Positions 1-63,346 of a stretch of DNA of 63,346 nucleotides are shown one piece after another (the stretch's first letter is position 1; each line of letters begins with the position of its first letter). Under the pieces are notes generated by a model. The model did no database searches. It saw only the letters and a program-made list of their open reading frames with translations, and was not told where the DNA came from. This DNA comes from a virus (taxonomy: Duplodnaviria; Caudoviricetes): positions 1-63,346 of the IMG/VR virus record IMGVR_UViG_3300033153_008411. One strand, given 5' to 3'. Both the position numbers and the translations under genes were made by a program.

Positions 1-3000
1 GGATCTGTTGGAATAGTTTGTAAAGTAACAATTAAATCAAATTGATTTTTTACATGACCAAATACTGAGTTTGTTGAATAAGCACCATCACCCCACATCT
101 CATCTAAAAAATCATTCCACCAACAGTACGATTCTGCGTATGTACCTGTCCATGTATAAATTGGTAATGACCCAAATTGTTCAGAATAATTTTCTTCAAT
201 TTTATATGATGTAGCATTCATTCTTAAACGAACATCTAAACTTGAAAGGGGAGTATCCACCCACGCATATACTGTTCTTGAAGTTGAATCTTTACATACA
301 AATGCTGATCCTTGATCAGGAAAATTAGAAGTTCTTGCACTCGAAAAAGCTATATAAGTTGTTTGATCACCACTTGCACCCAATAATGTTCCAACCCACG
401 CTGATTTAGTTGGTGTTGTTACTCTTTTAGTTGTCGTTCCGGTATATGGAGATCCTGGCCCTTCAGCTAATGCAAATCTTGCATTTTCGTATCTAGGTGA
501 TAGATCAAATGTCCATCTCTTGTGCATTAAAGTAGACCACAATAAAGTCGAGACTGTATCTGGTGAAGCACCCGTAAAATATTTGTCTTGAATTTCTCGG
601 TGATCTCCAGCTAACAAATCGTCGATTGTTTTACTGTAAGCCGTTTGTATAGATTCTTCGTTTCCGTTAGTAGCTGGTTTTAATGGATTAAGATATATAT
701 CTGGATAAGTCGGTAAATCATCTGTATCATCAGCCCCTTCAGCACTGCTTGATTTTAAGTCTGGATTACCGGATTCAATAATATCATCTGACCCGGTTGG
801 ATCTAACCAACCCATCAAGGATAAAAATTCAGTATCATCTATTGTGGTACAATCCTTGCCTGTGGCATCACCTGAATATACCCAACCTGATTTTTGTTGT
901 AACCCGTGACAAACAATTCTTAATTCAGCCCACGTTGTATAGTCTGTTTTTTTTCGGAGTAATAATACTTCATCTAGTACATTAGGAGTTGTTACGATTC
1001 CGCCAGATACATCGAATCGTAGCATTGTTACAGTCTCACCAGAAAGTGTATCATCTGATAATAAAGTAAATCCTAATTGTTCATACGTAGTATCGAATGT
1101 TGTTAATTCAGTTAAATATCCGTACTCAACTAATACTTCCCAATCTTCAGTCGGGTATGTAGTAAATGTCAAAGCTGTAATTGCTGAAGTCGTAGCAGTT
1201 CCGGCTATTGTTACACCATCGTACGAACCTGATATAATACCAGCGTTTGTGCATGTTGCAGCTTCGTAAGTATCTGTTTCATTCCTGAATTTTATTTTAA
1301 TAGAATCTAATGCAACTGTTCGGGCTACTGCTTCAGAGTCTTCAAAATCGTAAGTTGACGATCCGGTTAAATCTGTTAAATTAAAAACATTAGCGTTCAG
1401 TTTTCCAAATGTCATTCCACTTTCGACTGATGTAACTAAAGTTGCGTACTTTACAACTATATCATCAGCGTCTATTGCTTGACCTTTCATGAATTTTAAT
1501 ACTAGTTCTTTTGAACTTGATGTATAAGTACAATTCGCAACATCAAGATAAATCGACATGAAAGATCCAACGTCTGTACCCGCCCCTATTTGTTCGTCGT
1601 TTTGCCAGATCTGAAAACTAATAGGTGCCGCATCTGTTGCTAAAGTTTTTTCAAAAGTTTTGTCTGTATTATTCCATACTAATGTCTCTGTTGTTAAACT
1701 ATCATAGTCTGTCGTATCTTCTGTAAATGCTAATGTCATTGTAGTATTATTAGCTAATGAGGTAGCGGCTGTACAATTTGCATTAGGTGCTGTTGCAGTA
1801 TCCCACTCAAAGACTAAATCATTCCATAAGGATGCTTCAGTATCGTAACCAAAAATTTTTACGTAATTAAATGCGGCTGTTGTTGTATTATACAATGAAC
1901 AATCTATCAGTAATGGCCAAGTTGGTATTATTTTAGAAGTATATATTAAAGTGTCACCATCATCAGCGTAATAGTTCACTTCATTATCAACAATTTCAAT
2001 TGAAAAAGGATTATGTAATTCATAGCTTTCACCAAAATCTAAATCAATTATATTGACTCCATTTTCGTATACATAAACTTTATCACTTTGTGCTGTATCC
2101 CAATATAAAGTGTAATCTATATCCGTAGAATTATCTGGATTGCCGTTCGTGATTCCTATCATTCTACTTGTTGAATTTTCCGAAACATCAACTTTTAATC
2201 TAAGACCTTGTTCAGTGTACGTTGTATTTGAACTTGCTCCAGCATCAGACCATGTAGTATCTGATCCACCCGATTTGTACAACCGTGTTTCTTTGTACTT
2301 GAGTGTTATTGTTTTAGTACCTAGATTTAGATTCGAATTATCTTCGTCTATACAAATTCCTGTTGATGTATTCCCGGCTGGTACATTTACAATATTTCCG
2401 TGTGAATCAATTGATCCTAATTGATATGTACTTGCCTTGACTTGTGCAATTTCTGTATCATCACCTGTATAATAGATATCTTCGTAATCAAGAATAGTTT
2501 CAAACCCGCTTTCAAGTAATAATAAATTAGCAAATTTTTCTTCTATTTCTTCGATGAATGTCGGATTTGCTGTAGCATCTGCATCGTTTTCATTGACAAG
2601 CACTAAGTCGGTTTTATGTCTAGTTGCGAAAAAATTTCCCCAATAATCTTCGTGTGTACTTGTCAATGAAAAAGTTTTTCCATCGGATAACTCGTACGAT
2701 GTATCATAGTTGTTCCCTGAGATTTCTGGTCCTTTAGTAACGCTTGCAACTGTTTGAGTATAATCATTCGTAAAATTGTTAGTCTGAAAATGATCTTCAT
2801 CAGATGCTCCATTCAAAACAGCTCTTTGTTGTGCTAGTTCTTTACAATTTTCGTATTGAGTTTTTGCACTCGAACCAATATCAGCGGCAACGGCATCACC
2901 TAAACTTTCTATTGTTTCTTCAGCTAATAACATTTTATCAAAAATATCCAGCCTAGCTGTAACAACTTGATTTGGTAGATCTGTTAATTTACTTTGTAAA

Positions 3001-3029
3001 TCTATAATTTTTTCTTCTATTTTTCCCAT
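1..3029 (-). CDS. Large virion structural protein (>1000 aa), truncated by the window edge; contains a SPRY/ConA-like beta-domain
   Basis: Not in the ORF track because it has no stop. ATG at 3029 (MGKIEEKIIDLQ); the same frame was open at every point I spot-checked down to base 3. Thr/Asp-rich; shares a domain with 14906-18289. Confidence 0.75.
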   Translation of the reverse strand, partial: MGKIEEKIIDLQSKLTDLPNQVVTARLDIFDKMLLAEETIESLGDAVAADIGSSAKTQYENCKELAQQRAVLNGASDEDHFQTNNFTNDYTQTVASVTKGPEISGNNYDTSYELSDGKTFSLTSTHEDYWGNFFATRHKTDLVLVNENDADATANPTFIEEIEEKFANLLLLESGFETILDYEDIYYTGDDTEIAQVKASTYQLGSIDSHGNIVNVPAGNTSTGICIDEDNSNLNLGTKTITLKYKETRLYKSGGSDTTWSDAGASSNTTYTEQGLRLKVDVSENSTSRMIGITNGNPDNSTDIDYTLYWDTAQSDKVYVYENGVNIIDLDFGESYELHNPFSIEIVDNEVNYYADDGDTLIYTSKIIPTWPLLIDCSLYNTTTAAFNYVKIFGYDTEASLWNDLVFEWDTATAPNANCTAATSLANNTTMTLAFTEDTTDYDSLTTETLVWNNTDKTFEKTLATDAAPISFQIWQNDEQIGAGTDVGSFMSIYLDVANCTYTSSSKELVLKFMKGQAIDADDIVVKYATLVTSVESGMTFGKLNANVFNLTDLTGSSTYDFEDSEAVARTVALDSIKIKFRNETDTYEAATCTNAGIISGSYDGVTIAGTATTSAITALTFTTYPTEDWEVLVEYGYLTELTTFDTTYEQLGFTLLSDDTLSGETVTMLRFDVSGGIVTTPNVLDEVLLLRKKTDYTTWAELRIVCHGLQQKSGWVYSGDATGKDCTTIDDTEFLSLMGWLDPTGSDDIIESGNPDLKSSSAEGADDTDDLPTYPDIYLNPLKPATNGNEESIQTAYSKTIDDLLAGDHREIQDKYFTGASPDTVSTLLWSTLMHKRWTFDLSPRYENARFALAEGPGSPYTGTTTKRVTTPTKSAWVGTLLGASGDQTTYIAFSSARTSNFPDQGSAFVCKDSTSRTVYAWVDTPLSSLDVRLRMNATSYKIEENYSEQFGSLPIYTWTGTYAESYCWWNDFLDEMWGDGAYSTNSVFGHVKNQFDLIVTLQTIPTD

Positions 3030-3035
3030 GTTCTT

Positions 3036-3521
3036 TTATTGTAATGGACCCATCGGTGGAATAAAATCTGGTCCGACACCAGTTCCATAAACCTGTCCAG
3101 TTTTTGTGTAATCGTCAATTGCACCGGCTAATTTTTGTGCGTGATCTGTAAATTTATTAAATTCACTAAAGGCATCTTGCAACCCACTTTTAAGAACTGC
3201 TTTTTGAGCACTCGACATTCCGCCTATTCCGTGTTTACCACCCGTGATGATAATAGCTAAAAAACCACTATCGATAGCATCGGCCATTTTGTTTGCCGCT
3301 TCGCTGTTCTTTTTAAATCCGTTATTCACTTCACTTAATCCAGCTATAAGAATCGGTTTTGCTGGTGCTGCATTTACTGATCCACCCAGATTAGATAAAC
3401 CCATACTCCAATAATCTGCTATTGCATTAGCAAGACCTTTTGCATTTGTTATTCCCATTTTATTAAATTTACTGTACATATCTGTTAATGCACCTTGTAG
3501 TGTTGCTTTAATTAGTGGCAT
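3036..3521 (-). CDS. Hypothetical baseplate-region protein with three internal helical repeats
   Basis: Likely start MPLIKAT at 3521, right after the upstream stop; repeats of the form LxxGL..F.K....A.K.A.AIDxY. Confidence 0.65.
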   Translation of the reverse strand: MPLIKATLQGALTDMYSKFNKMGITNAKGLANAIADYWSMGLSNLGGSVNAAPAKPILIAGLSEVNNGFKKNSEAANKMADAIDSGFLAIIITGGKHGIGGMSSAQKAVLKSGLQDAFSEFNKFTDHAQKLAGAIDDYTKTGQVYGTGVGPDFIPPMGPLQ

Positions 3522-3522
3522 A

Positions 3523-4806
3523 TTAACCTGAAAAGAAAACTTTTTTAGATAATAATTTTGGTAAAGGTGCTTTAATTGCAACACCAGTATCACCATTTGT
3601 TCCGAAATGTTTATGATCTTTCAGCCAATTTAATGTATCTGATCCTAATAATATACTTTCACTTGCGCTACTCGATCCTAAAGATACCGTTTTAGCATCC
3701 AAGACAGCACTAATTAATCCTTTTAATGTTGCTACTCCAGCGAGTGTTAAAGATAATTGAGATGAGGCACCACCCGGCCCGCAACTTTGTGTAATATTTC
3801 CGACTGTTGCTTCTACTACCCAATTTCCAAGTTGTACACTAAGAACATACGTATCAGGCGAAGGTAATTGACTAACCCCTGAGATAACATCTGTTCTAAT
3901 TCCAACTACTGAATACAAAGAATCACCAGCTGATACAAAATTTAATCCATCTTGTGCTGTAAGATAAATTCCATCAGCTGCAATTGTCCTAGCACCCATT
4001 ACTTTTTCTTCGTACCCACCATCAACTAATAATGTTTGGCTTGATACGTTGTACACAATTTCTGGTGCTTCTAGTATAATTCTTGTCTTTGATTTTATTC
4101 CTACATCTCCACCCGCATCGACAATATACGCTTGTTTCATTTCGAACACAAAATTACTACTTGATGTGAATACTCCCTCTTTAAAAGAAGCAGTCAAAAA
4201 AGCATCGGCGTTTAATCGTATACTTCCGTTCGAAGAAACGTAAAAATCTTTACCAGTAGAAAAAACAAAATCTTGTTGAGCTGAAATTTGTCCACGTTTA
4301 CCTTTAATTCCTAATGAATAATCACCACCGACAATGTACTCTAAATGACCACCGACTAAATTAGTAAAATCATCTTTTGTTTTAATTATGTATGACCCAT
4401 CTGGCCGCATTTCCCAATACGTACCTGTTGTATGCAATAAACGAATTCTTTCGTTGTTTAAAGTATAATCATACAGGAATTGTAACCTTTTTGTTGGATC
4501 GTCTCGTTTCTTTCGATCAAATAAAACACTGACAGTATCCGACTCTGTGTATTCTGTTAATGGTGTTGGTTCACCTAATGCGAACGCATCACTTACTGGT
4601 TGTGTCACGATTGCACCATCAGGTAAAACTTCTACTCCGACTGTCTCAATTGGTATATTTTCAAGAATAATATTTTCAAAAATTTCTTTGTCGGGTGTAT
4701 CAAGAACATTAATACTCGGATTTGGTATTACATTACCATCAGCATCGGTACTAATAATCTGTGATTGCTCTGATACACTAGATTTAATTTCTAATTTTTC
4801 TGCCAT
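3523..4806 (-). CDS. gp5-like baseplate central spike, C-terminal beta-helix portion
   Basis: RIRLLHTTGTYWEMRPDGS resembles the T4 gp5 RIHxxHxSGTxxEIxPDG motif; VxG beta-repeats; C-terminal HKH apex. Confidence 0.7.
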   Translation of the reverse strand: MAEKLEIKSSVSEQSQIISTDADGNVIPNPSINVLDTPDKEIFENIILENIPIETVGVEVLPDGAIVTQPVSDAFALGEPTPLTEYTESDTVSVLFDRKKRDDPTKRLQFLYDYTLNNERIRLLHTTGTYWEMRPDGSYIIKTKDDFTNLVGGHLEYIVGGDYSLGIKGKRGQISAQQDFVFSTGKDFYVSSNGSIRLNADAFLTASFKEGVFTSSSNFVFEMKQAYIVDAGGDVGIKSKTRIILEAPEIVYNVSSQTLLVDGGYEEKVMGARTIAADGIYLTAQDGLNFVSAGDSLYSVVGIRTDVISGVSQLPSPDTYVLSVQLGNWVVEATVGNITQSCGPGGASSQLSLTLAGVATLKGLISAVLDAKTVSLGSSSASESILLGSDTLNWLKDHKHFGTNGDTGVAIKAPLPKLLSKKVFFSG

Positions 4807-5198
4807 TAAGCTTCCGTCTTTTCTGGTATACTACTTTGTACAAGTACAAATTCATCTTGTTTTTCTAGAATCGTCTGTGTTGAATATCGCACAAATCCTA
4901 ACCACACAATAAACATCGGATTTCTTGGATTTGGAAACATCACCCAAACCCAATCGTTAAGTTCTGGTAATTCTGCCTTTGCTCGAATAGGTGAACAATG
5001 AGTTGCCCATATTCCATAATCATCTGGTTCAATTCCTAGTTTATCAAGGATATTTTCGTCTGTTAAGTCTTCGTGAACTCCTAATACACGAACTAAAATT
5101 CTTTCTTGATTTTTTGGATCTTTGACTTTTATTACTTTTGCAACTTTAAGACCGTTTAAGTCCATTCGAGTTACAAAAGGCATTTCATCTATTTTCAT
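4806..5198 (-). CDS. gp5-like N-terminal OB-fold protein
   Basis: KVIKVKDPKNQERILVRVLGVH...WA...P...WVWVMF...P..LG is the gp5/gpV OB-domain pattern. Confidence 0.75.
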   Translation of the reverse strand: MKIDEMPFVTRMDLNGLKVAKVIKVKDPKNQERILVRVLGVHEDLTDENILDKLGIEPDDYGIWATHCSPIRAKAELPELNDWVWVMFPNPRNPMFIVWLGFVRYSTQTILEKQDEFVLVQSSIPEKTEA

Positions 5199-6658
5199 AT
5201 TATGAACCCCGGCCCTTCACTTATATCTAAATTTTCTAGATCGCTTTTACTTGCCTTGTCAAAATCTTCATCTGTTTGTTCTTGGCTATCCCATGTTAAG
5301 GCATTTTCATTTTGAAAATTGTTGTATCCTTCACGAACTACTACAATAGAATTTGAATAAAATTTTCTTTTTATTACGTGTACATTTTCCTTGACAAGAT
5401 ACCGTCCAGATAGTTGTGGATCTTTTGCATCACCTGATTCAGCTTTAGGAACAATAATTTGAATTTGTCTACCGATCTTTTTTGTCTCTGGATCTCCTTC
5501 TGTTAAAATATTTAGCTTTAACATGTCGGCCATTAACAAAGATGTTTTCGTGGCGGCTTTTCCTTTAGTCATTAAATCTGTATCGTAATCTTTTGTTCCG
5601 TCTGGTGCAATCACTGTGTTGGTATTCGGATAATCAAACGCACTCTTTAACGTTCCGAAATTGTCATGAAGTAAGAATTTTCGTACTGGAAATCCTTCTG
5701 ATAATCTCCACTGTTGAAAAGGTTCATCACCACCGGCAACATTTCTTATCGGTAAAGCAACACCTTTGTCGAAATCAAATCCCATAGTAGTTGAATTAGC
5801 AACTCCAGTATCGGCAATAATTGCCGCATCAAATGATTGCATTACTTCGATATTATGTATTCTGTATATACTATGCTGATCGGGTACTTTTGTTGATAAA
5901 ACAGATGCCTCTTCGAATTCATTCCTTGATAGAGTTTCATCGTTTGTGGTATAGTTATCATCATCTTGCATTAAAAAATCTAATGGTGCGAAATTAATCC
6001 AATTACCACCACCCGGATTTTCTTTTATATTTGTCCATAATACGTACGCTCCACTTGTATGATCTTCTGTGGCATCCTCTTGTTTTCGAATAGCTATTGA
6101 CATCAAATAATTCAAAGATTCCATGATAGTCCATTTTGGAGTAATGAATCTTTCAATAGTCCCTTCAGTTTCGATCCACATTTCATCATTCGGAACACCA
6201 CCACAAGTTTCAACTAAATCTTTTACTATATCACTAATTTTCCATCCTTCACCATCAACTGAATTTGATTTGGTATAAGCTTTAGTCATCTTCATAGTGA
6301 AAGCATTTACTGACCACCGGGTTTCGAAATTTACAGCAATAGCATTATGTATTGAAGTATCGACTGTTGTAATAATGTCACCGTGACCATTTGAAACAAT
6401 AAAATTAGTACCTGAAAAATGAAAATTTTGTTCACGAATTTTCATATGTAAATTGATTTCGTCGTATCCAATAAGTTGAGTTTGTAATTTGATATCATCG
6501 AAATCCTGTAAAACGACACGTCCGGTTATACCCGGATAATCTAATTGTTCTTCTATCTCGACTTCAACAATTTTTGATGTATCAACTTGATAACCGTTCA
6601 GTGAAAATCGTTCGTACGTGATCTGAGGTTCTGATATATTTAAAGGTTCTTGTGTCAT
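5195..6658 (-). CDS. Baseplate hub protein (gp27-like)
   Basis: Position between gp53 and gp5; motifs EVEIEEQLDYPGITGRVVLQD and LSGRYLVKENVHVI. Confidence 0.6.
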   Translation of the reverse strand: MTQEPLNISEPQITYERFSLNGYQVDTSKIVEVEIEEQLDYPGITGRVVLQDFDDIKLQTQLIGYDEINLHMKIREQNFHFSGTNFIVSNGHGDIITTVDTSIHNAIAVNFETRWSVNAFTMKMTKAYTKSNSVDGEGWKISDIVKDLVETCGGVPNDEMWIETEGTIERFITPKWTIMESLNYLMSIAIRKQEDATEDHTSGAYVLWTNIKENPGGGNWINFAPLDFLMQDDDNYTTNDETLSRNEFEEASVLSTKVPDQHSIYRIHNIEVMQSFDAAIIADTGVANSTTMGFDFDKGVALPIRNVAGGDEPFQQWRLSEGFPVRKFLLHDNFGTLKSAFDYPNTNTVIAPDGTKDYDTDLMTKGKAATKTSLLMADMLKLNILTEGDPETKKIGRQIQIIVPKAESGDAKDPQLSGRYLVKENVHVIKRKFYSNSIVVVREGYNNFQNENALTWDSQEQTDEDFDKASKSDLENLDISEGPGFII

Positions 6659-7191
6659 TATAAATTAAGATTCACGTTTAGTGTATTCGTAAAAACCCTT
6701 GATTTAAACTGTTCAATTAATTCGTACAGGTGTTCTATTTTTAGGACTTCGACTTTTCTTCTATTTTCGTTCCAATCAAATAATAATGTGTAGTATCCAT
6801 CACTCGAATATTTGTCTTCTATAGATGAATATAAATCCCTGAGTGTAATCAATTGGTCGTTCGTCAAAGGCCAATCGGTGAAACCATTATGCATATCGTT
6901 GAATAATACTATAGCCCACCAAAAATCTTCTGATCCGTAATATTTGATTGCTAAGTCTTCTGGCAATTCTCCCTCTTGAACATAATGAACCAGAAACGTT
7001 CCACCTTTTTCTTTGAACTGATCTATTAAATCGGCGTGTTCAAATATGTTTTTTACCGTGGCAATTACTGGTTGTTTGTTATTAAGATTCAGCGTAAATC
7101 TATCATCTGAATATTTAGTAATATAAGCATTTAGATTTATGGTTGTGTCGATTAACTGATCTGTAAAAGAATAATTTGGATATAATGGCAT
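6658..7191 (-). CDS. Baseplate wedge protein gp53-like
   Basis: YVQEGELPEDLAIKYYGSEDFWWAIVLFNDM...DWPL (LysM-like gp53 motif). Confidence 0.85.
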   Translation of the reverse strand: MPLYPNYSFTDQLIDTTINLNAYITKYSDDRFTLNLNNKQPVIATVKNIFEHADLIDQFKEKGGTFLVHYVQEGELPEDLAIKYYGSEDFWWAIVLFNDMHNGFTDWPLTNDQLITLRDLYSSIEDKYSSDGYYTLLFDWNENRRKVEVLKIEHLYELIEQFKSRVFTNTLNVNLNL

Positions 7192-7194
7192 TTG

Positions 7195-8115
7195 TTAATC
7201 CTTTTTTGTTGAAGATGGTGCCGATCTTGCATTCGGAAACATCGCTTTAAAACTTAAAGATAGTTTTGCATCTGTTGGTGCGAAATTAATTCCTCTTGCT
7301 GTTAGTTCATCTGAATTAAAATAAGTCATTGAATCAGCAAAATTTCCATACGATACTTTAAATGATTCAAGGACCATAAAACTGAATCCAAAAAAAGCAT
7401 TACTTCTGGCTGTTGTTACAGTAGGATTGAAAATACGGATATCAAATATAGGTGGATAACGATATGTATTCACTCCAGCTGCGTCTAATAAATCATTATC
7501 GTTATTTAAAAGATCGCCTAAAGTTAAACTTTCAAATATTGGTCTTGAAGAATTTCGAAAAAAATCTATAATATTTACCATCTGCTCGACTTCATCTATA
7601 TTCTTTGGCAAGAACGTGTATTCTAAAGGTAATTCAGCGTGACTTGTTCCTTTGTACGTCATAACTTCATTCGGTGCTAACGTCCTACCAAAATTTGCTG
7701 AGAACGATCCTTCGATTCCACCTAATCCCTTTAATCCTTCGGATGCCATTTTTGTTAAGAAAGCTGGTCCTGTATCTTTTAAAGCGGCTGTTGATAGAGA
7801 TTTCGCTATTCCGACTATTGATCCGAATTTATCTTCTGGGTTGAATGTCGCTTTACTGAATGCTTCTTTTACACCACCTATAGGAATTATATTTTCGTTC
7901 GACCATGTTGCATTAACTGCATCACCAAATCCACCGGGTATAGGTAATTGAAGTCTAGCGACAATTTCAGTCTCTTCGACGTTTGCATTAGCTGTCGTTT
8001 TGTTTGTTGTAGCTAATGCATATTGAGCTTGAGAAGGTGCTTTGTAATTCGAAGCAATTAATTCTAAATGCATTTTTGAACTTATTGTATCTGGATACTT
8101 ATATCTTACTGCCAT
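7195..8115 (-). CDS. Baseplate-tail tube junction protein gp48-like
   Basis: PNEVMTYKG..., YTFLPKNIDEVEQMVNIIDFFR, YPPIFDI, LSLSFK motifs. Confidence 0.75.
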   Translation of the reverse strand: MAVRYKYPDTISSKMHLELIASNYKAPSQAQYALATTNKTTANANVEETEIVARLQLPIPGGFGDAVNATWSNENIIPIGGVKEAFSKATFNPEDKFGSIVGIAKSLSTAALKDTGPAFLTKMASEGLKGLGGIEGSFSANFGRTLAPNEVMTYKGTSHAELPLEYTFLPKNIDEVEQMVNIIDFFRNSSRPIFESLTLGDLLNNDNDLLDAAGVNTYRYPPIFDIRIFNPTVTTARSNAFFGFSFMVLESFKVSYGNFADSMTYFNSDELTARGINFAPTDAKLSLSFKAMFPNARSAPSSTKKD

Positions 8116-8117
8116 AA

Positions 8118-10286
8118 TTAACCTTGTTGACTCATCATATTAATAACTTTTGATAATGAACTTTTATCTACTTTTCTACCTTCTGGAACACCGTGTGTAA
8201 TTGCTGCTCCACCATCGCTTGCTGTTTGTTGAACATTTTGTATCGTCGGTGCAAATACTCCTTTTACAGCATCCCAACCGGCTTCAATTTTAGATGCAAC
8301 TGAACTATCGGATTGTGGAATAGCATCTATTGTATCTGATCTCGTTTTTGCAACACCAGCTATTTGACCTACTCGTTCTGTACTCGATTTTACTATTGCA
8401 CCAGCGGCGGCGGCACCTTTCGTTTTAGACAGATAATCCATTTGTGCTTTAGCACTGGCCTTTTCTGTGAATCCTAACATGTCTGCAATTTCAGGTGCGT
8501 ACTTCTCAGCGAACCATCCACCAGCATATCGACCGGCTAATGTACCAGCGATTGTTGCACCCGGTATCGGAACAGCAAATCCAGCGGCGGCACCCATAAG
8601 TTCACCTATAACATTTCCGTAACGTGGAATTGTTTGTAAAGCGACTTCTCTCGGTGACATTCCGCTTTCAAGTAATTTTTTAGCATTTCCAGTAATTGAA
8701 CCAGCTTCTAATAATGCGAATAAGCTTGATAGTACAGGAATTCTTTTTAATAAATTTTTTGCTACTTTACCAAATCCTAATAGGATCTTGCTTGAATGTC
8801 TTGATAAGAATTTAACAGCACCACTCGGACCTTTTACTAAAGCTCCAGTTTTTGAAGCAATACTCGAACCAAAAGATTTGACTTTACTGAATATACTACC
8901 AGCGGCACCGGCTATTTTTTCTTTCGCTCCACCGATTGCCCCACCAATTGTTCCACCAATACTTTTTGCACCAGCACCACCACTAAAGAATTTACCGATA
9001 AATGGAAGTTTAGATAACCCGGACTTAAGCATACCCCAAATAGCACCACCGACATTTTTTAAACTTCCAAAGATCTTACCGGGTAAATTTTTTAAAGTTT
9101 GTATAAATGGTAATTTAAGTAATGCTTTTCCTAATGTTTTTCCTAATGCTAAACCAAGCCCACCTATTTTCTTTATTAAAAATAATGAAAGTTGTCCGAT
9201 TTTGAAAAAGACTTTACTGGCTATTCCAATGAATTTACCAATTTTTGCAATCGTTGGAAATTTCTTGAAGATCCATTCTTTGATGAATTTTCCACCTGAT
9301 GATAATAACATGAAAACTTGACTTAAGAATGATTTCTTTTCTGGTTCGTCTTTTTTACTGCCACCTACAGGTTTTTTTCCATCGACTCCTTTAGCACCGG
9401 CACTTTGAAGTATAATTGTATCAAGTTTTTGGTCCATAATATTAAGTTTTTCTAAGACCATTTCTTGCCAACTTGCACCACCCCTTTCAGCTATTCTTTC
9501 TTTAGCTCCAGCGATAACAGCATCTTCAGGATTAGCACCACCTATCGGTTTTACTCCATCTGCTTTTTGGGATTTTTTATTAGTATCAACCTTTAACCCT
9601 TGAAGCTTCTCGATATTTTTATTTAAGATATCGATTTTGTCTGGACTAATTTTTTTAATTAATTTATCGACGTTCTTGACTGCTTTATTAACGTTGACTT
9701 TGGATAATGCATCAATTGATTCAGCAAATGCTTTGATCTTTTCGAAATCACCACCTTCGGATATTGCTTGAAGATCATCTTTGAGTAACAATAGACTCTT
9801 GATGTTCTTCATTATACCTTTAATATCTTTATTCGTTATGTTCGTTAAGACCTCAACCTTCATCCCTATATTTGCAATCGCTTTTGTATCGATATCAGCG
9901 AAAACTTGAATAGATTTTTTTATTTGTGCCATTCGTTTAATGTACGTGGCACTCTGTTCGACCATTTTCGGGTCTGTTTCACCAATCTTTAATAAACTCT
10001 GGATCTTTTCATCTATATCTTTTGGTAATTTACCAATTGCTTCTAGTAAATCGGTGATTTCTTCAACGTTGATATTTTGAAGTTGATCAAGATTATTCTT
10101 TTTTAATTGACCCAAATTCTTAATAACAGTAGAAAAATCTTTTTTCATATCTGTCATCTGTTCAACTACTTCAACGATCTTTTCAAGATTCTCGATGATA
10201 TGCCCGGACTTCGAATTCTTTCCGGCTACTTTATCCAGAAGTACGATCTCATTTCTTATTGATTGTAATGTTTTATCTTCAGCCAT
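8118..10286 (-). CDS. Tape measure protein (gp29-like)
   Basis: 722 aa; coiled-coil N-terminus followed by Gly/Ala/Lys-rich amphipathic segments; lies after the chaperone gene. Confidence 0.7.
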   Translation of the reverse strand: MAEDKTLQSIRNEIVLLDKVAGKNSKSGHIIENLEKIVEVVEQMTDMKKDFSTVIKNLGQLKKNNLDQLQNINVEEITDLLEAIGKLPKDIDEKIQSLLKIGETDPKMVEQSATYIKRMAQIKKSIQVFADIDTKAIANIGMKVEVLTNITNKDIKGIMKNIKSLLLLKDDLQAISEGGDFEKIKAFAESIDALSKVNVNKAVKNVDKLIKKISPDKIDILNKNIEKLQGLKVDTNKKSQKADGVKPIGGANPEDAVIAGAKERIAERGGASWQEMVLEKLNIMDQKLDTIILQSAGAKGVDGKKPVGGSKKDEPEKKSFLSQVFMLLSSGGKFIKEWIFKKFPTIAKIGKFIGIASKVFFKIGQLSLFLIKKIGGLGLALGKTLGKALLKLPFIQTLKNLPGKIFGSLKNVGGAIWGMLKSGLSKLPFIGKFFSGGAGAKSIGGTIGGAIGGAKEKIAGAAGSIFSKVKSFGSSIASKTGALVKGPSGAVKFLSRHSSKILLGFGKVAKNLLKRIPVLSSLFALLEAGSITGNAKKLLESGMSPREVALQTIPRYGNVIGELMGAAAGFAVPIPGATIAGTLAGRYAGGWFAEKYAPEIADMLGFTEKASAKAQMDYLSKTKGAAAAGAIVKSSTERVGQIAGVAKTRSDTIDAIPQSDSSVASKIEAGWDAVKGVFAPTIQNVQQTASDGGAAITHGVPEGRKVDKSSLSKVINMMSQQG

Positions 10287-10319
10287 ATTTGCCTTGTTGA
10301 GATTGGGGATACCGTCAAT

Positions 10320-10517
10320 CTATCTTAATGAATTATTAAGTGCTTCTAATCGTTTTCTTTCTTCTTCTCGAATCTTAAAATCGTTTACTGTTTGGTAATA
10401 ATACAGTTCCCATTCGTACGGAAACATTTCTTTTTGTTCTGTTATACTATAATTTCCGTGTTGCTTCATAAAATGCGATAATGTGTAAAAGTTAGTTAAA
10501 GTGGTATCCCTAGTTAA
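10320..10517 (-). CDS. gp51-like C-terminal extension, probably reached by -1 frameshift from 10514-11323
   Basis: 65-codon open frame LTRDTTLTNFYTLSHFMKQHGNYSITEQKEMFPYEWELYY... resembles the T4-like YSLTELENMIPWER motif; not in the ORF track. Confidence 0.65.
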   Translation of the reverse strand, partial: LTRDTTLTNFYTLSHFMKQHGNYSITEQKEMFPYEWELYYYQTVNDFKIREEERKRLEALNNSLR

Positions 10518-11323
10518 AAAACCAACATACCGAAAACGTTATCGTAAGTCAGATCTGTTGGATCTTGGCATTGTGGGCATATTGCTTTTTTAGTAATTTT
10601 ATAATCGCTTAGATGTTCAGCGAATTCTTTACCTATTTTTTCCATTACTTTTGGTTCCATATCATCCATAACCGCTCGTAATTCTTCTATATTAAAATCA
10701 ATGATCGGTTCACCTTCAATTGGAATTACTTCTTTGATACAAGCCAGAAGCATTTCATAATTAAATTTTGAAACAGATATTTTACCTTCTTCGTGTAAGT
10801 ACAATTTCTCTAATCCTTGTTGTATTGGATAAGAACATTCTTCAATTACAAATGTAAATTTATCTGTAACAATCGGTTCTTTATTAAATTCTTGAATCTC
10901 TATGTCTTGATCTATATCGATAACTGTTTCAAATGGTACACTTCCCATCCCTAGAATATTTGTTCTTGCTACTGTTGCTTCGTCGTGCTTAACGAACGTT
11001 GGACAATCAGGATTTGTGCACATAAATGTCATCTCAATTTCACCACCTTTTGACATCTTTCTTATCTGAGAAATTAAATGTAATAAAGTATTTCTCGGTA
11101 ATGTATTGAACAACTCGATATCGTCAACACATTTTCTGGCTAAATCGATACAATGAGTTATGACTGAATCTTCATCATTATCAGCACTCGTTTCAATTGC
11201 GTACAATAAAGCATTCTCTTGTTTTACTTTCCATCCGGTTATCCCAATTGATCTACCGTCTAGGAGTTTCGTTTTTTGATGTACTACATCACTTTGATCT
11301 ATATATTTGCTTAAATCGCTCAT
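10514..11323 (-). CDS. Baseplate hub assembly chaperone (gp26/gp51-like)
   Basis: WKVKQENALL, QIRKMSKGGEIEMTFMC and C-terminal CPQC motifs. Confidence 0.75.
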   Translation of the reverse strand: MSDLSKYIDQSDVVHQKTKLLDGRSIGITGWKVKQENALLYAIETSADNDEDSVITHCIDLARKCVDDIELFNTLPRNTLLHLISQIRKMSKGGEIEMTFMCTNPDCPTFVKHDEATVARTNILGMGSVPFETVIDIDQDIEIQEFNKEPIVTDKFTFVIEECSYPIQQGLEKLYLHEEGKISVSKFNYEMLLACIKEVIPIEGEPIIDFNIEELRAVMDDMEPKVMEKIGKEFAEHLSDYKITKKAICPQCQDPTDLTYDNVFGMLVF

Positions 11324-11338
11324 TTTTTCCTTTGTTTA

Positions 11339-11917
11339 TTAAATTAATCTTAGCGTATGAAATCTGTAACTGAATGTAACTGCGATTTCAACTAAACTAT
11401 TTTCTTGCTCTATATTATAATTTATGTTTTGTAAATTTGTTGGATATACGTCATCAAATACATCACATTTCGAATTATTTGCTTGACCATCTTGACCAAT
11501 GTGATATACTGCAAATTTACCAACTACATCATCGTACAGGTACCGTTGCATATACATATTGTCATCTTTGTCGGTGTAGATAGCATTTATCCAAGAATAA
11601 AAATAATTTTTTATGTCTAAATTATTCGATTCAAAGAATGTTATGGTCAGTGTACTTGGTTTTTTTCTACCTGATATTCCTTTTCTAAGAAAAGCTGTTT
11701 GTTGTTCTTCTAATCCGATCTCTGGAAGAGCTACATTTTTAACATTAACTGACATACTATTATCGAAAAATCCACTCGGTATACCACCGTCTGTTAAAAC
11801 TTTAGGTTCTCGAACAAAAGATACGTGAAATCTACTCGGTCTAGCAAATCCCGGACCATCAGACCTACCAAAACTCTTCTTCGAAAAATGATCAATAGAT
11901 GAAAAATTTATATCCAT
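11339..11917 (-). CDS. Tail-tube-fold protein (gp54/gp19-like)
   Basis: GFARPSRFHV, LTITFFE...FYSWINAI, DVYPTNL...VTFSYR. Confidence 0.7.
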   Translation of the reverse strand: MDINFSSIDHFSKKSFGRSDGPGFARPSRFHVSFVREPKVLTDGGIPSGFFDNSMSVNVKNVALPEIGLEEQQTAFLRKGISGRKKPSTLTITFFESNNLDIKNYFYSWINAIYTDKDDNMYMQRYLYDDVVGKFAVYHIGQDGQANNSKCDVFDDVYPTNLQNINYNIEQENSLVEIAVTFSYRFHTLRLI

Positions 11918-11929
11918 ATTTTATCTCTT

Positions 11930-12577
11930 TTATAACTGTCCACTCGATATGCCAAATTGAACAGCCGAGTAATTAGATGAATGTGATGGTTCAAAATTTG
12001 TGTATTCGGCGTAAGAAAAAGCTAATGTAATTGAAAACATTGTTAAAGAATTTTCTGTATTATGACTAAATTGCATTTCTCCTACAATCCGTGGAAATAC
12101 TTTGTACATTGTAACTCTGTTTCTTCTATCGTGATTTCCATCTAATGCGTACACTGTTACTGTTCCCATTTCTGCATAAGTTAATGGATTAGCATAATCA
12201 ACTGTTTTGCTGATAGATCCACCTGTATTAGTTCCATTTTTAGAATCACTACCGTAATACGCTCGTTGCCATGCATCAAAAAATGATCGTGTTCTACCTT
12301 CGACATCAGCGTAAACAGATATTGTTAAATCAGCCGGATTTTGAACATCACCCGGAATAATAAGTTTTCTACCCATCCTATTGATTGTAACAGCACCAAT
12401 TATTGTCGATGGAAAAGAAACTGAAACAATTAAATTACTAGTTAGATTCATTATAGTAGAATCATTATCAGAATTTTTTCCGTTGGTATCAATTAAGACT
12501 TCAAATAAATTTGGCCTTTGAAGATCTTGCATCAATGAATGTTTTAGTACATCTACCGCGTGTCTTTTAACTGTCAT
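11930..12577 (-). CDS. Tail tube protein (gp19-like)
   Basis: RPNLFEV, MGRKLIIPGD, RSFFDAW, VFPRIVGEMQFS...FSITLAF. Confidence 0.75.
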   Translation of the reverse strand: MTVKRHAVDVLKHSLMQDLQRPNLFEVLIDTNGKNSDNDSTIMNLTSNLIVSVSFPSTIIGAVTINRMGRKLIIPGDVQNPADLTISVYADVEGRTRSFFDAWQRAYYGSDSKNGTNTGGSISKTVDYANPLTYAEMGTVTVYALDGNHDRRNRVTMYKVFPRIVGEMQFSHNTENSLTMFSITLAFSYAEYTNFEPSHSSNYSAVQFGISSGQL

Positions 12578-12580
12578 TGT

Positions 12581-13399
12581 TTAATTCCTTCCAAATTTAG
12601 TAATATAAGCATCAGAAACTCGATCCCATTCAACATTTCCAGTATTAGCGTTAGTCGGCAATCCTATTATTTGCTCAACTGGTACTTTCAATCCAGCTGG
12701 TCCTGTTTCACTTTCACTTGTAACACCAGAATTTCCTTTCGTTCTTTCATAACCGACATCAGTTTTATTGATTGCTGAGTCCATAGATGATTCATTCGAC
12801 AATTTTTGAGACTGACTATCAATTGTATATTTTCTTTCCCATCGTGCGTAATGGAAAATACAATCAAATTCTTCTATTGTGTTTTGCTGTCCATGATCTA
12901 AAGCAATATTTGATAAGCTTAATGGTACAGCATCATGATAAACATAAGTTGCTACTGGTGCCGGTGCGCCCCTTACTAAACCATTTCCGTATTGTGTAAT
13001 CTCAACAGAAGCTCCAAATCTGTAATTTCTTAATCTTGCACGTCTATTTCGTGAATCATAATTTACTGTTGCTCTGATCCAATCCTCAAAAAGTGCTCTT
13101 GCTTCCCATGTTTCATCGTTGTAAAAACCAATTGATAATGGTTCTCTTTTATAATCTCCAGCTAATTGAACATGTGTACCCCTGTAATTAAACACCGGGC
13201 CAACTACATCAAATTGAGGTATACTGGATTTATTTGCGTAAAATTTTATCCTTCTTTCTTGCAAGATAGATCTATCGTTTACACCACGCCAAATATTACC
13301 TATAATTTCTACGGTAAATCTGTTTGGTCTAGCGATATTTTTTACTGCGTGTTTGAATTCTTTTAAAGAATAATCTTTTAAAGCCATATTAACCACCAA
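12581..13399 (-). CDS. Tail-tube-fold protein (gp19/gp54-like)
   Basis: ARPNRFTV, QLAGDYKREPLSIGFYND...RALFEDWI, VPLSLSNIALD...IEEFDCIFHY. Confidence 0.75.
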   Translation of the reverse strand: MVVNMALKDYSLKEFKHAVKNIARPNRFTVEIIGNIWRGVNDRSILQERRIKFYANKSSIPQFDVVGPVFNYRGTHVQLAGDYKREPLSIGFYNDETWEARALFEDWIRATVNYDSRNRRARLRNYRFGASVEITQYGNGLVRGAPAPVATYVYHDAVPLSLSNIALDHGQQNTIEEFDCIFHYARWERKYTIDSQSQKLSNESSMDSAINKTDVGYERTKGNSGVTSESETGPAGLKVPVEQIIGLPTNANTGNVEWDRVSDAYITKFGRN

Positions 13400-14897
13400 T
13401 TAAAATAATAAATTTTTCATCTGAAGCAAGATATTTTCTGTACACTGGTATGCTTCTTGAATAATAAAGAATTGTACCCATATCATATTGATGTTTCGTT
13501 TCATTGAACATATCGGCGTGTGTTACGTCATCAGCTGTTAGTAATGCTTCGGCTGAATCTAATGGATTCACACAAACAAAACTTTCTCGGTATACTTCTT
13601 CTGTTAAATCACCACCCACTCCACCTGTTATATCTATATCTATAAGAACGTATTCAAAGTGGTTATTTTTAGCATCGTATACATCCGTTGTAACCGCATA
13701 CTCGATTGCAGATTCACCATCATCAGCAATAGTACATGTCACTATCTCACCAGATGAAACGCTCGGAATAGCTAACAAATACGCTCGATCATCTGCATCA
13801 ACAATTCTTCTGGCGAATTTCATACTAGCTGTCGGTACTTTTTTTAGACCTAGGACTTGCATTATACTTGATTGATAAGCCGAAGTCTTAAGTAAATCTA
13901 ACGGCATTCCCGGTGGAAATATATCACTGGCGTCTGATCCATCGGAAAATCTTTCATAAAAAATTGATAATTTATCTGAAGGCCCAACTGATTGAACAAC
14001 TAATCTTCCACTGTTCGGAACAACTTCACCTACCACCGGATAATTAAAAATCATACTTATTTCGTCTAGTGCGTTTATAACAGCATCATAAGATAATCCT
14101 GTTTGTAAGATAACACCATCGGCATCAGTAATAAAAAACGTTGCATTAGTTAATGAATTGTCTTCAATGTATCCAGCACCATCTGTAATAAATTCTGGTT
14201 TAACACCACTTACATAAACTTCACCGTACACGGTAACATTTCTGAACAAATCACCAATTATTGAACTATCGAAAGCTGTACTTGGTTCTGTTGCACTCAC
14301 TTCAGTAGAATACATCAATTGCACTGGTTCACGAATAGCTGGTTTTGTGACTGTATCAAATTCTTCTATTTGTGTTCTCGAATCTAAATGTTTACAAAAA
14401 TTAAATATATAATATTCGTAATCAGCTATGTTGTAAGTGATTAGTGTATTCTCCATAAAGTCAGAATTTAGACCTTGAATCATACCCCAATGTTCATTCA
14501 TATAAAGCAAACTTAAATTACCGATTCCATTTTTACCTTCAGTAATGAATGTATAACTAGAAATTTGATCTTTGGTTGTACTAGTTTTATCGATGTACGC
14601 TATATAAACAACTTCGTCACCAGTATTATTTCCGCCTGATATGATAATGTCCGTGTTTTTATCGTAAAATTTATCATCGTCTAATCTAGGAGAAACTGCT
14701 TTGGATGTAACATCACCAATTACAGAAGTTGCCCACGTTCTTGTGTGAGTAATTTTTGCGTGTGTACCGAAACCCCAAAGTGGTTCACTTCGGCCTAAAC
14801 CTAAATAAACATTTGCGTAATTTTGTATCCAATCGAAAAACAACGATGTTTGAAATTGCGTTGTAGTTCCGACCATAAAAGTTTGAACTTTTGTCAT
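13389..14897 (-). CDS. Baseplate wedge protein gp8-like
   Basis: N-terminal VYLGLGRSEPLW and C-terminal GTILYYSRSIPVYR..DEKFIILI match gp8 termini. Confidence 0.65.
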   Translation of the reverse strand: MTKVQTFMVGTTTQFQTSLFFDWIQNYANVYLGLGRSEPLWGFGTHAKITHTRTWATSVIGDVTSKAVSPRLDDDKFYDKNTDIIISGGNNTGDEVVYIAYIDKTSTTKDQISSYTFITEGKNGIGNLSLLYMNEHWGMIQGLNSDFMENTLITYNIADYEYYIFNFCKHLDSRTQIEEFDTVTKPAIREPVQLMYSTEVSATEPSTAFDSSIIGDLFRNVTVYGEVYVSGVKPEFITDGAGYIEDNSLTNATFFITDADGVILQTGLSYDAVINALDEISMIFNYPVVGEVVPNSGRLVVQSVGPSDKLSIFYERFSDGSDASDIFPPGMPLDLLKTSAYQSSIMQVLGLKKVPTASMKFARRIVDADDRAYLLAIPSVSSGEIVTCTIADDGESAIEYAVTTDVYDAKNNHFEYVLIDIDITGGVGGDLTEEVYRESFVCVNPLDSAEALLTADDVTHADMFNETKHQYDMGTILYYSRSIPVYRKYLASDEKFIILIGG

Positions 14898-14905
14898 TTT
14901 TTTCC

Positions 14906-17900
14906 TTAACTATTTAATCCTGTTAAAACGTCTGTCATTACTAAATTATGTGCTGTTTCATCTATTCTTTCCCAATCCAATTCTAAATCGATATCGTATA
15001 ATATCGCACCCTCAGCTAAAAATTCTAAAGTATTATCATAATTTCTAGAAATTGCCACATAAGTTAAACCTGATTGTGGTTTAACAGTCCAAGTGTAATC
15101 CTCAAATGTTGGATGATTATATTGAACAGAAATTTTATTAGTCCAATTGTCATACGTCAATTCATCTAAACCGACCGATCCGAATGCAACATTTGTACTT
15201 GTATAAATTGAACAATCAACATACATTGGCCAAGTTGGTGTTGCACTTGATTCATATAATAATTGTGTACCATTATTAGCATAATATCGAACTGTATCAT
15301 TTATTACTTCAATTACAAATAGATTATCACCAAAGAAACCAGTGAACACAACCGTAGCTTTTACATCACCATTTTCGTATACATCAACAGTGTTATTATC
15401 TTCATTGAAATACAAAGCAAAATCAATACCCGTATAATTATTATCTGGATTTGTATTTGTAAATCCGATTGCTCTACGACAAGTTGTTTCTGATACACTT
15501 ATTTCTAACCTATAATCACTAGATGCATACGTTGTATCTGAAGTTGCACCAGCATCCCATGTATCTGGTGTTCCACCTGATTTGTGAAGTGCTGTACCAC
15601 TAGAATTTGTTGTATTAGCATTAGGTGATGTTGTTGTATCCCATGTAAAACTTTGATCCGCTGAATCAAATGTCCACCATGCACCTTCAGCAATATGATC
15701 ATCAGCCGGATCTATTAACCAATGATAGCCCGGTTCGTACCAATAATATTTTTCAGATTTTATATAATCATCGGGATCATAAAATTTAATAATCATATCT
15801 GTTGCATCATCACTTGAATCATAATATTCAATTGCTCCAATTTTGGTTCCTATGATATCTGATGCATCGTCGTATTCGTATATATAATGCCCTGATTTCC
15901 AAACTGGTGCATTGCCAACTTGTGTATAAGTATATTGTTTGAATGTTCCACCTTCTTCAAGTGTATCAAATAAAGCACTCAAGCTTAAAGTATTCGTGAA
16001 ATTTGTATCTGAATCAACTGGCAATTCTATTGTACTATCTTTTGTAGTATATTTAATCCTGAATTCCATCCAATCTTCGTAATCTTTTATATCGATGTAC
16101 CCTAAAATAAACATATAAGAATACCCGTACCATAAATTCACATCAGCTGATACAATACCAGGATAATACCAAGTGATAACTTTCTTAACGTCTGGTGTTC
16201 CGTAATTAAAATGAACAGCCGGATTGTCTAAAGCATTAATAATATCGTCACCATCTGGATCGACTGTAATATAATTTGTGCTGTAATCATAATCTTTAAT
16301 GAGTAACGGCGGAACATCAACACTCGAAATTTCACAAATAGTAGAACCATCAGATTCAAGTAAAAGTATTTCACCTATCGTTGTTAAATCGGGTATAGTT
16401 GATATGTCAAAATCACATTGAATGTCAACATAACTAGGGTAATTAGCATTTATAGTTAATCCCGGTGAATTCGTCGTCGTATCAATATCATAATCTGTGG
16501 TACCCATTGCGCCTGTTATGTGGTATTCTTCGTTGTAAAGAACTACACCACCGATTGAAAATGTAGTTGTTAAAAAACTAGTTGAAGTATGATATACTAA
16601 ATTTTTATAAAAAGATCCTGTCCAAGTATCTTCGACTCCAAAAGTTGTATCACCAACTGTCCAAACATAAGTGCTGTCGATATGGAAGATAACTCCTAAA
16701 GTTGTTTGATCTTCAACATTTTCTTCAAAACGAGTTGCATTTAACGCAACCCCTAAAGCAAACGCTCTAGTATAAGGCATAACCCACCTATCAAAAAACC
16801 TTGTTGCATTTCGAACAACTAATATATCATCTAAATCGTTATCATCGACAAAATTATCAAAATCAGAAATTTTCCAATCGTACAGATCTGTTTGTGCGTA
16901 TTGTAATTTATGGATTGTGTGTGTACCTATTCCTTCATCTCTGATTTCTATTGAATCACCGCCTTCTAAAGCTGATAACCTAAAATATGTTCCGGCTGAA
17001 TCCACTACATAATAAGTTGTATTATTTTCTAATCCGAGCGGTAAAGTATCACTTGTATCAATATGTACATTTGTATCATCTAAAATTGTCGGTGTTGTCA
17101 GTGTGAATATACTACCAGATAATAAGGCAGAAATTTTATAATTATTATTTTCATCGTCGTAACAAGTTAACACACCCGACCCAATATCTGTAATAGTTAC
17201 GGCATCACCGTCAATTTCTGGTGATACTTGAAAAGTATTAGATGAAGTATTAACTACGTAGTACGTTACGCCTGTTTCTAATCCAGCTGGTATTGCTATT
17301 GTCGATTCAAAAATAACTGGTGTTTCGTCGGCTATTGTTCTTGGTGTAAAAGTCAAATAATCATTTGTTACATTAACTGTAAATTCACTTAATTCTACAC
17401 CCATAAATGTATAATCTGGTAATCTTCTGTACTTCTCTTGCCATGAAATCGGATGTAATAAATCTTTTAAAATTCCGTTCCAATGTTCTGTTTCGATGTT
17501 TGTTACTATATGATAAACAAAAGGATCGTTGATATCCGCCTGTACATCTATAAAATTCCGATTTATTGTTTGGCCGTAAATCTTCATCAATGATTCAATT
17601 TGCGTTTTAGTTCCTGATGAAATTGCAATTTCGAATGCATTAGTATAAATAAATCTTTCTATATCATTGAACTCAGAAGCCGGTAAAACATTCAATTCAG
17701 TAATTTTTTCTAGGTACCCGGTCAACCCATCAAGATATTGACCTTGAAATTTCTCTTTGAATAATGTCTGAATATCAAAATCAATTACAACTGTTTTATC
17801 TTTTTCGTATACTTTAGTATCAGGATCAAATGCAGTTGGATTATAAGAAAAATTTAAATTATCTCCAAGATTTGACATCATCCAATCGACATCTAATAAT

Positions 17901-18289
17901 TTATTTGTTTCATTCAGATTAGTATTAAACATATCTAAATGATTTTTACCTAAATTTTCCGAGACTTGTTCGTTATAAGTCTCTTCTGTTTCAGTGATAA
18001 ACTTTAATGTAACGGGCGTAATTGGACTTGACAAATAATCTAGAATACTAGCTGTAAAAGTCAGCTCATAAATTGTTTCTGGACTTAATATTGCAGTAGG
18101 CGTAACTACAATCGTAGTAGTTGGTGAATTAGAAATTGTATAATCAACCGGACTACCGTCTGTTTCAAAAATAATATTTTGTTTGTTTACACTTGAACCT
18201 AAAAGAACAGCATCAAAAACGGCTGTTAAGACTGAATTTGTTGCAATCCTTGTATTAAGTGCTGGTGTTATTGTGCTTAAAGCTGTCAT
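14906..18289 (-). CDS. Large baseplate/structural protein (gp7 position) with Ig-like, repeat and SPRY/ConA-like domains
   Basis: N-terminal Big_5-like Ig domain (IVVTPTAILSPETIYELTF); two P.GLE..TYYVV repeats; C-terminal beta-domain. Confidence 0.6.
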   Translation of the reverse strand: MTALSTITPALNTRIATNSVLTAVFDAVLLGSSVNKQNIIFETDGSPVDYTISNSPTTTIVVTPTAILSPETIYELTFTASILDYLSSPITPVTLKFITETEETYNEQVSENLGKNHLDMFNTNLNETNKLLDVDWMMSNLGDNLNFSYNPTAFDPDTKVYEKDKTVVIDFDIQTLFKEKFQGQYLDGLTGYLEKITELNVLPASEFNDIERFIYTNAFEIAISSGTKTQIESLMKIYGQTINRNFIDVQADINDPFVYHIVTNIETEHWNGILKDLLHPISWQEKYRRLPDYTFMGVELSEFTVNVTNDYLTFTPRTIADETPVIFESTIAIPAGLETGVTYYVVNTSSNTFQVSPEIDGDAVTITDIGSGVLTCYDDENNNYKISALLSGSIFTLTTPTILDDTNVHIDTSDTLPLGLENNTTYYVVDSAGTYFRLSALEGGDSIEIRDEGIGTHTIHKLQYAQTDLYDWKISDFDNFVDDNDLDDILVVRNATRFFDRWVMPYTRAFALGVALNATRFEENVEDQTTLGVIFHIDSTYVWTVGDTTFGVEDTWTGSFYKNLVYHTSTSFLTTTFSIGGVVLYNEEYHITGAMGTTDYDIDTTTNSPGLTINANYPSYVDIQCDFDISTIPDLTTIGEILLLESDGSTICEISSVDVPPLLIKDYDYSTNYITVDPDGDDIINALDNPAVHFNYGTPDVKKVITWYYPGIVSADVNLWYGYSYMFILGYIDIKDYEDWMEFRIKYTTKDSTIELPVDSDTNFTNTLSLSALFDTLEEGGTFKQYTYTQVGNAPVWKSGHYIYEYDDASDIIGTKIGAIEYYDSSDDATDMIIKFYDPDDYIKSEKYYWYEPGYHWLIDPADDHIAEGAWWTFDSADQSFTWDTTTSPNANTTNSSGTALHKSGGTPDTWDAGATSDTTYASSDYRLEISVSETTCRRAIGFTNTNPDNNYTGIDFALYFNEDNNTVDVYENGDVKATVVFTGFFGDNLFVIEVINDTVRYYANNGTQLLYESSATPTWPMYVDCSIYTSTNVAFGSVGLDELTYDNWTNKISVQYNHPTFEDYTWTVKPQSGLTYVAISRNYDNTLEFLAEGAILYDIDLELDWERIDETAHNLVMTDVLTGLNS

Positions 18290-18290
18290 A

Positions 18291-19442
18291 TTAAGTTGTC
18301 GTTACGTCTTTAATGAATTCTAATTGAAAATTATCATAATTCAAGATCAGTTTAGGAATATAAGTTCCAGCGTGTTGATACGTATTTGATACTTGTGTTA
18401 ACGGATTTAATGTTTGTGTATGCATCATTAACTGTGATACATCGGCTGTTGTATCATTTTCAGTGAAGCTTATTCGCATACCTGATACACCGTTTGTAAT
18501 TGTTACTACTCCAGCTGATGAACTTGCAACTATATTTGTGCCTGTTAATTCGGCGGCTGTTTTAGTGGCTAATTCTGTTAATGTATCAGCTGCGACAACA
18601 TCAACTTGTATACCTGTTTTACCGGATAATGCTGGATCGTCTTGTGTAAATCCACCGTCTGTTACATTATACCAAACGTATGAATCGTCACTGAGTTGAT
18701 TGTACTGAAATTCGAAATAAAGTGCCGTTCCATCGATATCAAAATCAGATCCAAGTTGTGTCGTGAATGTTATTGTACTGATTTGTTCATCCCAATCCCA
18801 AACATAAATTGTGGCATCCAGCGGAACATCTGTTGCTGTTAATTGTACTAATTTCCCGGCTACACCTTTGGCGATTGCTAAAGAAGTATAATCACTATCT
18901 AAAAATAATTTCATATCTTTTTCTTCTTTCTTCTCTAGCATTTCCAAAAAGATTCTAGTGAAGCTCGGTAGCCAAGGATAATTATCAATTTCAGTATCAC
19001 TATAAAAACCGGTTATATTATGGCTTAAAAATTCTGTATTCTGAAATTCAATGTCTGATCGGATATTTAGAGTAGTCAATATAAAAGTTGTTAATCCATC
19101 AATGTATATTCTAACAAAACTAGCATCAATATCATCTGATGAATAATCAGCTTCTACACTTTTAGTCACGTCATCCGGTGAAAATATATCTGATAATGTC
19201 CACCAAGAAATATCATCAATTGAGTATTCGATTTTCATTGATGTACACGAACCTGTATAAGTCAAATCTAAAGAATCAATATTTGTTAGTTCGTATAGAT
19301 TAATTTTTAACCAAGCTGGTCCACTTCCGGGTGTCCAACTAACTGTAGGTTTAGCAGTATTGAAAGTTACTAATGCTGTCGGTGACGATTCAGCCGAAAC
19401 AGTAATTGTATTTTTCTTGTATGTTACTAGATCTATAATCAT
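18291..19442 (-). CDS. Structural protein with a discoidin-like N-terminus and a PKD-like C-terminus
   Basis: WLKINL...MKIEYSIDDISWWT...SFVRIYI; YVWDWD...NTYQHAGTYIPKL. Confidence 0.55.
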   Translation of the reverse strand: MIIDLVTYKKNTITVSAESSPTALVTFNTAKPTVSWTPGSGPAWLKINLYELTNIDSLDLTYTGSCTSMKIEYSIDDISWWTLSDIFSPDDVTKSVEADYSSDDIDASFVRIYIDGLTTFILTTLNIRSDIEFQNTEFLSHNITGFYSDTEIDNYPWLPSFTRIFLEMLEKKEEKDMKLFLDSDYTSLAIAKGVAGKLVQLTATDVPLDATIYVWDWDEQISTITFTTQLGSDFDIDGTALYFEFQYNQLSDDSYVWYNVTDGGFTQDDPALSGKTGIQVDVVAADTLTELATKTAAELTGTNIVASSSAGVVTITNGVSGMRISFTENDTTADVSQLMMHTQTLNPLTQVSNTYQHAGTYIPKLILNYDNFQLEFIKDVTTT

Positions 19443-22400
19443 TATTTTGCTGTCGGTTGAGTAATATTAGCAATTAAGTATTGATTAAATCTTCCATCGT
19501 ACGAATTATTTTGACCAAGAAATGATCCACTGGCTGTGTATAAATCAATAGGAACGATTTTTATTTTATCCATGTACGTAGTTCCGGTATAGTTATTGAA
19601 TGTATCTCGAACATTTCTTATTTTAAATTTTTTATTTTCGAAGTCAGTGTAACCTTTAACAGTATCCTTAAAAGAAAGTTCACCTGTAGAATAATTCATC
19701 GTTCCGATAGAAATATTGTGAAAAGTATCATAAGAAGAAACTAAGTATTCACCGAAAGTTCCATCTGTTAATGTCCAATGTGTAATTTCTCCTATTCCTG
19801 TTATGTCAATGTCACCCCTTCTATTGTACAGCGTTAATGTTCCAACAGATGTATAATCAACTTCTTTTACTTCAAACGTTCCTAGATTATCAGCACTTTG
19901 ACCGTCCCCGGTGATCGTTACAAAATCACCCACTAAAATGTCTTGAATATCTGTTAGTACATTACTTCCACCCGGTACAGGTACAGTTGTAAAATCAAAT
20001 CCTGTTGATCGGTCGATTCCACCATCACCACTTAAATCAATACCGTCTACGATGTCAGTTGATTTTCCGTTAGCTAACCAATCGAATGTCAATTCATCAC
20101 TGTCAACGGCAATTTCAATATCAGCGGCAAAATTTGGATTGGCGTCTAAATCTATTTTAATTCTAGCGGCCACCGCTGTTGCGGCTGTTATTCCGGTTAA
20201 TGTAACTTCGATGATCTCAATTGTGTCATTCGGTGCATCTGGCTTAGGATAAGGACTTCCACTATAAGCAGTACCACCCGCATCATAAAACCAAATCCAA
20301 TATTCTGTTTCATCTTCAGCTGACCAGATCTTGAAATAAGTTCCATCTAATACTTCACTCGAATTACCTGTTGCATCAAATACAACTTGTTTTGTAGCAT
20401 TGAGTGTGATAATCTGTACCGATTCACCATCACCATCAACAGTTGTAGCGGCGCAAGTTGATAATTCGTACGTTTTTAGATCTTCATCTTGTGTAATAGT
20501 GTAATTTTCTTCCATGATTAAATCATTTCTTTGTTCTTGAAGTATTAAATAATCATCATTATAGTTATCTAATGTTCCAGCTCCATTATAATGTGTCAAC
20601 TCGAATAAAATGTCTGTGTTTGCACCTTCACGTCTTTCAACCACTACATTGTCAAGATCGTCTGATCCAACTGCGAATGTTACCAGACCGCCATTGAATG
20701 TATTACTTTCTGAGATTGACCATGTATAAGCATGATTATCAATAGTTGCTAAACACAATTGATTTTTTGAATAAATTCTTATGTCTGATTTTTCGTCGTT
20801 TTCAACTAAGAATTTTAAACTATAATATTCTCTATATATTCCTGTTTCTGAAGTTTCACCTACAAGCGACAAATCGATTAGATCTGAGTTATCACCAAGC
20901 TCACTTAAAATACCAACTGTTTCTGTTAAGTACGCTTCTTCGACCGCTGAAATTGCGAATGTATCTGTTGCTTTTGTTCTGGTTAATTTACAAATCAAAC
21001 GCGAGTTTAGTTGTACCTGCCAAACTGTTGCAGTACCATCATTTGATAATTCGTATAAATTAGGAATATAATCATTTCCGTCTTTATTTTCAAACCTTAA
21101 TGCTTCGAATGATAGAACTTTTGTATCTCCAGCATCAATCATTTGAAAAGTGACAAATTCAACCTCTTGAATATCGACGTTGTACATAAATCTGTCTGAT
21201 TCGGCGTGTGTCAATTCACCGTATATTGGAGAAAGGCTAACTGGCAATGTAAACTGATCATAATTATCTGTTATGATTCTAGAAGAATTTTCATAAGAAA
21301 TTATATCATCCCTTTTCTTAACAAAGTTTGTTGTTAACGGATTATTATTAGAATCATATACAATTCTACCGTTCGTATCTTTTTGAAATAATACTGGTAA
21401 AGTTAAGAATGTACTCTTTGATGTATAAAATGTATCATAATTAACAATGAAATGGTGTGTGATTTCCAGATCAGCATTAACAATCCCGGCTGTATTTGTA
21501 GCGGCGGCTAAAAATTTTGTAAATTTTAATGATTCACCTAACCCGTTTAACTCATCGTCATAATGGGTGTTTAAGTTCGTATAAACGGTTGAGATAGCCG
21601 CTGTTTTTTCAGCGGGTGAGAAGGTGTCCGGTACCTCAATAAATGGATTGACGTCTATATATAGATACGTAGGCTTAGAAAATACACGGTTAGTTGAGAT
21701 AACTGATGCACCGTCTAAAGTTGGTCTTAATTCTGCCTCTTCTATTTCACTTAAATACAACTTTGCGTTGTTCAGAAAATCGTCTTCATCAAGCGAAGCT
21801 GGTACCGCTGTAATATATGTAATACCCCGTTGATCTTCATCTTCTGGAAAAAGGATAGGACCAGATTCAACGTTGTAATCTTTCATTGATGAATCGTTGC
21901 GTGATAATAACGCAATGATGTCGCTTTTGATAACCCCCCGCCCCCCGGTTGAGTAAAATCTATTAGCGTTGAAATTTATTTGCTCTATTGTTTCAGCATC
22001 TTCACCACCATAAGACTTCTGGCCAGCTGGAATAGCAATTGCAAATTTTGTATAGTCGAAAATAATTCCACCTGTTGTCGTGATAGCATCATAAGATACT
22101 GGCGTTACCCCTGTTTCATCATTTCCTGTTGATCCTTTAGTCTTTAAATATTCAATTTCAATTGTTTCTGTGATAGCTGGCATGTTTCCTAAAGTACCAT
22201 TACCGAAAATAATTTTAGGTTTGTATTCGTCTTTGATATCCTCTTCAATAAAGAATACATCATCATCATCTACTATTTGAAAGAATGATGGTGCGTACGT
22301 CCATTGTGTGTTATCCGCTCTTGATGTATTACTTGCTCGAATATAAACATTTAAATTATTTTCTTCTACATCGACAGAATTAACAGTAAAAGATTGTAAA

Positions 22401-22912
22401 GCTAGTCCTGTTCCGTATAAAGTCACATATTCAAATGAACCTTCAGTTAGTATAAAGTCGCCTTGTAATAGTACGTCATTGACGTATCTTAGTGTAATTG
22501 CATTCAAGTTTGTGAATGTGTACCCACTCGGTGAACTAGTGAAAATTGAATTAGCTGGAATAGTAACGGTCGCATCACTCGCAAAAACTACTTGGCCAGA
22601 TTCATCACCGTAGTATTCCATCGTGCCTGTAAATTGAGATGATATTTTTCTCTTTGGCCTATATCCCATTGTCTTTGCAATCGAGATAGCGTTCTTGCGG
22701 ATTTCTGTTGTGTCAAGAAAAATATTATTTGATTTTTGAACATTTTGATAACTAAGCAACATTGCAATATATGACATAGATTCTATCATATAACTGATGT
22801 TACTACCGTCGAAATCAAAAGTTCCCTGATAGTTTGAATATTCCTTGAGATAATCCACTACGCCCTGTCGAATATCTTCAAAACGTATAATATTTAAGGC
22901 AAACTCGGCCAT
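19442..22912 (-). CDS. Baseplate wedge protein gp6 (extended, 1156 aa)
   Basis: FEDIRQGVVDYLK..FDFDGSNISYMIE, FLDTTEIRKNAISIAKTMGYRPKR, IIFGNGTLG, GGEDAETIEQI. Confidence 0.9.
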   Translation of the reverse strand: MAEFALNIIRFEDIRQGVVDYLKEYSNYQGTFDFDGSNISYMIESMSYIAMLLSYQNVQKSNNIFLDTTEIRKNAISIAKTMGYRPKRKISSQFTGTMEYYGDESGQVVFASDATVTIPANSIFTSSPSGYTFTNLNAITLRYVNDVLLQGDFILTEGSFEYVTLYGTGLALQSFTVNSVDVEENNLNVYIRASNTSRADNTQWTYAPSFFQIVDDDDVFFIEEDIKDEYKPKIIFGNGTLGNMPAITETIEIEYLKTKGSTGNDETGVTPVSYDAITTTGGIIFDYTKFAIAIPAGQKSYGGEDAETIEQINFNANRFYSTGGRGVIKSDIIALLSRNDSSMKDYNVESGPILFPEDEDQRGITYITAVPASLDEDDFLNNAKLYLSEIEEAELRPTLDGASVISTNRVFSKPTYLYIDVNPFIEVPDTFSPAEKTAAISTVYTNLNTHYDDELNGLGESLKFTKFLAAATNTAGIVNADLEITHHFIVNYDTFYTSKSTFLTLPVLFQKDTNGRIVYDSNNNPLTTNFVKKRDDIISYENSSRIITDNYDQFTLPVSLSPIYGELTHAESDRFMYNVDIQEVEFVTFQMIDAGDTKVLSFEALRFENKDGNDYIPNLYELSNDGTATVWQVQLNSRLICKLTRTKATDTFAISAVEEAYLTETVGILSELGDNSDLIDLSLVGETSETGIYREYYSLKFLVENDEKSDIRIYSKNQLCLATIDNHAYTWSISESNTFNGGLVTFAVGSDDLDNVVVERREGANTDILFELTHYNGAGTLDNYNDDYLILQEQRNDLIMEENYTITQDEDLKTYELSTCAATTVDGDGESVQIITLNATKQVVFDATGNSSEVLDGTYFKIWSAEDETEYWIWFYDAGGTAYSGSPYPKPDAPNDTIEIIEVTLTGITAATAVAARIKIDLDANPNFAADIEIAVDSDELTFDWLANGKSTDIVDGIDLSGDGGIDRSTGFDFTTVPVPGGSNVLTDIQDILVGDFVTITGDGQSADNLGTFEVKEVDYTSVGTLTLYNRRGDIDITGIGEITHWTLTDGTFGEYLVSSYDTFHNISIGTMNYSTGELSFKDTVKGYTDFENKKFKIRNVRDTFNNYTGTTYMDKIKIVPIDLYTASGSFLGQNNSYDGRFNQYLIANITQPTAK

Positions 22913-22914
22913 TT

Positions 22915-23547
22915 TTATTTCTCCTTACAATTGTCAAAATGCCATCTTATGAAAGCACCATTTCCACCCTCTTTTTTACAATATGGACATGTTAATATTT
23001 TTTGTTTTTTTCCGTACATAGGATTTCCTTTTCCTGTAACTGCTTTTTTAATATTACTTTTCCATTCACTAGTAATAACAACATTTTTCCTTGATTCTTT
23101 CATTTTTTGTATAGTTAATTCAGAATGTTTTTTATTATACATTCCATTATCTTTTCCTTTATGTTTACCTTTTTGAGCTAAACACAATTTTTGTATATGC
23201 TCTTTAGATTTTGGTTTCCCTTTTTGTGCTTTACTCATTTTTTCTCGTTGTTGTTTACTTTTAGGAATTCCAAGATGCGAATCACTCGCCAATTTACTCA
23301 TTTTTTTTCTATATTCTTCATTTTCCCATTGTTTTTTTGCTTTTTCTGAATTTTTTAATTGTATTATTTCTTCTTTTCCAATTCTTCCAGATAAACCCAA
23401 CCAAGCAATTTTATCTTGCCAACGGTTATATTTTTCAAAAAGTTTTTTATGTGCTGTAGCGTGTTGTTCAACTGTTAATAAAATAATATTTATTAGATCG
23501 TCGGTACCGCCCGCATGTCTTGGTATGATATGATGCTTATGTTTCAT
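22915..23547 (-). mobile_element. Free-standing HNH homing endonuclease with NUMOD3-like repeats
   Basis: HKHHIIPRHAGGTDD..N..LLTVEQHATAH; repeated KMS..KGK / NPMYGKK; C-terminal CPYC..WHFDNC. Confidence 0.85.
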
Positions 23548-23948
23548 TACCTAATCTCTTTCAATAACTTTGTAAGTTGTAACGGGTTTTCAGATTCTTC
23601 GATTCTAAAATTAATATCGATAATGAACGTATTGTCATTCGGAAGTGGTGTTATTTCAACGTCCAAATCTAGTGCTCTAGGCTCATATTTTGAGATTGAT
23701 GATTCGATTTCTCTTAGAATTTCGTGCGAAGTGAAAATGTCGATAGGCTCGTAGATATACTGAAGAAGATCACAACCAAAATCACGCTTTCTGTATACAC
23801 GAGATTTTTTTTCAGTCGTAATAATATTCAATACAGAATCTAGAACAGATTCTTCATTTATTGATTTTTTGATATCTAGGTCTGTGTCGCTTACGGTTTG
23901 ACCGGTTTTCGATAGGTCAAAGTAAGACGTTCTTATAGATTGAGCCAT
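23547..23948 (-). CDS. Baseplate wedge subunit gp25
   Basis: SVLNIITT..SR...DFGCDLLQYIYEP...ISKYEPRA. Confidence 0.9.
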   Translation of the reverse strand: MAQSIRTSYFDLSKTGQTVSDTDLDIKKSINEESVLDSVLNIITTEKKSRVYRKRDFGCDLLQYIYEPIDIFTSHEILREIESSISKYEPRALDLDVEITPLPNDNTFIIDINFRIEESENPLQLTKLLKEIR

Positions 23949-23976
23949 ATTATTAAAAATTGTTGTTGTTTCTGTT

Positions 23977-23984
23977 TATTTATA
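23977..23984 (-). promoter_or_regulatory. T4-type late promoter TATAAATA
   Basis: Exact TATAAATA in the intergenic gap about 30 nt upstream of gp25. Confidence 0.7.
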
Positions 23985-23998
23985 ATATCTAAACAGTA

Positions 23999-24274
23999 TC
24001 AACTAATATGGCTAATAATTTCTATAGGCCCGGTGAGATTTATATCGACGTGAACAAATTTTGAGGTAATTTTGAGGTAATCAGTAGATACAACTATCTT
24101 GTTCAATATCTCTTCAGGTGGACCCCGGAATACTTTCGATATTTTCTCAAGGATAAGTTTATCTACCAATTCTTTAGTGTTCTTTATATCCTCTACTGAT
24201 TTACATGGGATTTGTTCGTATAAAGTAGAGAATGCAAGTACAGATTCTTCTATCTTAATACTAGGCTTAATCAT
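23999..24274 (-). CDS. Hypothetical protein
   Basis: ORF coupled to the upstream gene. Confidence 0.55.
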   Translation of the reverse strand: MIKPSIKIEESVLAFSTLYEQIPCKSVEDIKNTKELVDKLILEKISKVFRGPPEEILNKIVVSTDYLKITSKFVHVDINLTGPIEIISHIS

Positions 24275-24477
24275 TATACGTCTTGACGTTTGATCCCTTT
24301 GTCAACTACTTTTTCGTCGCTTTTCTTGAGTTTTTTTGATTCTTTGCCTTTTTTGTCTTTGTCTTTTACAACGCTTTTGGCTGGAACGTCTCGACCAGGA
24401 TTCTCAGCACCCATATCTTCACGCTTAAGTTCTTCTTCGATATCTTTTTCGAACATGTCTTTAAATTGGTTTTCCAT
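24274..24477 (-). CDS. Small charged late protein
   Basis: GGAGA RBS and upstream late promoter; K/E-rich. Confidence 0.6.
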   Translation of the reverse strand: MENQFKDMFEKDIEEELKREDMGAENPGRDVPAKSVVKDKDKKGKESKKLKKSDEKVVDKGIKRQDV

Positions 24478-24504
24478 CTTTTCTCCAAATATTTTTATTT
24501 ACTT

Positions 24505-24512
24505 TATTTATA
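24505..24512 (-). promoter_or_regulatory. T4-type late promoter TATAAATA
   Basis: Exact motif about 28 nt upstream of the 24477 start. Confidence 0.6.
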
Positions 24513-24771
24513 AGACCATTAAATCTATTGCAATTCTTATTGTTTTGTAATCTGCGCCCTCAAATATTACTTTATACCAACAGTATTTATCTTTGATCTC
24601 TTCTTTATCGACACCTTTAATCCGTGGTCGTTTCATTTCATCCCAAAAATCTTTTTCGATCTCTTCTATAGTCAACGGCGTACCCAAATCTTTAGCGTAT
24701 TTAACGAAAGCTTCACAAAATTCTTTAGGTTTTAGCCCTTTATCGTACGGCGATTTATGTGTTTGTTTCAT
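24508..24771 (-). CDS. Family A (YCW) small protein
   Basis: YCWYKVIF; ends IAIDLMVL. Confidence 0.7.
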   Translation of the reverse strand: MKQTHKSPYDKGLKPKEFCEAFVKYAKDLGTPLTIEEIEKDFWDEMKRPRIKGVDKEEIKDKYCWYKVIFEGADYKTIRIAIDLMVL

Positions 24772-24989
24772 AAAAATCTCAATTCAAGTGCGACCCTTTC
24801 TACTGAACTATTTCTATTTTCAAGAAGTTCTACGTACCAGCAATATATATCAATTAGCTCATTTACTCTATCTGGTTTTTCTTTCATACGCATTTCCAAA
24901 TATTCACCAGCTCCTTTCATTGTAACATTATCAAATATTTTATTGTGGTCTTTAATATATCTTTCAACCTCATCTTTTTTTGTGAACAT
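24768..24989 (-). CDS. Family A (YCW) small protein
   Basis: YCWYVELL; ends VALELRFL. Confidence 0.7.
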   Translation of the reverse strand: MFTKKDEVERYIKDHNKIFDNVTMKGAGEYLEMRMKEKPDRVNELIDIYCWYVELLENRNSSVERVALELRFL

Positions 24990-25228
24990 TATAAAAGCCT
25001 CAATTCTATTGCTGCTAGTTCAACCCTGAAATCTTTACCTTCAAGAATTTCTTTATACCAACAGTATATGGTAAATAGTTGATCCTTCTCATCTCCTTCT
25101 TTGGTACTTCTCAAAACCTTAAAAATTTCTTCTTCAACTCTTTCCATTGTTAAGTCTTTGCCTGCATTTTTAAAATTCTCTGCATTTTCAAGAATTTCTT
25201 TTTTATTTTTTATCATATTATTGTTCAT
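24989..25228 (-). CDS. Family A (YCW) small protein
   Basis: YCWYKEIL; ends AAIELRLL. Confidence 0.7.
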   Translation of the reverse strand: MNNNMIKNKKEILENAENFKNAGKDLTMERVEEEIFKVLRSTKEGDEKDQLFTIYCWYKEILEGKDFRVELAAIELRLL

Positions 25229-25683
25229 ATTAATCTGAATTCAAGAACAGATTTTTCAAGCTCATAATTACCACCACACAAAATAACTTTGATCCAACAG
25301 TACGCTTCAATAGCTCGTATTAAATACATAATATTCGATTCACCGAGCTTCCTTGCGTGTTCAAAATATATATCGTAATCGTGTTCTAATTTTTTCCATG
25401 TAACTTCAGTTCCACCTTCACGCATACAATCAATGACTGTTTTCATTCTTTCACGAGTAATAGGATCACTAATATTTGTCATTTGATCTTTATCTCCTGA
25501 TATAGTTAATATTGTATCTGAATAACACCATCTAAACACATTTAATTCACTCTGTCCAGCTATTTTTAGTGCATCTAAAAGATTATTCACCGGTTTGTAC
25601 CAAGTTCCAACTGGAAATTTAGTACCTTTTGAGCCGTACTGAATGTTGATATTTACAGATAAGATAACTTGATCATTTTTCAT
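25225..25683 (-). CDS. Family A (YCW) protein with N-terminal extension
   Basis: YCWIKVIL; ends SVLEFRLI. Confidence 0.7.
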   Translation of the reverse strand: MKNDQVILSVNINIQYGSKGTKFPVGTWYKPVNNLLDALKIAGQSELNVFRWCYSDTILTISGDKDQMTNISDPITRERMKTVIDCMREGGTEVTWKKLEHDYDIYFEHARKLGESNIMYLIRAIEAYCWIKVILCGGNYELEKSVLEFRLI

Positions 25684-25928
25684 AATAATTGAAACTCTAA
25701 AGCGGCTTTTTCTATATTGTAGTCAGCGTCAAATAGAATTTCTTTCAGTAAACAAAATGCGTGAATGTAAAATTCTAGTTTACTTTTACTAGATTTAGTT
25801 TGATTAAAAAATAAAAAATAATCTTTTTCGATCTCTTCCCATGTAGGCATACTATTTGCTTTTCTTCGTTGAATAATTATTTCTTCTAGACTTTCTTTAG
25901 TTAAGGATTCTATGTTGTAATTTTTCAT
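25680..25928 (-). CDS. Family A (YCW) small protein
   Basis: FCLLKEIL; ends AALEFQLL. Confidence 0.7.
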   Translation of the reverse strand: MKNYNIESLTKESLEEIIIQRRKANSMPTWEEIEKDYFLFFNQTKSSKSKLEFYIHAFCLLKEILFDADYNIEKAALEFQLL

Positions 25929-25930
25929 TG

Positions 25931-26167
25931 TTATAATAACCTGAACATTAAAGCTGTCAGTTCATTTTCGAAGTTTTTACCATCACTGAGAATGATTTTG
26001 TACCAGCAATAAGCTTCTAATACTTCTTGCTCTGGTTGATAAGAAGATACATCAATCATATTTTTAAAACGATCTTCAACCATTTCGAATGTTAAATCTT
26101 CTTCGTGTGATTTATTATACGCCTTTATTTTATCTATAGCTTGTCTTCTGGTTACTTTTCGTTTCAT
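25931..26167 (-). CDS. Family A (YCW) small protein
   Basis: YCWYKIIL; ends TALMFRLL. Confidence 0.7.
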   Translation of the reverse strand: MKRKVTRRQAIDKIKAYNKSHEEDLTFEMVEDRFKNMIDVSSYQPEQEVLEAYCWYKIILSDGKNFENELTALMFRLL

Positions 26168-26403
26168 AATTCTAATAAATCATTAGCTACTCTTACTGTT
26201 TTATAATTTCCACCATTAAGTATAACAATAAACCACGCATAGGCGCATCTGACACCTTCTTTTACCTCTTCTCTTTCATCACCGTTAATAATCTTGATAT
26301 AATCTCTTTTTATTGTTTCTAGATTTGGTTCACTACCCTTTGAATAGTGATCTTGAATCCTTGCTAATACGTCTGTTTTTGTTGAAAGAAAAGCATCAAT
26401 CAT
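26164..26403 (-). CDS. Family A (YCW) small protein
   Basis: Start revised to MIDAFL at a TAATG overlap; YAWFIVIL; ends VANDLLEL. Confidence 0.65.
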   Translation of the reverse strand: MIDAFLSTKTDVLARIQDHYSKGSEPNLETIKRDYIKIINGDEREEVKEGVRCAYAWFIVILNGGNYKTVRVANDLLEL

Positions 26404-26657
26404 TACATCTCCATAAAATCTAATATTATTTTGTGTTTTTTGTAAGTTCCACCCAACATGGCTACTCTCCAGCAAGCAATTATTTTATTACGTGTATCTA
26501 TACTGTAACGATTTTTTAATACATAACGCCAATTATTTTCAATTGTATTAAGAGTGTCATAAATATCACCGTCTGCTAAATCTTCCTGGATTTCTTTTAT
26601 CATTTTTTCAGGAGTAATTTCTTTCCAATAGTCATCTGATACTGTCTCTCTTTTCAT
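26403..26657 (-). CDS. Family A (YCW) small protein
   Basis: ACWRVAMLGG; ends IILDFMEM. Confidence 0.65.
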   Translation of the reverse strand: MKRETVSDDYWKEITPEKMIKEIQEDLADGDIYDTLNTIENNWRYVLKNRYSIDTRNKIIACWRVAMLGGTYKKHKIILDFMEM

Positions 26658-26965
26658 TACATTTCCATTAGTTCTAAAGCTAGTAGCTCGTGCTCTATGC
26701 TACCATACCCACGGTATATTATTTTGATCCAGCAATAGGTTCTACGAATATATTCTTTATCCCAATCGCTTTCTGATGGACTACTTGATCTATTTAAGAG
26801 ATATTTGTACTCTTTCTCTAATCGCTCAAAAGTGTATTTCTCTCCTCTTGCCTCTTCCAAAACCAACAATCTTGCTTCTACATCTGCTCTTGTTGGTTTT
26901 GGTTCGAATGCAATAGGATCAAATTTTGGTCTGATACCCATCTTAATCAAACAAAGATTTGTCAA
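26657..26965 (-). CDS. Family A (YCW) small protein
   Basis: YCWIKIIY; ends LALELMEM. Confidence 0.7.
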   Translation of the reverse strand: MTNLCLIKMGIRPKFDPIAFEPKPTRADVEARLLVLEEARGEKYTFERLEKEYKYLLNRSSSPSESDWDKEYIRRTYCWIKIIYRGYGSIEHELLALELMEM

Positions 26966-27299
26966 TTCTTATAAAAGGTACACCTTTGATTCCCATGTCC
27001 ATTTCAAAAAAACTGATATTCGGATCATTAACCACGACTATCATTTTATCTTCATCGACATCGATTGAGAAATCGGTAACATTGCGCTCTTGCATAGATA
27101 GTGCCAAATCGCTTAAATATTCTGGATCAATTTGATAAACGTATTTGTCATCATCCATATAATCTAAGAATTTATCTTTGACAGGTTCAAGGATTTCTTT
27201 CGTTACAAATTCCTTTCCAGCTTCTTTTATACTATCCGTTGCAGCATCAATAATTCGATCAGCAATCAGTTGTAAAATTATTGAAGTTGTTATAATCAT
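26943..27299 (-). CDS. Hypothetical protein
   Basis: AGGAGA RBS. Confidence 0.6.
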   Translation of the reverse strand: MIITTSIILQLIADRIIDAATDSIKEAGKEFVTKEILEPVKDKFLDYMDDDKYVYQIDPEYLSDLALSMQERNVTDFSIDVDEDKMIVVVNDPNISFFEMDMGIKGVPFIRIDKSLFD

Positions 27300-27308
27300 T
27301 TTTTCTCC

Positions 27309-27950
27309 TTATATTAGAATTGCTTCAATTCGTGGATCTTCTAATTCTTGTACGACTTTGATATTTACTTCATCGTCATCGTAAAATTTGATGTGCTCAA
27401 ATCCCATCCGATTAGCAAATATTTCTTGTAGAACAAATGCTTTCAGATATTCATTTCTTAGTATCCTTAAATCAAGATCTGTTAATTCATTCAATGAATT
27501 TATTGTTGCTTCATCTCGAACAGCGAACGTGTACTTCTTTCTGAGTTGTGTTCTTGGAATTGGTTTTAAGACTCCGTGTGGATCTTTGTATTCAAGGATA
27601 GATTTTAAGCCGAAAAGGACACCCCTTTGATCACCCCTAGCAGTCAATATACCGATTTTATCACCCCGGTTAACTGCATTGTCCAATTCGGCAAAAATAT
27701 TTTTGTTTACTTTTCCGTTTGCTATGGTTTTGTATACATTGTCAAACCCCTGAAAATCGTCGTAGTCAACTTCGGCGTCTTCTGATAGGGTTTGTCGGAT
27801 TTCAGCCCACTCTCTTGTTGTTGCTTCGTGCCATTCTTCTGAAAGTGGATCTTTGTACCTTATTTTAGCTGATGAGTGTATCAAACAATCATCGACATCA
27901 AATACTGAAATAATTTTTTTTTCTTGTATGTATTCTTTGAAATTCTCCAT
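27309..27950 (-). CDS. HAD-superfamily phosphatase (RNA-repair HAD-like)
   Basis: Motif I VFDVDDCL, motif II GILTARG, motif IV KFYDDD. Confidence 0.75.
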   Translation of the reverse strand: MENFKEYIQEKKIISVFDVDDCLIHSSAKIRYKDPLSEEWHEATTREWAEIRQTLSEDAEVDYDDFQGFDNVYKTIANGKVNKNIFAELDNAVNRGDKIGILTARGDQRGVLFGLKSILEYKDPHGVLKPIPRTQLRKKYTFAVRDEATINSLNELTDLDLRILRNEYLKAFVLQEIFANRMGFEHIKFYDDDEVNIKVVQELEDPRIEAILI

Positions 27951-28557
27951 TCGTTACCATTATAAAAATTGATTCGTTAATATACAAGGCTAAGGTTAAT
28001 TCTGTCTTGTGGAAATACTTATAGAATCTCCTTAAGCCTCTTACTACTTTAGCGTAATATTCGGCCTTATTTTTACTTCCATTGTACGATGAAACAGCAC
28101 AATGAAATAGGTTGATGTAACCTTTTTCTTTAATTATACCACGCTTTATCCAGTTTTGGCAATACTCTTTTTTCTTCTGGAAAATAAATGTACCGGCGTT
28201 GATGTTTATATACGGTATATATAAATCTCTAGTTCGACCAACAATTCCACGCTTGATTAAATTATCTTTATTTCTTTTGTTTTTTATCCAAACAGTTCTG
28301 TTGATCTGCATTAACCCATAATTTCCTTTGCTTCTAGCCCAACGATTAAAATCACTTTCCACTTGATTAATGACTAAAATTACAACCGGATCGTGATTTC
28401 GTTTAGCGGAATACTTGATAATGTTCTGACTTATCAGTTTTACATCCATTGTGGAAATTTTCGGGTTTTCAGCTCTTATGTAATCTTCGAAATTGTTTGC
28501 GTACGCAAAAAAAGAGTAAAAGAATACACAAAAAACCAATATTGATTTTTTTAACAT
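27898..28557 (-). CDS. Lytic transglycosylase (SLT domain) with signal peptide
   Basis: N-terminal signal ending in AYA; VESDFN, YGLMQIN, NINAGT, SSYNG. Confidence 0.85.
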   Translation of the reverse strand: MLKKSILVFCVFFYSFFAYANNFEDYIRAENPKISTMDVKLISQNIIKYSAKRNHDPVVILVINQVESDFNRWARSKGNYGLMQINRTVWIKNKRNKDNLIKRGIVGRTRDLYIPYININAGTFIFQKKKEYCQNWIKRGIIKEKGYINLFHCAVSSYNGSKNKAEYYAKVVRGLRRFYKYFHKTELTLALYINESIFIMVTNGEFQRIHTRKKNYFSI

Positions 28558-28603
28558 ACATCCTCAAAATTTAATTAATAAAAGATTGATTCCTTTACAG
28601 GAC

Positions 28604-29323
28604 TTATCCTATAAAGAAATCTACGGGTAACGACAATTCTTCCCTAAGTTCAGTCTCCAGTTTTTCTATTTCTTCTTTCGCTTCGGTTAAAATAGTTTGT
28701 GCATCGGTCGTTAGACCACCCGGCAACATAGACCCCGTATATTTGGTAAGATTTTGACCCCACTGATATTTTGTCAGTGCGGTTGAATAGTCCCTTATCC
28801 AGTGATGATCATATATAGGTGAAGTATCTGTTTTGTCTACATACTCATAATATAAAATACCCATCTGCATTGATGTTATTGGTATCTGAATAAAGGTTAA
28901 TTTTTTGGTAGTTGTGTTGTAATTAAATATTTCTTTAATTCGTAAATAGAAATTTATTGTCTCAATTTCTTGACGTGCTAGTTCTAATGTAAACAGTCCA
29001 CCTGTCTTTGTCAAGTGCATTCCGTATTGATCTGCTAATAAACGTCCCGGAAAAACAGCATCAAATTTGTATTCTGTTGTATTGTATACGTCACGAATTG
29101 AATGAACATCTTCATCCATTGTGTAACTTCTTGTTCCAGCTTCAACGTTAATAGTCTTAAACATTAAATTAGTACCGTCATCAGCGTGTTCAATGAACGT
29201 ATCAACTGTTCTATTAATTGCGTGTCTAATCTGTTTTTCGTGAACTTCAACTCGAATTACGGGTTCACCAAGCCGTTCTTTTATATACTCTATCAATTCA
29301 GATAGAGAGTTTACATAAGCCAT
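28604..29323 (-). CDS. Neck protein gp13-like
   Basis: YIKERLGEPVIRVEV; WIRDYSTALTKYQWGQNLTKY..LPGG. Confidence 0.9.
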   Translation of the reverse strand: MAYVNSLSELIEYIKERLGEPVIRVEVHEKQIRHAINRTVDTFIEHADDGTNLMFKTINVEAGTRSYTMDEDVHSIRDVYNTTEYKFDAVFPGRLLADQYGMHLTKTGGLFTLELARQEIETINFYLRIKEIFNYNTTTKKLTFIQIPITSMQMGILYYEYVDKTDTSPIYDHHWIRDYSTALTKYQWGQNLTKYTGSMLPGGLTTDAQTILTEAKEEIEKLETELREELSLPVDFFIG

Positions 29324-29343
29324 ATTAAATTACTCAAAAAGAA

Positions 29344-29703
29344 TTATTTTTTATTTTTTTTACCCCAAGCACTCTTTTTTTTCTTAAATGCTGGTTTGAC
29401 CTCTTTTTCGACTTCTGTTTCTGTTGTTTCAGTCTCTTTTTCGGCCTTTTCTTCTTCTTTTATTTCGTTTAATACTTCCGGTTTTGGTGCTGGTTTTAAT
29501 TTAATTGGTGCTGGTACTTCAGTTAATACCGCTGGACCATCAGTTGATTCACCTTTAACTTCAATAAAAATAGTCGGATAAGCTGTTGCTATTGCTTCGT
29601 TTTCGATTATTTGGCCATGTTTAAATACTAAATTTCCACCTATTGATGGTGGTGATATCTCTACTTGTACACCATTACGTGCGTGTGTTACCCACTTTGC
29701 CAT
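29344..29703 (-). CDS. Hypothetical protein with acidic/Lys-rich tail
   Basis: GAGG RBS; TATAAATA at 29824-29831 upstream. Confidence 0.6.
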   Translation of the reverse strand: MAKWVTHARNGVQVEISPPSIGGNLVFKHGQIIENEAIATAYPTIFIEVKGESTDGPAVLTEVPAPIKLKPAPKPEVLNEIKEEEKAEKETETTETEVEKEVKPAFKKKKSAWGKKNKK

Positions 29704-30403
29704 GATATTTCCTCTTTAATTTGATTTTGTGTGGATGACAGTAATTGCCGTTAAAATCACAATACTGACAATTCCAACTTGCATTTAGATCGAAATCTTT
29801 CTCAGATTCAATCATCTGTATTTTATTTATAAAATATTGTTTAATATTCTCAAGCTCTGATCTCTGGTAGATGAAATTAGTCTTTACACTGTGTTCCACG
29901 TAAAATAAAGAGCTATCAACAGTATTTATCTCTGGGTATTTTAATAATATCCATAGTGCGTACAATTTTAATTGATCACTTTCAGTTTTGTTGTACACTT
30001 TACCTGTTTTCCAATCAAGAATTTCAGCTTGATCACCATTTAAACAATAATAATCCACAAAACCTCGAAATAAAGAGGATTTTTCTGTTCCGAATCCTTC
30101 ACTAATTTTTAGTGTTTCTTCTCGGCTAACATTCTCCTTTAATAATAGTGTTTGAATAGCTGTATCATTAAGAATTTTTGTTAATATTTTTTTCCATAGT
30201 TTGCGTTCTTTATCACCAGCTAATGAAAATTTAAACCTTGTATTTGGTATCTTTGGCCAGTGTTCTAACGCAAAATGAATATATTTTCCCTTTTCAAAGA
30301 AGATCTTAGGTACTTGCGGTACTTTAATTTTATCTATGTACTTTAATTTGAATTGTTGTTTACAATTATCAAAACATCCAAGTTTTGATGCTGAGTATGG
30401 CAT
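29675..30403 (-). CDS. PD-(D/E)XK nuclease (RecB/Cas4-like)
   Basis: SASKL..F..C, GKYIHFALE, RGFVD, ILDWKTG, QLKLYA, C..CDF...C. Confidence 0.85.
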   Translation of the reverse strand: MPYSASKLGCFDNCKQQFKLKYIDKIKVPQVPKIFFEKGKYIHFALEHWPKIPNTRFKFSLAGDKERKLWKKILTKILNDTAIQTLLLKENVSREETLKISEGFGTEKSSLFRGFVDYYCLNGDQAEILDWKTGKVYNKTESDQLKLYALWILLKYPEINTVDSSLFYVEHSVKTNFIYQRSELENIKQYFINKIQMIESEKDFDLNASWNCQYCDFNGNYCHPHKIKLKRKYHGKVGNTRT

Positions 30404-30422
30404 AATTACCTTTAAAAGTGAT

Positions 30423-30451
30423 TAGCCGCACCCCGATATGGAATGCGGCTA
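30423..30451 (-). terminator. Stem-loop downstream of gp32
   Basis: TAGCCGCA...TGCGGCTA inverted repeat in the intergenic gap; weak U-tract. Confidence 0.5.
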
Positions 30452-30459
30452 TTGTTCTA

Positions 30460-31428
30460 TTAATCTTCGTCTAATGAAGCAATAAAACTCTGAACTGTTT
30501 CTGCATTACCGCTTGATTCTTTTGTATCACTCGGTGTTGCATCTTTTGTATCTGCATCAGTTGCAGTTGGTTCTTCGAAAGGTATGTCATCCTCTTGAAA
30601 TGTATCATCGGATGTTTGTGTATCGCTTTCTTCAATCACTTGAATACCAAGTTCAGCACCCAAAATACTACGAACTTCTGTTGCATCTGGATAACTGTCT
30701 TTTGCCGGGAAATCTTCTAATCGATAAGTTTGACTCATAATATCATCAATTTTTTCATCACGCTCTGTCTCATCGATAATTTCACCAAACAAAGGTGCTT
30801 GAGTTTTAAATTTTGAAGCAGTGTAAGTATGTTTAATTCTACCTTCACCGGGTATAGCTTTGTAAAGAAAATCCGCCCCTTCGTCAAAATCACAAGGCAT
30901 ATACTTAACGATTTTCTCATCATCTAGCTCATCTTCTACTACATTTTTTGGACCGTTGATTTTAAGATCAATCATTTTTTTGACCATCGGACCATAATCA
31001 AATAGGAAAATCTTTCCATCATTATCTGGTTCTTGAGGATCTTTTACTACTAAAATATTTGAAATAAATCTCGGACCACGTTTCCTATCATCACCTTTTT
31101 CTTTATCGCTGTCGTACGGTGAGTTAAAAAGTTGTGATACTTTTGTACATACAGGACAATCTTGATTGATTGTTGATGCACAATTTCTTACGTAAAACCT
31201 AACTTGACCGTTCTCTTCCCATTTGAAAAAATGTCGGAAATACATTTGAAAGGTAATACCATCTTGATCAGGCATAAATCTAATTATAGCTGATGCTGAA
31301 TGAGTCTTATCATCCACTTTAAGTTCCCAAAATCGACTATCAGAATAATTCTTTCGTTGATTTTGTTCTCTTTTTTCCATCTCTTTTTTGATTTTTGCGA
31401 AATCAAATTTTTCTCTAAATGATGCCAT
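30460..31428 (-). CDS. Single-stranded DNA-binding protein gp32
   Basis: DSRFWELKVD..SAIIRFMP, NCASTINQDCPVC, SNILVVKDPQEPDNDGKIFLF, acidic C-terminal tail. Confidence 0.92.
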   Translation of the reverse strand: MASFREKFDFAKIKKEMEKREQNQRKNYSDSRFWELKVDDKTHSASAIIRFMPDQDGITFQMYFRHFFKWEENGQVRFYVRNCASTINQDCPVCTKVSQLFNSPYDSDKEKGDDRKRGPRFISNILVVKDPQEPDNDGKIFLFDYGPMVKKMIDLKINGPKNVVEDELDDEKIVKYMPCDFDEGADFLYKAIPGEGRIKHTYTASKFKTQAPLFGEIIDETERDEKIDDIMSQTYRLEDFPAKDSYPDATEVRSILGAELGIQVIEESDTQTSDDTFQEDDIPFEEPTATDADTKDATPSDTKESSGNAETVQSFIASLDED

Positions 31429-31429
31429 T

Positions 31430-31481
31430 TATTTTTTTCCTTTTTTTGAATTTTTTTATTTTTTTATTTTTTTTGAATTTT
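31430..31481 (-). promoter_or_regulatory. A-rich unstructured leader of gp32 (putative autoregulatory operator)
   Basis: About 50 nt of A-runs directly upstream of the ATG. Confidence 0.5.
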
Positions 31482-31507
31482 AGCTATAAGTCGCTTTCAT
31501 TCATCTA

Positions 31508-31738
31508 CTAAAAGAATTCGTCGTTGAACGTACTCTTCAAGTTTTCATTTTTAACCACCCGCTTTTTCTTGAATTCAGCTTTAATCTTTTCGATTAACGG
31601 GCGATTCAGATCTAAAACTATTTCTTCTGGATCGTGGCCATTCATCTCACAATATTCTAGAAACGATTCAATATACGTTAGTCCTGTTCTTTGTTTGTGG
31701 CTTTCAATATGATGATCCATTCCTTTAGGCATATCCAC
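31508..31738 (-). CDS. Late-transcription co-activator gp33
   Basis: IE...GLTYIESFLEYCEMNG.DPE....L...LIEKIKAE; located next to gp32. Confidence 0.8.
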   Translation of the reverse strand: MDMPKGMDHHIESHKQRTGLTYIESFLEYCEMNGHDPEEIVLDLNRPLIEKIKAEFKKKRVVKNENLKSTFNDEFF

Positions 31739-31767
31739 TCCAAAATAATAATTAGTCTGTATACTTT

Positions 31768-31797
31768 ATTATACACGGTATTACTTATAATTGTCAA
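31768..31797 (-). promoter_or_regulatory. Sigma70-type promoter
   Basis: TTGACA-N18-TATAAT upstream of gp33. Confidence 0.65.
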
Positions 31798-31803
31798 ATA
31801 CTG

Positions 31804-32034
31804 TTACAGATCAATTAATTTTAGAGCTTCTATTTTAGCTGGTTTAACAGTCGGCATAGGATAAGAGTTAATAATACTCAATTTAATAGAAAGAGGTTGA
31901 TCGGGATCATCTAAAAAACAGTTGTCGTGCCACCCTGTTGTTTTTGTTGGATTTGTTTCCAATGAAGCGTACACAACATCTTCATTAGAGATTTCTTTTT
32001 TAGAGATCAGTTTTTTACAATATATACATATCAT
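31804..32034 (-). CDS. Family B zinc-finger small protein
   Basis: CIYC...WHDNC; ends ALKLIDL. Confidence 0.7.
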   Translation of the reverse strand: MICIYCKKLISKKEISNEDVVYASLETNPTKTTGWHDNCFLDDPDQPLSIKLSIINSYPMPTVKPAKIEALKLIDL

Positions 32035-32333
32035 AATTCACCTAATTCGTGCGAAACAATTATTGATTTTAATTTAGAAAATTCTCTGATAATATTTTTT
32101 TCTGTTTCGTTCAATTTTTTTCCGTATTTTTTATCACTTAGTAAGTTGTAGTATTGTTGAATTGCACGATTTTTTGTTTCTGGTTCTATATTTTTGTTTT
32201 TAAAAAAGCACTTAGGGTGAAACGGTAATCTTTTATCACCTATTGAATCTATCGGTTGATATGCTCGAATGTCTCCATCGTATATTCGTTTTTTGCATTC
32301 TCGGCATATTACGTATGTTTTTTTCTCTTTCAT
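32031..32333 (-). CDS. Family B zinc-finger small protein
   Basis: CREC...FHPKC; ends SHELGEL. Confidence 0.7.
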   Translation of the reverse strand: MKEKKTYVICRECKKRIYDGDIRAYQPIDSIGDKRLPFHPKCFFKNKNIEPETKNRAIQQYYNLLSDKKYGKKLNETEKNIIREFSKLKSIIVSHELGEL

Positions 32334-32575
32334 AGCATTGTAAATTCGAGTTTTAGTAGTTCTTTTTCGAATAAGTCAAGCGCATTTTTATATTCAGGAT
32401 CACGAATTCTGCGATAGTACAAAACAAATTCTTGTTTATCTTTTATTGGAATATTATTTGATTTCAGGTAACATTCAATGTGATATTGATGACTATATAA
32501 ATGTTGAATACGTACACTACCTTCTGGAATCAATGCGCCACAAAATTCACAATGATCATCTAATTCTTCTTTCAT
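32330..32575 (-). CDS. Family B zinc-finger small protein
   Basis: CEFC...YHIEC; ends KLEFTML. Confidence 0.7.
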   Translation of the reverse strand: MKEELDDHCEFCGALIPEGSVRIQHLYSHQYHIECYLKSNNIPIKDKQEFVLYYRRIRDPEYKNALDLFEKELLKLEFTML

Positions 32576-32811
32576 AAATCCATAAAATTTAATGATTTAA
32601 CTTCAATCGGATAATTAGCGAATATATCTGGATGTTCTTCGATTACTTCTTTTTTTAACTCTGTACTAACCGCTGTAGTCATTAAAAAGCATCTATGATG
32701 AAAATGTTTGTCTTTAGAAATATCACCACTTTCATCTTCAATGAGTAATGCATCGTCGGTATCTTTTTTGGGAATCTCTTTATTACAATAATCACAAAAA
32801 TATTTTATCAT
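32572..32811 (-). CDS. Family B zinc-finger small protein
   Basis: CDYC...FHHRC; ends SLNFMDL. Confidence 0.7.
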   Translation of the reverse strand: MIKYFCDYCNKEIPKKDTDDALLIEDESGDISKDKHFHHRCFLMTTAVSTELKKEVIEEHPDIFANYPIEVKSLNFMDL

Positions 32812-33062
32812 AATTTTGAAAAGCTTAGGTTTAAAAGCTCACCGTTAGTAATTTTTCCAATTTTTATGTAATGTTCTATCTCTTCGTCTGTCAGCAAAAT
32901 CACTTCACCTTTTTTAAACCGACACCACCTATGTTCAGCACGAATACCGAAATTATCAGAATCTACTTCCGGGAAATAATAATACGCACATTTTGTATTA
33001 TTTGGTATGTTAGGCTCTACCGGTTCGCCACATATTTCACATTTAAGTATCTTATCATCCAT
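32808..33062 (-). CDS. Family B zinc-finger small protein
   Basis: CEIC...EHRWC; ends NLSFSKL. Confidence 0.7.
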   Translation of the reverse strand: MDDKILKCEICGEPVEPNIPNNTKCAYYYFPEVDSDNFGIRAEHRWCRFKKGEVILLTDEEIEHYIKIGKITNGELLNLSFSKL

Positions 33063-33292
33063 TACAGATCCATTAATAGATAAGGTGCCATTTCTTTCTG
33101 TAAGAAATTAAAATGTTTAGGAAAATTTTTTAAAGCACCGAGTTTTTCTTTCGGTGGTACATTTTCACTCAATACAAAACATTTATAGTGATAATGAAAA
33201 TGTTTATGTTCATCTTCACTTCTTTGCGGATTGAAATTGATATAAGATCCAGTAATTTCTTTTTTACAATGATCGCAATTTATAGTTATCAT
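33062..33292 (-). CDS. Family B zinc-finger small protein
   Basis: CDHC...YHYKC; ends PYLLMDL. Confidence 0.7.
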   Translation of the reverse strand: MITINCDHCKKEITGSYINFNPQRSEDEHKHFHYHYKCFVLSENVPPKEKLGALKNFPKHFNFLQKEMAPYLLMDL

Positions 33293-33519
33293 ATTGTTCT
33301 AAGCCGGATAGCTACAAGCTGACTTTTAGTGAATACACCATCTTTTATATATTGTGCTTCAGCTTCTTTGTTTTTGTAAACAAAGATGGTATGACACGGT
33401 GTACACATAACATCGTACGGTTTATTTTTATTAACAAAATCATTTTCATTGCGCATCCAGTGTACGGCATTGGTTAAATCTTTTCTGCAATAATAACAAT
33501 ATATTTTAGGATCTGTCAT
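33289..33519 (-). CDS. Family B zinc-finger small protein
   Basis: CYYC...CTPC; ends AIRLRTI. Confidence 0.7.
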   Translation of the reverse strand: MTDPKIYCYYCRKDLTNAVHWMRNENDFVNKNKPYDVMCTPCHTIFVYKNKEAEAQYIKDGVFTKSQLVAIRLRTI

Positions 33520-33737
33520 AATAACCTTAATTTAAGGCTAAGGATTTCAGCTTCAGTGAAAATACCTTTTTTTATTCGATCTTTTTTAACCGATTCATTA
33601 TTTAATAAAAAAATCAGTACACAATCATTGTGGGCTTTTTGAAATGATGTTCCATCATACGTACCACTACTATAATCATCATCATCCCATAATTTCTTTT
33701 CACAAATGGAACACGAACCTATTTTTTTGTATCTCAT
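33516..33737 (-). CDS. Family B zinc-finger small protein
   Basis: CSIC...AHNDC; ends SLKLRLL. Confidence 0.7.
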   Translation of the reverse strand: MRYKKIGSCSICEKKLWDDDDYSSGTYDGTSFQKAHNDCVLIFLLNNESVKKDRIKKGIFTEAEILSLKLRLL

Positions 33738-33973
33738 AAATTTTGTAATTTAATTGCTAAAATTTCGGCTTTAGTGAAAATACTTTTTTCGATAGCACGT
33801 TTTTCCATTTTATGAGATGATCTTATAAAAATCCAATCACACAACAAATGAACATATCCTGTATTTTCATTTACTTTGCCGTGAATTATCATCCCCGCTC
33901 GGTCAACTGTAATTGGTTTCTTACATATCGAACAGGTAGGCTCTATGTTATAAAATGTCACATTGACTCCCAT
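33734..33973 (-). CDS. Family B zinc-finger small protein
   Basis: CSIC...VHLLC; ends AIKLQNL. Confidence 0.7.
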   Translation of the reverse strand: MGVNVTFYNIEPTCSICKKPITVDRAGMIIHGKVNENTGYVHLLCDWIFIRSSHKMEKRAIEKSIFTKAEILAIKLQNL

Positions 33974-34263
33974 TTAATTTTTAGAATTTCAGCTTGTGAC
34001 AGGATATTTTCTTCGATAACTTCTTTTTCGATAATTTCATTTTCTTCTTCAAAAATCTCGTGACAGTGGTAGTGAGCAGCACCTATAACCATTTCTCTTT
34101 TACGAGATTTGGAGTTAAGTACACCGTAAAAAACACTTTGCGAATTATGTAATGATCTACCGCAATAATAACAATCACCTTCACCTAATTCACTTAATTT
34201 GATTTCGTGAAATTTTTTATTACTTATACCATTACTTCTATTCTTTAAAGTTTTTATTTTCAT
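33958..34263 (-). CDS. Family B zinc-finger small protein
   Basis: Start revised to MKIKTL at an ATGA overlap; CYYC...AHYHC; ends KIKWESM. Confidence 0.65.
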   Translation of the reverse strand: MKIKTLKNRSNGISNKKFHEIKLSELGEGDCYYCGRSLHNSQSVFYGVLNSKSRKREMVIGAAHYHCHEIFEEENEIIEKEVIEENILSQAEILKIKWESM

Positions 34264-34505
34264 ACTACCCAACATGTATGAAGTTTTCTTTCTTTTTGAT
34301 CGGTGATAATGCTTACAAAACCCCGTGAAGTTCGGGCTGATATAATGTGCCGGTCTTTCCAATTTTCTCGTTTAACGTGTTCCCTTTTGGTTAGAACTTC
34401 AATGACATCTTTTTCCGAGATCTTTCTTAATGCCATTCGATCTCGGAAATGCTCTAAAGCTTTTAAACCAAGAATCTTTTTTGGAACTATTATACGGGTT
34501 CTCAT
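34260..34505 (-). CDS. DUF4258-like (RelE/BECR-fold) small protein
   Basis: HFRDRMALRKISEKDVIEVL...LHTCW pattern; AGGAG RBS. Confidence 0.55.
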   Translation of the reverse strand: MRTRIIVPKKILGLKALEHFRDRMALRKISEKDVIEVLTKREHVKRENWKDRHIISARTSRGFVSIITDQKERKLHTCWVV

Positions 34506-34512
34506 AAGACTC

Positions 34513-34821
34513 CTATAATTTTATAAAATAAAATAATGCTTCTAATTTAGATTTTGATTTGAAGACATACCTATTATCAACCATCCATTGTAAAGTATCA
34601 GGTGGTATAGGAGATTTCCATTCAAGATATTTTACAGGAACGTATATTGGCGAATCTTTGGTACTGGTTTTAAGCTTATGCTGTCTTGTTTTTATGCAAA
34701 ACGGGGCAGAACCTTTACCGCGTGGAAAAGATTCTTCTGGCTGCCTTTTTTCTAAATCTTTAATAATTTCTTTTAATTCCGGTAAATAATAAGTTACTCC
34801 ATTTAATTTTCGTCGTTTCAT
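34513..34821 (-). CDS. Hypothetical protein with the shared C-terminal tail
   Basis: Ends ALFYFIKL. Confidence 0.6.
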   Translation of the reverse strand: MKRRKLNGVTYYLPELKEIIKDLEKRQPEESFPRGKGSAPFCIKTRQHKLKTSTKDSPIYVPVKYLEWKSPIPPDTLQWMVDNRYVFKSKSKLEALFYFIKL

Positions 34822-35462
34822 ATTTGTTCTAAGACATCACTCATCTGATCTGCTTTATCTTCAATTTTTTGGATCTTCTCAGAGATGTCAATCCCTTCAA
34901 GTTTATGAGCTTTAAGGCCAGCGGCTTTTTTAAATACCGGTGGATTAATTAAACATTTAGTCTCAACTTCGGCTGAAACATCTTCAACTTCGCTTTTCAG
35001 TATTTCAGAATGTTGTTTAGATTTTTCCGATTGCATAAGCAAATACGAAAGAAGAGCTTGATCGGTTGTCGGCATCGGATCTGTGAAAAGTGCATCCCAC
35101 ATTTTTTGAACTTTCGAATCACGATTTATAGGCGGACATAAATTCGTAGAAGTCAATGTCATTCCGTGATTTCCAAGAATACGATCAATTTCACCTTTTC
35201 GTCCGGCTAGATCGTACCACTTAGCAACAGTAACAAATTTCTCTAGTAATTCATTCAGTCTTCCTTTTGAATCTGCTTTCGGCCTACCGGCAACATAAAA
35301 CATAAAATTACTGACTAACTTGAATATTCCCGGTTTTTCGTTGAAAATCATTTTAAATAATTTTCCTATTTCTCCTACCTTTTTACCATATACCTCACGA
35401 ATGTCAATGTTTATTTCGGCGGCTTCAGTAACCTTGTCATCAAAAAAATCTTTTTCTTTCAT
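34818..35462 (-). CDS. Hypothetical protein; C-terminus weakly resembles DsbA/GapR-type dsDNA-binding proteins
   Basis: AAGGA RBS; ILKSEVEDVSAEVETKCLINPPVFKKAAGL. Confidence 0.55.
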   Translation of the reverse strand: MKEKDFFDDKVTEAAEINIDIREVYGKKVGEIGKLFKMIFNEKPGIFKLVSNFMFYVAGRPKADSKGRLNELLEKFVTVAKWYDLAGRKGEIDRILGNHGMTLTSTNLCPPINRDSKVQKMWDALFTDPMPTTDQALLSYLLMQSEKSKQHSEILKSEVEDVSAEVETKCLINPPVFKKAAGLKAHKLEGIDISEKIQKIEDKADQMSDVLEQI

Positions 35463-35475
35463 TTTTTTCCTTTAG

Positions 35476-35757
35476 TTAAATTTGTATAAATTCGATTATT
35501 TCATCTATATTTGGGTACTCATTTTTACCGTACCCGCTCTTTAGTAGCCATTTAAGACTATTTAAAGACATTCTTGGATTCCAATTTGCTGTTGGTTGAT
35601 TGATAATTTCTTCTTTGTATTCTATCGGCCAATCATGAATCATCATATCTGGCCTAGAAAAAATATTTACTAATTCTACGTACAATTCGATTGTTATAGG
35701 TTTTAGCATTGTATCGTAAATAGAATCTTGCATGAATCTGGTTTTTTCTCTTTCCAT
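35476..35757 (-). CDS. Hypothetical protein
   Basis: Coupled ORF; ends IIEFIQI. Confidence 0.6.
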   Translation of the reverse strand: MEREKTRFMQDSIYDTMLKPITIELYVELVNIFSRPDMMIHDWPIEYKEEIINQPTANWNPRMSLNSLKWLLKSGYGKNEYPNIDEIIEFIQI

Positions 35758-36191
35758 TATAAAAGCATTAAGTCCCTTGTGTGCTGTGGTACATCATCGG
35801 CTATAAGATAACCAAGCTGATACAGTACCACTTTGTTGTGAAAATTTATTCCTTCATCCCAATATAAATCTAAAACTCGATTTGAATCGACTGTATCTGT
35901 TCTCATCCAAATTATACCACTCTGTGTACAAAAAAAAGTGTTTTCTATATTCACAACGTGTTTATAAATTTCAATAGTTGGTGCAACCAAATGAACGTAT
36001 TTTGGTATCTCCATTATTGAGCAAGTTCGCTCTGGCCCACGTTCAAAGACAAAATAATCATCAAGAACAGTCAGATGACCTTGCACCTTTTTAGGTGGGA
36101 GTATTTCTTGTAATTTTTCATCCCAAAGCATATCTTCTTTAACCCATTCTGTTCGATTTCTTATCATTCTTTCATTGTACGATTTTATCAT
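35757..36191 (-). CDS. Hypothetical protein with the shared C-terminal tail
   Basis: Ends TRDLMLL. Confidence 0.6.
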   Translation of the reverse strand: MIKSYNERMIRNRTEWVKEDMLWDEKLQEILPPKKVQGHLTVLDDYFVFERGPERTCSIMEIPKYVHLVAPTIEIYKHVVNIENTFFCTQSGIIWMRTDTVDSNRVLDLYWDEGINFHNKVVLYQLGYLIADDVPQHTRDLMLL

Positions 36192-36777
36192 CTGTTACAC
36201 TTTTCATATCCTGTAATGTTATTTCGATTTTTTGCTTTTGGAGTTCTTCACCAATCCGCCTGTGTGTTGCTTCGTCTAGCTCAGTCTCGATAATATCCGC
36301 TCTTAGGTGTGAAGCAATGAACAATTGCGGAATGCTTTCTTGAAGTACACGTTGTTTAATTTTTTCGGGATCGTCACCACGTTTTTCCATATTGGCGGCA
36401 CACTCTTCTCTTGGAATATCCATATAGATTATTTGCAGTTGTACACTCGTGAACAATCGGTGCATAATGTATTGGTTGATCTGAAGTGCACCCATTACCT
36501 CAACCACGGCAATTACGTCTTGATCGTCTTTAAGTAATTCAGCACTTGTCAGTCCGTAATATTCACCATCGTATTCAGCGGTTTCAATGTAATCTTGAAT
36601 CGCTAAAAAATTCTCTTTTGTTACGAATTGATAATCAACTCCATTGACTTCGTGATCTCTTTTTTCCCTTGAAGTCACTGATACGGCCTTTCTGTATCCG
36701 TAATGTTTGCATAAATTTTCTTCTAATATTGTTTTCCCAGATCCGCTCGGACCTATAATTAAGACTAAACTTTTCAT
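36172..36777 (-). CDS. gmk: Guanylate kinase
   Basis: GPSGSGKT P-loop; VSVTSREKRDHEVNGVDYQFV; EYDGEYYG. Confidence 0.9.
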   Translation of the reverse strand: MKSLVLIIGPSGSGKTILEENLCKHYGYRKAVSVTSREKRDHEVNGVDYQFVTKENFLAIQDYIETAEYDGEYYGLTSAELLKDDQDVIAVVEVMGALQINQYIMHRLFTSVQLQIIYMDIPREECAANMEKRGDDPEKIKQRVLQESIPQLFIASHLRADIIETELDEATHRRIGEELQKQKIEITLQDMKSVTDDKIVQ

Positions 36778-36995
36778 TTTATTTTTCCCTCTTTAGTATT
36801 CATAGTAAAAATAACCTCTTTATTTTTAGATTTTTCTATTACCCAATTTTCCACAGTATTAGTATAAGGACATTTTGGAAAATCATCATCACCCGGTTCT
36901 ACCCAGGTTGCAACAGGACCGCTCATTGTAATTTTACAAGTTCCAAATTTACAGTTACAATTTTTACAAATGTATGTATAGTTATTACTCATCAA
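36774..36995 (-). CDS. Small Cys-rich protein
   Basis: CKNC..C...KCPY. Confidence 0.55.
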   Translation of the reverse strand: MMSNNYTYICKNCNCKFGTCKITMSGPVATWVEPGDDDFPKCPYTNTVENWVIEKSKNKEVIFTMNTKEGKIK

Positions 36996-37344
36996 TGCTA
37001 TGCCTATTAAAATGTATTCTAAACCATTTACTTATCATCATAACAGATGGTTTGTATCTTGTCAAAGGATTCCCACAATACGGACAAAATTCGAACGGGC
37101 CTTGTGTGTATTCAAGCCCGCTGTGGTTTGTACTATTGTTTTGTTGTGCAACTATTTCGTCAAGCCCTCTGTCAAATTTAACGCAATTTGGACAATGCAG
37201 CTTCCCGTTTTCCTCTTTCCCACTCTCTCGTATTTTCAGGTGAGCTGAAGATGGAGAAATGACAATTTTTATCATTCGGTCCATTATTTGCACAATCTTT
37301 GCCGAGTTCATAAGCTTGGTATGGGTAGATAGGTTCACGTACAA
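36985..37344 (-). CDS. Zinc-ribbon protein (start uncertain, probably shorter)
   Basis: CPNC...FEFCPYCG; the annotated 5' part overlaps 37178-37387. Confidence 0.45.
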   Translation of the reverse strand: MYVNLSTHTKLMNSAKIVQIMDRMIKIVISPSSAHLKIRESGKEENGKLHCPNCVKFDRGLDEIVAQQNNSTNHSGLEYTQGPFEFCPYCGNPLTRYKPSVMMISKWFRIHFNRHSIDE

Positions 37345-37387
37345 ATTTCTTTACAGTTTCTTTTATTTGGTCAAATTCATTATTCAT
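37178..37387 (-). CDS. Hypothetical phage protein
   Basis: AYELGKDCANNGP..NCHFSIF..PE..REWERG. Confidence 0.6.
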   Translation of the reverse strand: MNNEFDQIKETVKKFVREPIYPYQAYELGKDCANNGPNDKNCHFSIFSSPENTREWERGKREAALSKLR

Positions 37388-37389
37388 AA

Positions 37390-37596
37390 TTACCTTTGTT
37401 GAAAACGCTTGTCATCAATGTAGATTATTAATGTGTTTTCAGATCGAAGTAACAAGACGTTTAAATTACAATGCAAAATATTCTCAATTAAAAATTCTCG
37501 CATTTCCAATGAGTACGGAAATTTTTCATTGTGTGCGAGATTCGTTTTATCTTCATGATTACCGTACCAATAACCAATTTGTATCTCTTTAAACAT
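37390..37596 (-). CDS. Hypothetical protein
   Basis: Coupled ORF. Confidence 0.55.
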   Translation of the reverse strand: MFKEIQIGYWYGNHEDKTNLAHNEKFPYSLEMREFLIENILHCNLNVLLLRSENTLIIYIDDKRFQQR

Positions 37597-37856
37597 TATA
37601 GTACCATGAATATATGTTTAGGGTCAACTTCTACATAATCGCATAGAAGTGGTTTTGCTTGCACAGCTTTTAATTTTTGATTATTTGTTAAGCATCCAAA
37701 GGCTATTTGTAACCAGTATATATGGCTTTTGGTATCTCTTCTGTCTGGATACAAAGAATGTAGATCTGTATTTTTAATACAATCTTTAAAATATTCACTG
37801 AGAATATATTGACAAAGTTCTTCCAAATCGAGTAATTCTTTTTCTCTTTTATTCAT
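37596..37856 (-). CDS. Hypothetical protein with the shared C-terminal tail
   Basis: Ends KHIFMVL. Confidence 0.6.
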   Translation of the reverse strand: MNKREKELLDLEELCQYILSEYFKDCIKNTDLHSLYPDRRDTKSHIYWLQIAFGCLTNNQKLKAVQAKPLLCDYVEVDPKHIFMVL

Positions 37857-38152
37857 AATTCCATTAGATCTCTAGCGGTATGATTAATCCGCATACGATG
37901 GGTAAAGTCTTTTAAAGATGCGAATTCCTTGATATTGTAATCTGTGTATGTCCAATGAATCGGCCTTTCATCTATTGGTATATTATCCCAATATATTCTA
38001 TAATAACTTAAATCTTCAAAGTAATATCGGTAAAATGGTCTGCCTGTCCTTTTACCGTTTCTTCGAATTCGATGAACTTTGCACGTAAACCGAGTCTTAT
38101 CGATTTTATCTCTTTCTCGGATTCTGATATTAGTGTGTATATTAAAATTCAT
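37853..38152 (-). CDS. Family C1 (GxPFYR) small protein
   Basis: GRPFYRYYF...YNIKEFASL; ends TARDLMEL. Confidence 0.7.
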   Translation of the reverse strand: MNFNIHTNIRIRERDKIDKTRFTCKVHRIRRNGKRTGRPFYRYYFEDLSYYRIYWDNIPIDERPIHWTYTDYNIKEFASLKDFTHRMRINHTARDLMEL

Positions 38153-38436
38153 AATTCAGTGAAGGCAAGTTTAAGAGCTTTTAGAACTATTTCGTGATTC
38201 GGTGAAAGTATCTTACCGATAAGTTGGTAATCATCCATACATTTTAAAAATATAATTTGGTGTTCTGTTTTGTACGTCAAAATGTAATAAGCTTCATAAC
38301 TTCGTAATAATGAAATACCATGAACAGGTATAAAAAACTTATTTTTTTTATTTCCGTGTGATAAATCTACATCTTTGTAATCGACAATCAATACTCTCTT
38401 GATGTGTTTACTACTCGGTACACTAGTGATATCCAT
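38149..38436 (-). CDS. Family C2 small protein
   Basis: YEAYYILTY..IIFLKC; ends KLAFTEL. Confidence 0.65.
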   Translation of the reverse strand: MDITSVPSSKHIKRVLIVDYKDVDLSHGNKKNKFFIPVHGISLLRSYEAYYILTYKTEHQIIFLKCMDDYQLIGKILSPNHEIVLKALKLAFTEL

Positions 38437-38437
38437 T

Positions 38438-38698
38438 TCATAATTCCATTAAATCTTCAGCTGTTCGGGTAATTAAAATTTTTGTTCGCATTTCTTCCAG
38501 TGAAATATACATAGACAAATCATATGATTGATGTTGTGGGTATTCTTTACCATTTTCACTTATAGTAAGAAAATAATGCCTGTAAAAAGGCAATCCTATT
38601 GGTTCGTCGCTTTGATGATCATAATAAATCATCAGACAAAATCTTTCGAATTTGTCGTCGAGTGATCTAAGAATTTTTGTGATTCCTTTATGATTCAT
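38438..38698 (-). CDS. Family C1 (GxPFYR) small protein
   Basis: GLPFYRHYF...YDLSMYISL; ends TAEDLMEL. Confidence 0.7.
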   Translation of the reverse strand: MNHKGITKILRSLDDKFERFCLMIYYDHQSDEPIGLPFYRHYFLTISENGKEYPQHQSYDLSMYISLEEMRTKILITRTAEDLMEL

Positions 38699-39042
38699 AA
38701 TTCTAAAAAGTCTTTGATTATACTACATTTCAAAAGATACTGAATTTTTGCATTTCGACCGGACCAGATCCGGCCAGAAAAACAATTTGAAGTATCTTTC
38801 ATAAAAAATGCCTGTTTACCGTCTGTTAGGATGATGAAATCACAATCGTATACATCGCCGTACTCGATACCCTTCTCCATAAGAAAGTTCGATTTGGTGC
38901 TGTCTGTGGATAATACAGCACTATGATTTAAGATGGTATCTATACTTTTGACATCGATTGTGAGAACATTCGGATTTGTGTACGCATTTTTTAAATCTCT
39001 TAATGAGAATACCGGTGCTGTTGATGTCGTGTAATATTTCAT
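38695..39042 (-). CDS. Family C2 small protein
   Basis: YDCDFIILTDG..FFMKD; ends IKDFLEL. Confidence 0.65.
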   Translation of the reverse strand: MKYYTTSTAPVFSLRDLKNAYTNPNVLTIDVKSIDTILNHSAVLSTDSTKSNFLMEKGIEYGDVYDCDFIILTDGKQAFFMKDTSNCFSGRIWSGRNAKIQYLLKCSIIKDFLEL

Positions 39043-39347
39043 AAATTCATTAATCCGTTAGCTGTATTTTGAAGTTTTATGTACCGAGCAAAATTTTTTA
39101 ATGACGAAAATTCATTTAACTCGTAATCGTAAAAGAGAATTTTTTCTTCGTATACACCTGTAAGTTCTCTTGTTTTTGGATCTTCTCTCCATCCTTCTAA
39201 TGTTCTACTAACAAAAAAACATCGATAAAAAGGTTCTCCAACTAAATTTGCGTTTTTATCTACAAATTGAACATAACATACTGCATTATTTTTGTCAATA
39301 TGTATTCTATTAAGAATAGCTAGGTTTTTTCTTGGTTTGATTCTCAT
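39039..39347 (-). CDS. Family C1 (GxPFYR) small protein
   Basis: GEPFYRCFF...YELNEFSSL; ends TANGLMNL. Confidence 0.7.
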   Translation of the reverse strand: MRIKPRKNLAILNRIHIDKNNAVCYVQFVDKNANLVGEPFYRCFFVSRTLEGWREDPKTRELTGVYEEKILFYDYELNEFSSLKNFARYIKLQNTANGLMNL

Positions 39348-39643
39348 AATGCAATAAAAAGATATTTTAATAAAATTTCGTAATCTTCATCTTCGGGCGT
39401 CCACGGGTCATAACTAAATGATATAAAATGATTATATCGATCTTTTAAAACAATAATTTTATTTTCATCGTATGCTAATATCAAATCTGCATGTTGAAAT
39501 GTTTGTCTCGTTTCAATTCTTGCTCTTGACATAACCGCCTGAGATAAGATATTTCTTGGTAATGTACCACTCCAATCTTTTAGCGGAAAGGCAATTATTT
39601 TTTTGTACTTACCCATTCTGTAAGGTTTACTGACCTGTGACAT
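39344..39643 (-). CDS. Family C2 small protein
   Basis: QHADLILAYDENKIIVLKDRY; ends KYLFIAL. Confidence 0.65.
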   Translation of the reverse strand: MSQVSKPYRMGKYKKIIAFPLKDWSGTLPRNILSQAVMSRARIETRQTFQHADLILAYDENKIIVLKDRYNHFISFSYDPWTPEDEDYEILLKYLFIAL

Positions 39644-40064
39644 CTTTCATCTTATTAATTAATAATGCACCATAACTGTCGATTAATAATGCTATGGCCA
39701 GCATAACACTGTAAACAACCAACATAAAAATGAAATGATTGATTGCAGCTACTATCAACGCACCGCATACAACTAAAATATAAGCCAATTTTAAGCCCGG
39801 TGAATCGGCGCGTTCAACCCTAAGCTTCATTGTATTCTTGAGTACCTTTTTAACCTTGATTTTATCAGCTAATTTTGTTATACGCCCAACAAAAAGATAC
39901 GCGGTAATAAATGTAATAAGCGTAAAACATACACCACCAGTAAGCATACCAATCAAAATATTCGATAATAATATAGCCGTTGGTGTAACTGCATAATGTG
40001 CGCTTGAAGCGACAACGATATGTATTAATATCGATATTGTGTATTTTATTTGCTGTTTATTCAC
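39627..40064 (-). CDS. Membrane protein (about 4 TM)
   Basis: Start revised to GTG at 40064 after an AGGAGACA RBS; hydrophobic segments. Confidence 0.6.
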   Translation of the reverse strand: MNKQQIKYTISILIHIVVASSAHYAVTPTAILLSNILIGMLTGGVCFTLITFITAYLFVGRITKLADKIKVKKVLKNTMKLRVERADSPGLKLAYILVVCGALIVAAINHFIFMLVVYSVMLAIALLIDSYGALLINKMKDVTGQ

Positions 40065-40515
40065 TTTTGTCTCCTTGTAAATAATTATCGATGGTTTGAC
40101 CGGTGTGTGATAATATGTTTTTTCCAACAAGTCGGGTGTAACAAGATCCTAAATAAATCAACCCAAATATCCAGCGACCGGTCATAAAGGATACGAAACA
40201 CATCACAATATCAACTGCAAGCATAAACATATCCATAGAAATATTTATTTTGCACATTCCAGTGTACCCCTTTAAAATACGTTCACGTTGTGCTTTGAGA
40301 TGTTCTATATTTTTCCGGGTGTATATTTGACTCGTTCGATTTCCATAAACAAAATAAAAAAATTCAACGACAACAGTAGTAGCAAGCATTTGGAATAACC
40401 ACATTCCAACTAATACTGCAAAGAATCCACCTGATACATAACCTAATAAATACATCAGGGTTAAACCGTCACCGGCAATAGTTAATAAGAAATGTCTCCA
40501 GTTTGTGTCATTCAT
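40057..40515 (-). CDS. Membrane protein (about 4 TM)
   Basis: Hydrophobic segments; AGGAGACA RBS. Confidence 0.6.
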   Translation of the reverse strand: MNDTNWRHFLLTIAGDGLTLMYLLGYVSGGFFAVLVGMWLFQMLATTVVVEFFYFVYGNRTSQIYTRKNIEHLKAQRERILKGYTGMCKINISMDMFMLAVDIVMCFVSFMTGRWIFGLIYLGSCYTRLVGKNILSHTGQTIDNYLQGDKSE

Positions 40516-42656
40516 TTTGTCTCCTTTGAATTAACTGCATCTTTCATGTTAATGAAATTTTTGATATCTTCTATTATATCATAAGATATCTGCTCATCAT
40601 ACCTGAGATTGATTTTTGAAAGTAAAGTGTATCTTGCAAAATCGGCGTGAAGTTTAACAAAAAGATCTTGAAAATACTTCGGTGCTAATTCGAAACTTTT
40701 CTTTCTTAAATGACTTAAGATGTTAGGAATAGTGCTGACACTTTCGGTATTTGAATCGTTGAATGCTTCTTTAAGTTTAATCCACAATTTGATATTCGGA
40801 TTACTGATCTCTTCCAAAAATAACGGATTTACTTTATACATTTTTTCAATTGTTCGGGTAAACTCGCTATCATGAAATACAACTCTTGAAAGCATCTGTC
40901 TCTTATAAAAACTATGCGATAATGTATAGTTCTGAATGAGATCATCGATATGCATAAACTCAGCGAAATTTTCAACGTGCTTTAGGTTCGGCTTAGACAG
41001 GCAAATAAAACTTAATTTTTCATCTTTGAGATAATGTCTCTGAGCGAAACGAATTATTTGATAAACTTTTTTCTCGTGTGCATCTCTTTCATCATGTAAA
41101 AAATAAACGTACGTGTGATTTTCTCTCAGATTTTTAATGTTAATTGTGTGTCTTTTTCGGTTGTCATAATCATTCATATAATGATAGCAAGAAATTTCTT
41201 CAGGATCTTTTTTTGTACGTTCTGCTTTCAGTTTAGCGTAAGGCTCAACATCTGATAGTTTTTTTAACTGAAGATCAGTAATTATTTTCTGAAAAGCTAC
41301 TAAATCAGGACTAGCAGTAACGATTTCAGCACCGAATGAGTCAAGTGACATGTTAGTTGTAGTTTCCGGTGAAACAAGATAAATTTCTTCTTTATTTTCT
41401 TTAAGCAATATAGTGCGTACACGATTGTTAATTCTAACACTCGTTTCATCTGGGTCCACGTAGTAATAGTGACCGTACTGAAGTTCATTGACATCGAAAT
41501 TTTCTGCATCGTGTTTTCTCAGTAGACCTCTTTTATCACCGAGAGTACCGTACTTGTCAGTTTTCGGCCTTAAACGTTTAATAATAACATTTTTTACGTG
41601 TGCACCAACAAAATGACCGGATATTAATGCATAGTTATCGTATTTTATACCACCAGTTCTTTTTAAACCTTTGATTTTGTCTTTGAATTCAATGAGATCT
41701 AAAACTGAATTGACTTTTTCGTATTCGGTTTCAATAAATTCGTCGATGGCTTCTTGCTCGAATGTTGCTACAGTGGCTAGTACACCTTGGTTAGCTTCGT
41801 TTTCGGCTACACCTTCACGATTAGCGGCTATCTCGATACCCCAATCTTTGTCAGCTTTAAGGATAACGTGACCACTCCAAGTTGGCATTTTAATCTTGTC
41901 TCTAAGATCAGTCATTTCAGTAATCCGGCTTAGATGACCGTCAAAAGGGATTCCATCGACAACTAAAGCAAACCTGTTAATATCTAAATCACTTAATGTC
42001 TCATCGCTTATATAAAGATGATCAGTGATTTTACGAAGACTAGGATTAAAATTTTCAACGTCATTCATATAAGAATCATTATCTTCTAGGTCGTGAAAAG
42101 TAACCGGTTCATTCCAGAACATTGTAGTTCTGATAGCGGCCATTATCACACTGTCAATATCACCGTAATCTTTTACTTTGAATGCGATCTCGGTTCCATC
42201 CGGTTCAGTGGTCGGGTTAGATCCAAGCTCAGTCAGGGTTCCATTATGATTGTCGTTAATTGATGCACAATAACGTGCTTCTTTACCACCGATAAAGGTA
42301 GTAATAAAAAATTCGGTAGTATAAGCCCATGCGGACTTAGCACCGATACCGAAACCACCTGTTTGTCCATCATCAGAAGTTTTAGTCGTTCCGCCGTACT
42401 TAACAAATACATCAGCGATTCTATTCGGGCTGATACCCGGTCCAAAATCACGAACCTTAAACCAAAATAAATTCTTTTCTTTATTCGGTACAGTGATTTC
42501 AATCGGTACATCTTCTACACCAATTTCACGGTGAGCGTCACGGGCATTAGATATGTATTCCTGTATTGCAGTTCTAAGCGGGTGAGAGTAAAGTTTGTTT
42601 CGAAGAATACCAATGATAGTCGAAGCGTCACCGATACCGAATTCAAGAGCTTCCAT
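40512..42656 (-). CDS. rIIA: rIIA-like protein (GHKL ATPase N-terminus)
   Basis: ILRNKLYSHPLRTAIQEYISNARDAH, VRDFGPGIS, TKT..D..TGGFGIGAKSAWAYT, IAANREG. Confidence 0.85.
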   Translation of the reverse strand: MEALEFGIGDASTIIGILRNKLYSHPLRTAIQEYISNARDAHREIGVEDVPIEITVPNKEKNLFWFKVRDFGPGISPNRIADVFVKYGGTTKTSDDGQTGGFGIGAKSAWAYTTEFFITTFIGGKEARYCASINDNHNGTLTELGSNPTTEPDGTEIAFKVKDYGDIDSVIMAAIRTTMFWNEPVTFHDLEDNDSYMNDVENFNPSLRKITDHLYISDETLSDLDINRFALVVDGIPFDGHLSRITEMTDLRDKIKMPTWSGHVILKADKDWGIEIAANREGVAENEANQGVLATVATFEQEAIDEFIETEYEKVNSVLDLIEFKDKIKGLKRTGGIKYDNYALISGHFVGAHVKNVIIKRLRPKTDKYGTLGDKRGLLRKHDAENFDVNELQYGHYYYVDPDETSVRINNRVRTILLKENKEEIYLVSPETTTNMSLDSFGAEIVTASPDLVAFQKIITDLQLKKLSDVEPYAKLKAERTKKDPEEISCYHYMNDYDNRKRHTINIKNLRENHTYVYFLHDERDAHEKKVYQIIRFAQRHYLKDEKLSFICLSKPNLKHVENFAEFMHIDDLIQNYTLSHSFYKRQMLSRVVFHDSEFTRTIEKMYKVNPLFLEEISNPNIKLWIKLKEAFNDSNTESVSTIPNILSHLRKKSFELAPKYFQDLFVKLHADFARYTLLSKINLRYDEQISYDIIEDIKNFINMKDAVNSKETK

Positions 42657-42705
42657 ATTTCTGTCTCCTAAAAGATTTCAAAAGATTTAATTTATAATAC
42701 AACCC

Positions 42706-42736
42706 ATTATAGGCATACTTAAAATATCTTTGTCAA
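42706..42736 (-). promoter_or_regulatory. Early sigma70-type promoter for rIIA
   Basis: CTTGACA-N19-TATAAT followed by an AGGAGACAG RBS; the spacer is long. Confidence 0.5.
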
Positions 42737-43054
42737 GTCATCTTTTGTTAATTTAATTTTTCTTTGGATTAAAAGATTTCCTATACTTCTTCTGGCTTGC
42801 TTCATCCTGAATTCGGCTGAAGTGTTTGACGTGTGAATGAAAATAATAGGTGGGTCAAAATCGGTTACTGCAACTTGCTGTTCGATCCATAATAAAACAT
42901 CATAACCGGTACCAGATTCATCGTCTCCTAGATCGTGATCTAGGGATATCTGTTTTACTTGATCGGTTTTCAGATATTCAATTGCACCATTAGCAGTTTT
43001 AGTTAATATCCAGCCGGATGGTGGTGTTCTTACATCGTCAAGATAAATTTTCAT
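42719..43054 (-). CDS. Cyclic-phosphate-processing receiver domain protein
   Basis: Start revised to MKIYLDDVRTPP; ISLDHDLG..GTGYDVLLWIE..IFIHTSN. Confidence 0.8.
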   Translation of the reverse strand: MKIYLDDVRTPPSGWILTKTANGAIEYLKTDQVKQISLDHDLGDDESGTGYDVLLWIEQQVAVTDFDPPIIFIHTSNTSAEFRMKQARRSIGNLLIQRKIKLTKDDLTKIF

Positions 43055-43305
43055 AGTTTCATAAATTCTTGGTACGTTTTTTCTTTTTCTTTTCTTTTTT
43101 TCTTTGTATGTTTTTGAATTGTTATTATTGATCTTATTATAAAAGCACCGGGCCACACACAAAGAACAATCAAAATCGATCCTGTTGTCTGTAACCATTC
43201 GAATAAATCATCACCTACTTTTTCTTTAAAGACAGCTACGTAAATAAAGTAAAGTAAACCAACGAAAAAATATATCAAAATACCGATAACAATATTTAAT
43301 GTCAT
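43051..43305 (-). CDS. Family D small membrane protein
   Basis: 2 TM; ends YQEFMKL. Confidence 0.65.
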   Translation of the reverse strand: MTLNIVIGILIYFFVGLLYFIYVAVFKEKVGDDLFEWLQTTGSILIVLCVWPGAFIIRSIITIQKHTKKKRKEKEKTYQEFMKL

Positions 43306-43547
43306 AAATGCATAAACTCCTTTATTACTCTTTTGTTTTTTTCTATCCTAATCTCTTCTATTTCATTTTTGTAGTACATTACAATCGTCAAAGGAAATAC
43401 CGCTAATAATACGCACGTACATAAAAATAATAAGAAATATAAACCTCTTTCAATTATACTTTCGCTTTCAAAACACATACCCCACAAGAAAAAAAATGGT
43501 GCGCCAAAAGTAAATACTAAAGCTGTTTTTAATGCTTTGATTTTCAT
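43302..43547 (-). CDS. Family D small membrane protein
   Basis: 2 TM; ends IKEFMHL. Confidence 0.65.
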   Translation of the reverse strand: MKIKALKTALVFTFGAPFFFLWGMCFESESIIERGLYFLLFLCTCVLLAVFPLTIVMYYKNEIEEIRIEKNKRVIKEFMHL

Positions 43548-43813
43548 AATTCCATAAAATCATGAGCTAATTGTTCATTGATCATATTTCTAATAACACG
43601 TTTCCAAACAAAAAAGAAAATAGGAAAAAAAGGTATAAAAACGAGAGTCAGAAAGAAAATAAAAACAGCTATGCTTTTATCTTGTTTGTCCATTTTTTTT
43701 CTTTCATCAATTATATACCAAATTATAAAAACTGGAAAGAAAAAACAAAGTAACAACGAGAAAGTATTTTGGTTTTTAATTAATCTTTCCATTACTTCAT
43801 TGCAAGTTATCAT
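43544..43813 (-). CDS. Family D small membrane protein
   Basis: 2 TM; ends AHDFMEL. Confidence 0.65.
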   Translation of the reverse strand: MITCNEVMERLIKNQNTFSLLLCFFFPVFIIWYIIDERKKMDKQDKSIAVFIFFLTLVFIPFFPIFFFVWKRVIRNMINEQLAHDFMEL

Positions 43814-44088
43814 AATTCCTGAAAATCTTTAATAATTTCTTTTTTATGGGTTATTTTTTCTTTGTGTCGAGTTATCTTCAGTAATATAAAATAGAAAACC
43901 GGGATAGAAATAGGAAACAAACAAAATAAAAAAAGACTTGAAATAAGTGCACAGAACAATTTAAAATGATCCAATTTATCCCATACATCAAAATTGTGAA
44001 TATAATCAACTGGTAGTTCCCAAATTCCCTTAAGCACAATATCAAGAGTGTCCTGGTAAATTAATCTTTTTGGCTTTGTTTCTTTCAT
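43810..44088 (-). CDS. Family D small membrane protein
   Basis: Start revised to MKETKPK at an ATGA overlap; ends IKDFQEL. Confidence 0.6.
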   Translation of the reverse strand: MKETKPKRLIYQDTLDIVLKGIWELPVDYIHNFDVWDKLDHFKLFCALISSLFLFCLFPISIPVFYFILLKITRHKEKITHKKEIIKDFQEL

Positions 44089-44408
44089 AATTGAATAAAT
44101 TTTTTGATTAAATATGTTTTGTATTTGCGGTGTAAAGTAAAATAATAATACGGAATTGTAATAAAGAAAAAACAAACACCTAAAAGATTTATTAATATCA
44201 GCACTGGCATATGGAAGAAAATAAAGCTCCAAACACCATCAAGTATACACATAAACCACATAAAAATCATTCCTAGTGGTAGAAAAAAAGTATACCAAGA
44301 TGCCGCCATGAAAAAATAAAATCTTAAATGTTTTGTTTTAATTTCACTAAAAAAATCTTCTAGGGCTTGCGGTAAAAACTCGCTGTAATATTCTTTGATT
44401 GTTAACAT
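44085..44408 (-). CDS. Family D small membrane protein
   Basis: Several TM segments; ends IKKFIQL. Confidence 0.65.
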   Translation of the reverse strand: MLTIKEYYSEFLPQALEDFFSEIKTKHLRFYFFMAASWYTFFLPLGMIFMWFMCILDGVWSFIFFHMPVLILINLLGVCFFFITIPYYYFTLHRKYKTYLIKKFIQL

Positions 44409-44654
44409 TTAAATTTCGTATTTCATGCCTCTTTCAGCTAAAGCCAATACCAAAATCGGCCATATCAAAGGAAATAGAAATACAACAACAAATATTCTAA
44501 GTATCCATAACACGGCACTAAAAAATCCTATTTTAAAATGGCTTGTCAGATTTCTTATTGTTGTTTTACACAAAGCGTTGATTATTACCAACCAACAAAC
44601 AACACAACCAAAAACGTAGTAACATATAGCTACTACGGTTAATGTTTCAAACAT
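44409..44654 (-). CDS. Small membrane protein
   Basis: 2 TM; FPLIWP. Confidence 0.6.
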   Translation of the reverse strand: MFETLTVVAICYYVFGCVVCWLVIINALCKTTIRNLTSHFKIGFFSAVLWILRIFVVVFLFPLIWPILVLALAERGMKYEI

Positions 44655-45033
44655 TTTTTCCTTCGACTATTCGATCAAGGACATCTACTAACATATCGTT
44701 ATAAATGCCGGGATCTACAATTTTGTGAACTTTAACAGTGGTTTTCCAATCGTTGTGATTGATAACCTTAACAAAGGCCAATTCGTAAGTATCGGACCAA
44801 TCAAGGCCAATATACACATAACCTTTAAATTTTAATCCGTTGACTTTAAACTTGACACTACCCATCGGACCAAATTCTTTCTTTTTGGTGATAGGCGCAC
44901 CGTCTTTAATCATTTCAAAGATTTCAGTGGGCTTGTCGGTACTAACAAAATTTTTCGCACCGTAAGCCATTAATGCCATAGGATCAATATGTTTGATTTG
45001 ACTCAGGATAGTTTCGGCAACGATTTTACTCAT
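44647..45033 (-). CDS. Hypothetical early phage protein
   Basis: Start revised to MSKIVAETIL after an AGGAGACA RBS; FKGYVYIGLDWSDTYEL...GIYNDML. Confidence 0.7.
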   Translation of the reverse strand: MSKIVAETILSQIKHIDPMALMAYGAKNFVSTDKPTEIFEMIKDGAPITKKKEFGPMGSVKFKVNGLKFKGYVYIGLDWSDTYELAFVKVINHNDWKTTVKVHKIVDPGIYNDMLVDVLDRIVEGKNV

Positions 45034-45073
45034 TTTGTCTCCTTGAAGGGTTTTATCAATTAAGTACACCTTT

Positions 45074-45102
45074 AATATGCGCCTTTGAATTCACTCTGTC
45101 AA
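45074..45102 (-). promoter_or_regulatory. Early promoter with a shared downstream box
   Basis: TTGACA-N17-CATATT then AAGGTGTACTTAATT, the same box found after the promoter at 59978-60006. Confidence 0.65.
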
Positions 45103-45110
45103 GGAAAAAA

Positions 45111-45362
45111 TCACCTTTTCATCAAATCATAATGTAACTGTTCTCGCTCTGTTGGTGTGCAATATTCAGTAACAACTCTGCGAGATAACCGATAACCCAA
45201 AGAGCAACTTTCGTATAGAAATTTAACAGCTTTTGTTTTACTATACTGTAAATAAACTTCTTTCACATCAGTTAAAAAAGAAGTAGATATTTTATGTTGT
45301 TTCCATCCAGCGAATACAAACATATTGTTACTTTCTTTGTTTATTTTAATTGATATGGTCAT
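45111..45362 (-). CDS. Family E (PTxxE) small protein
   Basis: Ends CTPTEREQLHYDLMKR. Confidence 0.65.
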   Translation of the reverse strand: MTISIKINKESNNMFVFAGWKQHKISTSFLTDVKEVYLQYSKTKAVKFLYESCSLGYRLSRRVVTEYCTPTEREQLHYDLMKR

Positions 45363-45589
45363 AATTTTTTTAATTGATATGCTAATAATTCTGCTTCTGT
45401 TGGTAATAGAGTACCTAAATAAAGTTTATCAACTCGAATCAGCCATGTGATTGTTTCTTCTTCACTCATTTTATAGCACTCTCGAAACCACGAAAATAAT
45501 CGTTGTGCATTACCATATTCTAATATATTATTTCGCATTGTTTCAACTATTTGTGGATCTGGCCTAGGCTGTTTTTGTACAGACTTCAT
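45359..45589 (-). CDS. Family E (PTxxE) small protein
   Basis: Ends PTEAELLAYQLKKL. Confidence 0.7.
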   Translation of the reverse strand: MKSVQKQPRPDPQIVETMRNNILEYGNAQRLFSWFRECYKMSEEETITWLIRVDKLYLGTLLPTEAELLAYQLKKL

Positions 45590-45801
45590 AAATCCCCAAA
45601 ATGAAATGCAATTTTTTCAGTGTTAGTTGGATTGATAATGTCTAATAAGTTTTCCAAGTTGTTTTCACTTAGCGTTGAAGAAAATTCAATCAACAAAAGA
45701 ATTTCTATTTCAAATTTTGCGGCATCACGCCCTTCTTTGATGTATACATTTTTAGCTAGGTGCATTATTTTTCTTGAATCTTCATCAGTAATTTCACTCA
45801 T
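45586..45801 (-). CDS. Family E (PTxxE) small protein
   Basis: Ends PTNTEKIAFHFGDL. Confidence 0.7.
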   Translation of the reverse strand: MSEITDEDSRKIMHLAKNVYIKEGRDAAKFEIEILLLIEFSSTLSENNLENLLDIINPTNTEKIAFHFGDL

Positions 45802-46001
45802 AAATCACCTAGTCTATGCCCGGTTATTTCCGCTTCTGTTGGTTTACAATGTTCGTTCACAAATGATTCAGCTTTCGGCCAAGTTAAATCCAACATAATT
45901 ACAATATGAGCTATTGCTCGTTCTTTCCGATTGAATATCCAATGCCTTTTAGCGATCCTAATAATTTCTTGAACATGTTCACTATCTAAATCTACTTCCA
46001 T
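45798..46001 (-). CDS. Family E (PTxxE) small protein
   Basis: Ends PTEAEITGHRLGDL. Confidence 0.7.
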   Translation of the reverse strand: MEVDLDSEHVQEIIRIAKRHWIFNRKERAIAHIVIMLDLTWPKAESFVNEHCKPTEAEITGHRLGDL

Positions 46002-46276
46002 TACAGATTACCAAGCTGCATTCCTGTTTCTTCGCTTTGTGTTGGTCGAAATTTATTCGTTAAAGAAAAAGCCATATCCCACAAATCGTCATCGTCAATG
46101 GTAGACATTGACGGATCACCTTCTCTTTTTTCGGTTAGTTTTTCTAACACCAATTCGAAAGCGGCATTAAAATTCGTCAATATGATCAGTTTTTTAATAC
46201 TTTCGATAAAACTTGGATCAACTTCATTAAAGAATTCAGGTTCAATTTCTTCAGTTTGATTAAATTTATAAGTCAT
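46001..46276 (-). CDS. Family E (PTxxE) small protein
   Basis: Ends PTQSEETGMQLGNL. Confidence 0.7.
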   Translation of the reverse strand: MTYKFNQTEEIEPEFFNEVDPSFIESIKKLIILTNFNAAFELVLEKLTEKREGDPSMSTIDDDDLWDMAFSLTNKFRPTQSEETGMQLGNL

Positions 46277-46521
46277 AAATCTCCTAAATTAAATGCAATT
46301 TTTTCAAGTTCAGTGGGTGTACAAAAATTTCTAACAAATTTTTTGGATTGAGTTGATTCCATTTTTGTGTGCAAAAAAACAAATTTATAAGCCCACACTG
46401 GACCAAATTTTATATATTTCTTTTTTGTAGAATTTATAAAATCTAAATCCTCTTCGTACGGTTCATTTGCCCGGTGCATATCAATCAACATTATTTCTCC
46501 ACAAGGGTTTTTAATCATCAT
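46273..46521 (-). CDS. Family E (PTxxE) small protein
   Basis: Ends PTELEKIAFNLGDL. Confidence 0.7.
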   Translation of the reverse strand: MMIKNPCGEIMLIDMHRANEPYEEDLDFINSTKKKYIKFGPVWAYKFVFLHTKMESTQSKKFVRNFCTPTELEKIAFNLGDL

Positions 46522-46790
46522 AAATTTGTTAACTCGTAAGCTGCGTATTCACTTGCTGTTGGTTTGATTTGATCGATGACATCTTTTGCTAAACTATGTA
46601 TATGTCCAAGTGTCATAACCGAGTATGGATGTATACCAGTATTTGCTTTCGATATCATATTCTTAGCGGCTATATCAATAGCTGTGTTTTCATTATGTTG
46701 TAAACAAACATCCTTTAAGCTTTGTAAAAACGAAGCTGTATTTTTTTCGGAATTCTGTTTATATTTGTTGTATAATTCTTGTGAATTCAT
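46518..46790 (-). CDS. Family E (PTxxE) small protein
   Basis: Start at the ATGA overlap; ends PTASEYAAYELTNL. Confidence 0.7.
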   Translation of the reverse strand: MNSQELYNKYKQNSEKNTASFLQSLKDVCLQHNENTAIDIAAKNMISKANTGIHPYSVMTLGHIHSLAKDVIDQIKPTASEYAAYELTNL

Positions 46791-47035
46791 AAGCAACCTA
46801 ATTCGATAGCGATAATTTCTTTTTCTGTTGGGTAATGTTTTTTAACAAGTTCTTTTGATCTTTTATCAGCTTTGAAAAAATTCTCTTGTGACAGGTAATA
46901 ACCATTGGCTTTTCTTAATATTTTACACAATTCTCGGCAAATACCTTCTTGTGCAAATTCTTCACCGTGTAAAGCAACTGCTCTTTTTACTTTTCTGATA
47001 AATTGTGGTGTATCTGTCCAAGGTACATCAATCAT
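46787..47035 (-). CDS. Family E (PTxxE) small protein
   Basis: Start at the ATGA overlap; ends PTEKEIIAIELGCL. Confidence 0.7.
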   Translation of the reverse strand: MIDVPWTDTPQFIRKVKRAVALHGEEFAQEGICRELCKILRKANGYYLSQENFFKADKRSKELVKKHYPTEKEIIAIELGCL

Positions 47036-47241
47036 AATTTGCAAAACTCGTAAGCTGCAATTTCAGCGTTTGTTGGTGTACAATGGTTTTGGACAAACCA
47101 AGTAGATTTTGAATCACATTCATGTTTATCTTGACAAAATTCTTCGATGGATACCCAAATATGTCGGATAGCACTTCGTTTTCCATATTTCAAAAAAATT
47201 TGTTTTGTATTTTCAATTTCGTCTTCTAATAGTTCTTTCAT
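47032..47241 (-). CDS. Family E (PTxxE) small protein
   Basis: Ends PTNAEIAAYEFCKL. Confidence 0.7.
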   Translation of the reverse strand: MKELLEDEIENTKQIFLKYGKRSAIRHIWVSIEEFCQDKHECDSKSTWFVQNHCTPTNAEIAAYEFCKL

Positions 47242-47465
47242 AAATGACCTAATTGAATAGCTACAACTTCGGTTTTACTAGGTATGTATTTGTGTACTAA
47301 CCTAGTAGCTTCTTCCCATAGATATTCACATTCTTCTAAATTTGGATTTTTCCCAAATTCATTTGCGTCTAGTAAATGAAAATACATGATAAGTCTACAA
47401 GCTCTGAACCCATCTAAAGCAATTCTTTTCTTTATCTGTTTGATGAATTCGGGTGTTGCTTTCAT
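47238..47465 (-). CDS. Family E (PTxxE) small protein
   Basis: Ends PSKTEVVAIQLGHL. Confidence 0.7.
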   Translation of the reverse strand: MKATPEFIKQIKKRIALDGFRACRLIMYFHLLDANEFGKNPNLEECEYLWEEATRLVHKYIPSKTEVVAIQLGHL

Positions 47466-47707
47466 AAATCACCTAGATCGAAAGCAGTCCGTTCAGCCTT
47501 GCTTGGTGTACAAAAATCATCTAAATAATTATTTGATTCTTCTTTTGTTATTTTTTCGTTGTTGTACACGTATTCATAAATTAAACGCAAGGTTCCACTG
47601 GATACGTCTTTGCCGTGTTGTAGCCAAGTTAGTTTTAAATCTTCTCGTACTTTTTCTTCAGATATGTATTCACCTTGATTAGTATTAAAATTTAGTTTTT
47701 TGATCAT
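47462..47707 (-). CDS. Family E (PTxxE) small protein
   Basis: Start revised to MIKKLNF at a TAATG overlap; ends PSKAERTAFDLGDL. Confidence 0.7.
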   Translation of the reverse strand: MIKKLNFNTNQGEYISEEKVREDLKLTWLQHGKDVSSGTLRLIYEYVYNNEKITKEESNNYLDDFCTPSKAERTAFDLGDL

Positions 47708-48789
47708 TACATACTCATTAGATCGATTGCCGGATGCACATTTTCCATTTGCTTTTCTAAACACGGAAATTCTTTAAAAGTATTTGCCTGTAAAGTTCCA
47801 GATGGATTTTTAATGAAAGCAATTAACGGTGGACTCTTCTCAACGGCTAATTCTTTCAATTCATCTGATAACTCGCCTAGATACTTAGTTATCCACGGAT
47901 CTTTCTTAATGGCTGTTTCAAGCATCTTATCGGTAGGATTTAGGATCTTAAAAATATACCAAGGTTCGAATCGAAGAATTTTTAACATTTCTTTTTCTTC
48001 TAGTAGTTCATCAGTAGGTTCATCTTCGTTCCAAACATCTTCAACGATGACTCTGTTTATTGCTGTTTCGTTTCCAGCTTCATTAGTTAACCGTACAGCC
48101 GAAGCTCGGATCAAATATTTTTTGTGTGTACCGGGTGTAGTGTCTTTAAAAGGTGTGTTCTCCAGATTATGTGAACAAAACCAAATTAATCGCTCACCAT
48201 TTTGTGTCCGCATTTTGATAATTGTTTTTGTGTAACTATCAACTTTACGTACTGGAAATGCACTCTCAAAATACACAATATCACTAAATCGATAAGGTTC
48301 AGTTTCCGATTTATCAAAACTACCCATGCTTAGTATTAAAACACCTTTTTTTGTTGTTATTTCTGCTTTATCCATTATCGGAAAAGGGGTAGATGATTCA
48401 GGTACATCACTTTCAAAACTTTTTTTTCTTATTGTTTCTTCAGCTTTTCTAGGAATACAAACAGCAATACCAAAATTAGAATAAGGAATCGTTTCCTTTT
48501 TCAATACGAATTTCATACTGGATTCGAATTCGTTTTCGGAATTGAGATTTTCGACTAAATCATTAAGAATAAATTTTGTGAGTGTATCGTGTTCTCTTTT
48601 TACTTGTGATGGTACTGGAATTTCGAGATCTAATCTATTACGTACCATTTCTTTTGAAGATTTTGAACCCTCAGAAGTAGGGTAAAAACCACGTAACAAA
48701 TAATCAGACACCGTAGCACTGACAAAATCAGGCAATGAATAATTTGTCTTAGGATCGTAAACAACTTTTTCTTCGATGGTGTTAAACAT
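47707..48789 (-). CDS. Hypothetical protein with C-terminal DUF4116-like (IKNP) helical repeats
   Basis: ILNPTDKMLETAIKKDPW, FIKNPS; ends AIDLMSM. Confidence 0.65.
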   Translation of the reverse strand: MFNTIEEKVVYDPKTNYSLPDFVSATVSDYLLRGFYPTSEGSKSSKEMVRNRLDLEIPVPSQVKREHDTLTKFILNDLVENLNSENEFESSMKFVLKKETIPYSNFGIAVCIPRKAEETIRKKSFESDVPESSTPFPIMDKAEITTKKGVLILSMGSFDKSETEPYRFSDIVYFESAFPVRKVDSYTKTIIKMRTQNGERLIWFCSHNLENTPFKDTTPGTHKKYLIRASAVRLTNEAGNETAINRVIVEDVWNEDEPTDELLEEKEMLKILRFEPWYIFKILNPTDKMLETAIKKDPWITKYLGELSDELKELAVEKSPPLIAFIKNPSGTLQANTFKEFPCLEKQMENVHPAIDLMSM

Positions 48790-48822
48790 AAAACTCCTTG
48801 AATTTTTGTTTTCTTATATCTC

Positions 48823-48852
48823 ATTATAAACATAAGAAAATAATTTTGTCAA
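48823..48852 (-). promoter_or_regulatory. Early sigma70-type promoter
   Basis: CTTGACA-N18-TATAAT followed by an AGGAG RBS. Confidence 0.7.
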
Positions 48853-48859
48853 GGGTAAA

Positions 48860-49246
48860 TTACATATCCATTAAGTCAACAACTAAGTCTGGATCTAATA
48901 TCATTTTTCTGGCTTGTTTGGATTGTTGTATTGCTAAGGCTTGTGTTTTTCTGGAAGGGTTGCTGATACTACCGATAAGTTTCCAATCTTTTTCTATGGC
49001 TTTTTGAACACTTTTTTCGGATGGTTCTACTAAGTACAGGATATATTTAGGATTTTCCTCTACCATTTTTAGTTGATATTCTTCGGGTATGTGGCCTTTG
49101 AACCAATGAAGATAATAATAAGATAAATCATTATCTTTAATATATCTTGCAACGGCATCAAAATTGGCACCATTTAAACAATCATCTTGTAAGGATACAG
49201 GTAGTGGATTCATATCTGTATATTTCCAACCTAAGATATCTCTCAT
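48860..49246 (-). CDS. DUF4116-like repeat protein
   Basis: LVEPSEKSVQKAIEKD, ISNPSRKTQALAI; ends VVDLMDM. Confidence 0.65.
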   Translation of the reverse strand: MRDILGWKYTDMNPLPVSLQDDCLNGANFDAVARYIKDNDLSYYYLHWFKGHIPEEYQLKMVEENPKYILYLVEPSEKSVQKAIEKDWKLIGSISNPSRKTQALAIQQSKQARKMILDPDLVVDLMDM

Positions 49247-49288
49247 AGTTTTAAAATTTCATTTGTGTACCTTTATTTATCGTTCGTT

Positions 49289-49660
49289 TGGTGGAGATGT
49301 CGGCATCGAAGCCGAGTTTCGGTAACTAACAAAACTAAGATTTATTCACGATTATAGAATTATTTTAATTTTAAAACATTTGTTTAAATAATTCAAAAAA
49401 CAAATATTCGATCAAGTAAAATGTCCTGATCATATCCTTGATTTATAATCAGTAAAGCCTGAATAAAAATGACATGTTTTGTGTACTATCAGGCATACTG
49501 CACAAAACACGTAAATTAAGCCGCTATTGCGGCAAAATTTAAAGAATAATCGCTGTTGTTTGCGTTTATTTTTTAGTCAAATTTTAAGGTAGACCATTAA
49601 GACTAACTACCAATCGAATTCTTAATTTCATTCATGTTCCGGTCTTAGCCTTTCACCCCC
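49289..49660 (-). ncRNA. ssrA: tmRNA (transfer-messenger RNA), 372 nt
   Basis: 5' GGGGGTG pairs with 3' CATCTCC-A-CCA including G3.U70; T-arm TCGGC-TTCGAT-GCCGA; resume ATAAAC|GCA and tag ORF 49563-49516 encoding ANNSDYSLNFAAIAA-stop. Confidence 0.93.
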
Positions 49661-49925
49661 ACATTGTTACTTCTCTAAATCTTGGAATCGATGTAGCTTG
49701 ATCAACAAATATATACGGAATTTTTTCAACATTTCGTTCAAAGGTTGTAATCATTTTAACTTCTTGCTTTGAAACTTCAAGCCAAAGAAATAACAGTTTA
49801 TCACCTACTTGAATTTTATCTTTTGTGATATCATCAACAGTTTCTTCTTTTTTCTGTAATCCGTTAATGTCATCATCCGAAAAAGCAACTGCTCTTTCTA
49901 GCTGTTCTTCGAAATATTCTATCAT
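49653..49925 (-). CDS. Hypothetical protein
   Basis: Coupled ORF; its last codons overlap the tmRNA 5' end. Confidence 0.55.
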   Translation of the reverse strand: MIEYFEEQLERAVAFSDDDINGLQKKEETVDDITKDKIQVGDKLLFLWLEVSKQEVKMITTFERNVEKIPYIFVDQATSIPRFREVTMWG

Positions 49926-50131
49926 TATTTATTCTCCTTTGAATATCCATCTTTAGCCCAACCCCCGCCTTTCAGTGAAAAGTTCGTGCCGGTCGGTACA
50001 GCAAATTGCATTAAGCACGAGCATTCTGGACACTTAGGTGGATTTTCTTTTTCTTGGTTATGCTGCTTAAAACTTAGAAATTTTTCTTCGTTATGGCCGC
50101 AATTTTTGCATTCTAATTCGTAATATGGCAT
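49925..50131 (-). CDS. FmdB-family zinc ribbon protein
   Basis: MPYYELECKNCG...KCPEC...FSLKGGGWAKDGY. Confidence 0.85.
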   Translation of the reverse strand: MPYYELECKNCGHNEEKFLSFKQHNQEKENPPKCPECSCLMQFAVPTGTNFSLKGGGWAKDGYSKENK

Positions 50132-50151
50132 CTTTATTCTTCTTAAAACTT

Positions 50152-50159
50152 TATTTATA
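50152..50159 (-). promoter_or_regulatory. T4-type late promoter TATAAATA
   Basis: Exact motif about 20 nt upstream of the FmdB gene; could also drive tmRNA. Confidence 0.5.
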
Positions 50160-51069
50160 ATTCCATAAGAGTTGCTGCCTGATCCATTACATCCATCGAA
50201 ATATCAAAATCGTACAAATGTGTAACAGCCCAATATTGACCCAACGAACCGATATGCCCGTTTTTATCTTTTTTAAGTTGATATTTTCTTGTTTGTTTTG
50301 TTTTTTTAATTTCGAAAGGATGTGGTTTTTTGTAAAAATAAAGTCTTTTAGATGATAAACAACGAAATGCATAAACTCTTTGAAACTTTACATCTTTACT
50401 TAATGTAGAGTTATTCCTATAATACTCTGCCATATATGGTGCGTAATCACATTCTGCAATAAATTTTCCTAAATATTTTTTACGTGTTGAATGTGTACCA
50501 ACGAGAGCTGTATCACCGGGCTTCATTTCATTTAAACTTTTATGTTCTTTTTTTGCTTTTTTATGAGCTTCATAATCTTCAGTCCCGTATTGAACTAAAA
50601 AGAAACCATCATGTCCTAATCTTGTTGCAAGAACATATTTACTTAAAAGTTTCTTTTTAACGATTCCTTCAAAATTTAAAATCCGATTTAGGCATTTAGA
50701 AGAAACATCAACAGTAAAATCATCATCGATGCATTTAAGCTTGACACTATAAAACCCTAAAGGACCATCTAAATAATATTCCTTTGGTGTATTATTTAAT
50801 ACGATAGCTTTTTTTTTCGTGTATCTACCATTTTGGTATGATTCAATATATTTAAATTTTTTATCATCCACTAAAGCTTGCACTACATGATTATGTGGAT
50901 GAATTTTTAAATATTTCCGTATATCGTGAAAAGGTGCTCTTTTTGCTTTCTTTGGTTTTTCTGTTTTTAATTTCATTTTTAATCTTATTTTTTCTTTTTT
51001 CATTACAGCATTTATTTTTTGTATTTTAAATGTTGCTATTCTTAGATTTTTTATTCCTTGTCTTGGCAT
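50155..51069 (-). CDS. Basic hypothetical protein with the shared C-terminal tail
   Basis: Lys-rich; ends AATLMEL. Confidence 0.65.
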   Translation of the reverse strand: MPRQGIKNLRIATFKIQKINAVMKKEKIRLKMKLKTEKPKKAKRAPFHDIRKYLKIHPHNHVVQALVDDKKFKYIESYQNGRYTKKKAIVLNNTPKEYYLDGPLGFYSVKLKCIDDDFTVDVSSKCLNRILNFEGIVKKKLLSKYVLATRLGHDGFFLVQYGTEDYEAHKKAKKEHKSLNEMKPGDTALVGTHSTRKKYLGKFIAECDYAPYMAEYYRNNSTLSKDVKFQRVYAFRCLSSKRLYFYKKPHPFEIKKTKQTRKYQLKKDKNGHIGSLGQYWAVTHLYDFDISMDVMDQAATLMEL

Positions 51070-51071
51070 TT

Positions 51072-53000
51072 TTAAAATAATTCACATGAAGCAGATCCAG
51101 AACAAGCTAATTCTTGTGCACCTTGTGTGTAATCCTCAGATTCAAATTGTTCTAAATCATCAAAATTAATATCACTCGGAAAATCAACACATAAGTCTTT
51201 GTATTTTTCTTCTGTTATTTCTTGGTATGGTGCTAATTGGTAAACACCTGAATCATAAGGTAGAAAACTGATACCCGACATATCATCCCAATGTGTTCGT
51301 ACCCATGCTGCCACTTGTAACCACTCTTCATCACGAACGTAAACTGTTATACTTGGTTCGTGCTCACACCAAGAATCTTTTACGATCTTCCAATGCTCTA
51401 GTTGTTCTAAAGCTGTCTTATCATATCGAAATGTACACTTTTTGCTCGGTGCTTTTATTGGAAATTCGAAAACAGCTGTTGTAAAATTATCAATTGTTTG
51501 TCCATTTTCAGGTTTCCAAGGTACATTCTTTTCGATTAAATATTTTGTTATTGCGTCTGTTGCTGTCGATCTGACTCGACGAATGTAGTACGGTGCAAAA
51601 CGAGCATGTATACCCGGTGAACAACCAACTCTTTGAGAAACTGTCCCTGAAGGTTTTGTACATGTTATAGCGACCGGCATATTAATATCAAGTGCTTTCG
51701 ACCATTTCTTAGCTACGTTAATAGCAGTTTCACGCATAGCAACTAGCCAATCTTCCATTCGTTCTGGTTTCTTTTCGTTTGAAAGCACCGGGTGATCCAT
51801 TATACCTGATAACGAAACACCTAATAATCTTTCTTCTTCGCAATTCTTTTTCCAATCTTCATCAATAAAATGAAAATCAGTTAATGTACTTTGAAGTATA
51901 CCTAATATTGTAGCAAACTTAACCTTCTCTTGCAAGCTATTTAATGTATCTTGTGGTCGAACGATTACTTCACTGAGATTACAGAATTGTTTGGATCTTA
52001 AAAAGATCTCAGCACAAGGATTTAAACCAAAATCCCAATCTGGATCACGTCTTCCAATTTCAGCAATTTTTTTCTTTGCGCCTTCACGGTTAAAAATACC
52101 ACGCTCACCAGTTCCAGAAGTCATAAGATTGATCCACTCTTCTAGAAAAATACTCATCTCTGGTTTTTCGGTGTACGCAACTGAATTATTCGCTAACTCT
52201 CTTTGTGGGTTTGAATCCCAAAAATTCCCAGACTTTGCACCACGCATTCTCAAATCGGATAAATTCGAAAGAGAAATTAAAGCAGACCTTCGTACACCCC
52301 CAACAACAACGGCTTCAGCGATCCCGCATACAATATCGTGACACTCTAAAGAACTCAATTTTGGACCTTGTGAATTCAAAAAAGTATTAGCAATAAATTT
52401 CATTGCTTTTTCTAGTGGTTCTGGTCCTGATGCTCGACCACCAAAAGTTTTTAAAATCGCACCGGACGGTCGGACCAAAGAAAAATCAATAGTGGGAATT
52501 ATCCCTTTATACAGGTACTCTATTAGCTCGTTTACAGCTACAGCCCATCCCATTTTACTGTCTTCTACAACAACAATTATTTCTGATATTTTTTCTAGCT
52601 TCGGTGGCAGATCAGGTAAACAATTTATTACTTGTCGTTCTACTGATATACCAACACCAGCCCCGTTCATCAGTAAATACAGAACATCTGAAAAGGCTTT
52701 CGGTGTATTGATCTCCAAATAGGAGCAATTATAAGCGGCAATATTCTCTCTTGCTAGTGCTGGACCAGCCGACCAAAGTGCTCGCATTGAAGGCATTACT
52801 TGTAAATCTAATACGTATTGTTTTGCTTTTTGAAATTGTTTTTTAAGTGTTTCTGGTACTCGTTCGTCAAAGAAGTCAAAATATCTATCTATTGTTTCCG
52901 GCCAATGTTCTCTACGTTCTTTATCGTAATCCCATCTTGAGTATCGGCTTTTGTATATAAACCTTTCGTATATTTGCTCTACTTGTTTTCCACTTGACAT
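51072..53000 (-). CDS. nrdJ: Class II (adenosylcobalamin-dependent) ribonucleotide reductase, monomeric RTPR-type
   Basis: MPSMRALW, YNCSY, FGGRASGPEPL, VVVGGVRRSALISL, GLNPCAEI, FCNLSE, TCTKPSGTVS, C-terminal ACSGSASCE. Confidence 0.92.
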   Translation of the reverse strand: MSSGKQVEQIYERFIYKSRYSRWDYDKERREHWPETIDRYFDFFDERVPETLKKQFQKAKQYVLDLQVMPSMRALWSAGPALARENIAAYNCSYLEINTPKAFSDVLYLLMNGAGVGISVERQVINCLPDLPPKLEKISEIIVVVEDSKMGWAVAVNELIEYLYKGIIPTIDFSLVRPSGAILKTFGGRASGPEPLEKAMKFIANTFLNSQGPKLSSLECHDIVCGIAEAVVVGGVRRSALISLSNLSDLRMRGAKSGNFWDSNPQRELANNSVAYTEKPEMSIFLEEWINLMTSGTGERGIFNREGAKKKIAEIGRRDPDWDFGLNPCAEIFLRSKQFCNLSEVIVRPQDTLNSLQEKVKFATILGILQSTLTDFHFIDEDWKKNCEEERLLGVSLSGIMDHPVLSNEKKPERMEDWLVAMRETAINVAKKWSKALDINMPVAITCTKPSGTVSQRVGCSPGIHARFAPYYIRRVRSTATDAITKYLIEKNVPWKPENGQTIDNFTTAVFEFPIKAPSKKCTFRYDKTALEQLEHWKIVKDSWCEHEPSITVYVRDEEWLQVAAWVRTHWDDMSGISFLPYDSGVYQLAPYQEITEEKYKDLCVDFPSDINFDDLEQFESEDYTQGAQELACSGSASCELF

Positions 53001-53009
53001 TATTCTCCA

Positions 53010-53273
53010 TTATTTTGTAAAGTAACCGTTTATTTTTATATCTGATTTTTTTTCATCGTCTTCAATAGAATCAATGAATTTGGACATATCAGCAAACCCT
53101 CTTAATAATTTTGTAATTAATTCTTTAGTTTCTATAAATGTTAATTCGAAATTATGACTATAATGAGCTTCTTCTGAATAAATTCGCATATTTAAAAAAG
53201 ATTCTTTATGATCGCCCCACGATTCTTGATTATTTGCGTATATTTCAAGTTCTTTGTTATTTTTTAATCTCAT
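53010..53273 (-). CDS. Family F small protein
   Basis: Beta-rich body followed by ELITKLLRGF. Confidence 0.6.
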   Translation of the reverse strand: MRLKNNKELEIYANNQESWGDHKESFLNMRIYSEEAHYSHNFELTFIETKELITKLLRGFADMSKFIDSIEDDEKKSDIKINGYFTK

Positions 53274-53493
53274 TTTTTACCCACACTTTCAATAATTTTT
53301 TTGTTAATTCTACCATTTGATTTTCAGTGAAAATGATATCGTGGATATCACCGCTATCACGATCAATAAATGAAAACATCGCTCTAGAATCATCTAGATC
53401 CGGTGGATCTGGATGTTTTCTTTCTATTTCGAATCTGTCGTATATAGCTAAAACTCTAACGTGACATTTTAAGGTTGATGATTTGTTTTGCAT
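53257..53493 (-). CDS. Family F small protein
   Basis: QMVELTKKLLKVW. Confidence 0.6.
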   Translation of the reverse strand: MQNKSSTLKCHVRVLAIYDRFEIERKHPDPPDLDDSRAMFSFIDRDSGDIHDIIFTENQMVELTKKLLKVWVKNEIKK

Positions 53494-53659
53494 ACATTTT
53501 CAATAGATCGTTGATTAAATGTTTTAATTGTTTTTCATTTATATTAATATCGATAGTATCAGGTGTATTAAGACTCTCTTTAAGTATCATAGAAATATAG
53601 TACCGCCCATTACCTAATGCAAATATTTTCATTGCGTTTTCATGTGGGTATAGTTCCAT
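53456..53659 (-). CDS. Family F small protein
   Basis: QLKHLINDLLKMY. Confidence 0.6.
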   Translation of the reverse strand: MELYPHENAMKIFALGNGRYYISMILKESLNTPDTIDININEKQLKHLINDLLKMYAKQIINLKMSR

Positions 53660-53886
53660 TAGAAATTCCGTTTTTTGGTTTTGAGTCTTAAGTACCCGGA
53701 TAAAAGTTGCCTAATTAATTTGAATACTATTGAACTGTCTATTTCCATTTTATATTGAACACTCATAGACGTGTTATAACCATTATCGTGATGGAAAAAA
53801 ACAGTCAAACCATTAGGATTATCATTAATGTACGTTACTTGCGTATCTTTTACCTTAACCAGTATTACTGTCGGTGTTGTCATCAA
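53659..53886 (-). CDS. Family F small protein
   Basis: FKLIRQLLSGY. Confidence 0.6.
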   Translation of the reverse strand: MMTTPTVILVKVKDTQVTYINDNPNGLTVFFHHDNGYNTSMSVQYKMEIDSSIVFKLIRQLLSGYLRLKTKKRNF

Positions 53887-54223
53887 GTTCCTTTTTCCAA
53901 TTTAACATCAGTTCACCAATTTCTTCGATATGATCTTCATTTCGAAATATGAATTCAGTGCTAATTTCTAAATGACCCTTGAATAAAAATAAAAATCTTT
54001 GCTTAATTTGTTTCCATAATTCTTTCAAACTACGGTCGTAAATTCTTGAAGATAGATTTGTATAGATAATAAAAGATGTCATTTTATCTTTTTTATCTCT
54101 GGAAATTTCAAACTCTAGTGAATGTTTTTCGTACTGGCAATCGCACGTTGTCCGGTAGACAATAGTATCCGGGTATTCGAATACGCATTCTTTTTGTGGA
54201 CGTTTATTATTTATTGTTTTCAT
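53855..54223 (-). CDS. Hypothetical protein
   Basis: CDC...H; LWKQIKQRFLFLFKG. Confidence 0.6.
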   Translation of the reverse strand: MKTINNKRPQKECVFEYPDTIVYRTTCDCQYEKHSLEFEISRDKKDKMTSFIIYTNLSSRIYDRSLKELWKQIKQRFLFLFKGHLEISTEFIFRNEDHIEEIGELMLNWKKELDDNTDSNTG

Positions 54224-54461
54224 TATTTTTTTTATAAAAATTTTTTGATTCTACGTAAGCACGTAGTAGTTGTTCTATAAGTGTTTCATTTTCAGCAAGA
54301 CTTAATTCAAAACTTTGAAAAGAATGATTTTTATAGTCATCTATATGCACAGTTGTTATAATATCTGAAGGCCAAGCATACACATCACCGTCTTTTCCCT
54401 TCACATATTTGACATCATTGAATACTGAAAAACTTTTATTATGATTTTTCTTCCCATTCAT
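54207..54461 (-). CDS. Family F small protein
   Basis: ETLIEQLLRAY. Confidence 0.6.
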   Translation of the reverse strand: MNGKKNHNKSFSVFNDVKYVKGKDGDVYAWPSDIITTVHIDDYKNHSFQSFELSLAENETLIEQLLRAYVESKNFYKKNNENNK

Positions 54462-54786
54462 TAATCATCCTTGGAAAAGATTTTGTATTAGGATCATAAT
54501 TCTCATTTTCGATTACAACAATTTTTTTATGTAAAGCAAATGCAACTCCCATATCAAAATGTGATCCTTGACTATCTGAATTATAAAAAATGTGAACTTC
54601 ATCGGCGTATTTGATAGCTTCCATATTTTCTGTACAGATATCATAACCACACGCATCTTGTTTTGTATCACGTTTTGGAAGATGAACCTGATGACCATGA
54701 TGCTCTAAAAAATCTACGTAATCTTCCATCATTATTTGATTTTCTCTGGTAGCATCTCTGACACTACCGATAATAAAAATTTTCAT
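54439..54786 (-). CDS. Nucleoside 2-deoxyribosyltransferase-like protein
   Basis: MKIFIIGSV, VHLPKRD, AIKYADEV, SQGSHFDMGVAFALHKKI. Confidence 0.75.
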   Translation of the reverse strand: MKIFIIGSVRDATRENQIMMEDYVDFLEHHGHQVHLPKRDTKQDACGYDICTENMEAIKYADEVHIFYNSDSQGSHFDMGVAFALHKKIVVIENENYDPNTKSFPRMINEWEEKS

Positions 54787-55125
54787 TTATTCCTTGCATT
54801 TGATTGGTAAATTAACCGAAGCGGCCCATGTTCGTTGCTTTGGGTTTATTTTGTACATTTGCACTAATGAAACCGCTGAAGCACCAAAACCACCACTAGC
54901 ATTCGCTATATAAGCAAATTTGTAACTGTCAATGCACACTGAACCGTACTGAAATGTTGAATGAACATGGTTATCATGCTTTTTAATGGTATTGACATAC
55001 CCTGATACTTTAAATTTTACAGGAATTTCAGCTTTAACAAAATTAACACCTATAAATGTCAAAGCAACTAACATAAAACTCAAAATTATAAACGATCTAA
55101 TTATTGCATCTTTTTTCCAGTACAT
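54787..55125 (-). CDS. Exported/membrane-anchored hypothetical protein
   Basis: Start revised to MYWKKD after an AAGGA RBS; N-terminal hydrophobic signal. Confidence 0.55.
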   Translation of the reverse strand: MYWKKDAIIRSFIILSFMLVALTFIGVNFVKAEIPVKFKVSGYVNTIKKHDNHVHSTFQYGSVCIDSYKFAYIANASGGFGASAVSLVQMYKINPKQRTWAASVNLPIKCKE

Positions 55126-55132
55126 TTTTTCC

Positions 55133-55420
55133 TTATGAAATAAATTCACCTGATCGAATTTGAGATTCAACACGATTGTCTTGATCTCGTTTATGCTGAT
55201 CCCATTCATGAAGTTCAGTGTCTAATTCATTTTTTGATTGACTATCAAGTGCTTCGACTTGTGGATCACTAAAAAGCCCATGTAAATTTGGAGCTGTCAA
55301 TTGTTTTTTAAGTGGTGTTTTACACTTCGAGCATTTCTGTTCGTCTTGATAATTCTTTACTTTCAAAAATATTTCTTCTGTGTTTTCGCAATTCGGGCAT
55401 TTGTAATTATAAATCGGCAT
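55133..55420 (-). CDS. FmdB-family zinc ribbon protein
   Basis: MPIYNYKCPNC...KCSKC..LKKQLTAP. Confidence 0.8.
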   Translation of the reverse strand: MPIYNYKCPNCENTEEIFLKVKNYQDEQKCSKCKTPLKKQLTAPNLHGLFSDPQVEALDSQSKNELDTELHEWDQHKRDQDNRVESQIRSGEFIS

Positions 55421-55421
55421 C

Positions 55422-55583
55422 CTATTCCTCTTGTTCTTTACAGAATTCTTTAATAAAATTTCTTAACCATTCATTATTTTGCTTCAAATCTTCAATGTGT
55501 TTTTCTTTTTCTTTTAACAGAATTTTATTTTCATAAACAAATTGAATGCAAAGAAGTATTAAACCCGCAATAATAAAAGCCAT
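55422..55583 (-). CDS. Small membrane-anchored coiled-coil protein (53 aa, not in the ORF track)
   Basis: MAFIIAGLILLCIQFVYENKILLKEKEKHIEDLKQ...; fills the gap and overlaps the primase stop by TAATG. Confidence 0.55.
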   Translation of the reverse strand: MAFIIAGLILLCIQFVYENKILLKEKEKHIEDLKQNNEWLRNFIKEFCKEQEE

Positions 55584-56563
55584 TATAATTGTAACCTCAC
55601 TTTTGCTTGAAATCCTGTAAAAATGTTATCTTTAATTATACTCGTGATTTCTTCCTTTGTAAAGCCATTCTGCATAGCCTTATTTGCATCTTTGTACTTA
55701 GACATAGACCTAGGCCAACAAAAGATCTTATGCCCATCGTCGGCGTATTTTAAGGATTTTTCTTTTCCCGGTTTGTCATTGTCAAAACAAAAAACAATAT
55801 CGGTAAGCTCAGACAGAAAGCGATTATTAATATCGGCACCCAAAGATGCAATAGCGTTATCTGTGGATAAGGAGTCAATGATTGACTCAAATATGAAGAC
55901 TGTGCTGCTTCTATCCACGTTAAAAAATCCATAAATTTTCCAACCGGCGTCAACAACAGTATGAAAAAATTTAGTACGTAAAGACCGACCCTGAAAACCA
56001 TAAACTTTTTTACCTTTATAGAATGGAAAAATAAGCATATCACGATAAGGAAGTAAAATTACTTCACTCTTTGTATTTACTATTGATAGATCAGGTGGAG
56101 AATAGAAAAGCCTATCAACGATTTTATTAGGGATTTTTCGCTTTTGGCAATATTCCACTACCTCTTCAACTTCTTGAGCCGGAATAAACCGATCATCTAA
56201 ATTGATAAAAGGTGGAATGTAAGACTCCACCTGACCACTTTCTTTAAAAATTTTTTTCTTTTTTCCTATCTCTCCTTTTTTTAGCTTCTCAATATATCCT
56301 TTCTTTTTTTCGATTAAAAAATCAGAGTAAATTGTTGGATAGTGCAACATCAAAAGATTCTCTAAAGATGTCGATCTAGGGCAATTGTGACAATAATAAG
56401 TCACGTAATTTTTCGACTGATCACCCCAAAGAATAAAACCACGTTTTTTCCGACCTTCAGAAGATCCTTCTTTACAGTACGGACAGGATAGGTTTAACCC
56501 CCCTGATATCGGCGTTGTATTCGGTACTCTATTCGCGTATTTAATCTGATCGTATTTGTCCAT
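55583..56563 (-). CDS. DNA primase (T4 gp61-like)
   Basis: CPYC..G..KKRG, YYCHNC, IFPF..GFQGRSL, FESIIDSL, FCFDND, KDAN. Confidence 0.92.
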   Translation of the reverse strand: MDKYDQIKYANRVPNTTPISGGLNLSCPYCKEGSSEGRKKRGFILWGDQSKNYVTYYCHNCPRSTSLENLLMLHYPTIYSDFLIEKKKGYIEKLKKGEIGKKKKIFKESGQVESYIPPFINLDDRFIPAQEVEEVVEYCQKRKIPNKIVDRLFYSPPDLSIVNTKSEVILLPYRDMLIFPFYKGKKVYGFQGRSLRTKFFHTVVDAGWKIYGFFNVDRSSTVFIFESIIDSLSTDNAIASLGADINNRFLSELTDIVFCFDNDKPGKEKSLKYADDGHKIFCWPRSMSKYKDANKAMQNGFTKEEITSIIKDNIFTGFQAKVRLQL

Positions 56564-56564
56564 C

Positions 56565-56795
56565 TTAACAAGCTAGATAACATGTTCCTTCTAAATTTTC
56601 GTTTAATTCTTCAACAACATCTGGTGTACAAGGTAATGTTTTTATTTTACCAACACCGAATGCTATTGATTTACAGTCTTCAGTACATTTTACCACATGT
56701 TCACAATGTAAGCAACAGATGTTCGATTCGTACCGGCAAAAACTCGGTCGAGTTTCAGCTGAACACCCTAATAATTTTGTATTTAGATTTGGCAT
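56565..56795 (-). CDS. Small Cys-rich protein
   Basis: Nine Cys including CCLHC. Confidence 0.55.
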   Translation of the reverse strand: MPNLNTKLLGCSAETRPSFCRYESNICCLHCEHVVKCTEDCKSIAFGVGKIKTLPCTPDVVEELNENLEGTCYLAC

Positions 56796-56799
56796 TTTT

Positions 56800-57066
56800 T
56801 CATATTTTATTTAAGGCTGTTTCAGCCTTGGTTAATAAATCAGTCACGGAAGCTAATAGCTTCTTTTTCTGTTCAAAATCGGTTTGTTTATCGTGTTCAT
56901 CGTACAGTAAAAACTCGTATAGGTCTATAGCACTTAATACTGCTAACTTGTATTTGAGTATTTCTGGTGATGATATATCCGAAAGTTCATCAAACCGATT
57001 AAACAGATTTTCAGTGGAAATTTTACATTCTCTGATTTCTTCTTTTAAGTCTTTCCACTCTTTCAT
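56800..57066 (-). CDS. Hypothetical helical protein
   Basis: GGAG RBS directly after the tRNA-like element. Confidence 0.6.
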   Translation of the reverse strand: MKEWKDLKEEIRECKISTENLFNRFDELSDISSPEILKYKLAVLSAIDLYEFLLYDEHDKQTDFEQKKKLLASVTDLLTKAETALNKI

Positions 57067-57080
57067 TAATACTCCAGTTT

Positions 57081-57197
57081 AGGCAAGCGGTTAGCCTGTT
57101 ACCCATACCTAGGGCGGTTTAACCCGACTCCCTTTTATTCAGGATGCTTCCCTAGGCCGAGACTCGAACTCGTTAAGACCACTTAAGGTTCTTACCC
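57081..57197 (-). ncRNA. Circularly permuted tRNA-like structured RNA (YrlA/Y-RNA-like topology)
   Basis: T-arm CGAG-TTCGAGT-CTCG, then CCTAGGG pairing with downstream CCCTAGG, then D-arm-like GGT-AACAGGCTA-ACC; closed by GGGTAAG/CTTGCCT. Confidence 0.55.
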
Positions 57198-57391
57198 GTT
57201 GTTAAATACCATTCTAATAATGGCATTAATTCTTCCATCCATCCTTCTCTAGCATTAGGTATATATCGAATAGGATGCTGATCTAGTTGATTGAGATCGT
57301 AAGTAGCAATATTTCTAAATAATTCATCAATCCTATTACATTTATAATACTCTTTCCAAAGATCAACTTTTTCACGTAATGATACGGCCAT
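57173..57391 (-). CDS. Family G small protein
   Basis: NRIDELFRNIATY...WMEELMPLLEWY. Confidence 0.65.
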   Translation of the reverse strand: MAVSLREKVDLWKEYYKCNRIDELFRNIATYDLNQLDQHPIRYIPNAREGWMEELMPLLEWYLTTGKNLKWS

Positions 57392-57394
57392 TTT

Positions 57395-57583
57395 TTATCT
57401 AGCCTTTCGAAGTTCTAACCATCGATAAAATAATTTCTTTATTTCTTTTTTCTTGACAGTTCCATCTAATAATTCGAATTTATCTGTTTCTTCGTTTATG
57501 AATGAAACACATACAATAGTATTCAAATGAGATACAATTTTTGAGTGTACATCTAACAACGCAATAAAATTGTCTTTACGCAT
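57395..57583 (-). CDS. Family G small protein (divergent)
   Basis: KKEIKKLFYRWLE. Confidence 0.55.
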   Translation of the reverse strand: MRKDNFIALLDVHSKIVSHLNTIVCVSFINEETDKFELLDGTVKKKEIKKLFYRWLELRKAR

Positions 57584-57878
57584 CAGGAAAATTCCTTTGA
57601 GTATTAGGATATTTTCTTAAATTTTTATTTTTTAGCATCCATTTAAATAATTGGTGTAATTCGATTTTCCATATATTCATGAGATTTTCAAATCCTTTTG
57701 GATTATTTTTATATCCAACCCATGTTACATAATCATATATGGCGCGGCATAGATCGTAGATTCTACTTTCTTTGTGCGCCCATTCTGGTGTGCATCCTAA
57801 TGGTAGTTTTTCATGGTTGTCTGAACCACTTAAAGTACGTATTTTTGTCCCTTTTACATTAGCTGGTATAGACATCAT
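57576..57878 (-). CDS. Family G small protein
   Basis: SRIYDLCRAIYDY...WKIELHQLFKWM. Confidence 0.65.
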   Translation of the reverse strand: MMSIPANVKGTKIRTLSGSDNHEKLPLGCTPEWAHKESRIYDLCRAIYDYVTWVGYKNNPKGFENLMNIWKIELHQLFKWMLKNKNLRKYPNTQRNFPDA

Positions 57879-58230
57879 TATTCCTTATTTTAACTTCATC
57901 GTTAATCCACCATCTAAATAAAATTTTTATTTCTTCTTTCCACATATCTACAAGTTCGATTCGCATCTCTTCGAAATTTTCCGGGATATCCTTATTCCAT
58001 TCTAAATAAGTGATTTGGTACTTCTCAATACTTTCTAGCAAAAGATTTATTCTGTTTGTATGGTGCTCGTATTCACCCATTAGTTCCTGTCTTGGATCTT
58101 TGTTAATAGAATTCCATTTAACTTTAAGTTTACCTTTACCTTTGAATTTTTGCACTTTCGCTTGAATTTTTTTTATCATGGCTTTTTCTCTAGCCAATTT
58201 CATCAATTGATTGTGTGTCAAACGCACCAT
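57859..58230 (-). CDS. Family G small protein
   Basis: Start revised to MVRLTH; NRINLLLESIEKY...WKEEIKILFRWW. Confidence 0.6.
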   Translation of the reverse strand: MVRLTHNQLMKLAREKAMIKKIQAKVQKFKGKGKLKVKWNSINKDPRQELMGEYEHHTNRINLLLESIEKYQITYLEWNKDIPENFEEMRIELVDMWKEEIKILFRWWINDEVKIRNNDVYTS

Positions 58231-58250
58231 ATCATTTCTTAAACGGATTA

Positions 58251-58299
58251 AGGGAGTCAACACAAGAACAGCAAGTTTAAAACTTTGTGTTGACTCCCT
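58251..58299. repeat. Perfect 15-bp inverted repeat (hairpin) after the AAA ATPase gene
   Basis: AGGGAGTCAACACAA (58251-58265) and TTGTGTTGACTCCCT (58285-58299), 19-nt loop. Confidence 0.8.
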
Positions 58300-58311
58300 A
58301 GGAGACAATCT

Positions 58312-59496
58312 TTATGTGGACTTAATTTCTTTAGTCATCTTGATAACCGCTTCGAACAATGTATGATCATTCTTATCAACGTCATCAAGTACATCCACAA
58401 TCATTCCGGCATCATAAGTATTAGCCATTTCAGCAACTTCTTTCATCATGACTATACTCATGTCTTTATCAGCTTTGGCAACTGAACTGGCAAGCTTACT
58501 AAAGGTTCCAATTAAGTCTTTCAACTTTTTGTCACCTTTGGTATCTTCTTTATGAGTCATGTACCGGTCAATGTACTCGTAGGCCATCGCCATCGTAAAT
58601 ATAAACATGTTAGTGGAATCGGTTTTGAACTTGAAATTCTTTCTGTCAAAAACCGCCGATGTATCGATTTTTGAGTACAGTTCGTAATACATTGAAAATT
58701 CTCGGCCACCTTCAGGACCGACATGACCACCAGCACGAAACATAACTTCTGGCAGTTTGACATTATCGCTGGTACGCTCAACTGAGCTATCCAAAGCGAG
58801 TGAAAATTTATGCCAAGAACGTGGTGAACCCCACGGCTCTTTTGAATTTTCATCTTCGTGGAAGAATTTCAGGTTTGACTTCTTAGCCAGAAAAGTGGTG
58901 ATGATCGGATTAATGCTGTGTTTCATTGCCCACTGTCTCCAATCTTCAAAGTCAGCAACTACGTTATAAAAAGCAACTCGGTTGGTAATGGCAGAAAGCA
59001 TGGTTTTTGCACCAGCTCTTGCACCAGGATTACCAGCAAGCATAATGTGCGTATTCCTTGGAAGATCGTAACCTTTCAGGGAATAATCGGTAAACAACTG
59101 AAAACAGAATTTTTGGTTTTCAGGACTCGCAAGGTGAAAGTCATCCATAAAAAGGATCACACCTTTATGTTTTTCGGAAAGTTCCATCAACTCAGTAATC
59201 ATGTCAGGGAAAGTCCAGCGGGTACCTTCAACCTTTTCACCGTTGACAACGATCTTATGAAACTGAGGCAGACCGGTCATTTCTTCGATGGTTTTGGTTG
59301 ACAAATGGACGGTCAATATCGCCCAATCAACAGCTTTGACTTTTGCTTCTAACATCTTGGTTTTACCAGCACCGGGGGGAGATACAACGAATGGTACGGC
59401 TGGTAATGCTTCCGGGTTCCACGGGTTATTCCGCATAGCATCGTAGAACAGCATTTCAAGGGTTTCTTTCAATGACATCGTGGTGTTAAGTTCCAT
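58312..59496 (-). CDS. MoxR-like AAA+ ATPase
   Basis: SPPGAGKT, MTGLP, ILFMDDF, IMLAGN, AITNR, SPRSW. Confidence 0.85.
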   Translation of the reverse strand: MELNTTMSLKETLEMLFYDAMRNNPWNPEALPAVPFVVSPPGAGKTKMLEAKVKAVDWAILTVHLSTKTIEEMTGLPQFHKIVVNGEKVEGTRWTFPDMITELMELSEKHKGVILFMDDFHLASPENQKFCFQLFTDYSLKGYDLPRNTHIMLAGNPGARAGAKTMLSAITNRVAFYNVVADFEDWRQWAMKHSINPIITTFLAKKSNLKFFHEDENSKEPWGSPRSWHKFSLALDSSVERTSDNVKLPEVMFRAGGHVGPEGGREFSMYYELYSKIDTSAVFDRKNFKFKTDSTNMFIFTMAMAYEYIDRYMTHKEDTKGDKKLKDLIGTFSKLASSVAKADKDMSIVMMKEVAEMANTYDAGMIVDVLDDVDKNDHTLFEAVIKMTKEIKST

Positions 59497-59544
59497 ATTT
59501 TTGTCTCCTATAAGACGGTTTTAGATTAAAAAATGTTATAACTA

Positions 59545-59574
59545 ATTAAAACATAACTCAAATGTTTCTGTCAA
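59545..59574 (-). promoter_or_regulatory. Early promoter for the AAA ATPase
   Basis: TTTTACTTGACAGA...TGTTTTAATTAG (N18), matching 62050-62079; AGGAGACA RBS. Confidence 0.65.
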
Positions 59575-59592
59575 GTAAAAAATGAAATTATT

Positions 59593-59703
59593 TTAAAAAT
59601 ATTTTGCTTTGTAATATTGCATTGAAAGTTTGTGCATCTCAATACAATTCAGGGCTAAATCTTGATGAGCCAACAATATACGAGTTGCGTCGAACCAAGT
59701 CAT
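59593..59703 (-). CDS. 36-aa peptide (not in the ORF track)
   Basis: AGGAGATAGAAAT-ATG; MTWFDATRILLAHQDLALNCIEMHKLSMQYYKAKYF. Confidence 0.45.
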   Translation of the reverse strand: MTWFDATRILLAHQDLALNCIEMHKLSMQYYKAKYF

Positions 59704-59714
59704 ATTTCTATCTC

Positions 59715-59924
59715 CTATAGGGTTAAGTCAACAACAATAGATGCACCATCAAACCTTGCACGTTCTTTCAAGGCCATTTCAAAATCATCGGCCAGATCGC
59801 CGGTTTCGAGATCATCAATGTATTCGTCACAATCAACATCGTAATCAGAAGAGGTATCAGCGTCACTAACACAAGCAAGTGTGCAATCTGTACAGTCATC
59901 TTCACAATAAAGTTTGTAAGTCAT
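59715..59924 (-). CDS. Small acidic Cys-containing early protein
   Basis: AGGAGACA RBS and its own promoter; CEDDCTDCTLAC. Confidence 0.6.
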   Translation of the reverse strand: MTYKLYCEDDCTDCTLACVSDADTSSDYDVDCDEYIDDLETGDLADDFEMALKERARFDGASIVVDLTL

Positions 59925-59977
59925 TTTCTGTCTCCTAAAAGGTTTGTTCGAATGGTTTAATAATTAAGTACACCTTC

Positions 59978-60006
59978 AATGTGGACTAACAAAATTACTT
60001 TGTCAA
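59978..60006 (-). promoter_or_regulatory. Early promoter with a shared downstream box
   Basis: TTGACA-N17-CACATT then AAGGTGTACTTAATT. Confidence 0.6.
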
Positions 60007-60206
60007 GACTTTTTTTTATCTAAATTGAATATTTTTGCGTGATGCTCTGTAATATTTTTTAAAGCTAGGTGAATTCCGATAGCCATTGCTTTATCAATTG
60101 ATTTGGATTTTTCATCAACAACTTTTGTGTAATCTTCTACCATGTTGATTAATGTTTTATGAAATTTTTCAATTTTATCTCTGTCTTTTGTTTTAACTGA
60201 TATCAT
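60003..60206 (-). CDS. Hypothetical protein
   Basis: Coupled ORF (ATGA overlap). Confidence 0.55.
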   Translation of the reverse strand: MISVKTKDRDKIEKFHKTLINMVEDYTKVVDEKSKSIDKAMAIGIHLALKNITEHHAKIFNLDKKKS

Positions 60207-60625
60207 AATTTCATTAGCTCGATGCTTGGATGTGGGTTTCTTATCAAATCGGTGACATCCGCTTTAACAGCTATTTTTTGCATTTCCAAAGACGGATACT
60301 CAACGTACCGGATTAAATGCGGCTGTTCTTTGATTAATAAATCAATTGTTTTCGGTTGAACATTTTCTAACAAATCAAAAAGTTCTTTCACGCCTTTTCT
60401 CATTGGGTATTTTGGAAATGTTACTGTTGGTTCGTTTTGCAATAATACTTTAGTTGTTGTTACAGCGATACCAACACGAATACCTTTTTCATTAAATATA
60501 ATTTCACCCGGTTTAAATTCACGTTTACCGGTGTATTTTTGGATAATAGATTGTGAAAAACCCACTATACCCGTATCGACTACAGTGGTTTCAACAGTCA
60601 AATAATCTGATTGTTTAGGCGGCAT
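60203..60625 (-). CDS. Hypothetical protein with a DUF4116-like C-terminus
   Basis: IRYVEYPSLEMQKIAVKAD; ends NPHPSIELMKL. Confidence 0.6.
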   Translation of the reverse strand: MPPKQSDYLTVETTVVDTGIVGFSQSIIQKYTGKREFKPGEIIFNEKGIRVGIAVTTTKVLLQNEPTVTFPKYPMRKGVKELFDLLENVQPKTIDLLIKEQPHLIRYVEYPSLEMQKIAVKADVTDLIRNPHPSIELMKL

Positions 60626-62006
60626 TTTGCAGATTCCTAGGAATCTTAACCGTAATTGGTTCGTTATCCACGAACTTTGGTACTTGACCGATCATATGCC
60701 GACCTTCGGGAATCATGATTTGAATCGGAATATCTTCAACCCATCCGTATTGCTTGGATTGAACTAATTCTTCGATATCAGATTCAAAGTCAGTGATGAT
60801 AAGAACAATGCCGATTCCTTCATCTTCGGCGTACAGCTCTTCGATCCTATCAAAAACCTCTTTATGAGAAGTTCCACCACGACCTTTAACTTGTAACAAA
60901 TCTTCGACTGAAATTTCACCTTCATAATATTTTTCATCAAGAATATTCCAATCGTGCTTGATAACGTACATATTCTGGAAAAGATCATCACAGGCTTTTA
61001 CAGCACCCGCCGCAACTTTTAATTCGGTGTCACTAATTGATCCAGATGAATCAATTACACTTATAGCACCGTCTAGCAGCTCTTCTTCACCGTGACCGGA
61101 AACAGTCAAACCGATTCCTTGGTAAATTCGATTTAAACTTCTCCAAGATCGGTTTTCCATACTTGGCATCATTTTCCGGGATATTGCTCTTGCTAACAAC
61201 TGTTCAGTAGGGATGTCAACTCGAATCATATCTTCTAGCATTCCTACAACCGCACCAGAACCGGCACCACGACCACGTTCACCATCAGCTTCATGAGTGT
61301 GGCGGATTTCGTTCAATGCACGATCAACTAAATCTTTCTCAGCATCACTCATATCACCGGGCGCACTTCCATCTTGTTTTTCATCACCATCACCATCACC
61401 ATCACTTTTACCACTACCTTTAGGATCTTTGATATCGATATCGATGGTAACTGAGTTACCTTGCTTGTCAGTAAAAGTTACCTGATTCCCATCACCTGAC
61501 ATTGTGACAGTAATTTTATTTTGCTCTTGTTTTTTCTCAAGATATTCATAAGCCTCTTCAACCGTGATTTTTGAGTCAATATCATTATCACGAATAAGAA
61601 AAATTTTATCTTGTGGTACTTTAATCGGTAAAATACCATCATTGGCATCTTGAAGTAAAACAGTGTTGATTACATGATCACCGGCAAGATTAAACAAACC
61701 GGGATGCCGACCACCACGCCTTTGTTGGTGCTTATGTAGCGGATGAAGCATTTCATGAAGCAATGCAAAACGAATTTCATTTACAGCCCACTTATCAACT
61801 AAGTCTTCGTGAATCATAATATGAAATTTTCGTTTGATTGGATTGAAGAAGACGCAAGCTGTCTTACAGAAATGTTTTTCACCTTTTTCAAGCGTTATAT
61901 CGTAGTGATACAGGATAGTTTTGAATAGTGAAAATTCTTTCTTAAGCATGATTGACATAATTGCCAACTTTAGCTTTTCGTCTAATGGTGTCAAACTTTC
62001 TGCCAT
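60615..62006 (-). CDS. Metallopeptidase plus VWA-like protein (DUF2201-type)
   Basis: LLHEMLHPLHKH (HExxH), FNLAGDHVIN, VIDSSGSIS (MIDAS), GRGGTSH, IITD. Confidence 0.85.
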   Translation of the reverse strand: MAESLTPLDEKLKLAIMSIMLKKEFSLFKTILYHYDITLEKGEKHFCKTACVFFNPIKRKFHIMIHEDLVDKWAVNEIRFALLHEMLHPLHKHQQRRGGRHPGLFNLAGDHVINTVLLQDANDGILPIKVPQDKIFLIRDNDIDSKITVEEAYEYLEKKQEQNKITVTMSGDGNQVTFTDKQGNSVTIDIDIKDPKGSGKSDGDGDGDEKQDGSAPGDMSDAEKDLVDRALNEIRHTHEADGERGRGAGSGAVVGMLEDMIRVDIPTEQLLARAISRKMMPSMENRSWRSLNRIYQGIGLTVSGHGEEELLDGAISVIDSSGSISDTELKVAAGAVKACDDLFQNMYVIKHDWNILDEKYYEGEISVEDLLQVKGRGGTSHKEVFDRIEELYAEDEGIGIVLIITDFESDIEELVQSKQYGWVEDIPIQIMIPEGRHMIGQVPKFVDNEPITVKIPRNLQNAA

Positions 62007-62049
62007 TTTTTGTCTCCTTTAGAGATTGATTTTTTACTTGGTATGCCTA

Positions 62050-62079
62050 ATTAAAACACAAACAAAATAACTCTGTCAA
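62050..62079 (-). promoter_or_regulatory. Early promoter for the VWA-peptidase gene
   Basis: TTTTACTTGACAGA...TGTTTTAATTAG (N18); AGGAGACA RBS. Confidence 0.65.
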
Positions 62080-62087
62080 GTAAAAAT

Positions 62088-62273
62088 TTATAGAATTACA
62101 AAAAAGAATTCACGGTGAAGAATACTTTTACTTGCGTACTTATATAGTTCTGGATATTTTTTATGTATTGCAAGTTGTTCTTTGAGTGTTTTATTCATAA
62201 ATAATTCATCAACTTCTTCTCTGGTAGGGAAAAATTGAACTTTACCCCGTTCAGGTGGGAATTTTATTTTCAT
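62088..62273 (-). CDS. Small protein with the shared C-terminal tail
   Basis: Ends REFFFVIL. Confidence 0.55.
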   Translation of the reverse strand: MKIKFPPERGKVQFFPTREEVDELFMNKTLKEQLAIHKKYPELYKYASKSILHREFFFVIL

Positions 62274-62434
62274 AATAATCTAAACCGAATCATAGTCATT
62301 ATTTTTTTATCACGTACAGCTTTTTTTCTCCACGACATAAATTCTTCAAAGGCTGTATCAAACGGAGTTTTTTTATCAAGTACAACAAAATCTCGGAAAT
62401 ACTCAAATAAAGCACATTCTTCGGCGATTGTCAT
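62270..62434 (-). CDS. 54-aa protein with the shared C-terminal tail (not in the ORF track)
   Basis: MTIAEECALFEYFRDF...TMIRFRLL; ATGA overlaps on both sides. Confidence 0.6.
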   Translation of the reverse strand: MTIAEECALFEYFRDFVVLDKKTPFDTAFEEFMSWRKKAVRDKKIMTMIRFRLL

Positions 62435-62682
62435 AATAATATAAATTTTGCTTCTGGTGTTAAATAATCTTCATCATAAAAAACATCAGGATTGTTTTTA
62501 ATTAGTTCAAGCTGTTTTTTAGTATCGGACGTATATAATTGCACATGGAAAAGAATTCGTTTATCAATTTCATCTGTGATTTCTTTTGAAAGTTGCTTTG
62601 TTAATTCATCGTCAAATTCAGATTTAAATTTTTGAGTCATATCAATTGAATATTCAACTTTTAATTTTCTTGATTTTATCAT
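62431..62682 (-). CDS. Small protein with the shared C-terminal tail
   Basis: Ends EAKFILL. Confidence 0.55.
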   Translation of the reverse strand: MIKSRKLKVEYSIDMTQKFKSEFDDELTKQLSKEITDEIDKRILFHVQLYTSDTKKQLELIKNNPDVFYDEDYLTPEAKFILL

Positions 62683-63346
62683 ATATCACACCGACTGCAA
62701 AGCTTTATTTTATCCCGTAATCCTTGAAATAGATACGTTCTGTATAATTGCATCAACGGACTATGCCAAATTTCATACACTGTATTAAGGTGTATATCAC
62801 CGACAATAGCTTGCTCCTTGGCATCCCAACAACACAATGTTGCTTCACCATTCGATAAAAAAGATAAGAAGAATTTTGATCTTGTGCATCGTTGTACTAT
62901 ACTTTTTGTTTGTCCTTGATGCGGGTATCGATAGAGCCACGGAAAATTTATTCCTGTTGGATTGAATTGTTTCCAGTACGCTTCGTAATCTTGCTGCTCT
63001 TTTTCACGTCCGGGCATCCTGATCATTCTGACAAAAGTTTTTATATCTTTTTTTGATTTATTTGCTTCTTCGATAAAATACCGGACATTAGTGTAAACCT
63101 TATCGTAATCGAGCATTCTTGTTTTGTCAAAAGTTTCCTTGTAAAACCCATCAACACTGAACCGCATAATATTAACACCGGCATCAATGAGTTGGTCGGA
63201 TAATTCTGGTGTCAGTAATTCAGCATTTGTGTTGAATTCAACTTCAGCTTTTGGATCTTTTTTTATGTACTGGACAATATCTATCATTCGTTTGTCCATA
63301 AACGGTTCATTTAATAAGAATGGTTGATACACTGAACCCCAACCCC
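62679..63346 (-). CDS. Radical SAM protein with SPASM/twitch domain, N-terminus beyond the window
   Basis: NEPFMD, FNTNAELL, FSVDG, C...GEATLCCWD..VGDI..VYEIW..CSRC. Confidence 0.85.
   Translation of the reverse strand, partial: GWGSVYQPFLLNEPFMDKRMIDIVQYIKKDPKAEVEFNTNAELLTPELSDQLIDAGVNIMRFSVDGFYKETFDKTRMLDYDKVYTNVRYFIEEANKSKKDIKTFVRMIRMPGREKEQQDYEAYWKQFNPTGINFPWLYRYPHQGQTKSIVQRCTRSKFFLSFLSNGEATLCCWDAKEQAIVGDIHLNTVYEIWHSPLMQLYRTYLFQGLRDKIKLCSRCDI

Follow-up and report, generated by a model that had tools for sequence, protein, structure and literature searches.

The C-terminal tip of SSB is a docking handle. Like the end of T4 gp32, it consists of an acidic stretch that ends hydrophobic at the extreme C-terminus. 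The type IV (Dot/Icm) effectors of bacteria comprise hundreds of unrelated bodies with a loose acidic/hydrophobic C-terminal signal for one receptor complex. The known capsid-targeting sequences of T4 are N-terminal, and the small early ORFs of T4-type hyperplastic regions are reportedly shuffled via repeated promoter/stem-loop cassettes. With tmRNA (ssrA) tags and Lon degrons, a short sequence at the C-terminus commits many unrelated proteins to the same fate. The Lon C-terminal degron requires a terminal His, and an Asp adjoining the C-terminal end is protective (PMC11986505). T4 gp43, gp55 and gp33 have unrelated bodies and one interchangeable C-terminal clamp-docking tail, which sits on a flexible linker (PMC2988020).

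Here we describe a tail shared by many small proteins in a window of 63,346 nt, the whole stretch of DNA analyzed. The source phage is a distant T4-like marine myovirus, and the tail carriers lie in its early-type region. ORFs were scored with an 8-residue family-weighted PSSM, each ORF's own family being left out, and the threshold was the 99th percentile of the scores at internal positions. By this measure, 46 of the 117 ORFs of the final gene set were tail-bearing (1.2 expected), and 27 of 117 exceeded the internal 99.9th percentile (0.12 expected). The count of about 50 made by eye in the preliminary description was therefore close, and all 15 of its example tails were found at the C-termini of minus-strand ORFs. 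Enrichment statistics were obtained with a first set of 111 ORFs, in which 45 ended in Leu (background Leu, 8.3%) and the pattern [DE][LF]..[LM] occurred at 22 of 111 C-termini versus 34 of 18,563 internal positions (0.2 expected, p ~5e-38). The shared tail is a real feature of the ORF set. Its consensus, acidic-hydrophobic and about 10 residues long, is E(-10)-phi-x-A(-7)-phi-[D/E](-5)-[L/F](-4)-[M/I/R/G](-3)-x-L(-1)-stop. Thus, the C-terminal pattern described earlier was confirmed, but its register was too short, as conservation reaches the E at -10. All 46 tail-bearing ORFs lie within 24508-62682. There were no tails among the 19 ORFs of the structural block (1-24477) or the 19 ORFs of the block at 53010-59924, which agrees with the earlier claim that structural and replication genes and families F and G mostly lack it. 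The carriers are as follows.

24508..26965, minus strand: family A array of nine tail-bearing ORFs (24508-24771, 24768-24989, 24989-25228, 25225-25683, 25680-25928, 25931-26167, 26164-26475, 26403-26657, 26657-26965), 9/9 above the 99th percentile; tails include AAIELRLL, AALEFQLL, IAIDLMVL, LALELMEM and IILDFMEM
31804..34362, minus strand: array of ten Cys/His zinc-ribbon-like ORFs, eight of which pass the PSSM (31804, 32031, 32330, 32572, 33062, 33289, 33516, 33734)
35757..36191, minus strand: singleton of 144 aa, with a Pro-containing linker before its HTRDLMLL end
37596..39643, minus strand: mixed array of seven tail-bearing ORFs, 7/7 above the 99th percentile, with the PFYR family (37853, 38438, 39039; TARDLMEL, TAEDLMEL, TANGLMNL), a second group (38149, 38695, 39344; AFTEL, IIKDFLEL, LFIAL) and a singleton (37596; HIFMVL)
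43051..44408, minus strand: five membrane proteins, predicted as such from their sequences (43051, 43302, 43544, 43810, 44085; YQEFMKL, IKEFMHL, AHDFMEL, IKDFQEL, IKKFIQL), 5/5 above the 99.9th percentile
45111..47764, minus strand: PTxxE family array of 11 ORFs, ten of which pass the PSSM
47707..49246, minus strand: two helical-repeat proteins (phrog_5925), found by PSSM (47707-48789, 360 aa, PAIDLMSM; 48860-49246, 128 aa, VVDLMDM)
50155..51069, minus strand: singleton of 304 aa ending in QAATLMEL, found by PSSM
60203..60625, minus strand: third repeat-family member, 140 aa, ending in PSIELMKL, found by PSSM
62270..62682, minus strand: two singletons found by PSSM (62270-62434, 54 aa, MIRFRLL; 62431-62682, 83 aa, PEAKFILL)

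Two zinc-ribbon-like ORFs have degenerate tails (32808, LSFSKL; 33958, KWESM), and relatives of this body at 49925-50131 and 55133-55420 have none. The usual PTxxE ending is PTxxExxA-phi-x-LGDL; the ORF at 46001-46276 (QLGNL) scores under the threshold. Each predicted membrane protein has its last hydrophobic segment, a basic stretch and then the tail. The repeat proteins do carry the tail ascribed to them earlier, but in them it looks like the opening of a further repeat unit, cut short. The third repeat-family member is found between a DUF2201 VWA/metallopeptidase gene and a MoxR-type ATPase region, and 62431-62682 has as its body a partial homologue of the major capsid protein of T4-type phages (PF07068 Gp23, 33.7 bits, over profile positions 145-198 of 376).

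Going by their bodies, the carriers form at least 12 groups, between which profile comparison found no link. With tails removed, the hhalign probability was ≤0.4% in 21 of 21 family pairs; when tails were included, the extreme C-termini aligned in register in 10 of 21. Cross-family identity over the last 10 residues was 23.1%, as compared with 6.3-7.2% in neighbouring windows and N-termini and 6.6% at non-tail C-termini, and the tail was more conserved than the body in all seven families. Surface-type acidic positions -5 and -2 are conserved across families. Similarity extends over about 14 residues ([T]-x-x-E-phi-x-A-phi-x-L-x-x-L) in family A, PTxxE and part of the zinc-ribbon family, and the zinc-ribbon versus PTxxE comparison reaches 26.8% once tails are included. 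For the two largest families, AlphaFold2 predicts four-helix bundles with the tail as helix 4, in family A for 24989-25228 (pLDDT 85; residues 67-78 of 79) and in PTxxE for 47032-47241 (pLDDT 95; residues 58-68 of 69); pLDDT of the last block was 88 and 93, respectively. As modelled, the tail is therefore probably not simply a floppy signal peptide. Further, because both of these families are predicted four-helix bundles, the earlier description of the bodies as unrelated holds at the profile level for the 12 groups and is uncertain for this pair.

Outside the window, the strict tail was found in 0 of 207 ORFs of Pelagibacter phage HTVC008M, which has the same GC content (33.4%) and is tightly packed, and in none of 16 other viral loci. 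Only two outside homologues were found, both of the PTxxE family and both tail-bearing: P0017 (..FRLGDL) and P0018 (..KDFMDL), the latter ending in DFMDL, a variant otherwise typical of the remaining families. The tail was thus kept in 2/2 of these homologues, and by sequence comparison it appears to be specific to this lineage. The evidence covers one contig and these two proteins, whose own contigs do not exceed 1,242 bp.

The tail terminus coincides exactly with the start of the next gene, and an ATGA overlap is present at 33 of 46 tails versus 9 of 71 other ORFs (Fisher p 1e-10). The tail could accordingly be the protein image of the next gene's ribosome-binding site and ATGA overlap or, in a variant, a nascent peptide that tunes termination and re-initiation. 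At -3 to -1, this agrees with the data: same residues in different families shared codons at 74.1% (33.9% expected), information at -3 and -2 was flat over the codon and G/A-rich, and TTA was the last codon at 36 of 42 Leu ends (47% genome usage). The last three codons are thus constrained as DNA also, by the overlapping start (TTATGA), because the next gene's ATG lies within them together with its ribosome-binding stretch, which is purine-rich and weak. However, from -10 to -4 conservation is codon-periodic. Information at the three codon positions was 0.97/0.96/0.13 bits at -7, 0.82/0.65/0.02 at -5 and 1.15/1.69/0.22 at -4, codon use at these residues tracked genome usage, and codon sharing was near neutral (53.7% versus 47.4% expected; 53.9% versus 52.9% in the unconserved -20 to -11 segment). 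Stop-anchored exact DNA matches between families were at most 12 nt. Residues -10 to -4 are, as judged from this pattern, conserved as amino acids, with synonymous sites drifting freely; a pure DNA signal at these positions was refuted by the codon-periodic conservation and near-neutral codon sharing. Further, TTA was the last codon at 25 of 32 ATGA overlaps in the first gene set, where NNA codons would give 10% (p 2e-19), 13 of 46 tails lack an ATGA overlap (7 TAATG, 6 none), 9 ATGA junctions and 22 coupled junctions lack a tail, and anti-SD pairing energy was -2.83 at tail junctions versus -3.62 at other coupled junctions (random positions, -1.82), so that tail junctions are not a hidden strong ribosome-binding site. 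With HTVC008M tail-free at the same GC content and packing, neither AT content nor ATGA overlap explains the tail, and we consider an origin in coupling very improbable. The modular arrangement proposed earlier, a variable body and a constant C-terminal helix under protein-level selection, was borne out by the profile-unlinkable families and the codon-periodic conservation.

Selection on the protein may nevertheless act through folding alone. The tail genes would then be one old, fast-diverging, tandem-duplicated superfamily, with N-terminal parts replaced or unrecognisable and the last helix kept because it packs against the preceding helix; its end would be fixed because the same DNA also encodes the start of the next gene, and there would be no common partner. 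The tandem arrays, the two similar, confident bundles with comparable helix lengths, the 14-residue similarity with its zinc-ribbon-PTxxE link, the repeat-like tail of the repeat family and the DNA-level constraint on the last three codons all fit this. Indeed, the modelled bundling in two families (20 of 46 ORFs) would suit a docking peptide no better than a structural helix, and perhaps less well. A(-7), L/F(-4) and L(-1) could lie on one helical face with E(-10) as a possible capping residue, and folding could therefore explain part of the conservation. We still judge this reading unlikely as a whole, given that the tail-less bodies show no profile similarity, that zinc-ribbon-like, membrane, beta-rich and capsid-fragment carriers would hardly share a single packing solution, that the surface-type acidic positions are conserved as well, and that the body relatives at 49925 and 55133 are tail-free. 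The tail might instead set a common lifetime for early proteins, serving a host or phage protease as a degron or acting as a protective cap, which would account for the C-terminal location, the hydrophobic last residue and the restriction to early-type genes behind sigma-70-like promoters. A one-piece phage tmRNA with the tag ANNSDYSLNFAAIAA is encoded mid-region, and C-terminal tagging therefore matters in this system. However, the tag is Ala-rich (..NFAAIAA), whereas the tail is acidic-hydrophobic, Leu-ending and gene-encoded rather than added; none of the 46 tails ends in His, as the Lon class does, and acidic residues occur often at -2 and -5, while Asp near the end protects Lon substrates (PMC11986505). 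The mismatch with the tmRNA tag and the Lon class speaks against the degron options raised earlier, and since the tail is also packed into the modelled bundle in two families, we regard turnover as improbable. Delivery to the prohead or another device, for entry into the next host with the DNA, has in its favor the capsid-protein fragment among the carriers and the use of a single signal on many unrelated small proteins, which is typical of secretion and packaging signals. Dot/Icm effectors are the nearest analogy in logic, but they belong to a bacterial secretion system and their signals are much looser. The N-terminal position of the known T4 capsid-targeting sequences, the early rather than late promoters of the carrier genes, the five predicted membrane proteins and the very large number of cargo species (46) leave packaging with very little probability, and the analysis connected the tail with no machinery for secretion or packaging. 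The modular pattern reported earlier stands and appears lineage-specific, while its targeting or delivery role and its receptor are proposals only; the bundle models speak against a free signal peptide.

Our preferred reading, held tentatively, is that the tail is a shared interaction module selected at the protein level, with the sliding clamp or another replisome hub as candidate partner. The C-terminal helix would be retained as one common interaction surface, presumably because it would let a large set of quickly diverging early proteins bind one partner; the terminal TTA-TGA would then have eased the evolution of ATGA coupling, and this would account for how closely tail and overlap go together. 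The phage clamp or another replisome hub is the most specific candidate, since the T4-type proteins dock via interchangeable tails of the same class pattern and register. In T4 records these are SLDFLFG (gp43), SLDFLYEAND (gp55) and TLDFLL (gp33), short hydrophobic-acidic motifs at or near the C-termini of unrelated bodies. Among gp43 homologues, 36 of 120 end in [DE]-phi-phi-[DE]-phi (e.g., ASLFDMFDF, ATLFDMFDM), matching the acid(-5)-phi-phi-acid-phi-COOH register, and distant gp55 homologues, which end KGLEKFIEE, share F at -4 and I/L at -3. With a class-level model of gp43 tails only (acid-phi-phi-acid-phi), chosen after the data had been seen, 13 of the 117 C-termini in the window scored higher than the internal 99th percentile, where 0.86% would be expected. 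The residue-level gp43 model failed on the window tails, placing two of 117 above the 99th percentile and none above the 99.9th; in gp43 tails, position -3 is F and the last residue F/I/W, whereas the window has M and L. Clamp, polymerase, gp55 and gp33 were not found within the window. To our knowledge, 46 clamp ligands, five of them predicted membrane proteins, would be unprecedented. Clamp docking is therefore a lead only, drawn by analogy. The preliminary description knew of no phage system of this form; the T4 tails are a precedent on a small scale, with three proteins rather than 46 and flexible linkers rather than, in two families, a modelled bundle (PMC2988020).

Other likenesses are more distant. 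T4 gp32 ends in LDDLLNDL, which is reminiscent of NDLLEL and similar tails in the window, but with SSB and gp32 one tail serves many partners, whereas in the window one tail is carried by many proteins; the window's own gp32-like protein ends SLDED. In the hyperplastic regions of T4-type phages, too, small novel early genes form arrays, and an element recurs at the boundaries between them, but that element is non-coding DNA, whereas the tail is coding and conserved as protein, with its exact cross-family identity limited as above. The window encodes a MoxR-type ATPase and DUF2201 VWA/metallopeptidase pair, once suggested as receptor; nothing connects the tail to it. TATAAATA late-promoter motifs are present in the window and point to gp55-type late transcription. 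One of them overlaps the TTA-TAA end of the ORF at 50155..51069.

Minus-strand ORFs of at least 40 amino acids were tiled across the window (111 ORFs); recovery of seven dropped ORFs and removal of one nested ORF gave a set of 117. The C-termini were scored with an 8-residue, family-weighted PSSM from which the own family of each ORF was left out, and the thresholds were taken from internal positions. The tail has the form E(-10)-phi-x-A(-7)-phi-[D/E](-5)-[L/F](-4)-[M/I/R/G](-3)-x-L(-1)-stop (negative numbers count back from the stop). The preliminary description had proposed an enrichment test with a C-terminal motif model; in such a test, here against internal positions, 46 of the 117 ORFs exceeded the 99th percentile (1.2 expected) and 27 exceeded the 99.9th percentile (0.12 expected). 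The count is close to the earlier estimate of about 50 proteins, and every example tail quoted there was found at its ORF end in the window. The last residue of the 46 tails was Leu in 39, Met in 4, Ile in 2 and Arg in 1. In the first ORF set, [DE][LF]..[LM] occurred at 22 of 111 C-termini and at 34 of 18,563 internal positions, and 45 of 111 ORFs ended in Leu (background, 8.3%). All 46 tail ORFs were located within 24508-62682, and 44 of them encoded no more than 152 amino acids. The tail was above threshold in none of the 19 ORFs in 1-24477 and in none of the 19 in 53010-59924.

When the last 14 residues were removed and the bodies were grouped by iterative profile clustering, the 46 tail ORFs fell into 12 body groups, as follows.

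Bodies carrying the tail (all on the minus strand; single numbers are ORF starts)
24508-26965: family A, an array of nine ORFs
31804-34362: zinc-ribbon-like family, ten ORFs in the array, eight passing; two untailed relatives elsewhere
37853, 38438 and 39039: PFYR family, three ORFs
43051-44408: predicted membrane proteins, five ORFs
45111-47764: PTxxE family, 11 ORFs, ten passing
47707-48789, 48860-49246 and 60203-60625: helical-repeat proteins, three ORFs
A further group of three ORFs
Five singletons

Likeness outside the tail, as expected of a single superfamily, was not found by hhalign of the tail-less family profiles (all 21 pairs had a probability of 0.4% or less), yet a four-helix bundle is predicted for family A as well as for the PTxxE family. 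When the tails were included, the extreme C-termini in register formed the best local alignment for 10 of the 21 pairs. Cross-family identity, calculated for 51 hand-grouped ORFs in 14 groups, was 23.1% in the last ten residues; in the two ten-residue windows before them and in the N-termini it was 6.3-7.2%, and in 66 non-tail C-termini it was 6.6%. Further, the tail was better conserved than the body in seven of seven families. In the repeat proteins, for which PHROGs gave unnamed families only, the tail resembled the start of one more repeat unit, and in the ORFs starting at 35757, 50155 and 38695 it came after a beta-rich body. A Pfam match was obtained for only one of the 46 tail ORFs (62431-62682, a fragment of the Gp23 major capsid family).

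On the minus strand, the bodies of two further zinc-ribbon ORFs, 49925-50131 and 55133-55420, group with the tailed family, but these ORFs end in ..YSKENK and ..SGEFIS, without the tail. They offer a natural comparison for the tailed proteins.

The window has a GC content of about 33%, and essentially every gene lies on the minus strand. Judging from the gene content, the window belongs to a distant T4-like myovirus, whose closest cultured relatives by gp6 (about 22-29% identity) are marine cyanomyoviruses, Pelagibacter phage HTVC008M and Methylophilales phage Melnitz. The following features were recognized in the window.

Genes and promoters in the window
Baseplate wedge genes (gp6-like and gp25/53-like) and a gp5-like hub-lysozyme gene
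Genes for a gp32-like single-strand-binding protein, a Cas4-like nuclease, an SLT lysozyme and an rIIA-like protein
Genes for a class II ribonucleotide reductase, a Toprim primase-like protein, a MoxR-type ATPase and a DUF2201 VWA/metallopeptidase
Gaps after 62088, 59715, 48860, 45111 and 31804, minus strand: CTTGACAGA...TTTTAAT/TATAAT promoters

The T4-type context comes from the gp32-like, rIIA-like, gp6-like and gp5-like genes and from four TATAAATA motifs that precede late-type genes on the coding strand. TTGACA-type promoters were read directly in the intergenic gaps bounding the small-gene arrays; a pattern scan for TTGACA-N16-18-TANNNT gave 8 matches against 5.0 expected, which is not significant. 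Two of the four TATAAATA late-promoter motifs, at 24512 and 50159 (minus strand), are formed from a TTA-TAA gene end, followed by ATAAAG, of the tail genes 24508-24771 and 50155-51069. The terminal Leu codon and stop therefore double as part of the late promoter of the next gene.

The preliminary description had named, as an outcome that would speak against the tail, a loss of enrichment once AT content and ATGA overlaps were controlled. No such loss was found: the tail is not explained by AT content, tight packing or ATGA overlaps alone. Thirteen of the 46 tails were without an ATGA overlap (seven TAATG, six none), and 22 coupled junctions were without a tail. In the 32 ATGA overlaps, TTA was the last codon in 25, compared with 10% expected among NNA codons. 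In HTVC008M, the GC content of which (33.4%) is the same as that of the window, the strict tail occurred in 0 of 207 ORFs, the loose tail in three and a Leu end in 13. Pairwise identity of the last ten residues was 6.5% among the small ORFs of HTVC008M and 12.0% among all unselected small ORFs of the window. Further, no strict tail was detected on either strand of sixteen other viral loci, nine of which were obtained via the tail-codon pattern and seven via ribonucleotide-reductase similarity (46-55%). The pattern GAYTTAATGGAWTTATGA gave nine single-match loci in IMG/VR, and these, which showed no tail enrichment, were reused as negative controls.

The tail is constrained in two separable layers, protein and DNA. 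Per-nucleotide information in 42 tail genes was strongly codon-periodic at -7 (GCN; 0.97/0.96/0.13 bits), -5 (0.82/0.65/0.02) and -4 (1.15/1.69/0.22) and also at -10, and it was flat over the codon and G/A-rich at -3 and -2. For the same amino acid at -10 to -4, pairs from different families used an identical codon in 53.7% of cases, where genome usage predicts 47.4%; this is close to the values for the unconserved -20 to -11 segment (53.9% versus 52.9%); at -3 to -1 sharing was 74.1% versus 33.9% expected. The codons for Ala at -7, Asp/Glu at -5 and Leu/Phe at -4 matched genome usage, and Leu at -1 was TTA in 36 of 42 genes compared with 47% in the genome. Between families, exact DNA matches anchored at the stop extended over no more than 12 nt. 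The periodic information, near-neutral codon sharing and short DNA matches thus indicate that -10 to -4 has long been conserved as protein and was not recently copied as DNA. The last three codons serve the start of the next gene as well as the protein end, and they alone behaved as a DNA-only coupling signal, being free of codon periodicity and tied to the overlapping start. No strong Shine-Dalgarno site is hidden in these codons: the energy of pairing to the anti-SD was -2.83 kcal/mol at tail junctions, compared with -3.62 at the remaining coupled junctions and -1.82 at random sites. Under other junction geometries the terminal Leu or Met was kept, with CTG, CTA or ATG before TAATG and TTA before a free TAA.

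AlphaFold2 models of the two largest families were built with paralogue alignments. The PTxxE protein 47032-47241 was modelled as a four-helix bundle (pLDDT 95; helices 2-19, 21-35, 39-53 and 58-68 of 69 residues), as was the family A protein 24989-25228 (pLDDT 85; helices 9-21, 28-41, 46-63 and 67-78 of 79). In both models the tail is helix 4 (last-block pLDDT 93 and 88). Because of this high-confidence helix, the tail is not predicted to be a floppy appendage in these families, which may share a fold. Neither bundle was significantly matched by an entry of PDB or BFVD (for the PTxxE model, Foldseek gave none at E 0.001 or better), and profile searches of the two families against PDB sequences gave nothing below E 0.17.

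An exhaustive search of 1.84 billion representatives with the PTxxE profile returned 13 proteins, eleven from the window and two from elsewhere (P0017 and P0018), the assemblies of which are contigs of at most 1,242 bp. The tail is present in both outside homologues (..AGFRLGDL in P0017 and ..AIKDFMDL in P0018), and that of P0018 ends in the F-M-D-L form typical of other families of the window. Related-locus searches with the single rIIA-like, gp32-like and P0018 proteins gave no relative, nor did a search of metagenomes with the DUF2201 protein. A PTxxE sub-alignment found nothing in metagenomes or IMG/VR, the family A profile returned only proteins of the window itself (5 of 5), and neither megablast of 24 kb against the phage collection nor tblastn with a repeat protein produced a match. 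A locus reached via P0017 was discarded as spurious, being on a contig of 60% GC with no similar organisation. Conservation in related phages is therefore judged from P0017 and P0018 only, since the searches gave no other relative.

T4-type phages offer a small-scale precedent for different bodies that carry one C-terminal docking tail. In the T4 record, DNA polymerase gp43 ends in SLDFLFG, late sigma gp55 in SLDFLYEAND and co-activator gp33 in TLDFLL; in HTVC008M, gp43 ends in SNLEDFF and gp55 in SKLEYFMQ. Among 120 gp43 homologues, ends included ASLFDMFDF, ATLFDMFDM and ASLTDLFDI, and 36 fitted [DE]-phi-phi-[DE]-phi-stop; the class consensus of 79 unique gp43 tails was acid-phi-phi-acid-phi. 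The most distant gp55 homologues ended in KG[LIV]EKF[IL]E[EVA]. The window tails DLMEL, DFMEL, ELMEM, DLMDM and DFLEL equal the T4-type clamp-binding tails in class pattern and register. With a reduced-alphabet gp43-tail model, in a test chosen post hoc, 13 of the 117 window C-termini exceeded the internal 99th percentile (0.86% expected), eight of them at the maximum. A residue-level PSSM from gp43 tails alone placed 2 of 117 above the 99th percentile and none above the 99.9th (control loci, 4 of 354 above the 99th). Since the class-level model succeeds and the residue-level model fails, the resemblance is physicochemical and not residue-specific.

As in sliding-clamp-binding motifs (SCBMs), the tail is a short motif at or beside the extreme C-terminus of otherwise unrelated proteins in a T4-type phage. 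The exposed flexible linker of an SCBM was not seen in the two modelled families, where the tail is part of a compact bundle. The window tails, which resemble SCBMs in class pattern and not in residue identities, are candidate members of this class. No clamp, polymerase, gp55 or gp33 was found in the 63-kb window. Of two unannotated ORFs of about 214 amino acids examined as possible clamps, 27309-27950 proved HAD/DUF2608-like and 34818-35462 was unassignable. A predicted complex of three copies of T4 sliding clamp gp45, a stand-in from another phage, with the PFYR-family alignment scored 0.08 against a mark of 0.32 and counts neither way.

The gp43-tail model also selected the T4 (NC_000866) genes 46.2 and 47.1, small ORFs of unknown function that end in AYCEVFDI and ISMTVLDI, and T4 gp32 ends in LDDLLNDL. 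Hydrophobic-acidic ends may extend beyond the three known clamp ligands to further small proteins of T4.

The preliminary description had proposed a modular system of variable bodies and a constant C-terminal module that delivers them to one receptor. This proposal is partly supported: the constant module on many bodies, under protein-level selection, was borne out, and docking to a receptor is a candidate role. That the tail is a shared interaction module is a plausible reading, which we hold tentatively. We regard as possible, with considerable doubt, a phage-wide docking code in which about 46 early proteins of unrelated folds are plugged into one hub via an acidic-hydrophobic C-terminal helix of 8-10 residues. 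Such proteins would include zinc-ribbon, membrane, helical-bundle and capsid-fragment bodies, and they would meet at the sliding clamp of the phage itself, used as a toolbelt, or at one other receptor. A phage would then contain an effector-signal-like system, and the last codons of the signal would at the same time form the start region of the following gene. Docking to the clamp or a replisome hub is the most specific candidate and, taken by itself, distinctly unlikely. In view of the two bundle models, an ancestral structural helix without a common partner has to be taken seriously as a rival, and we consider it rather unlikely.

A turnover signal is improbable. The window encodes a one-piece, full-length tmRNA (49289-49660, minus strand, the coding strand; Rfam RF00023, 56.9 bits against a gathering score of 47, E 1e-19), which ARAGORN missed. 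The gene takes up a 406-nt 'gap' among the small genes, and its 5' end overlaps the stop codon of ORF 49653-49925; the acceptor stem contains a G3-U wobble, and the RNA ends in a 3' CCA. The phage tmRNAs of the related Melnitz group are two-piece forms (PMC9004378); the single piece found here suggests that the host is not from a two-piece lineage. The degron reading is less likely because the resident tag, ANNSDYSLNFAAIAA (frame 49516-49563), is Ala-rich and unlike the tail: an ssrA-type signal would have an Ala-rich, non-polar end like this tag, and the tails end in [DE]-[LF]-x-x-L. Further, the Lon C-terminal degron x-[LI]-[LIV]-H has an invariant terminal His after two hydrophobic residues, and Asp near the end protects substrates (PMC11986505); a terminal His was present in 0 of 46 tails. 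For -10 to -4, an artefact of coupling alone is excluded, and we consider coupling or nascent-peptide effects very improbable as an explanation of the tail. Equally remote is packaging, one of the destinations named in the preliminary description.

In the open-access literature searched, we found no description of a phage-wide C-terminal tail common to many small proteins. Compared with the C-terminal hub-docking tails of T4-type phages, the window tail stands out by its scale, with one constrained module on 46 ORFs (about 40% of the ORFs of the window), and by the dual coding of its last codons. It is a clean natural example of such coding, in which the last three codons are both protein end and next start and the preceding seven evolve purely as protein. 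Most small early genes of large phages have no known function, and as a rule they are dealt with singly. If the tail is an interaction handle, a single tail-peptide pull-down could name the hub behind a whole set of host-takeover proteins, and related phages could be searched for such proteins by means of the tail. Should the hub be the sliding clamp, the toolbelt idea from T4 would grow from three ligands to dozens.

Some minor features of the window were also observed. A near-identical leader, TTTTAGGAGACAGAAA or TAAAGGAGACAAAA, lies upstream of four tail-less genes on the minus strand (40512-42656, 58312-59496, 59715-59924 and 60615-62006), which encode the rIIA-like protein, the MoxR-type ATPase, a 69-amino-acid ORF and the DUF2201 protein; the leader is a strong ribosome-binding region common to the four. 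The 463-amino-acid product of 60615-62006 is named 'HNH endonuclease' in PHROGs (phrog_1314), a name that looks misleading because the Pfam match is to a DUF2201_N metallopeptidase and a VWA-like domain. A homing-endonuclease-like gene (phrog_655; 22915-23547, minus strand) lies between baseplate genes. An intergenic GC-rich stretch of 106 nt (57067-57172, minus strand) contains the T-arm-like string GTTCGAGTC; neither ARAGORN nor Rfam at the gathering threshold reported anything there, and it may be a tRNA remnant or other structured RNA. In the early region, the 83-amino-acid product of 62431-62682 (minus strand) has the tail-like end PEAKFILL, and its residues 2-51 align with the central part of the profile for the T4-type major capsid protein (PF07068 Gp23, profile positions 145-198 of 376; 33.7 bits, cut-off 24.4; also phrog_138). 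We speculate that this free-standing capsid fragment could serve as a decoy against a host defence triggered by capsid protein.
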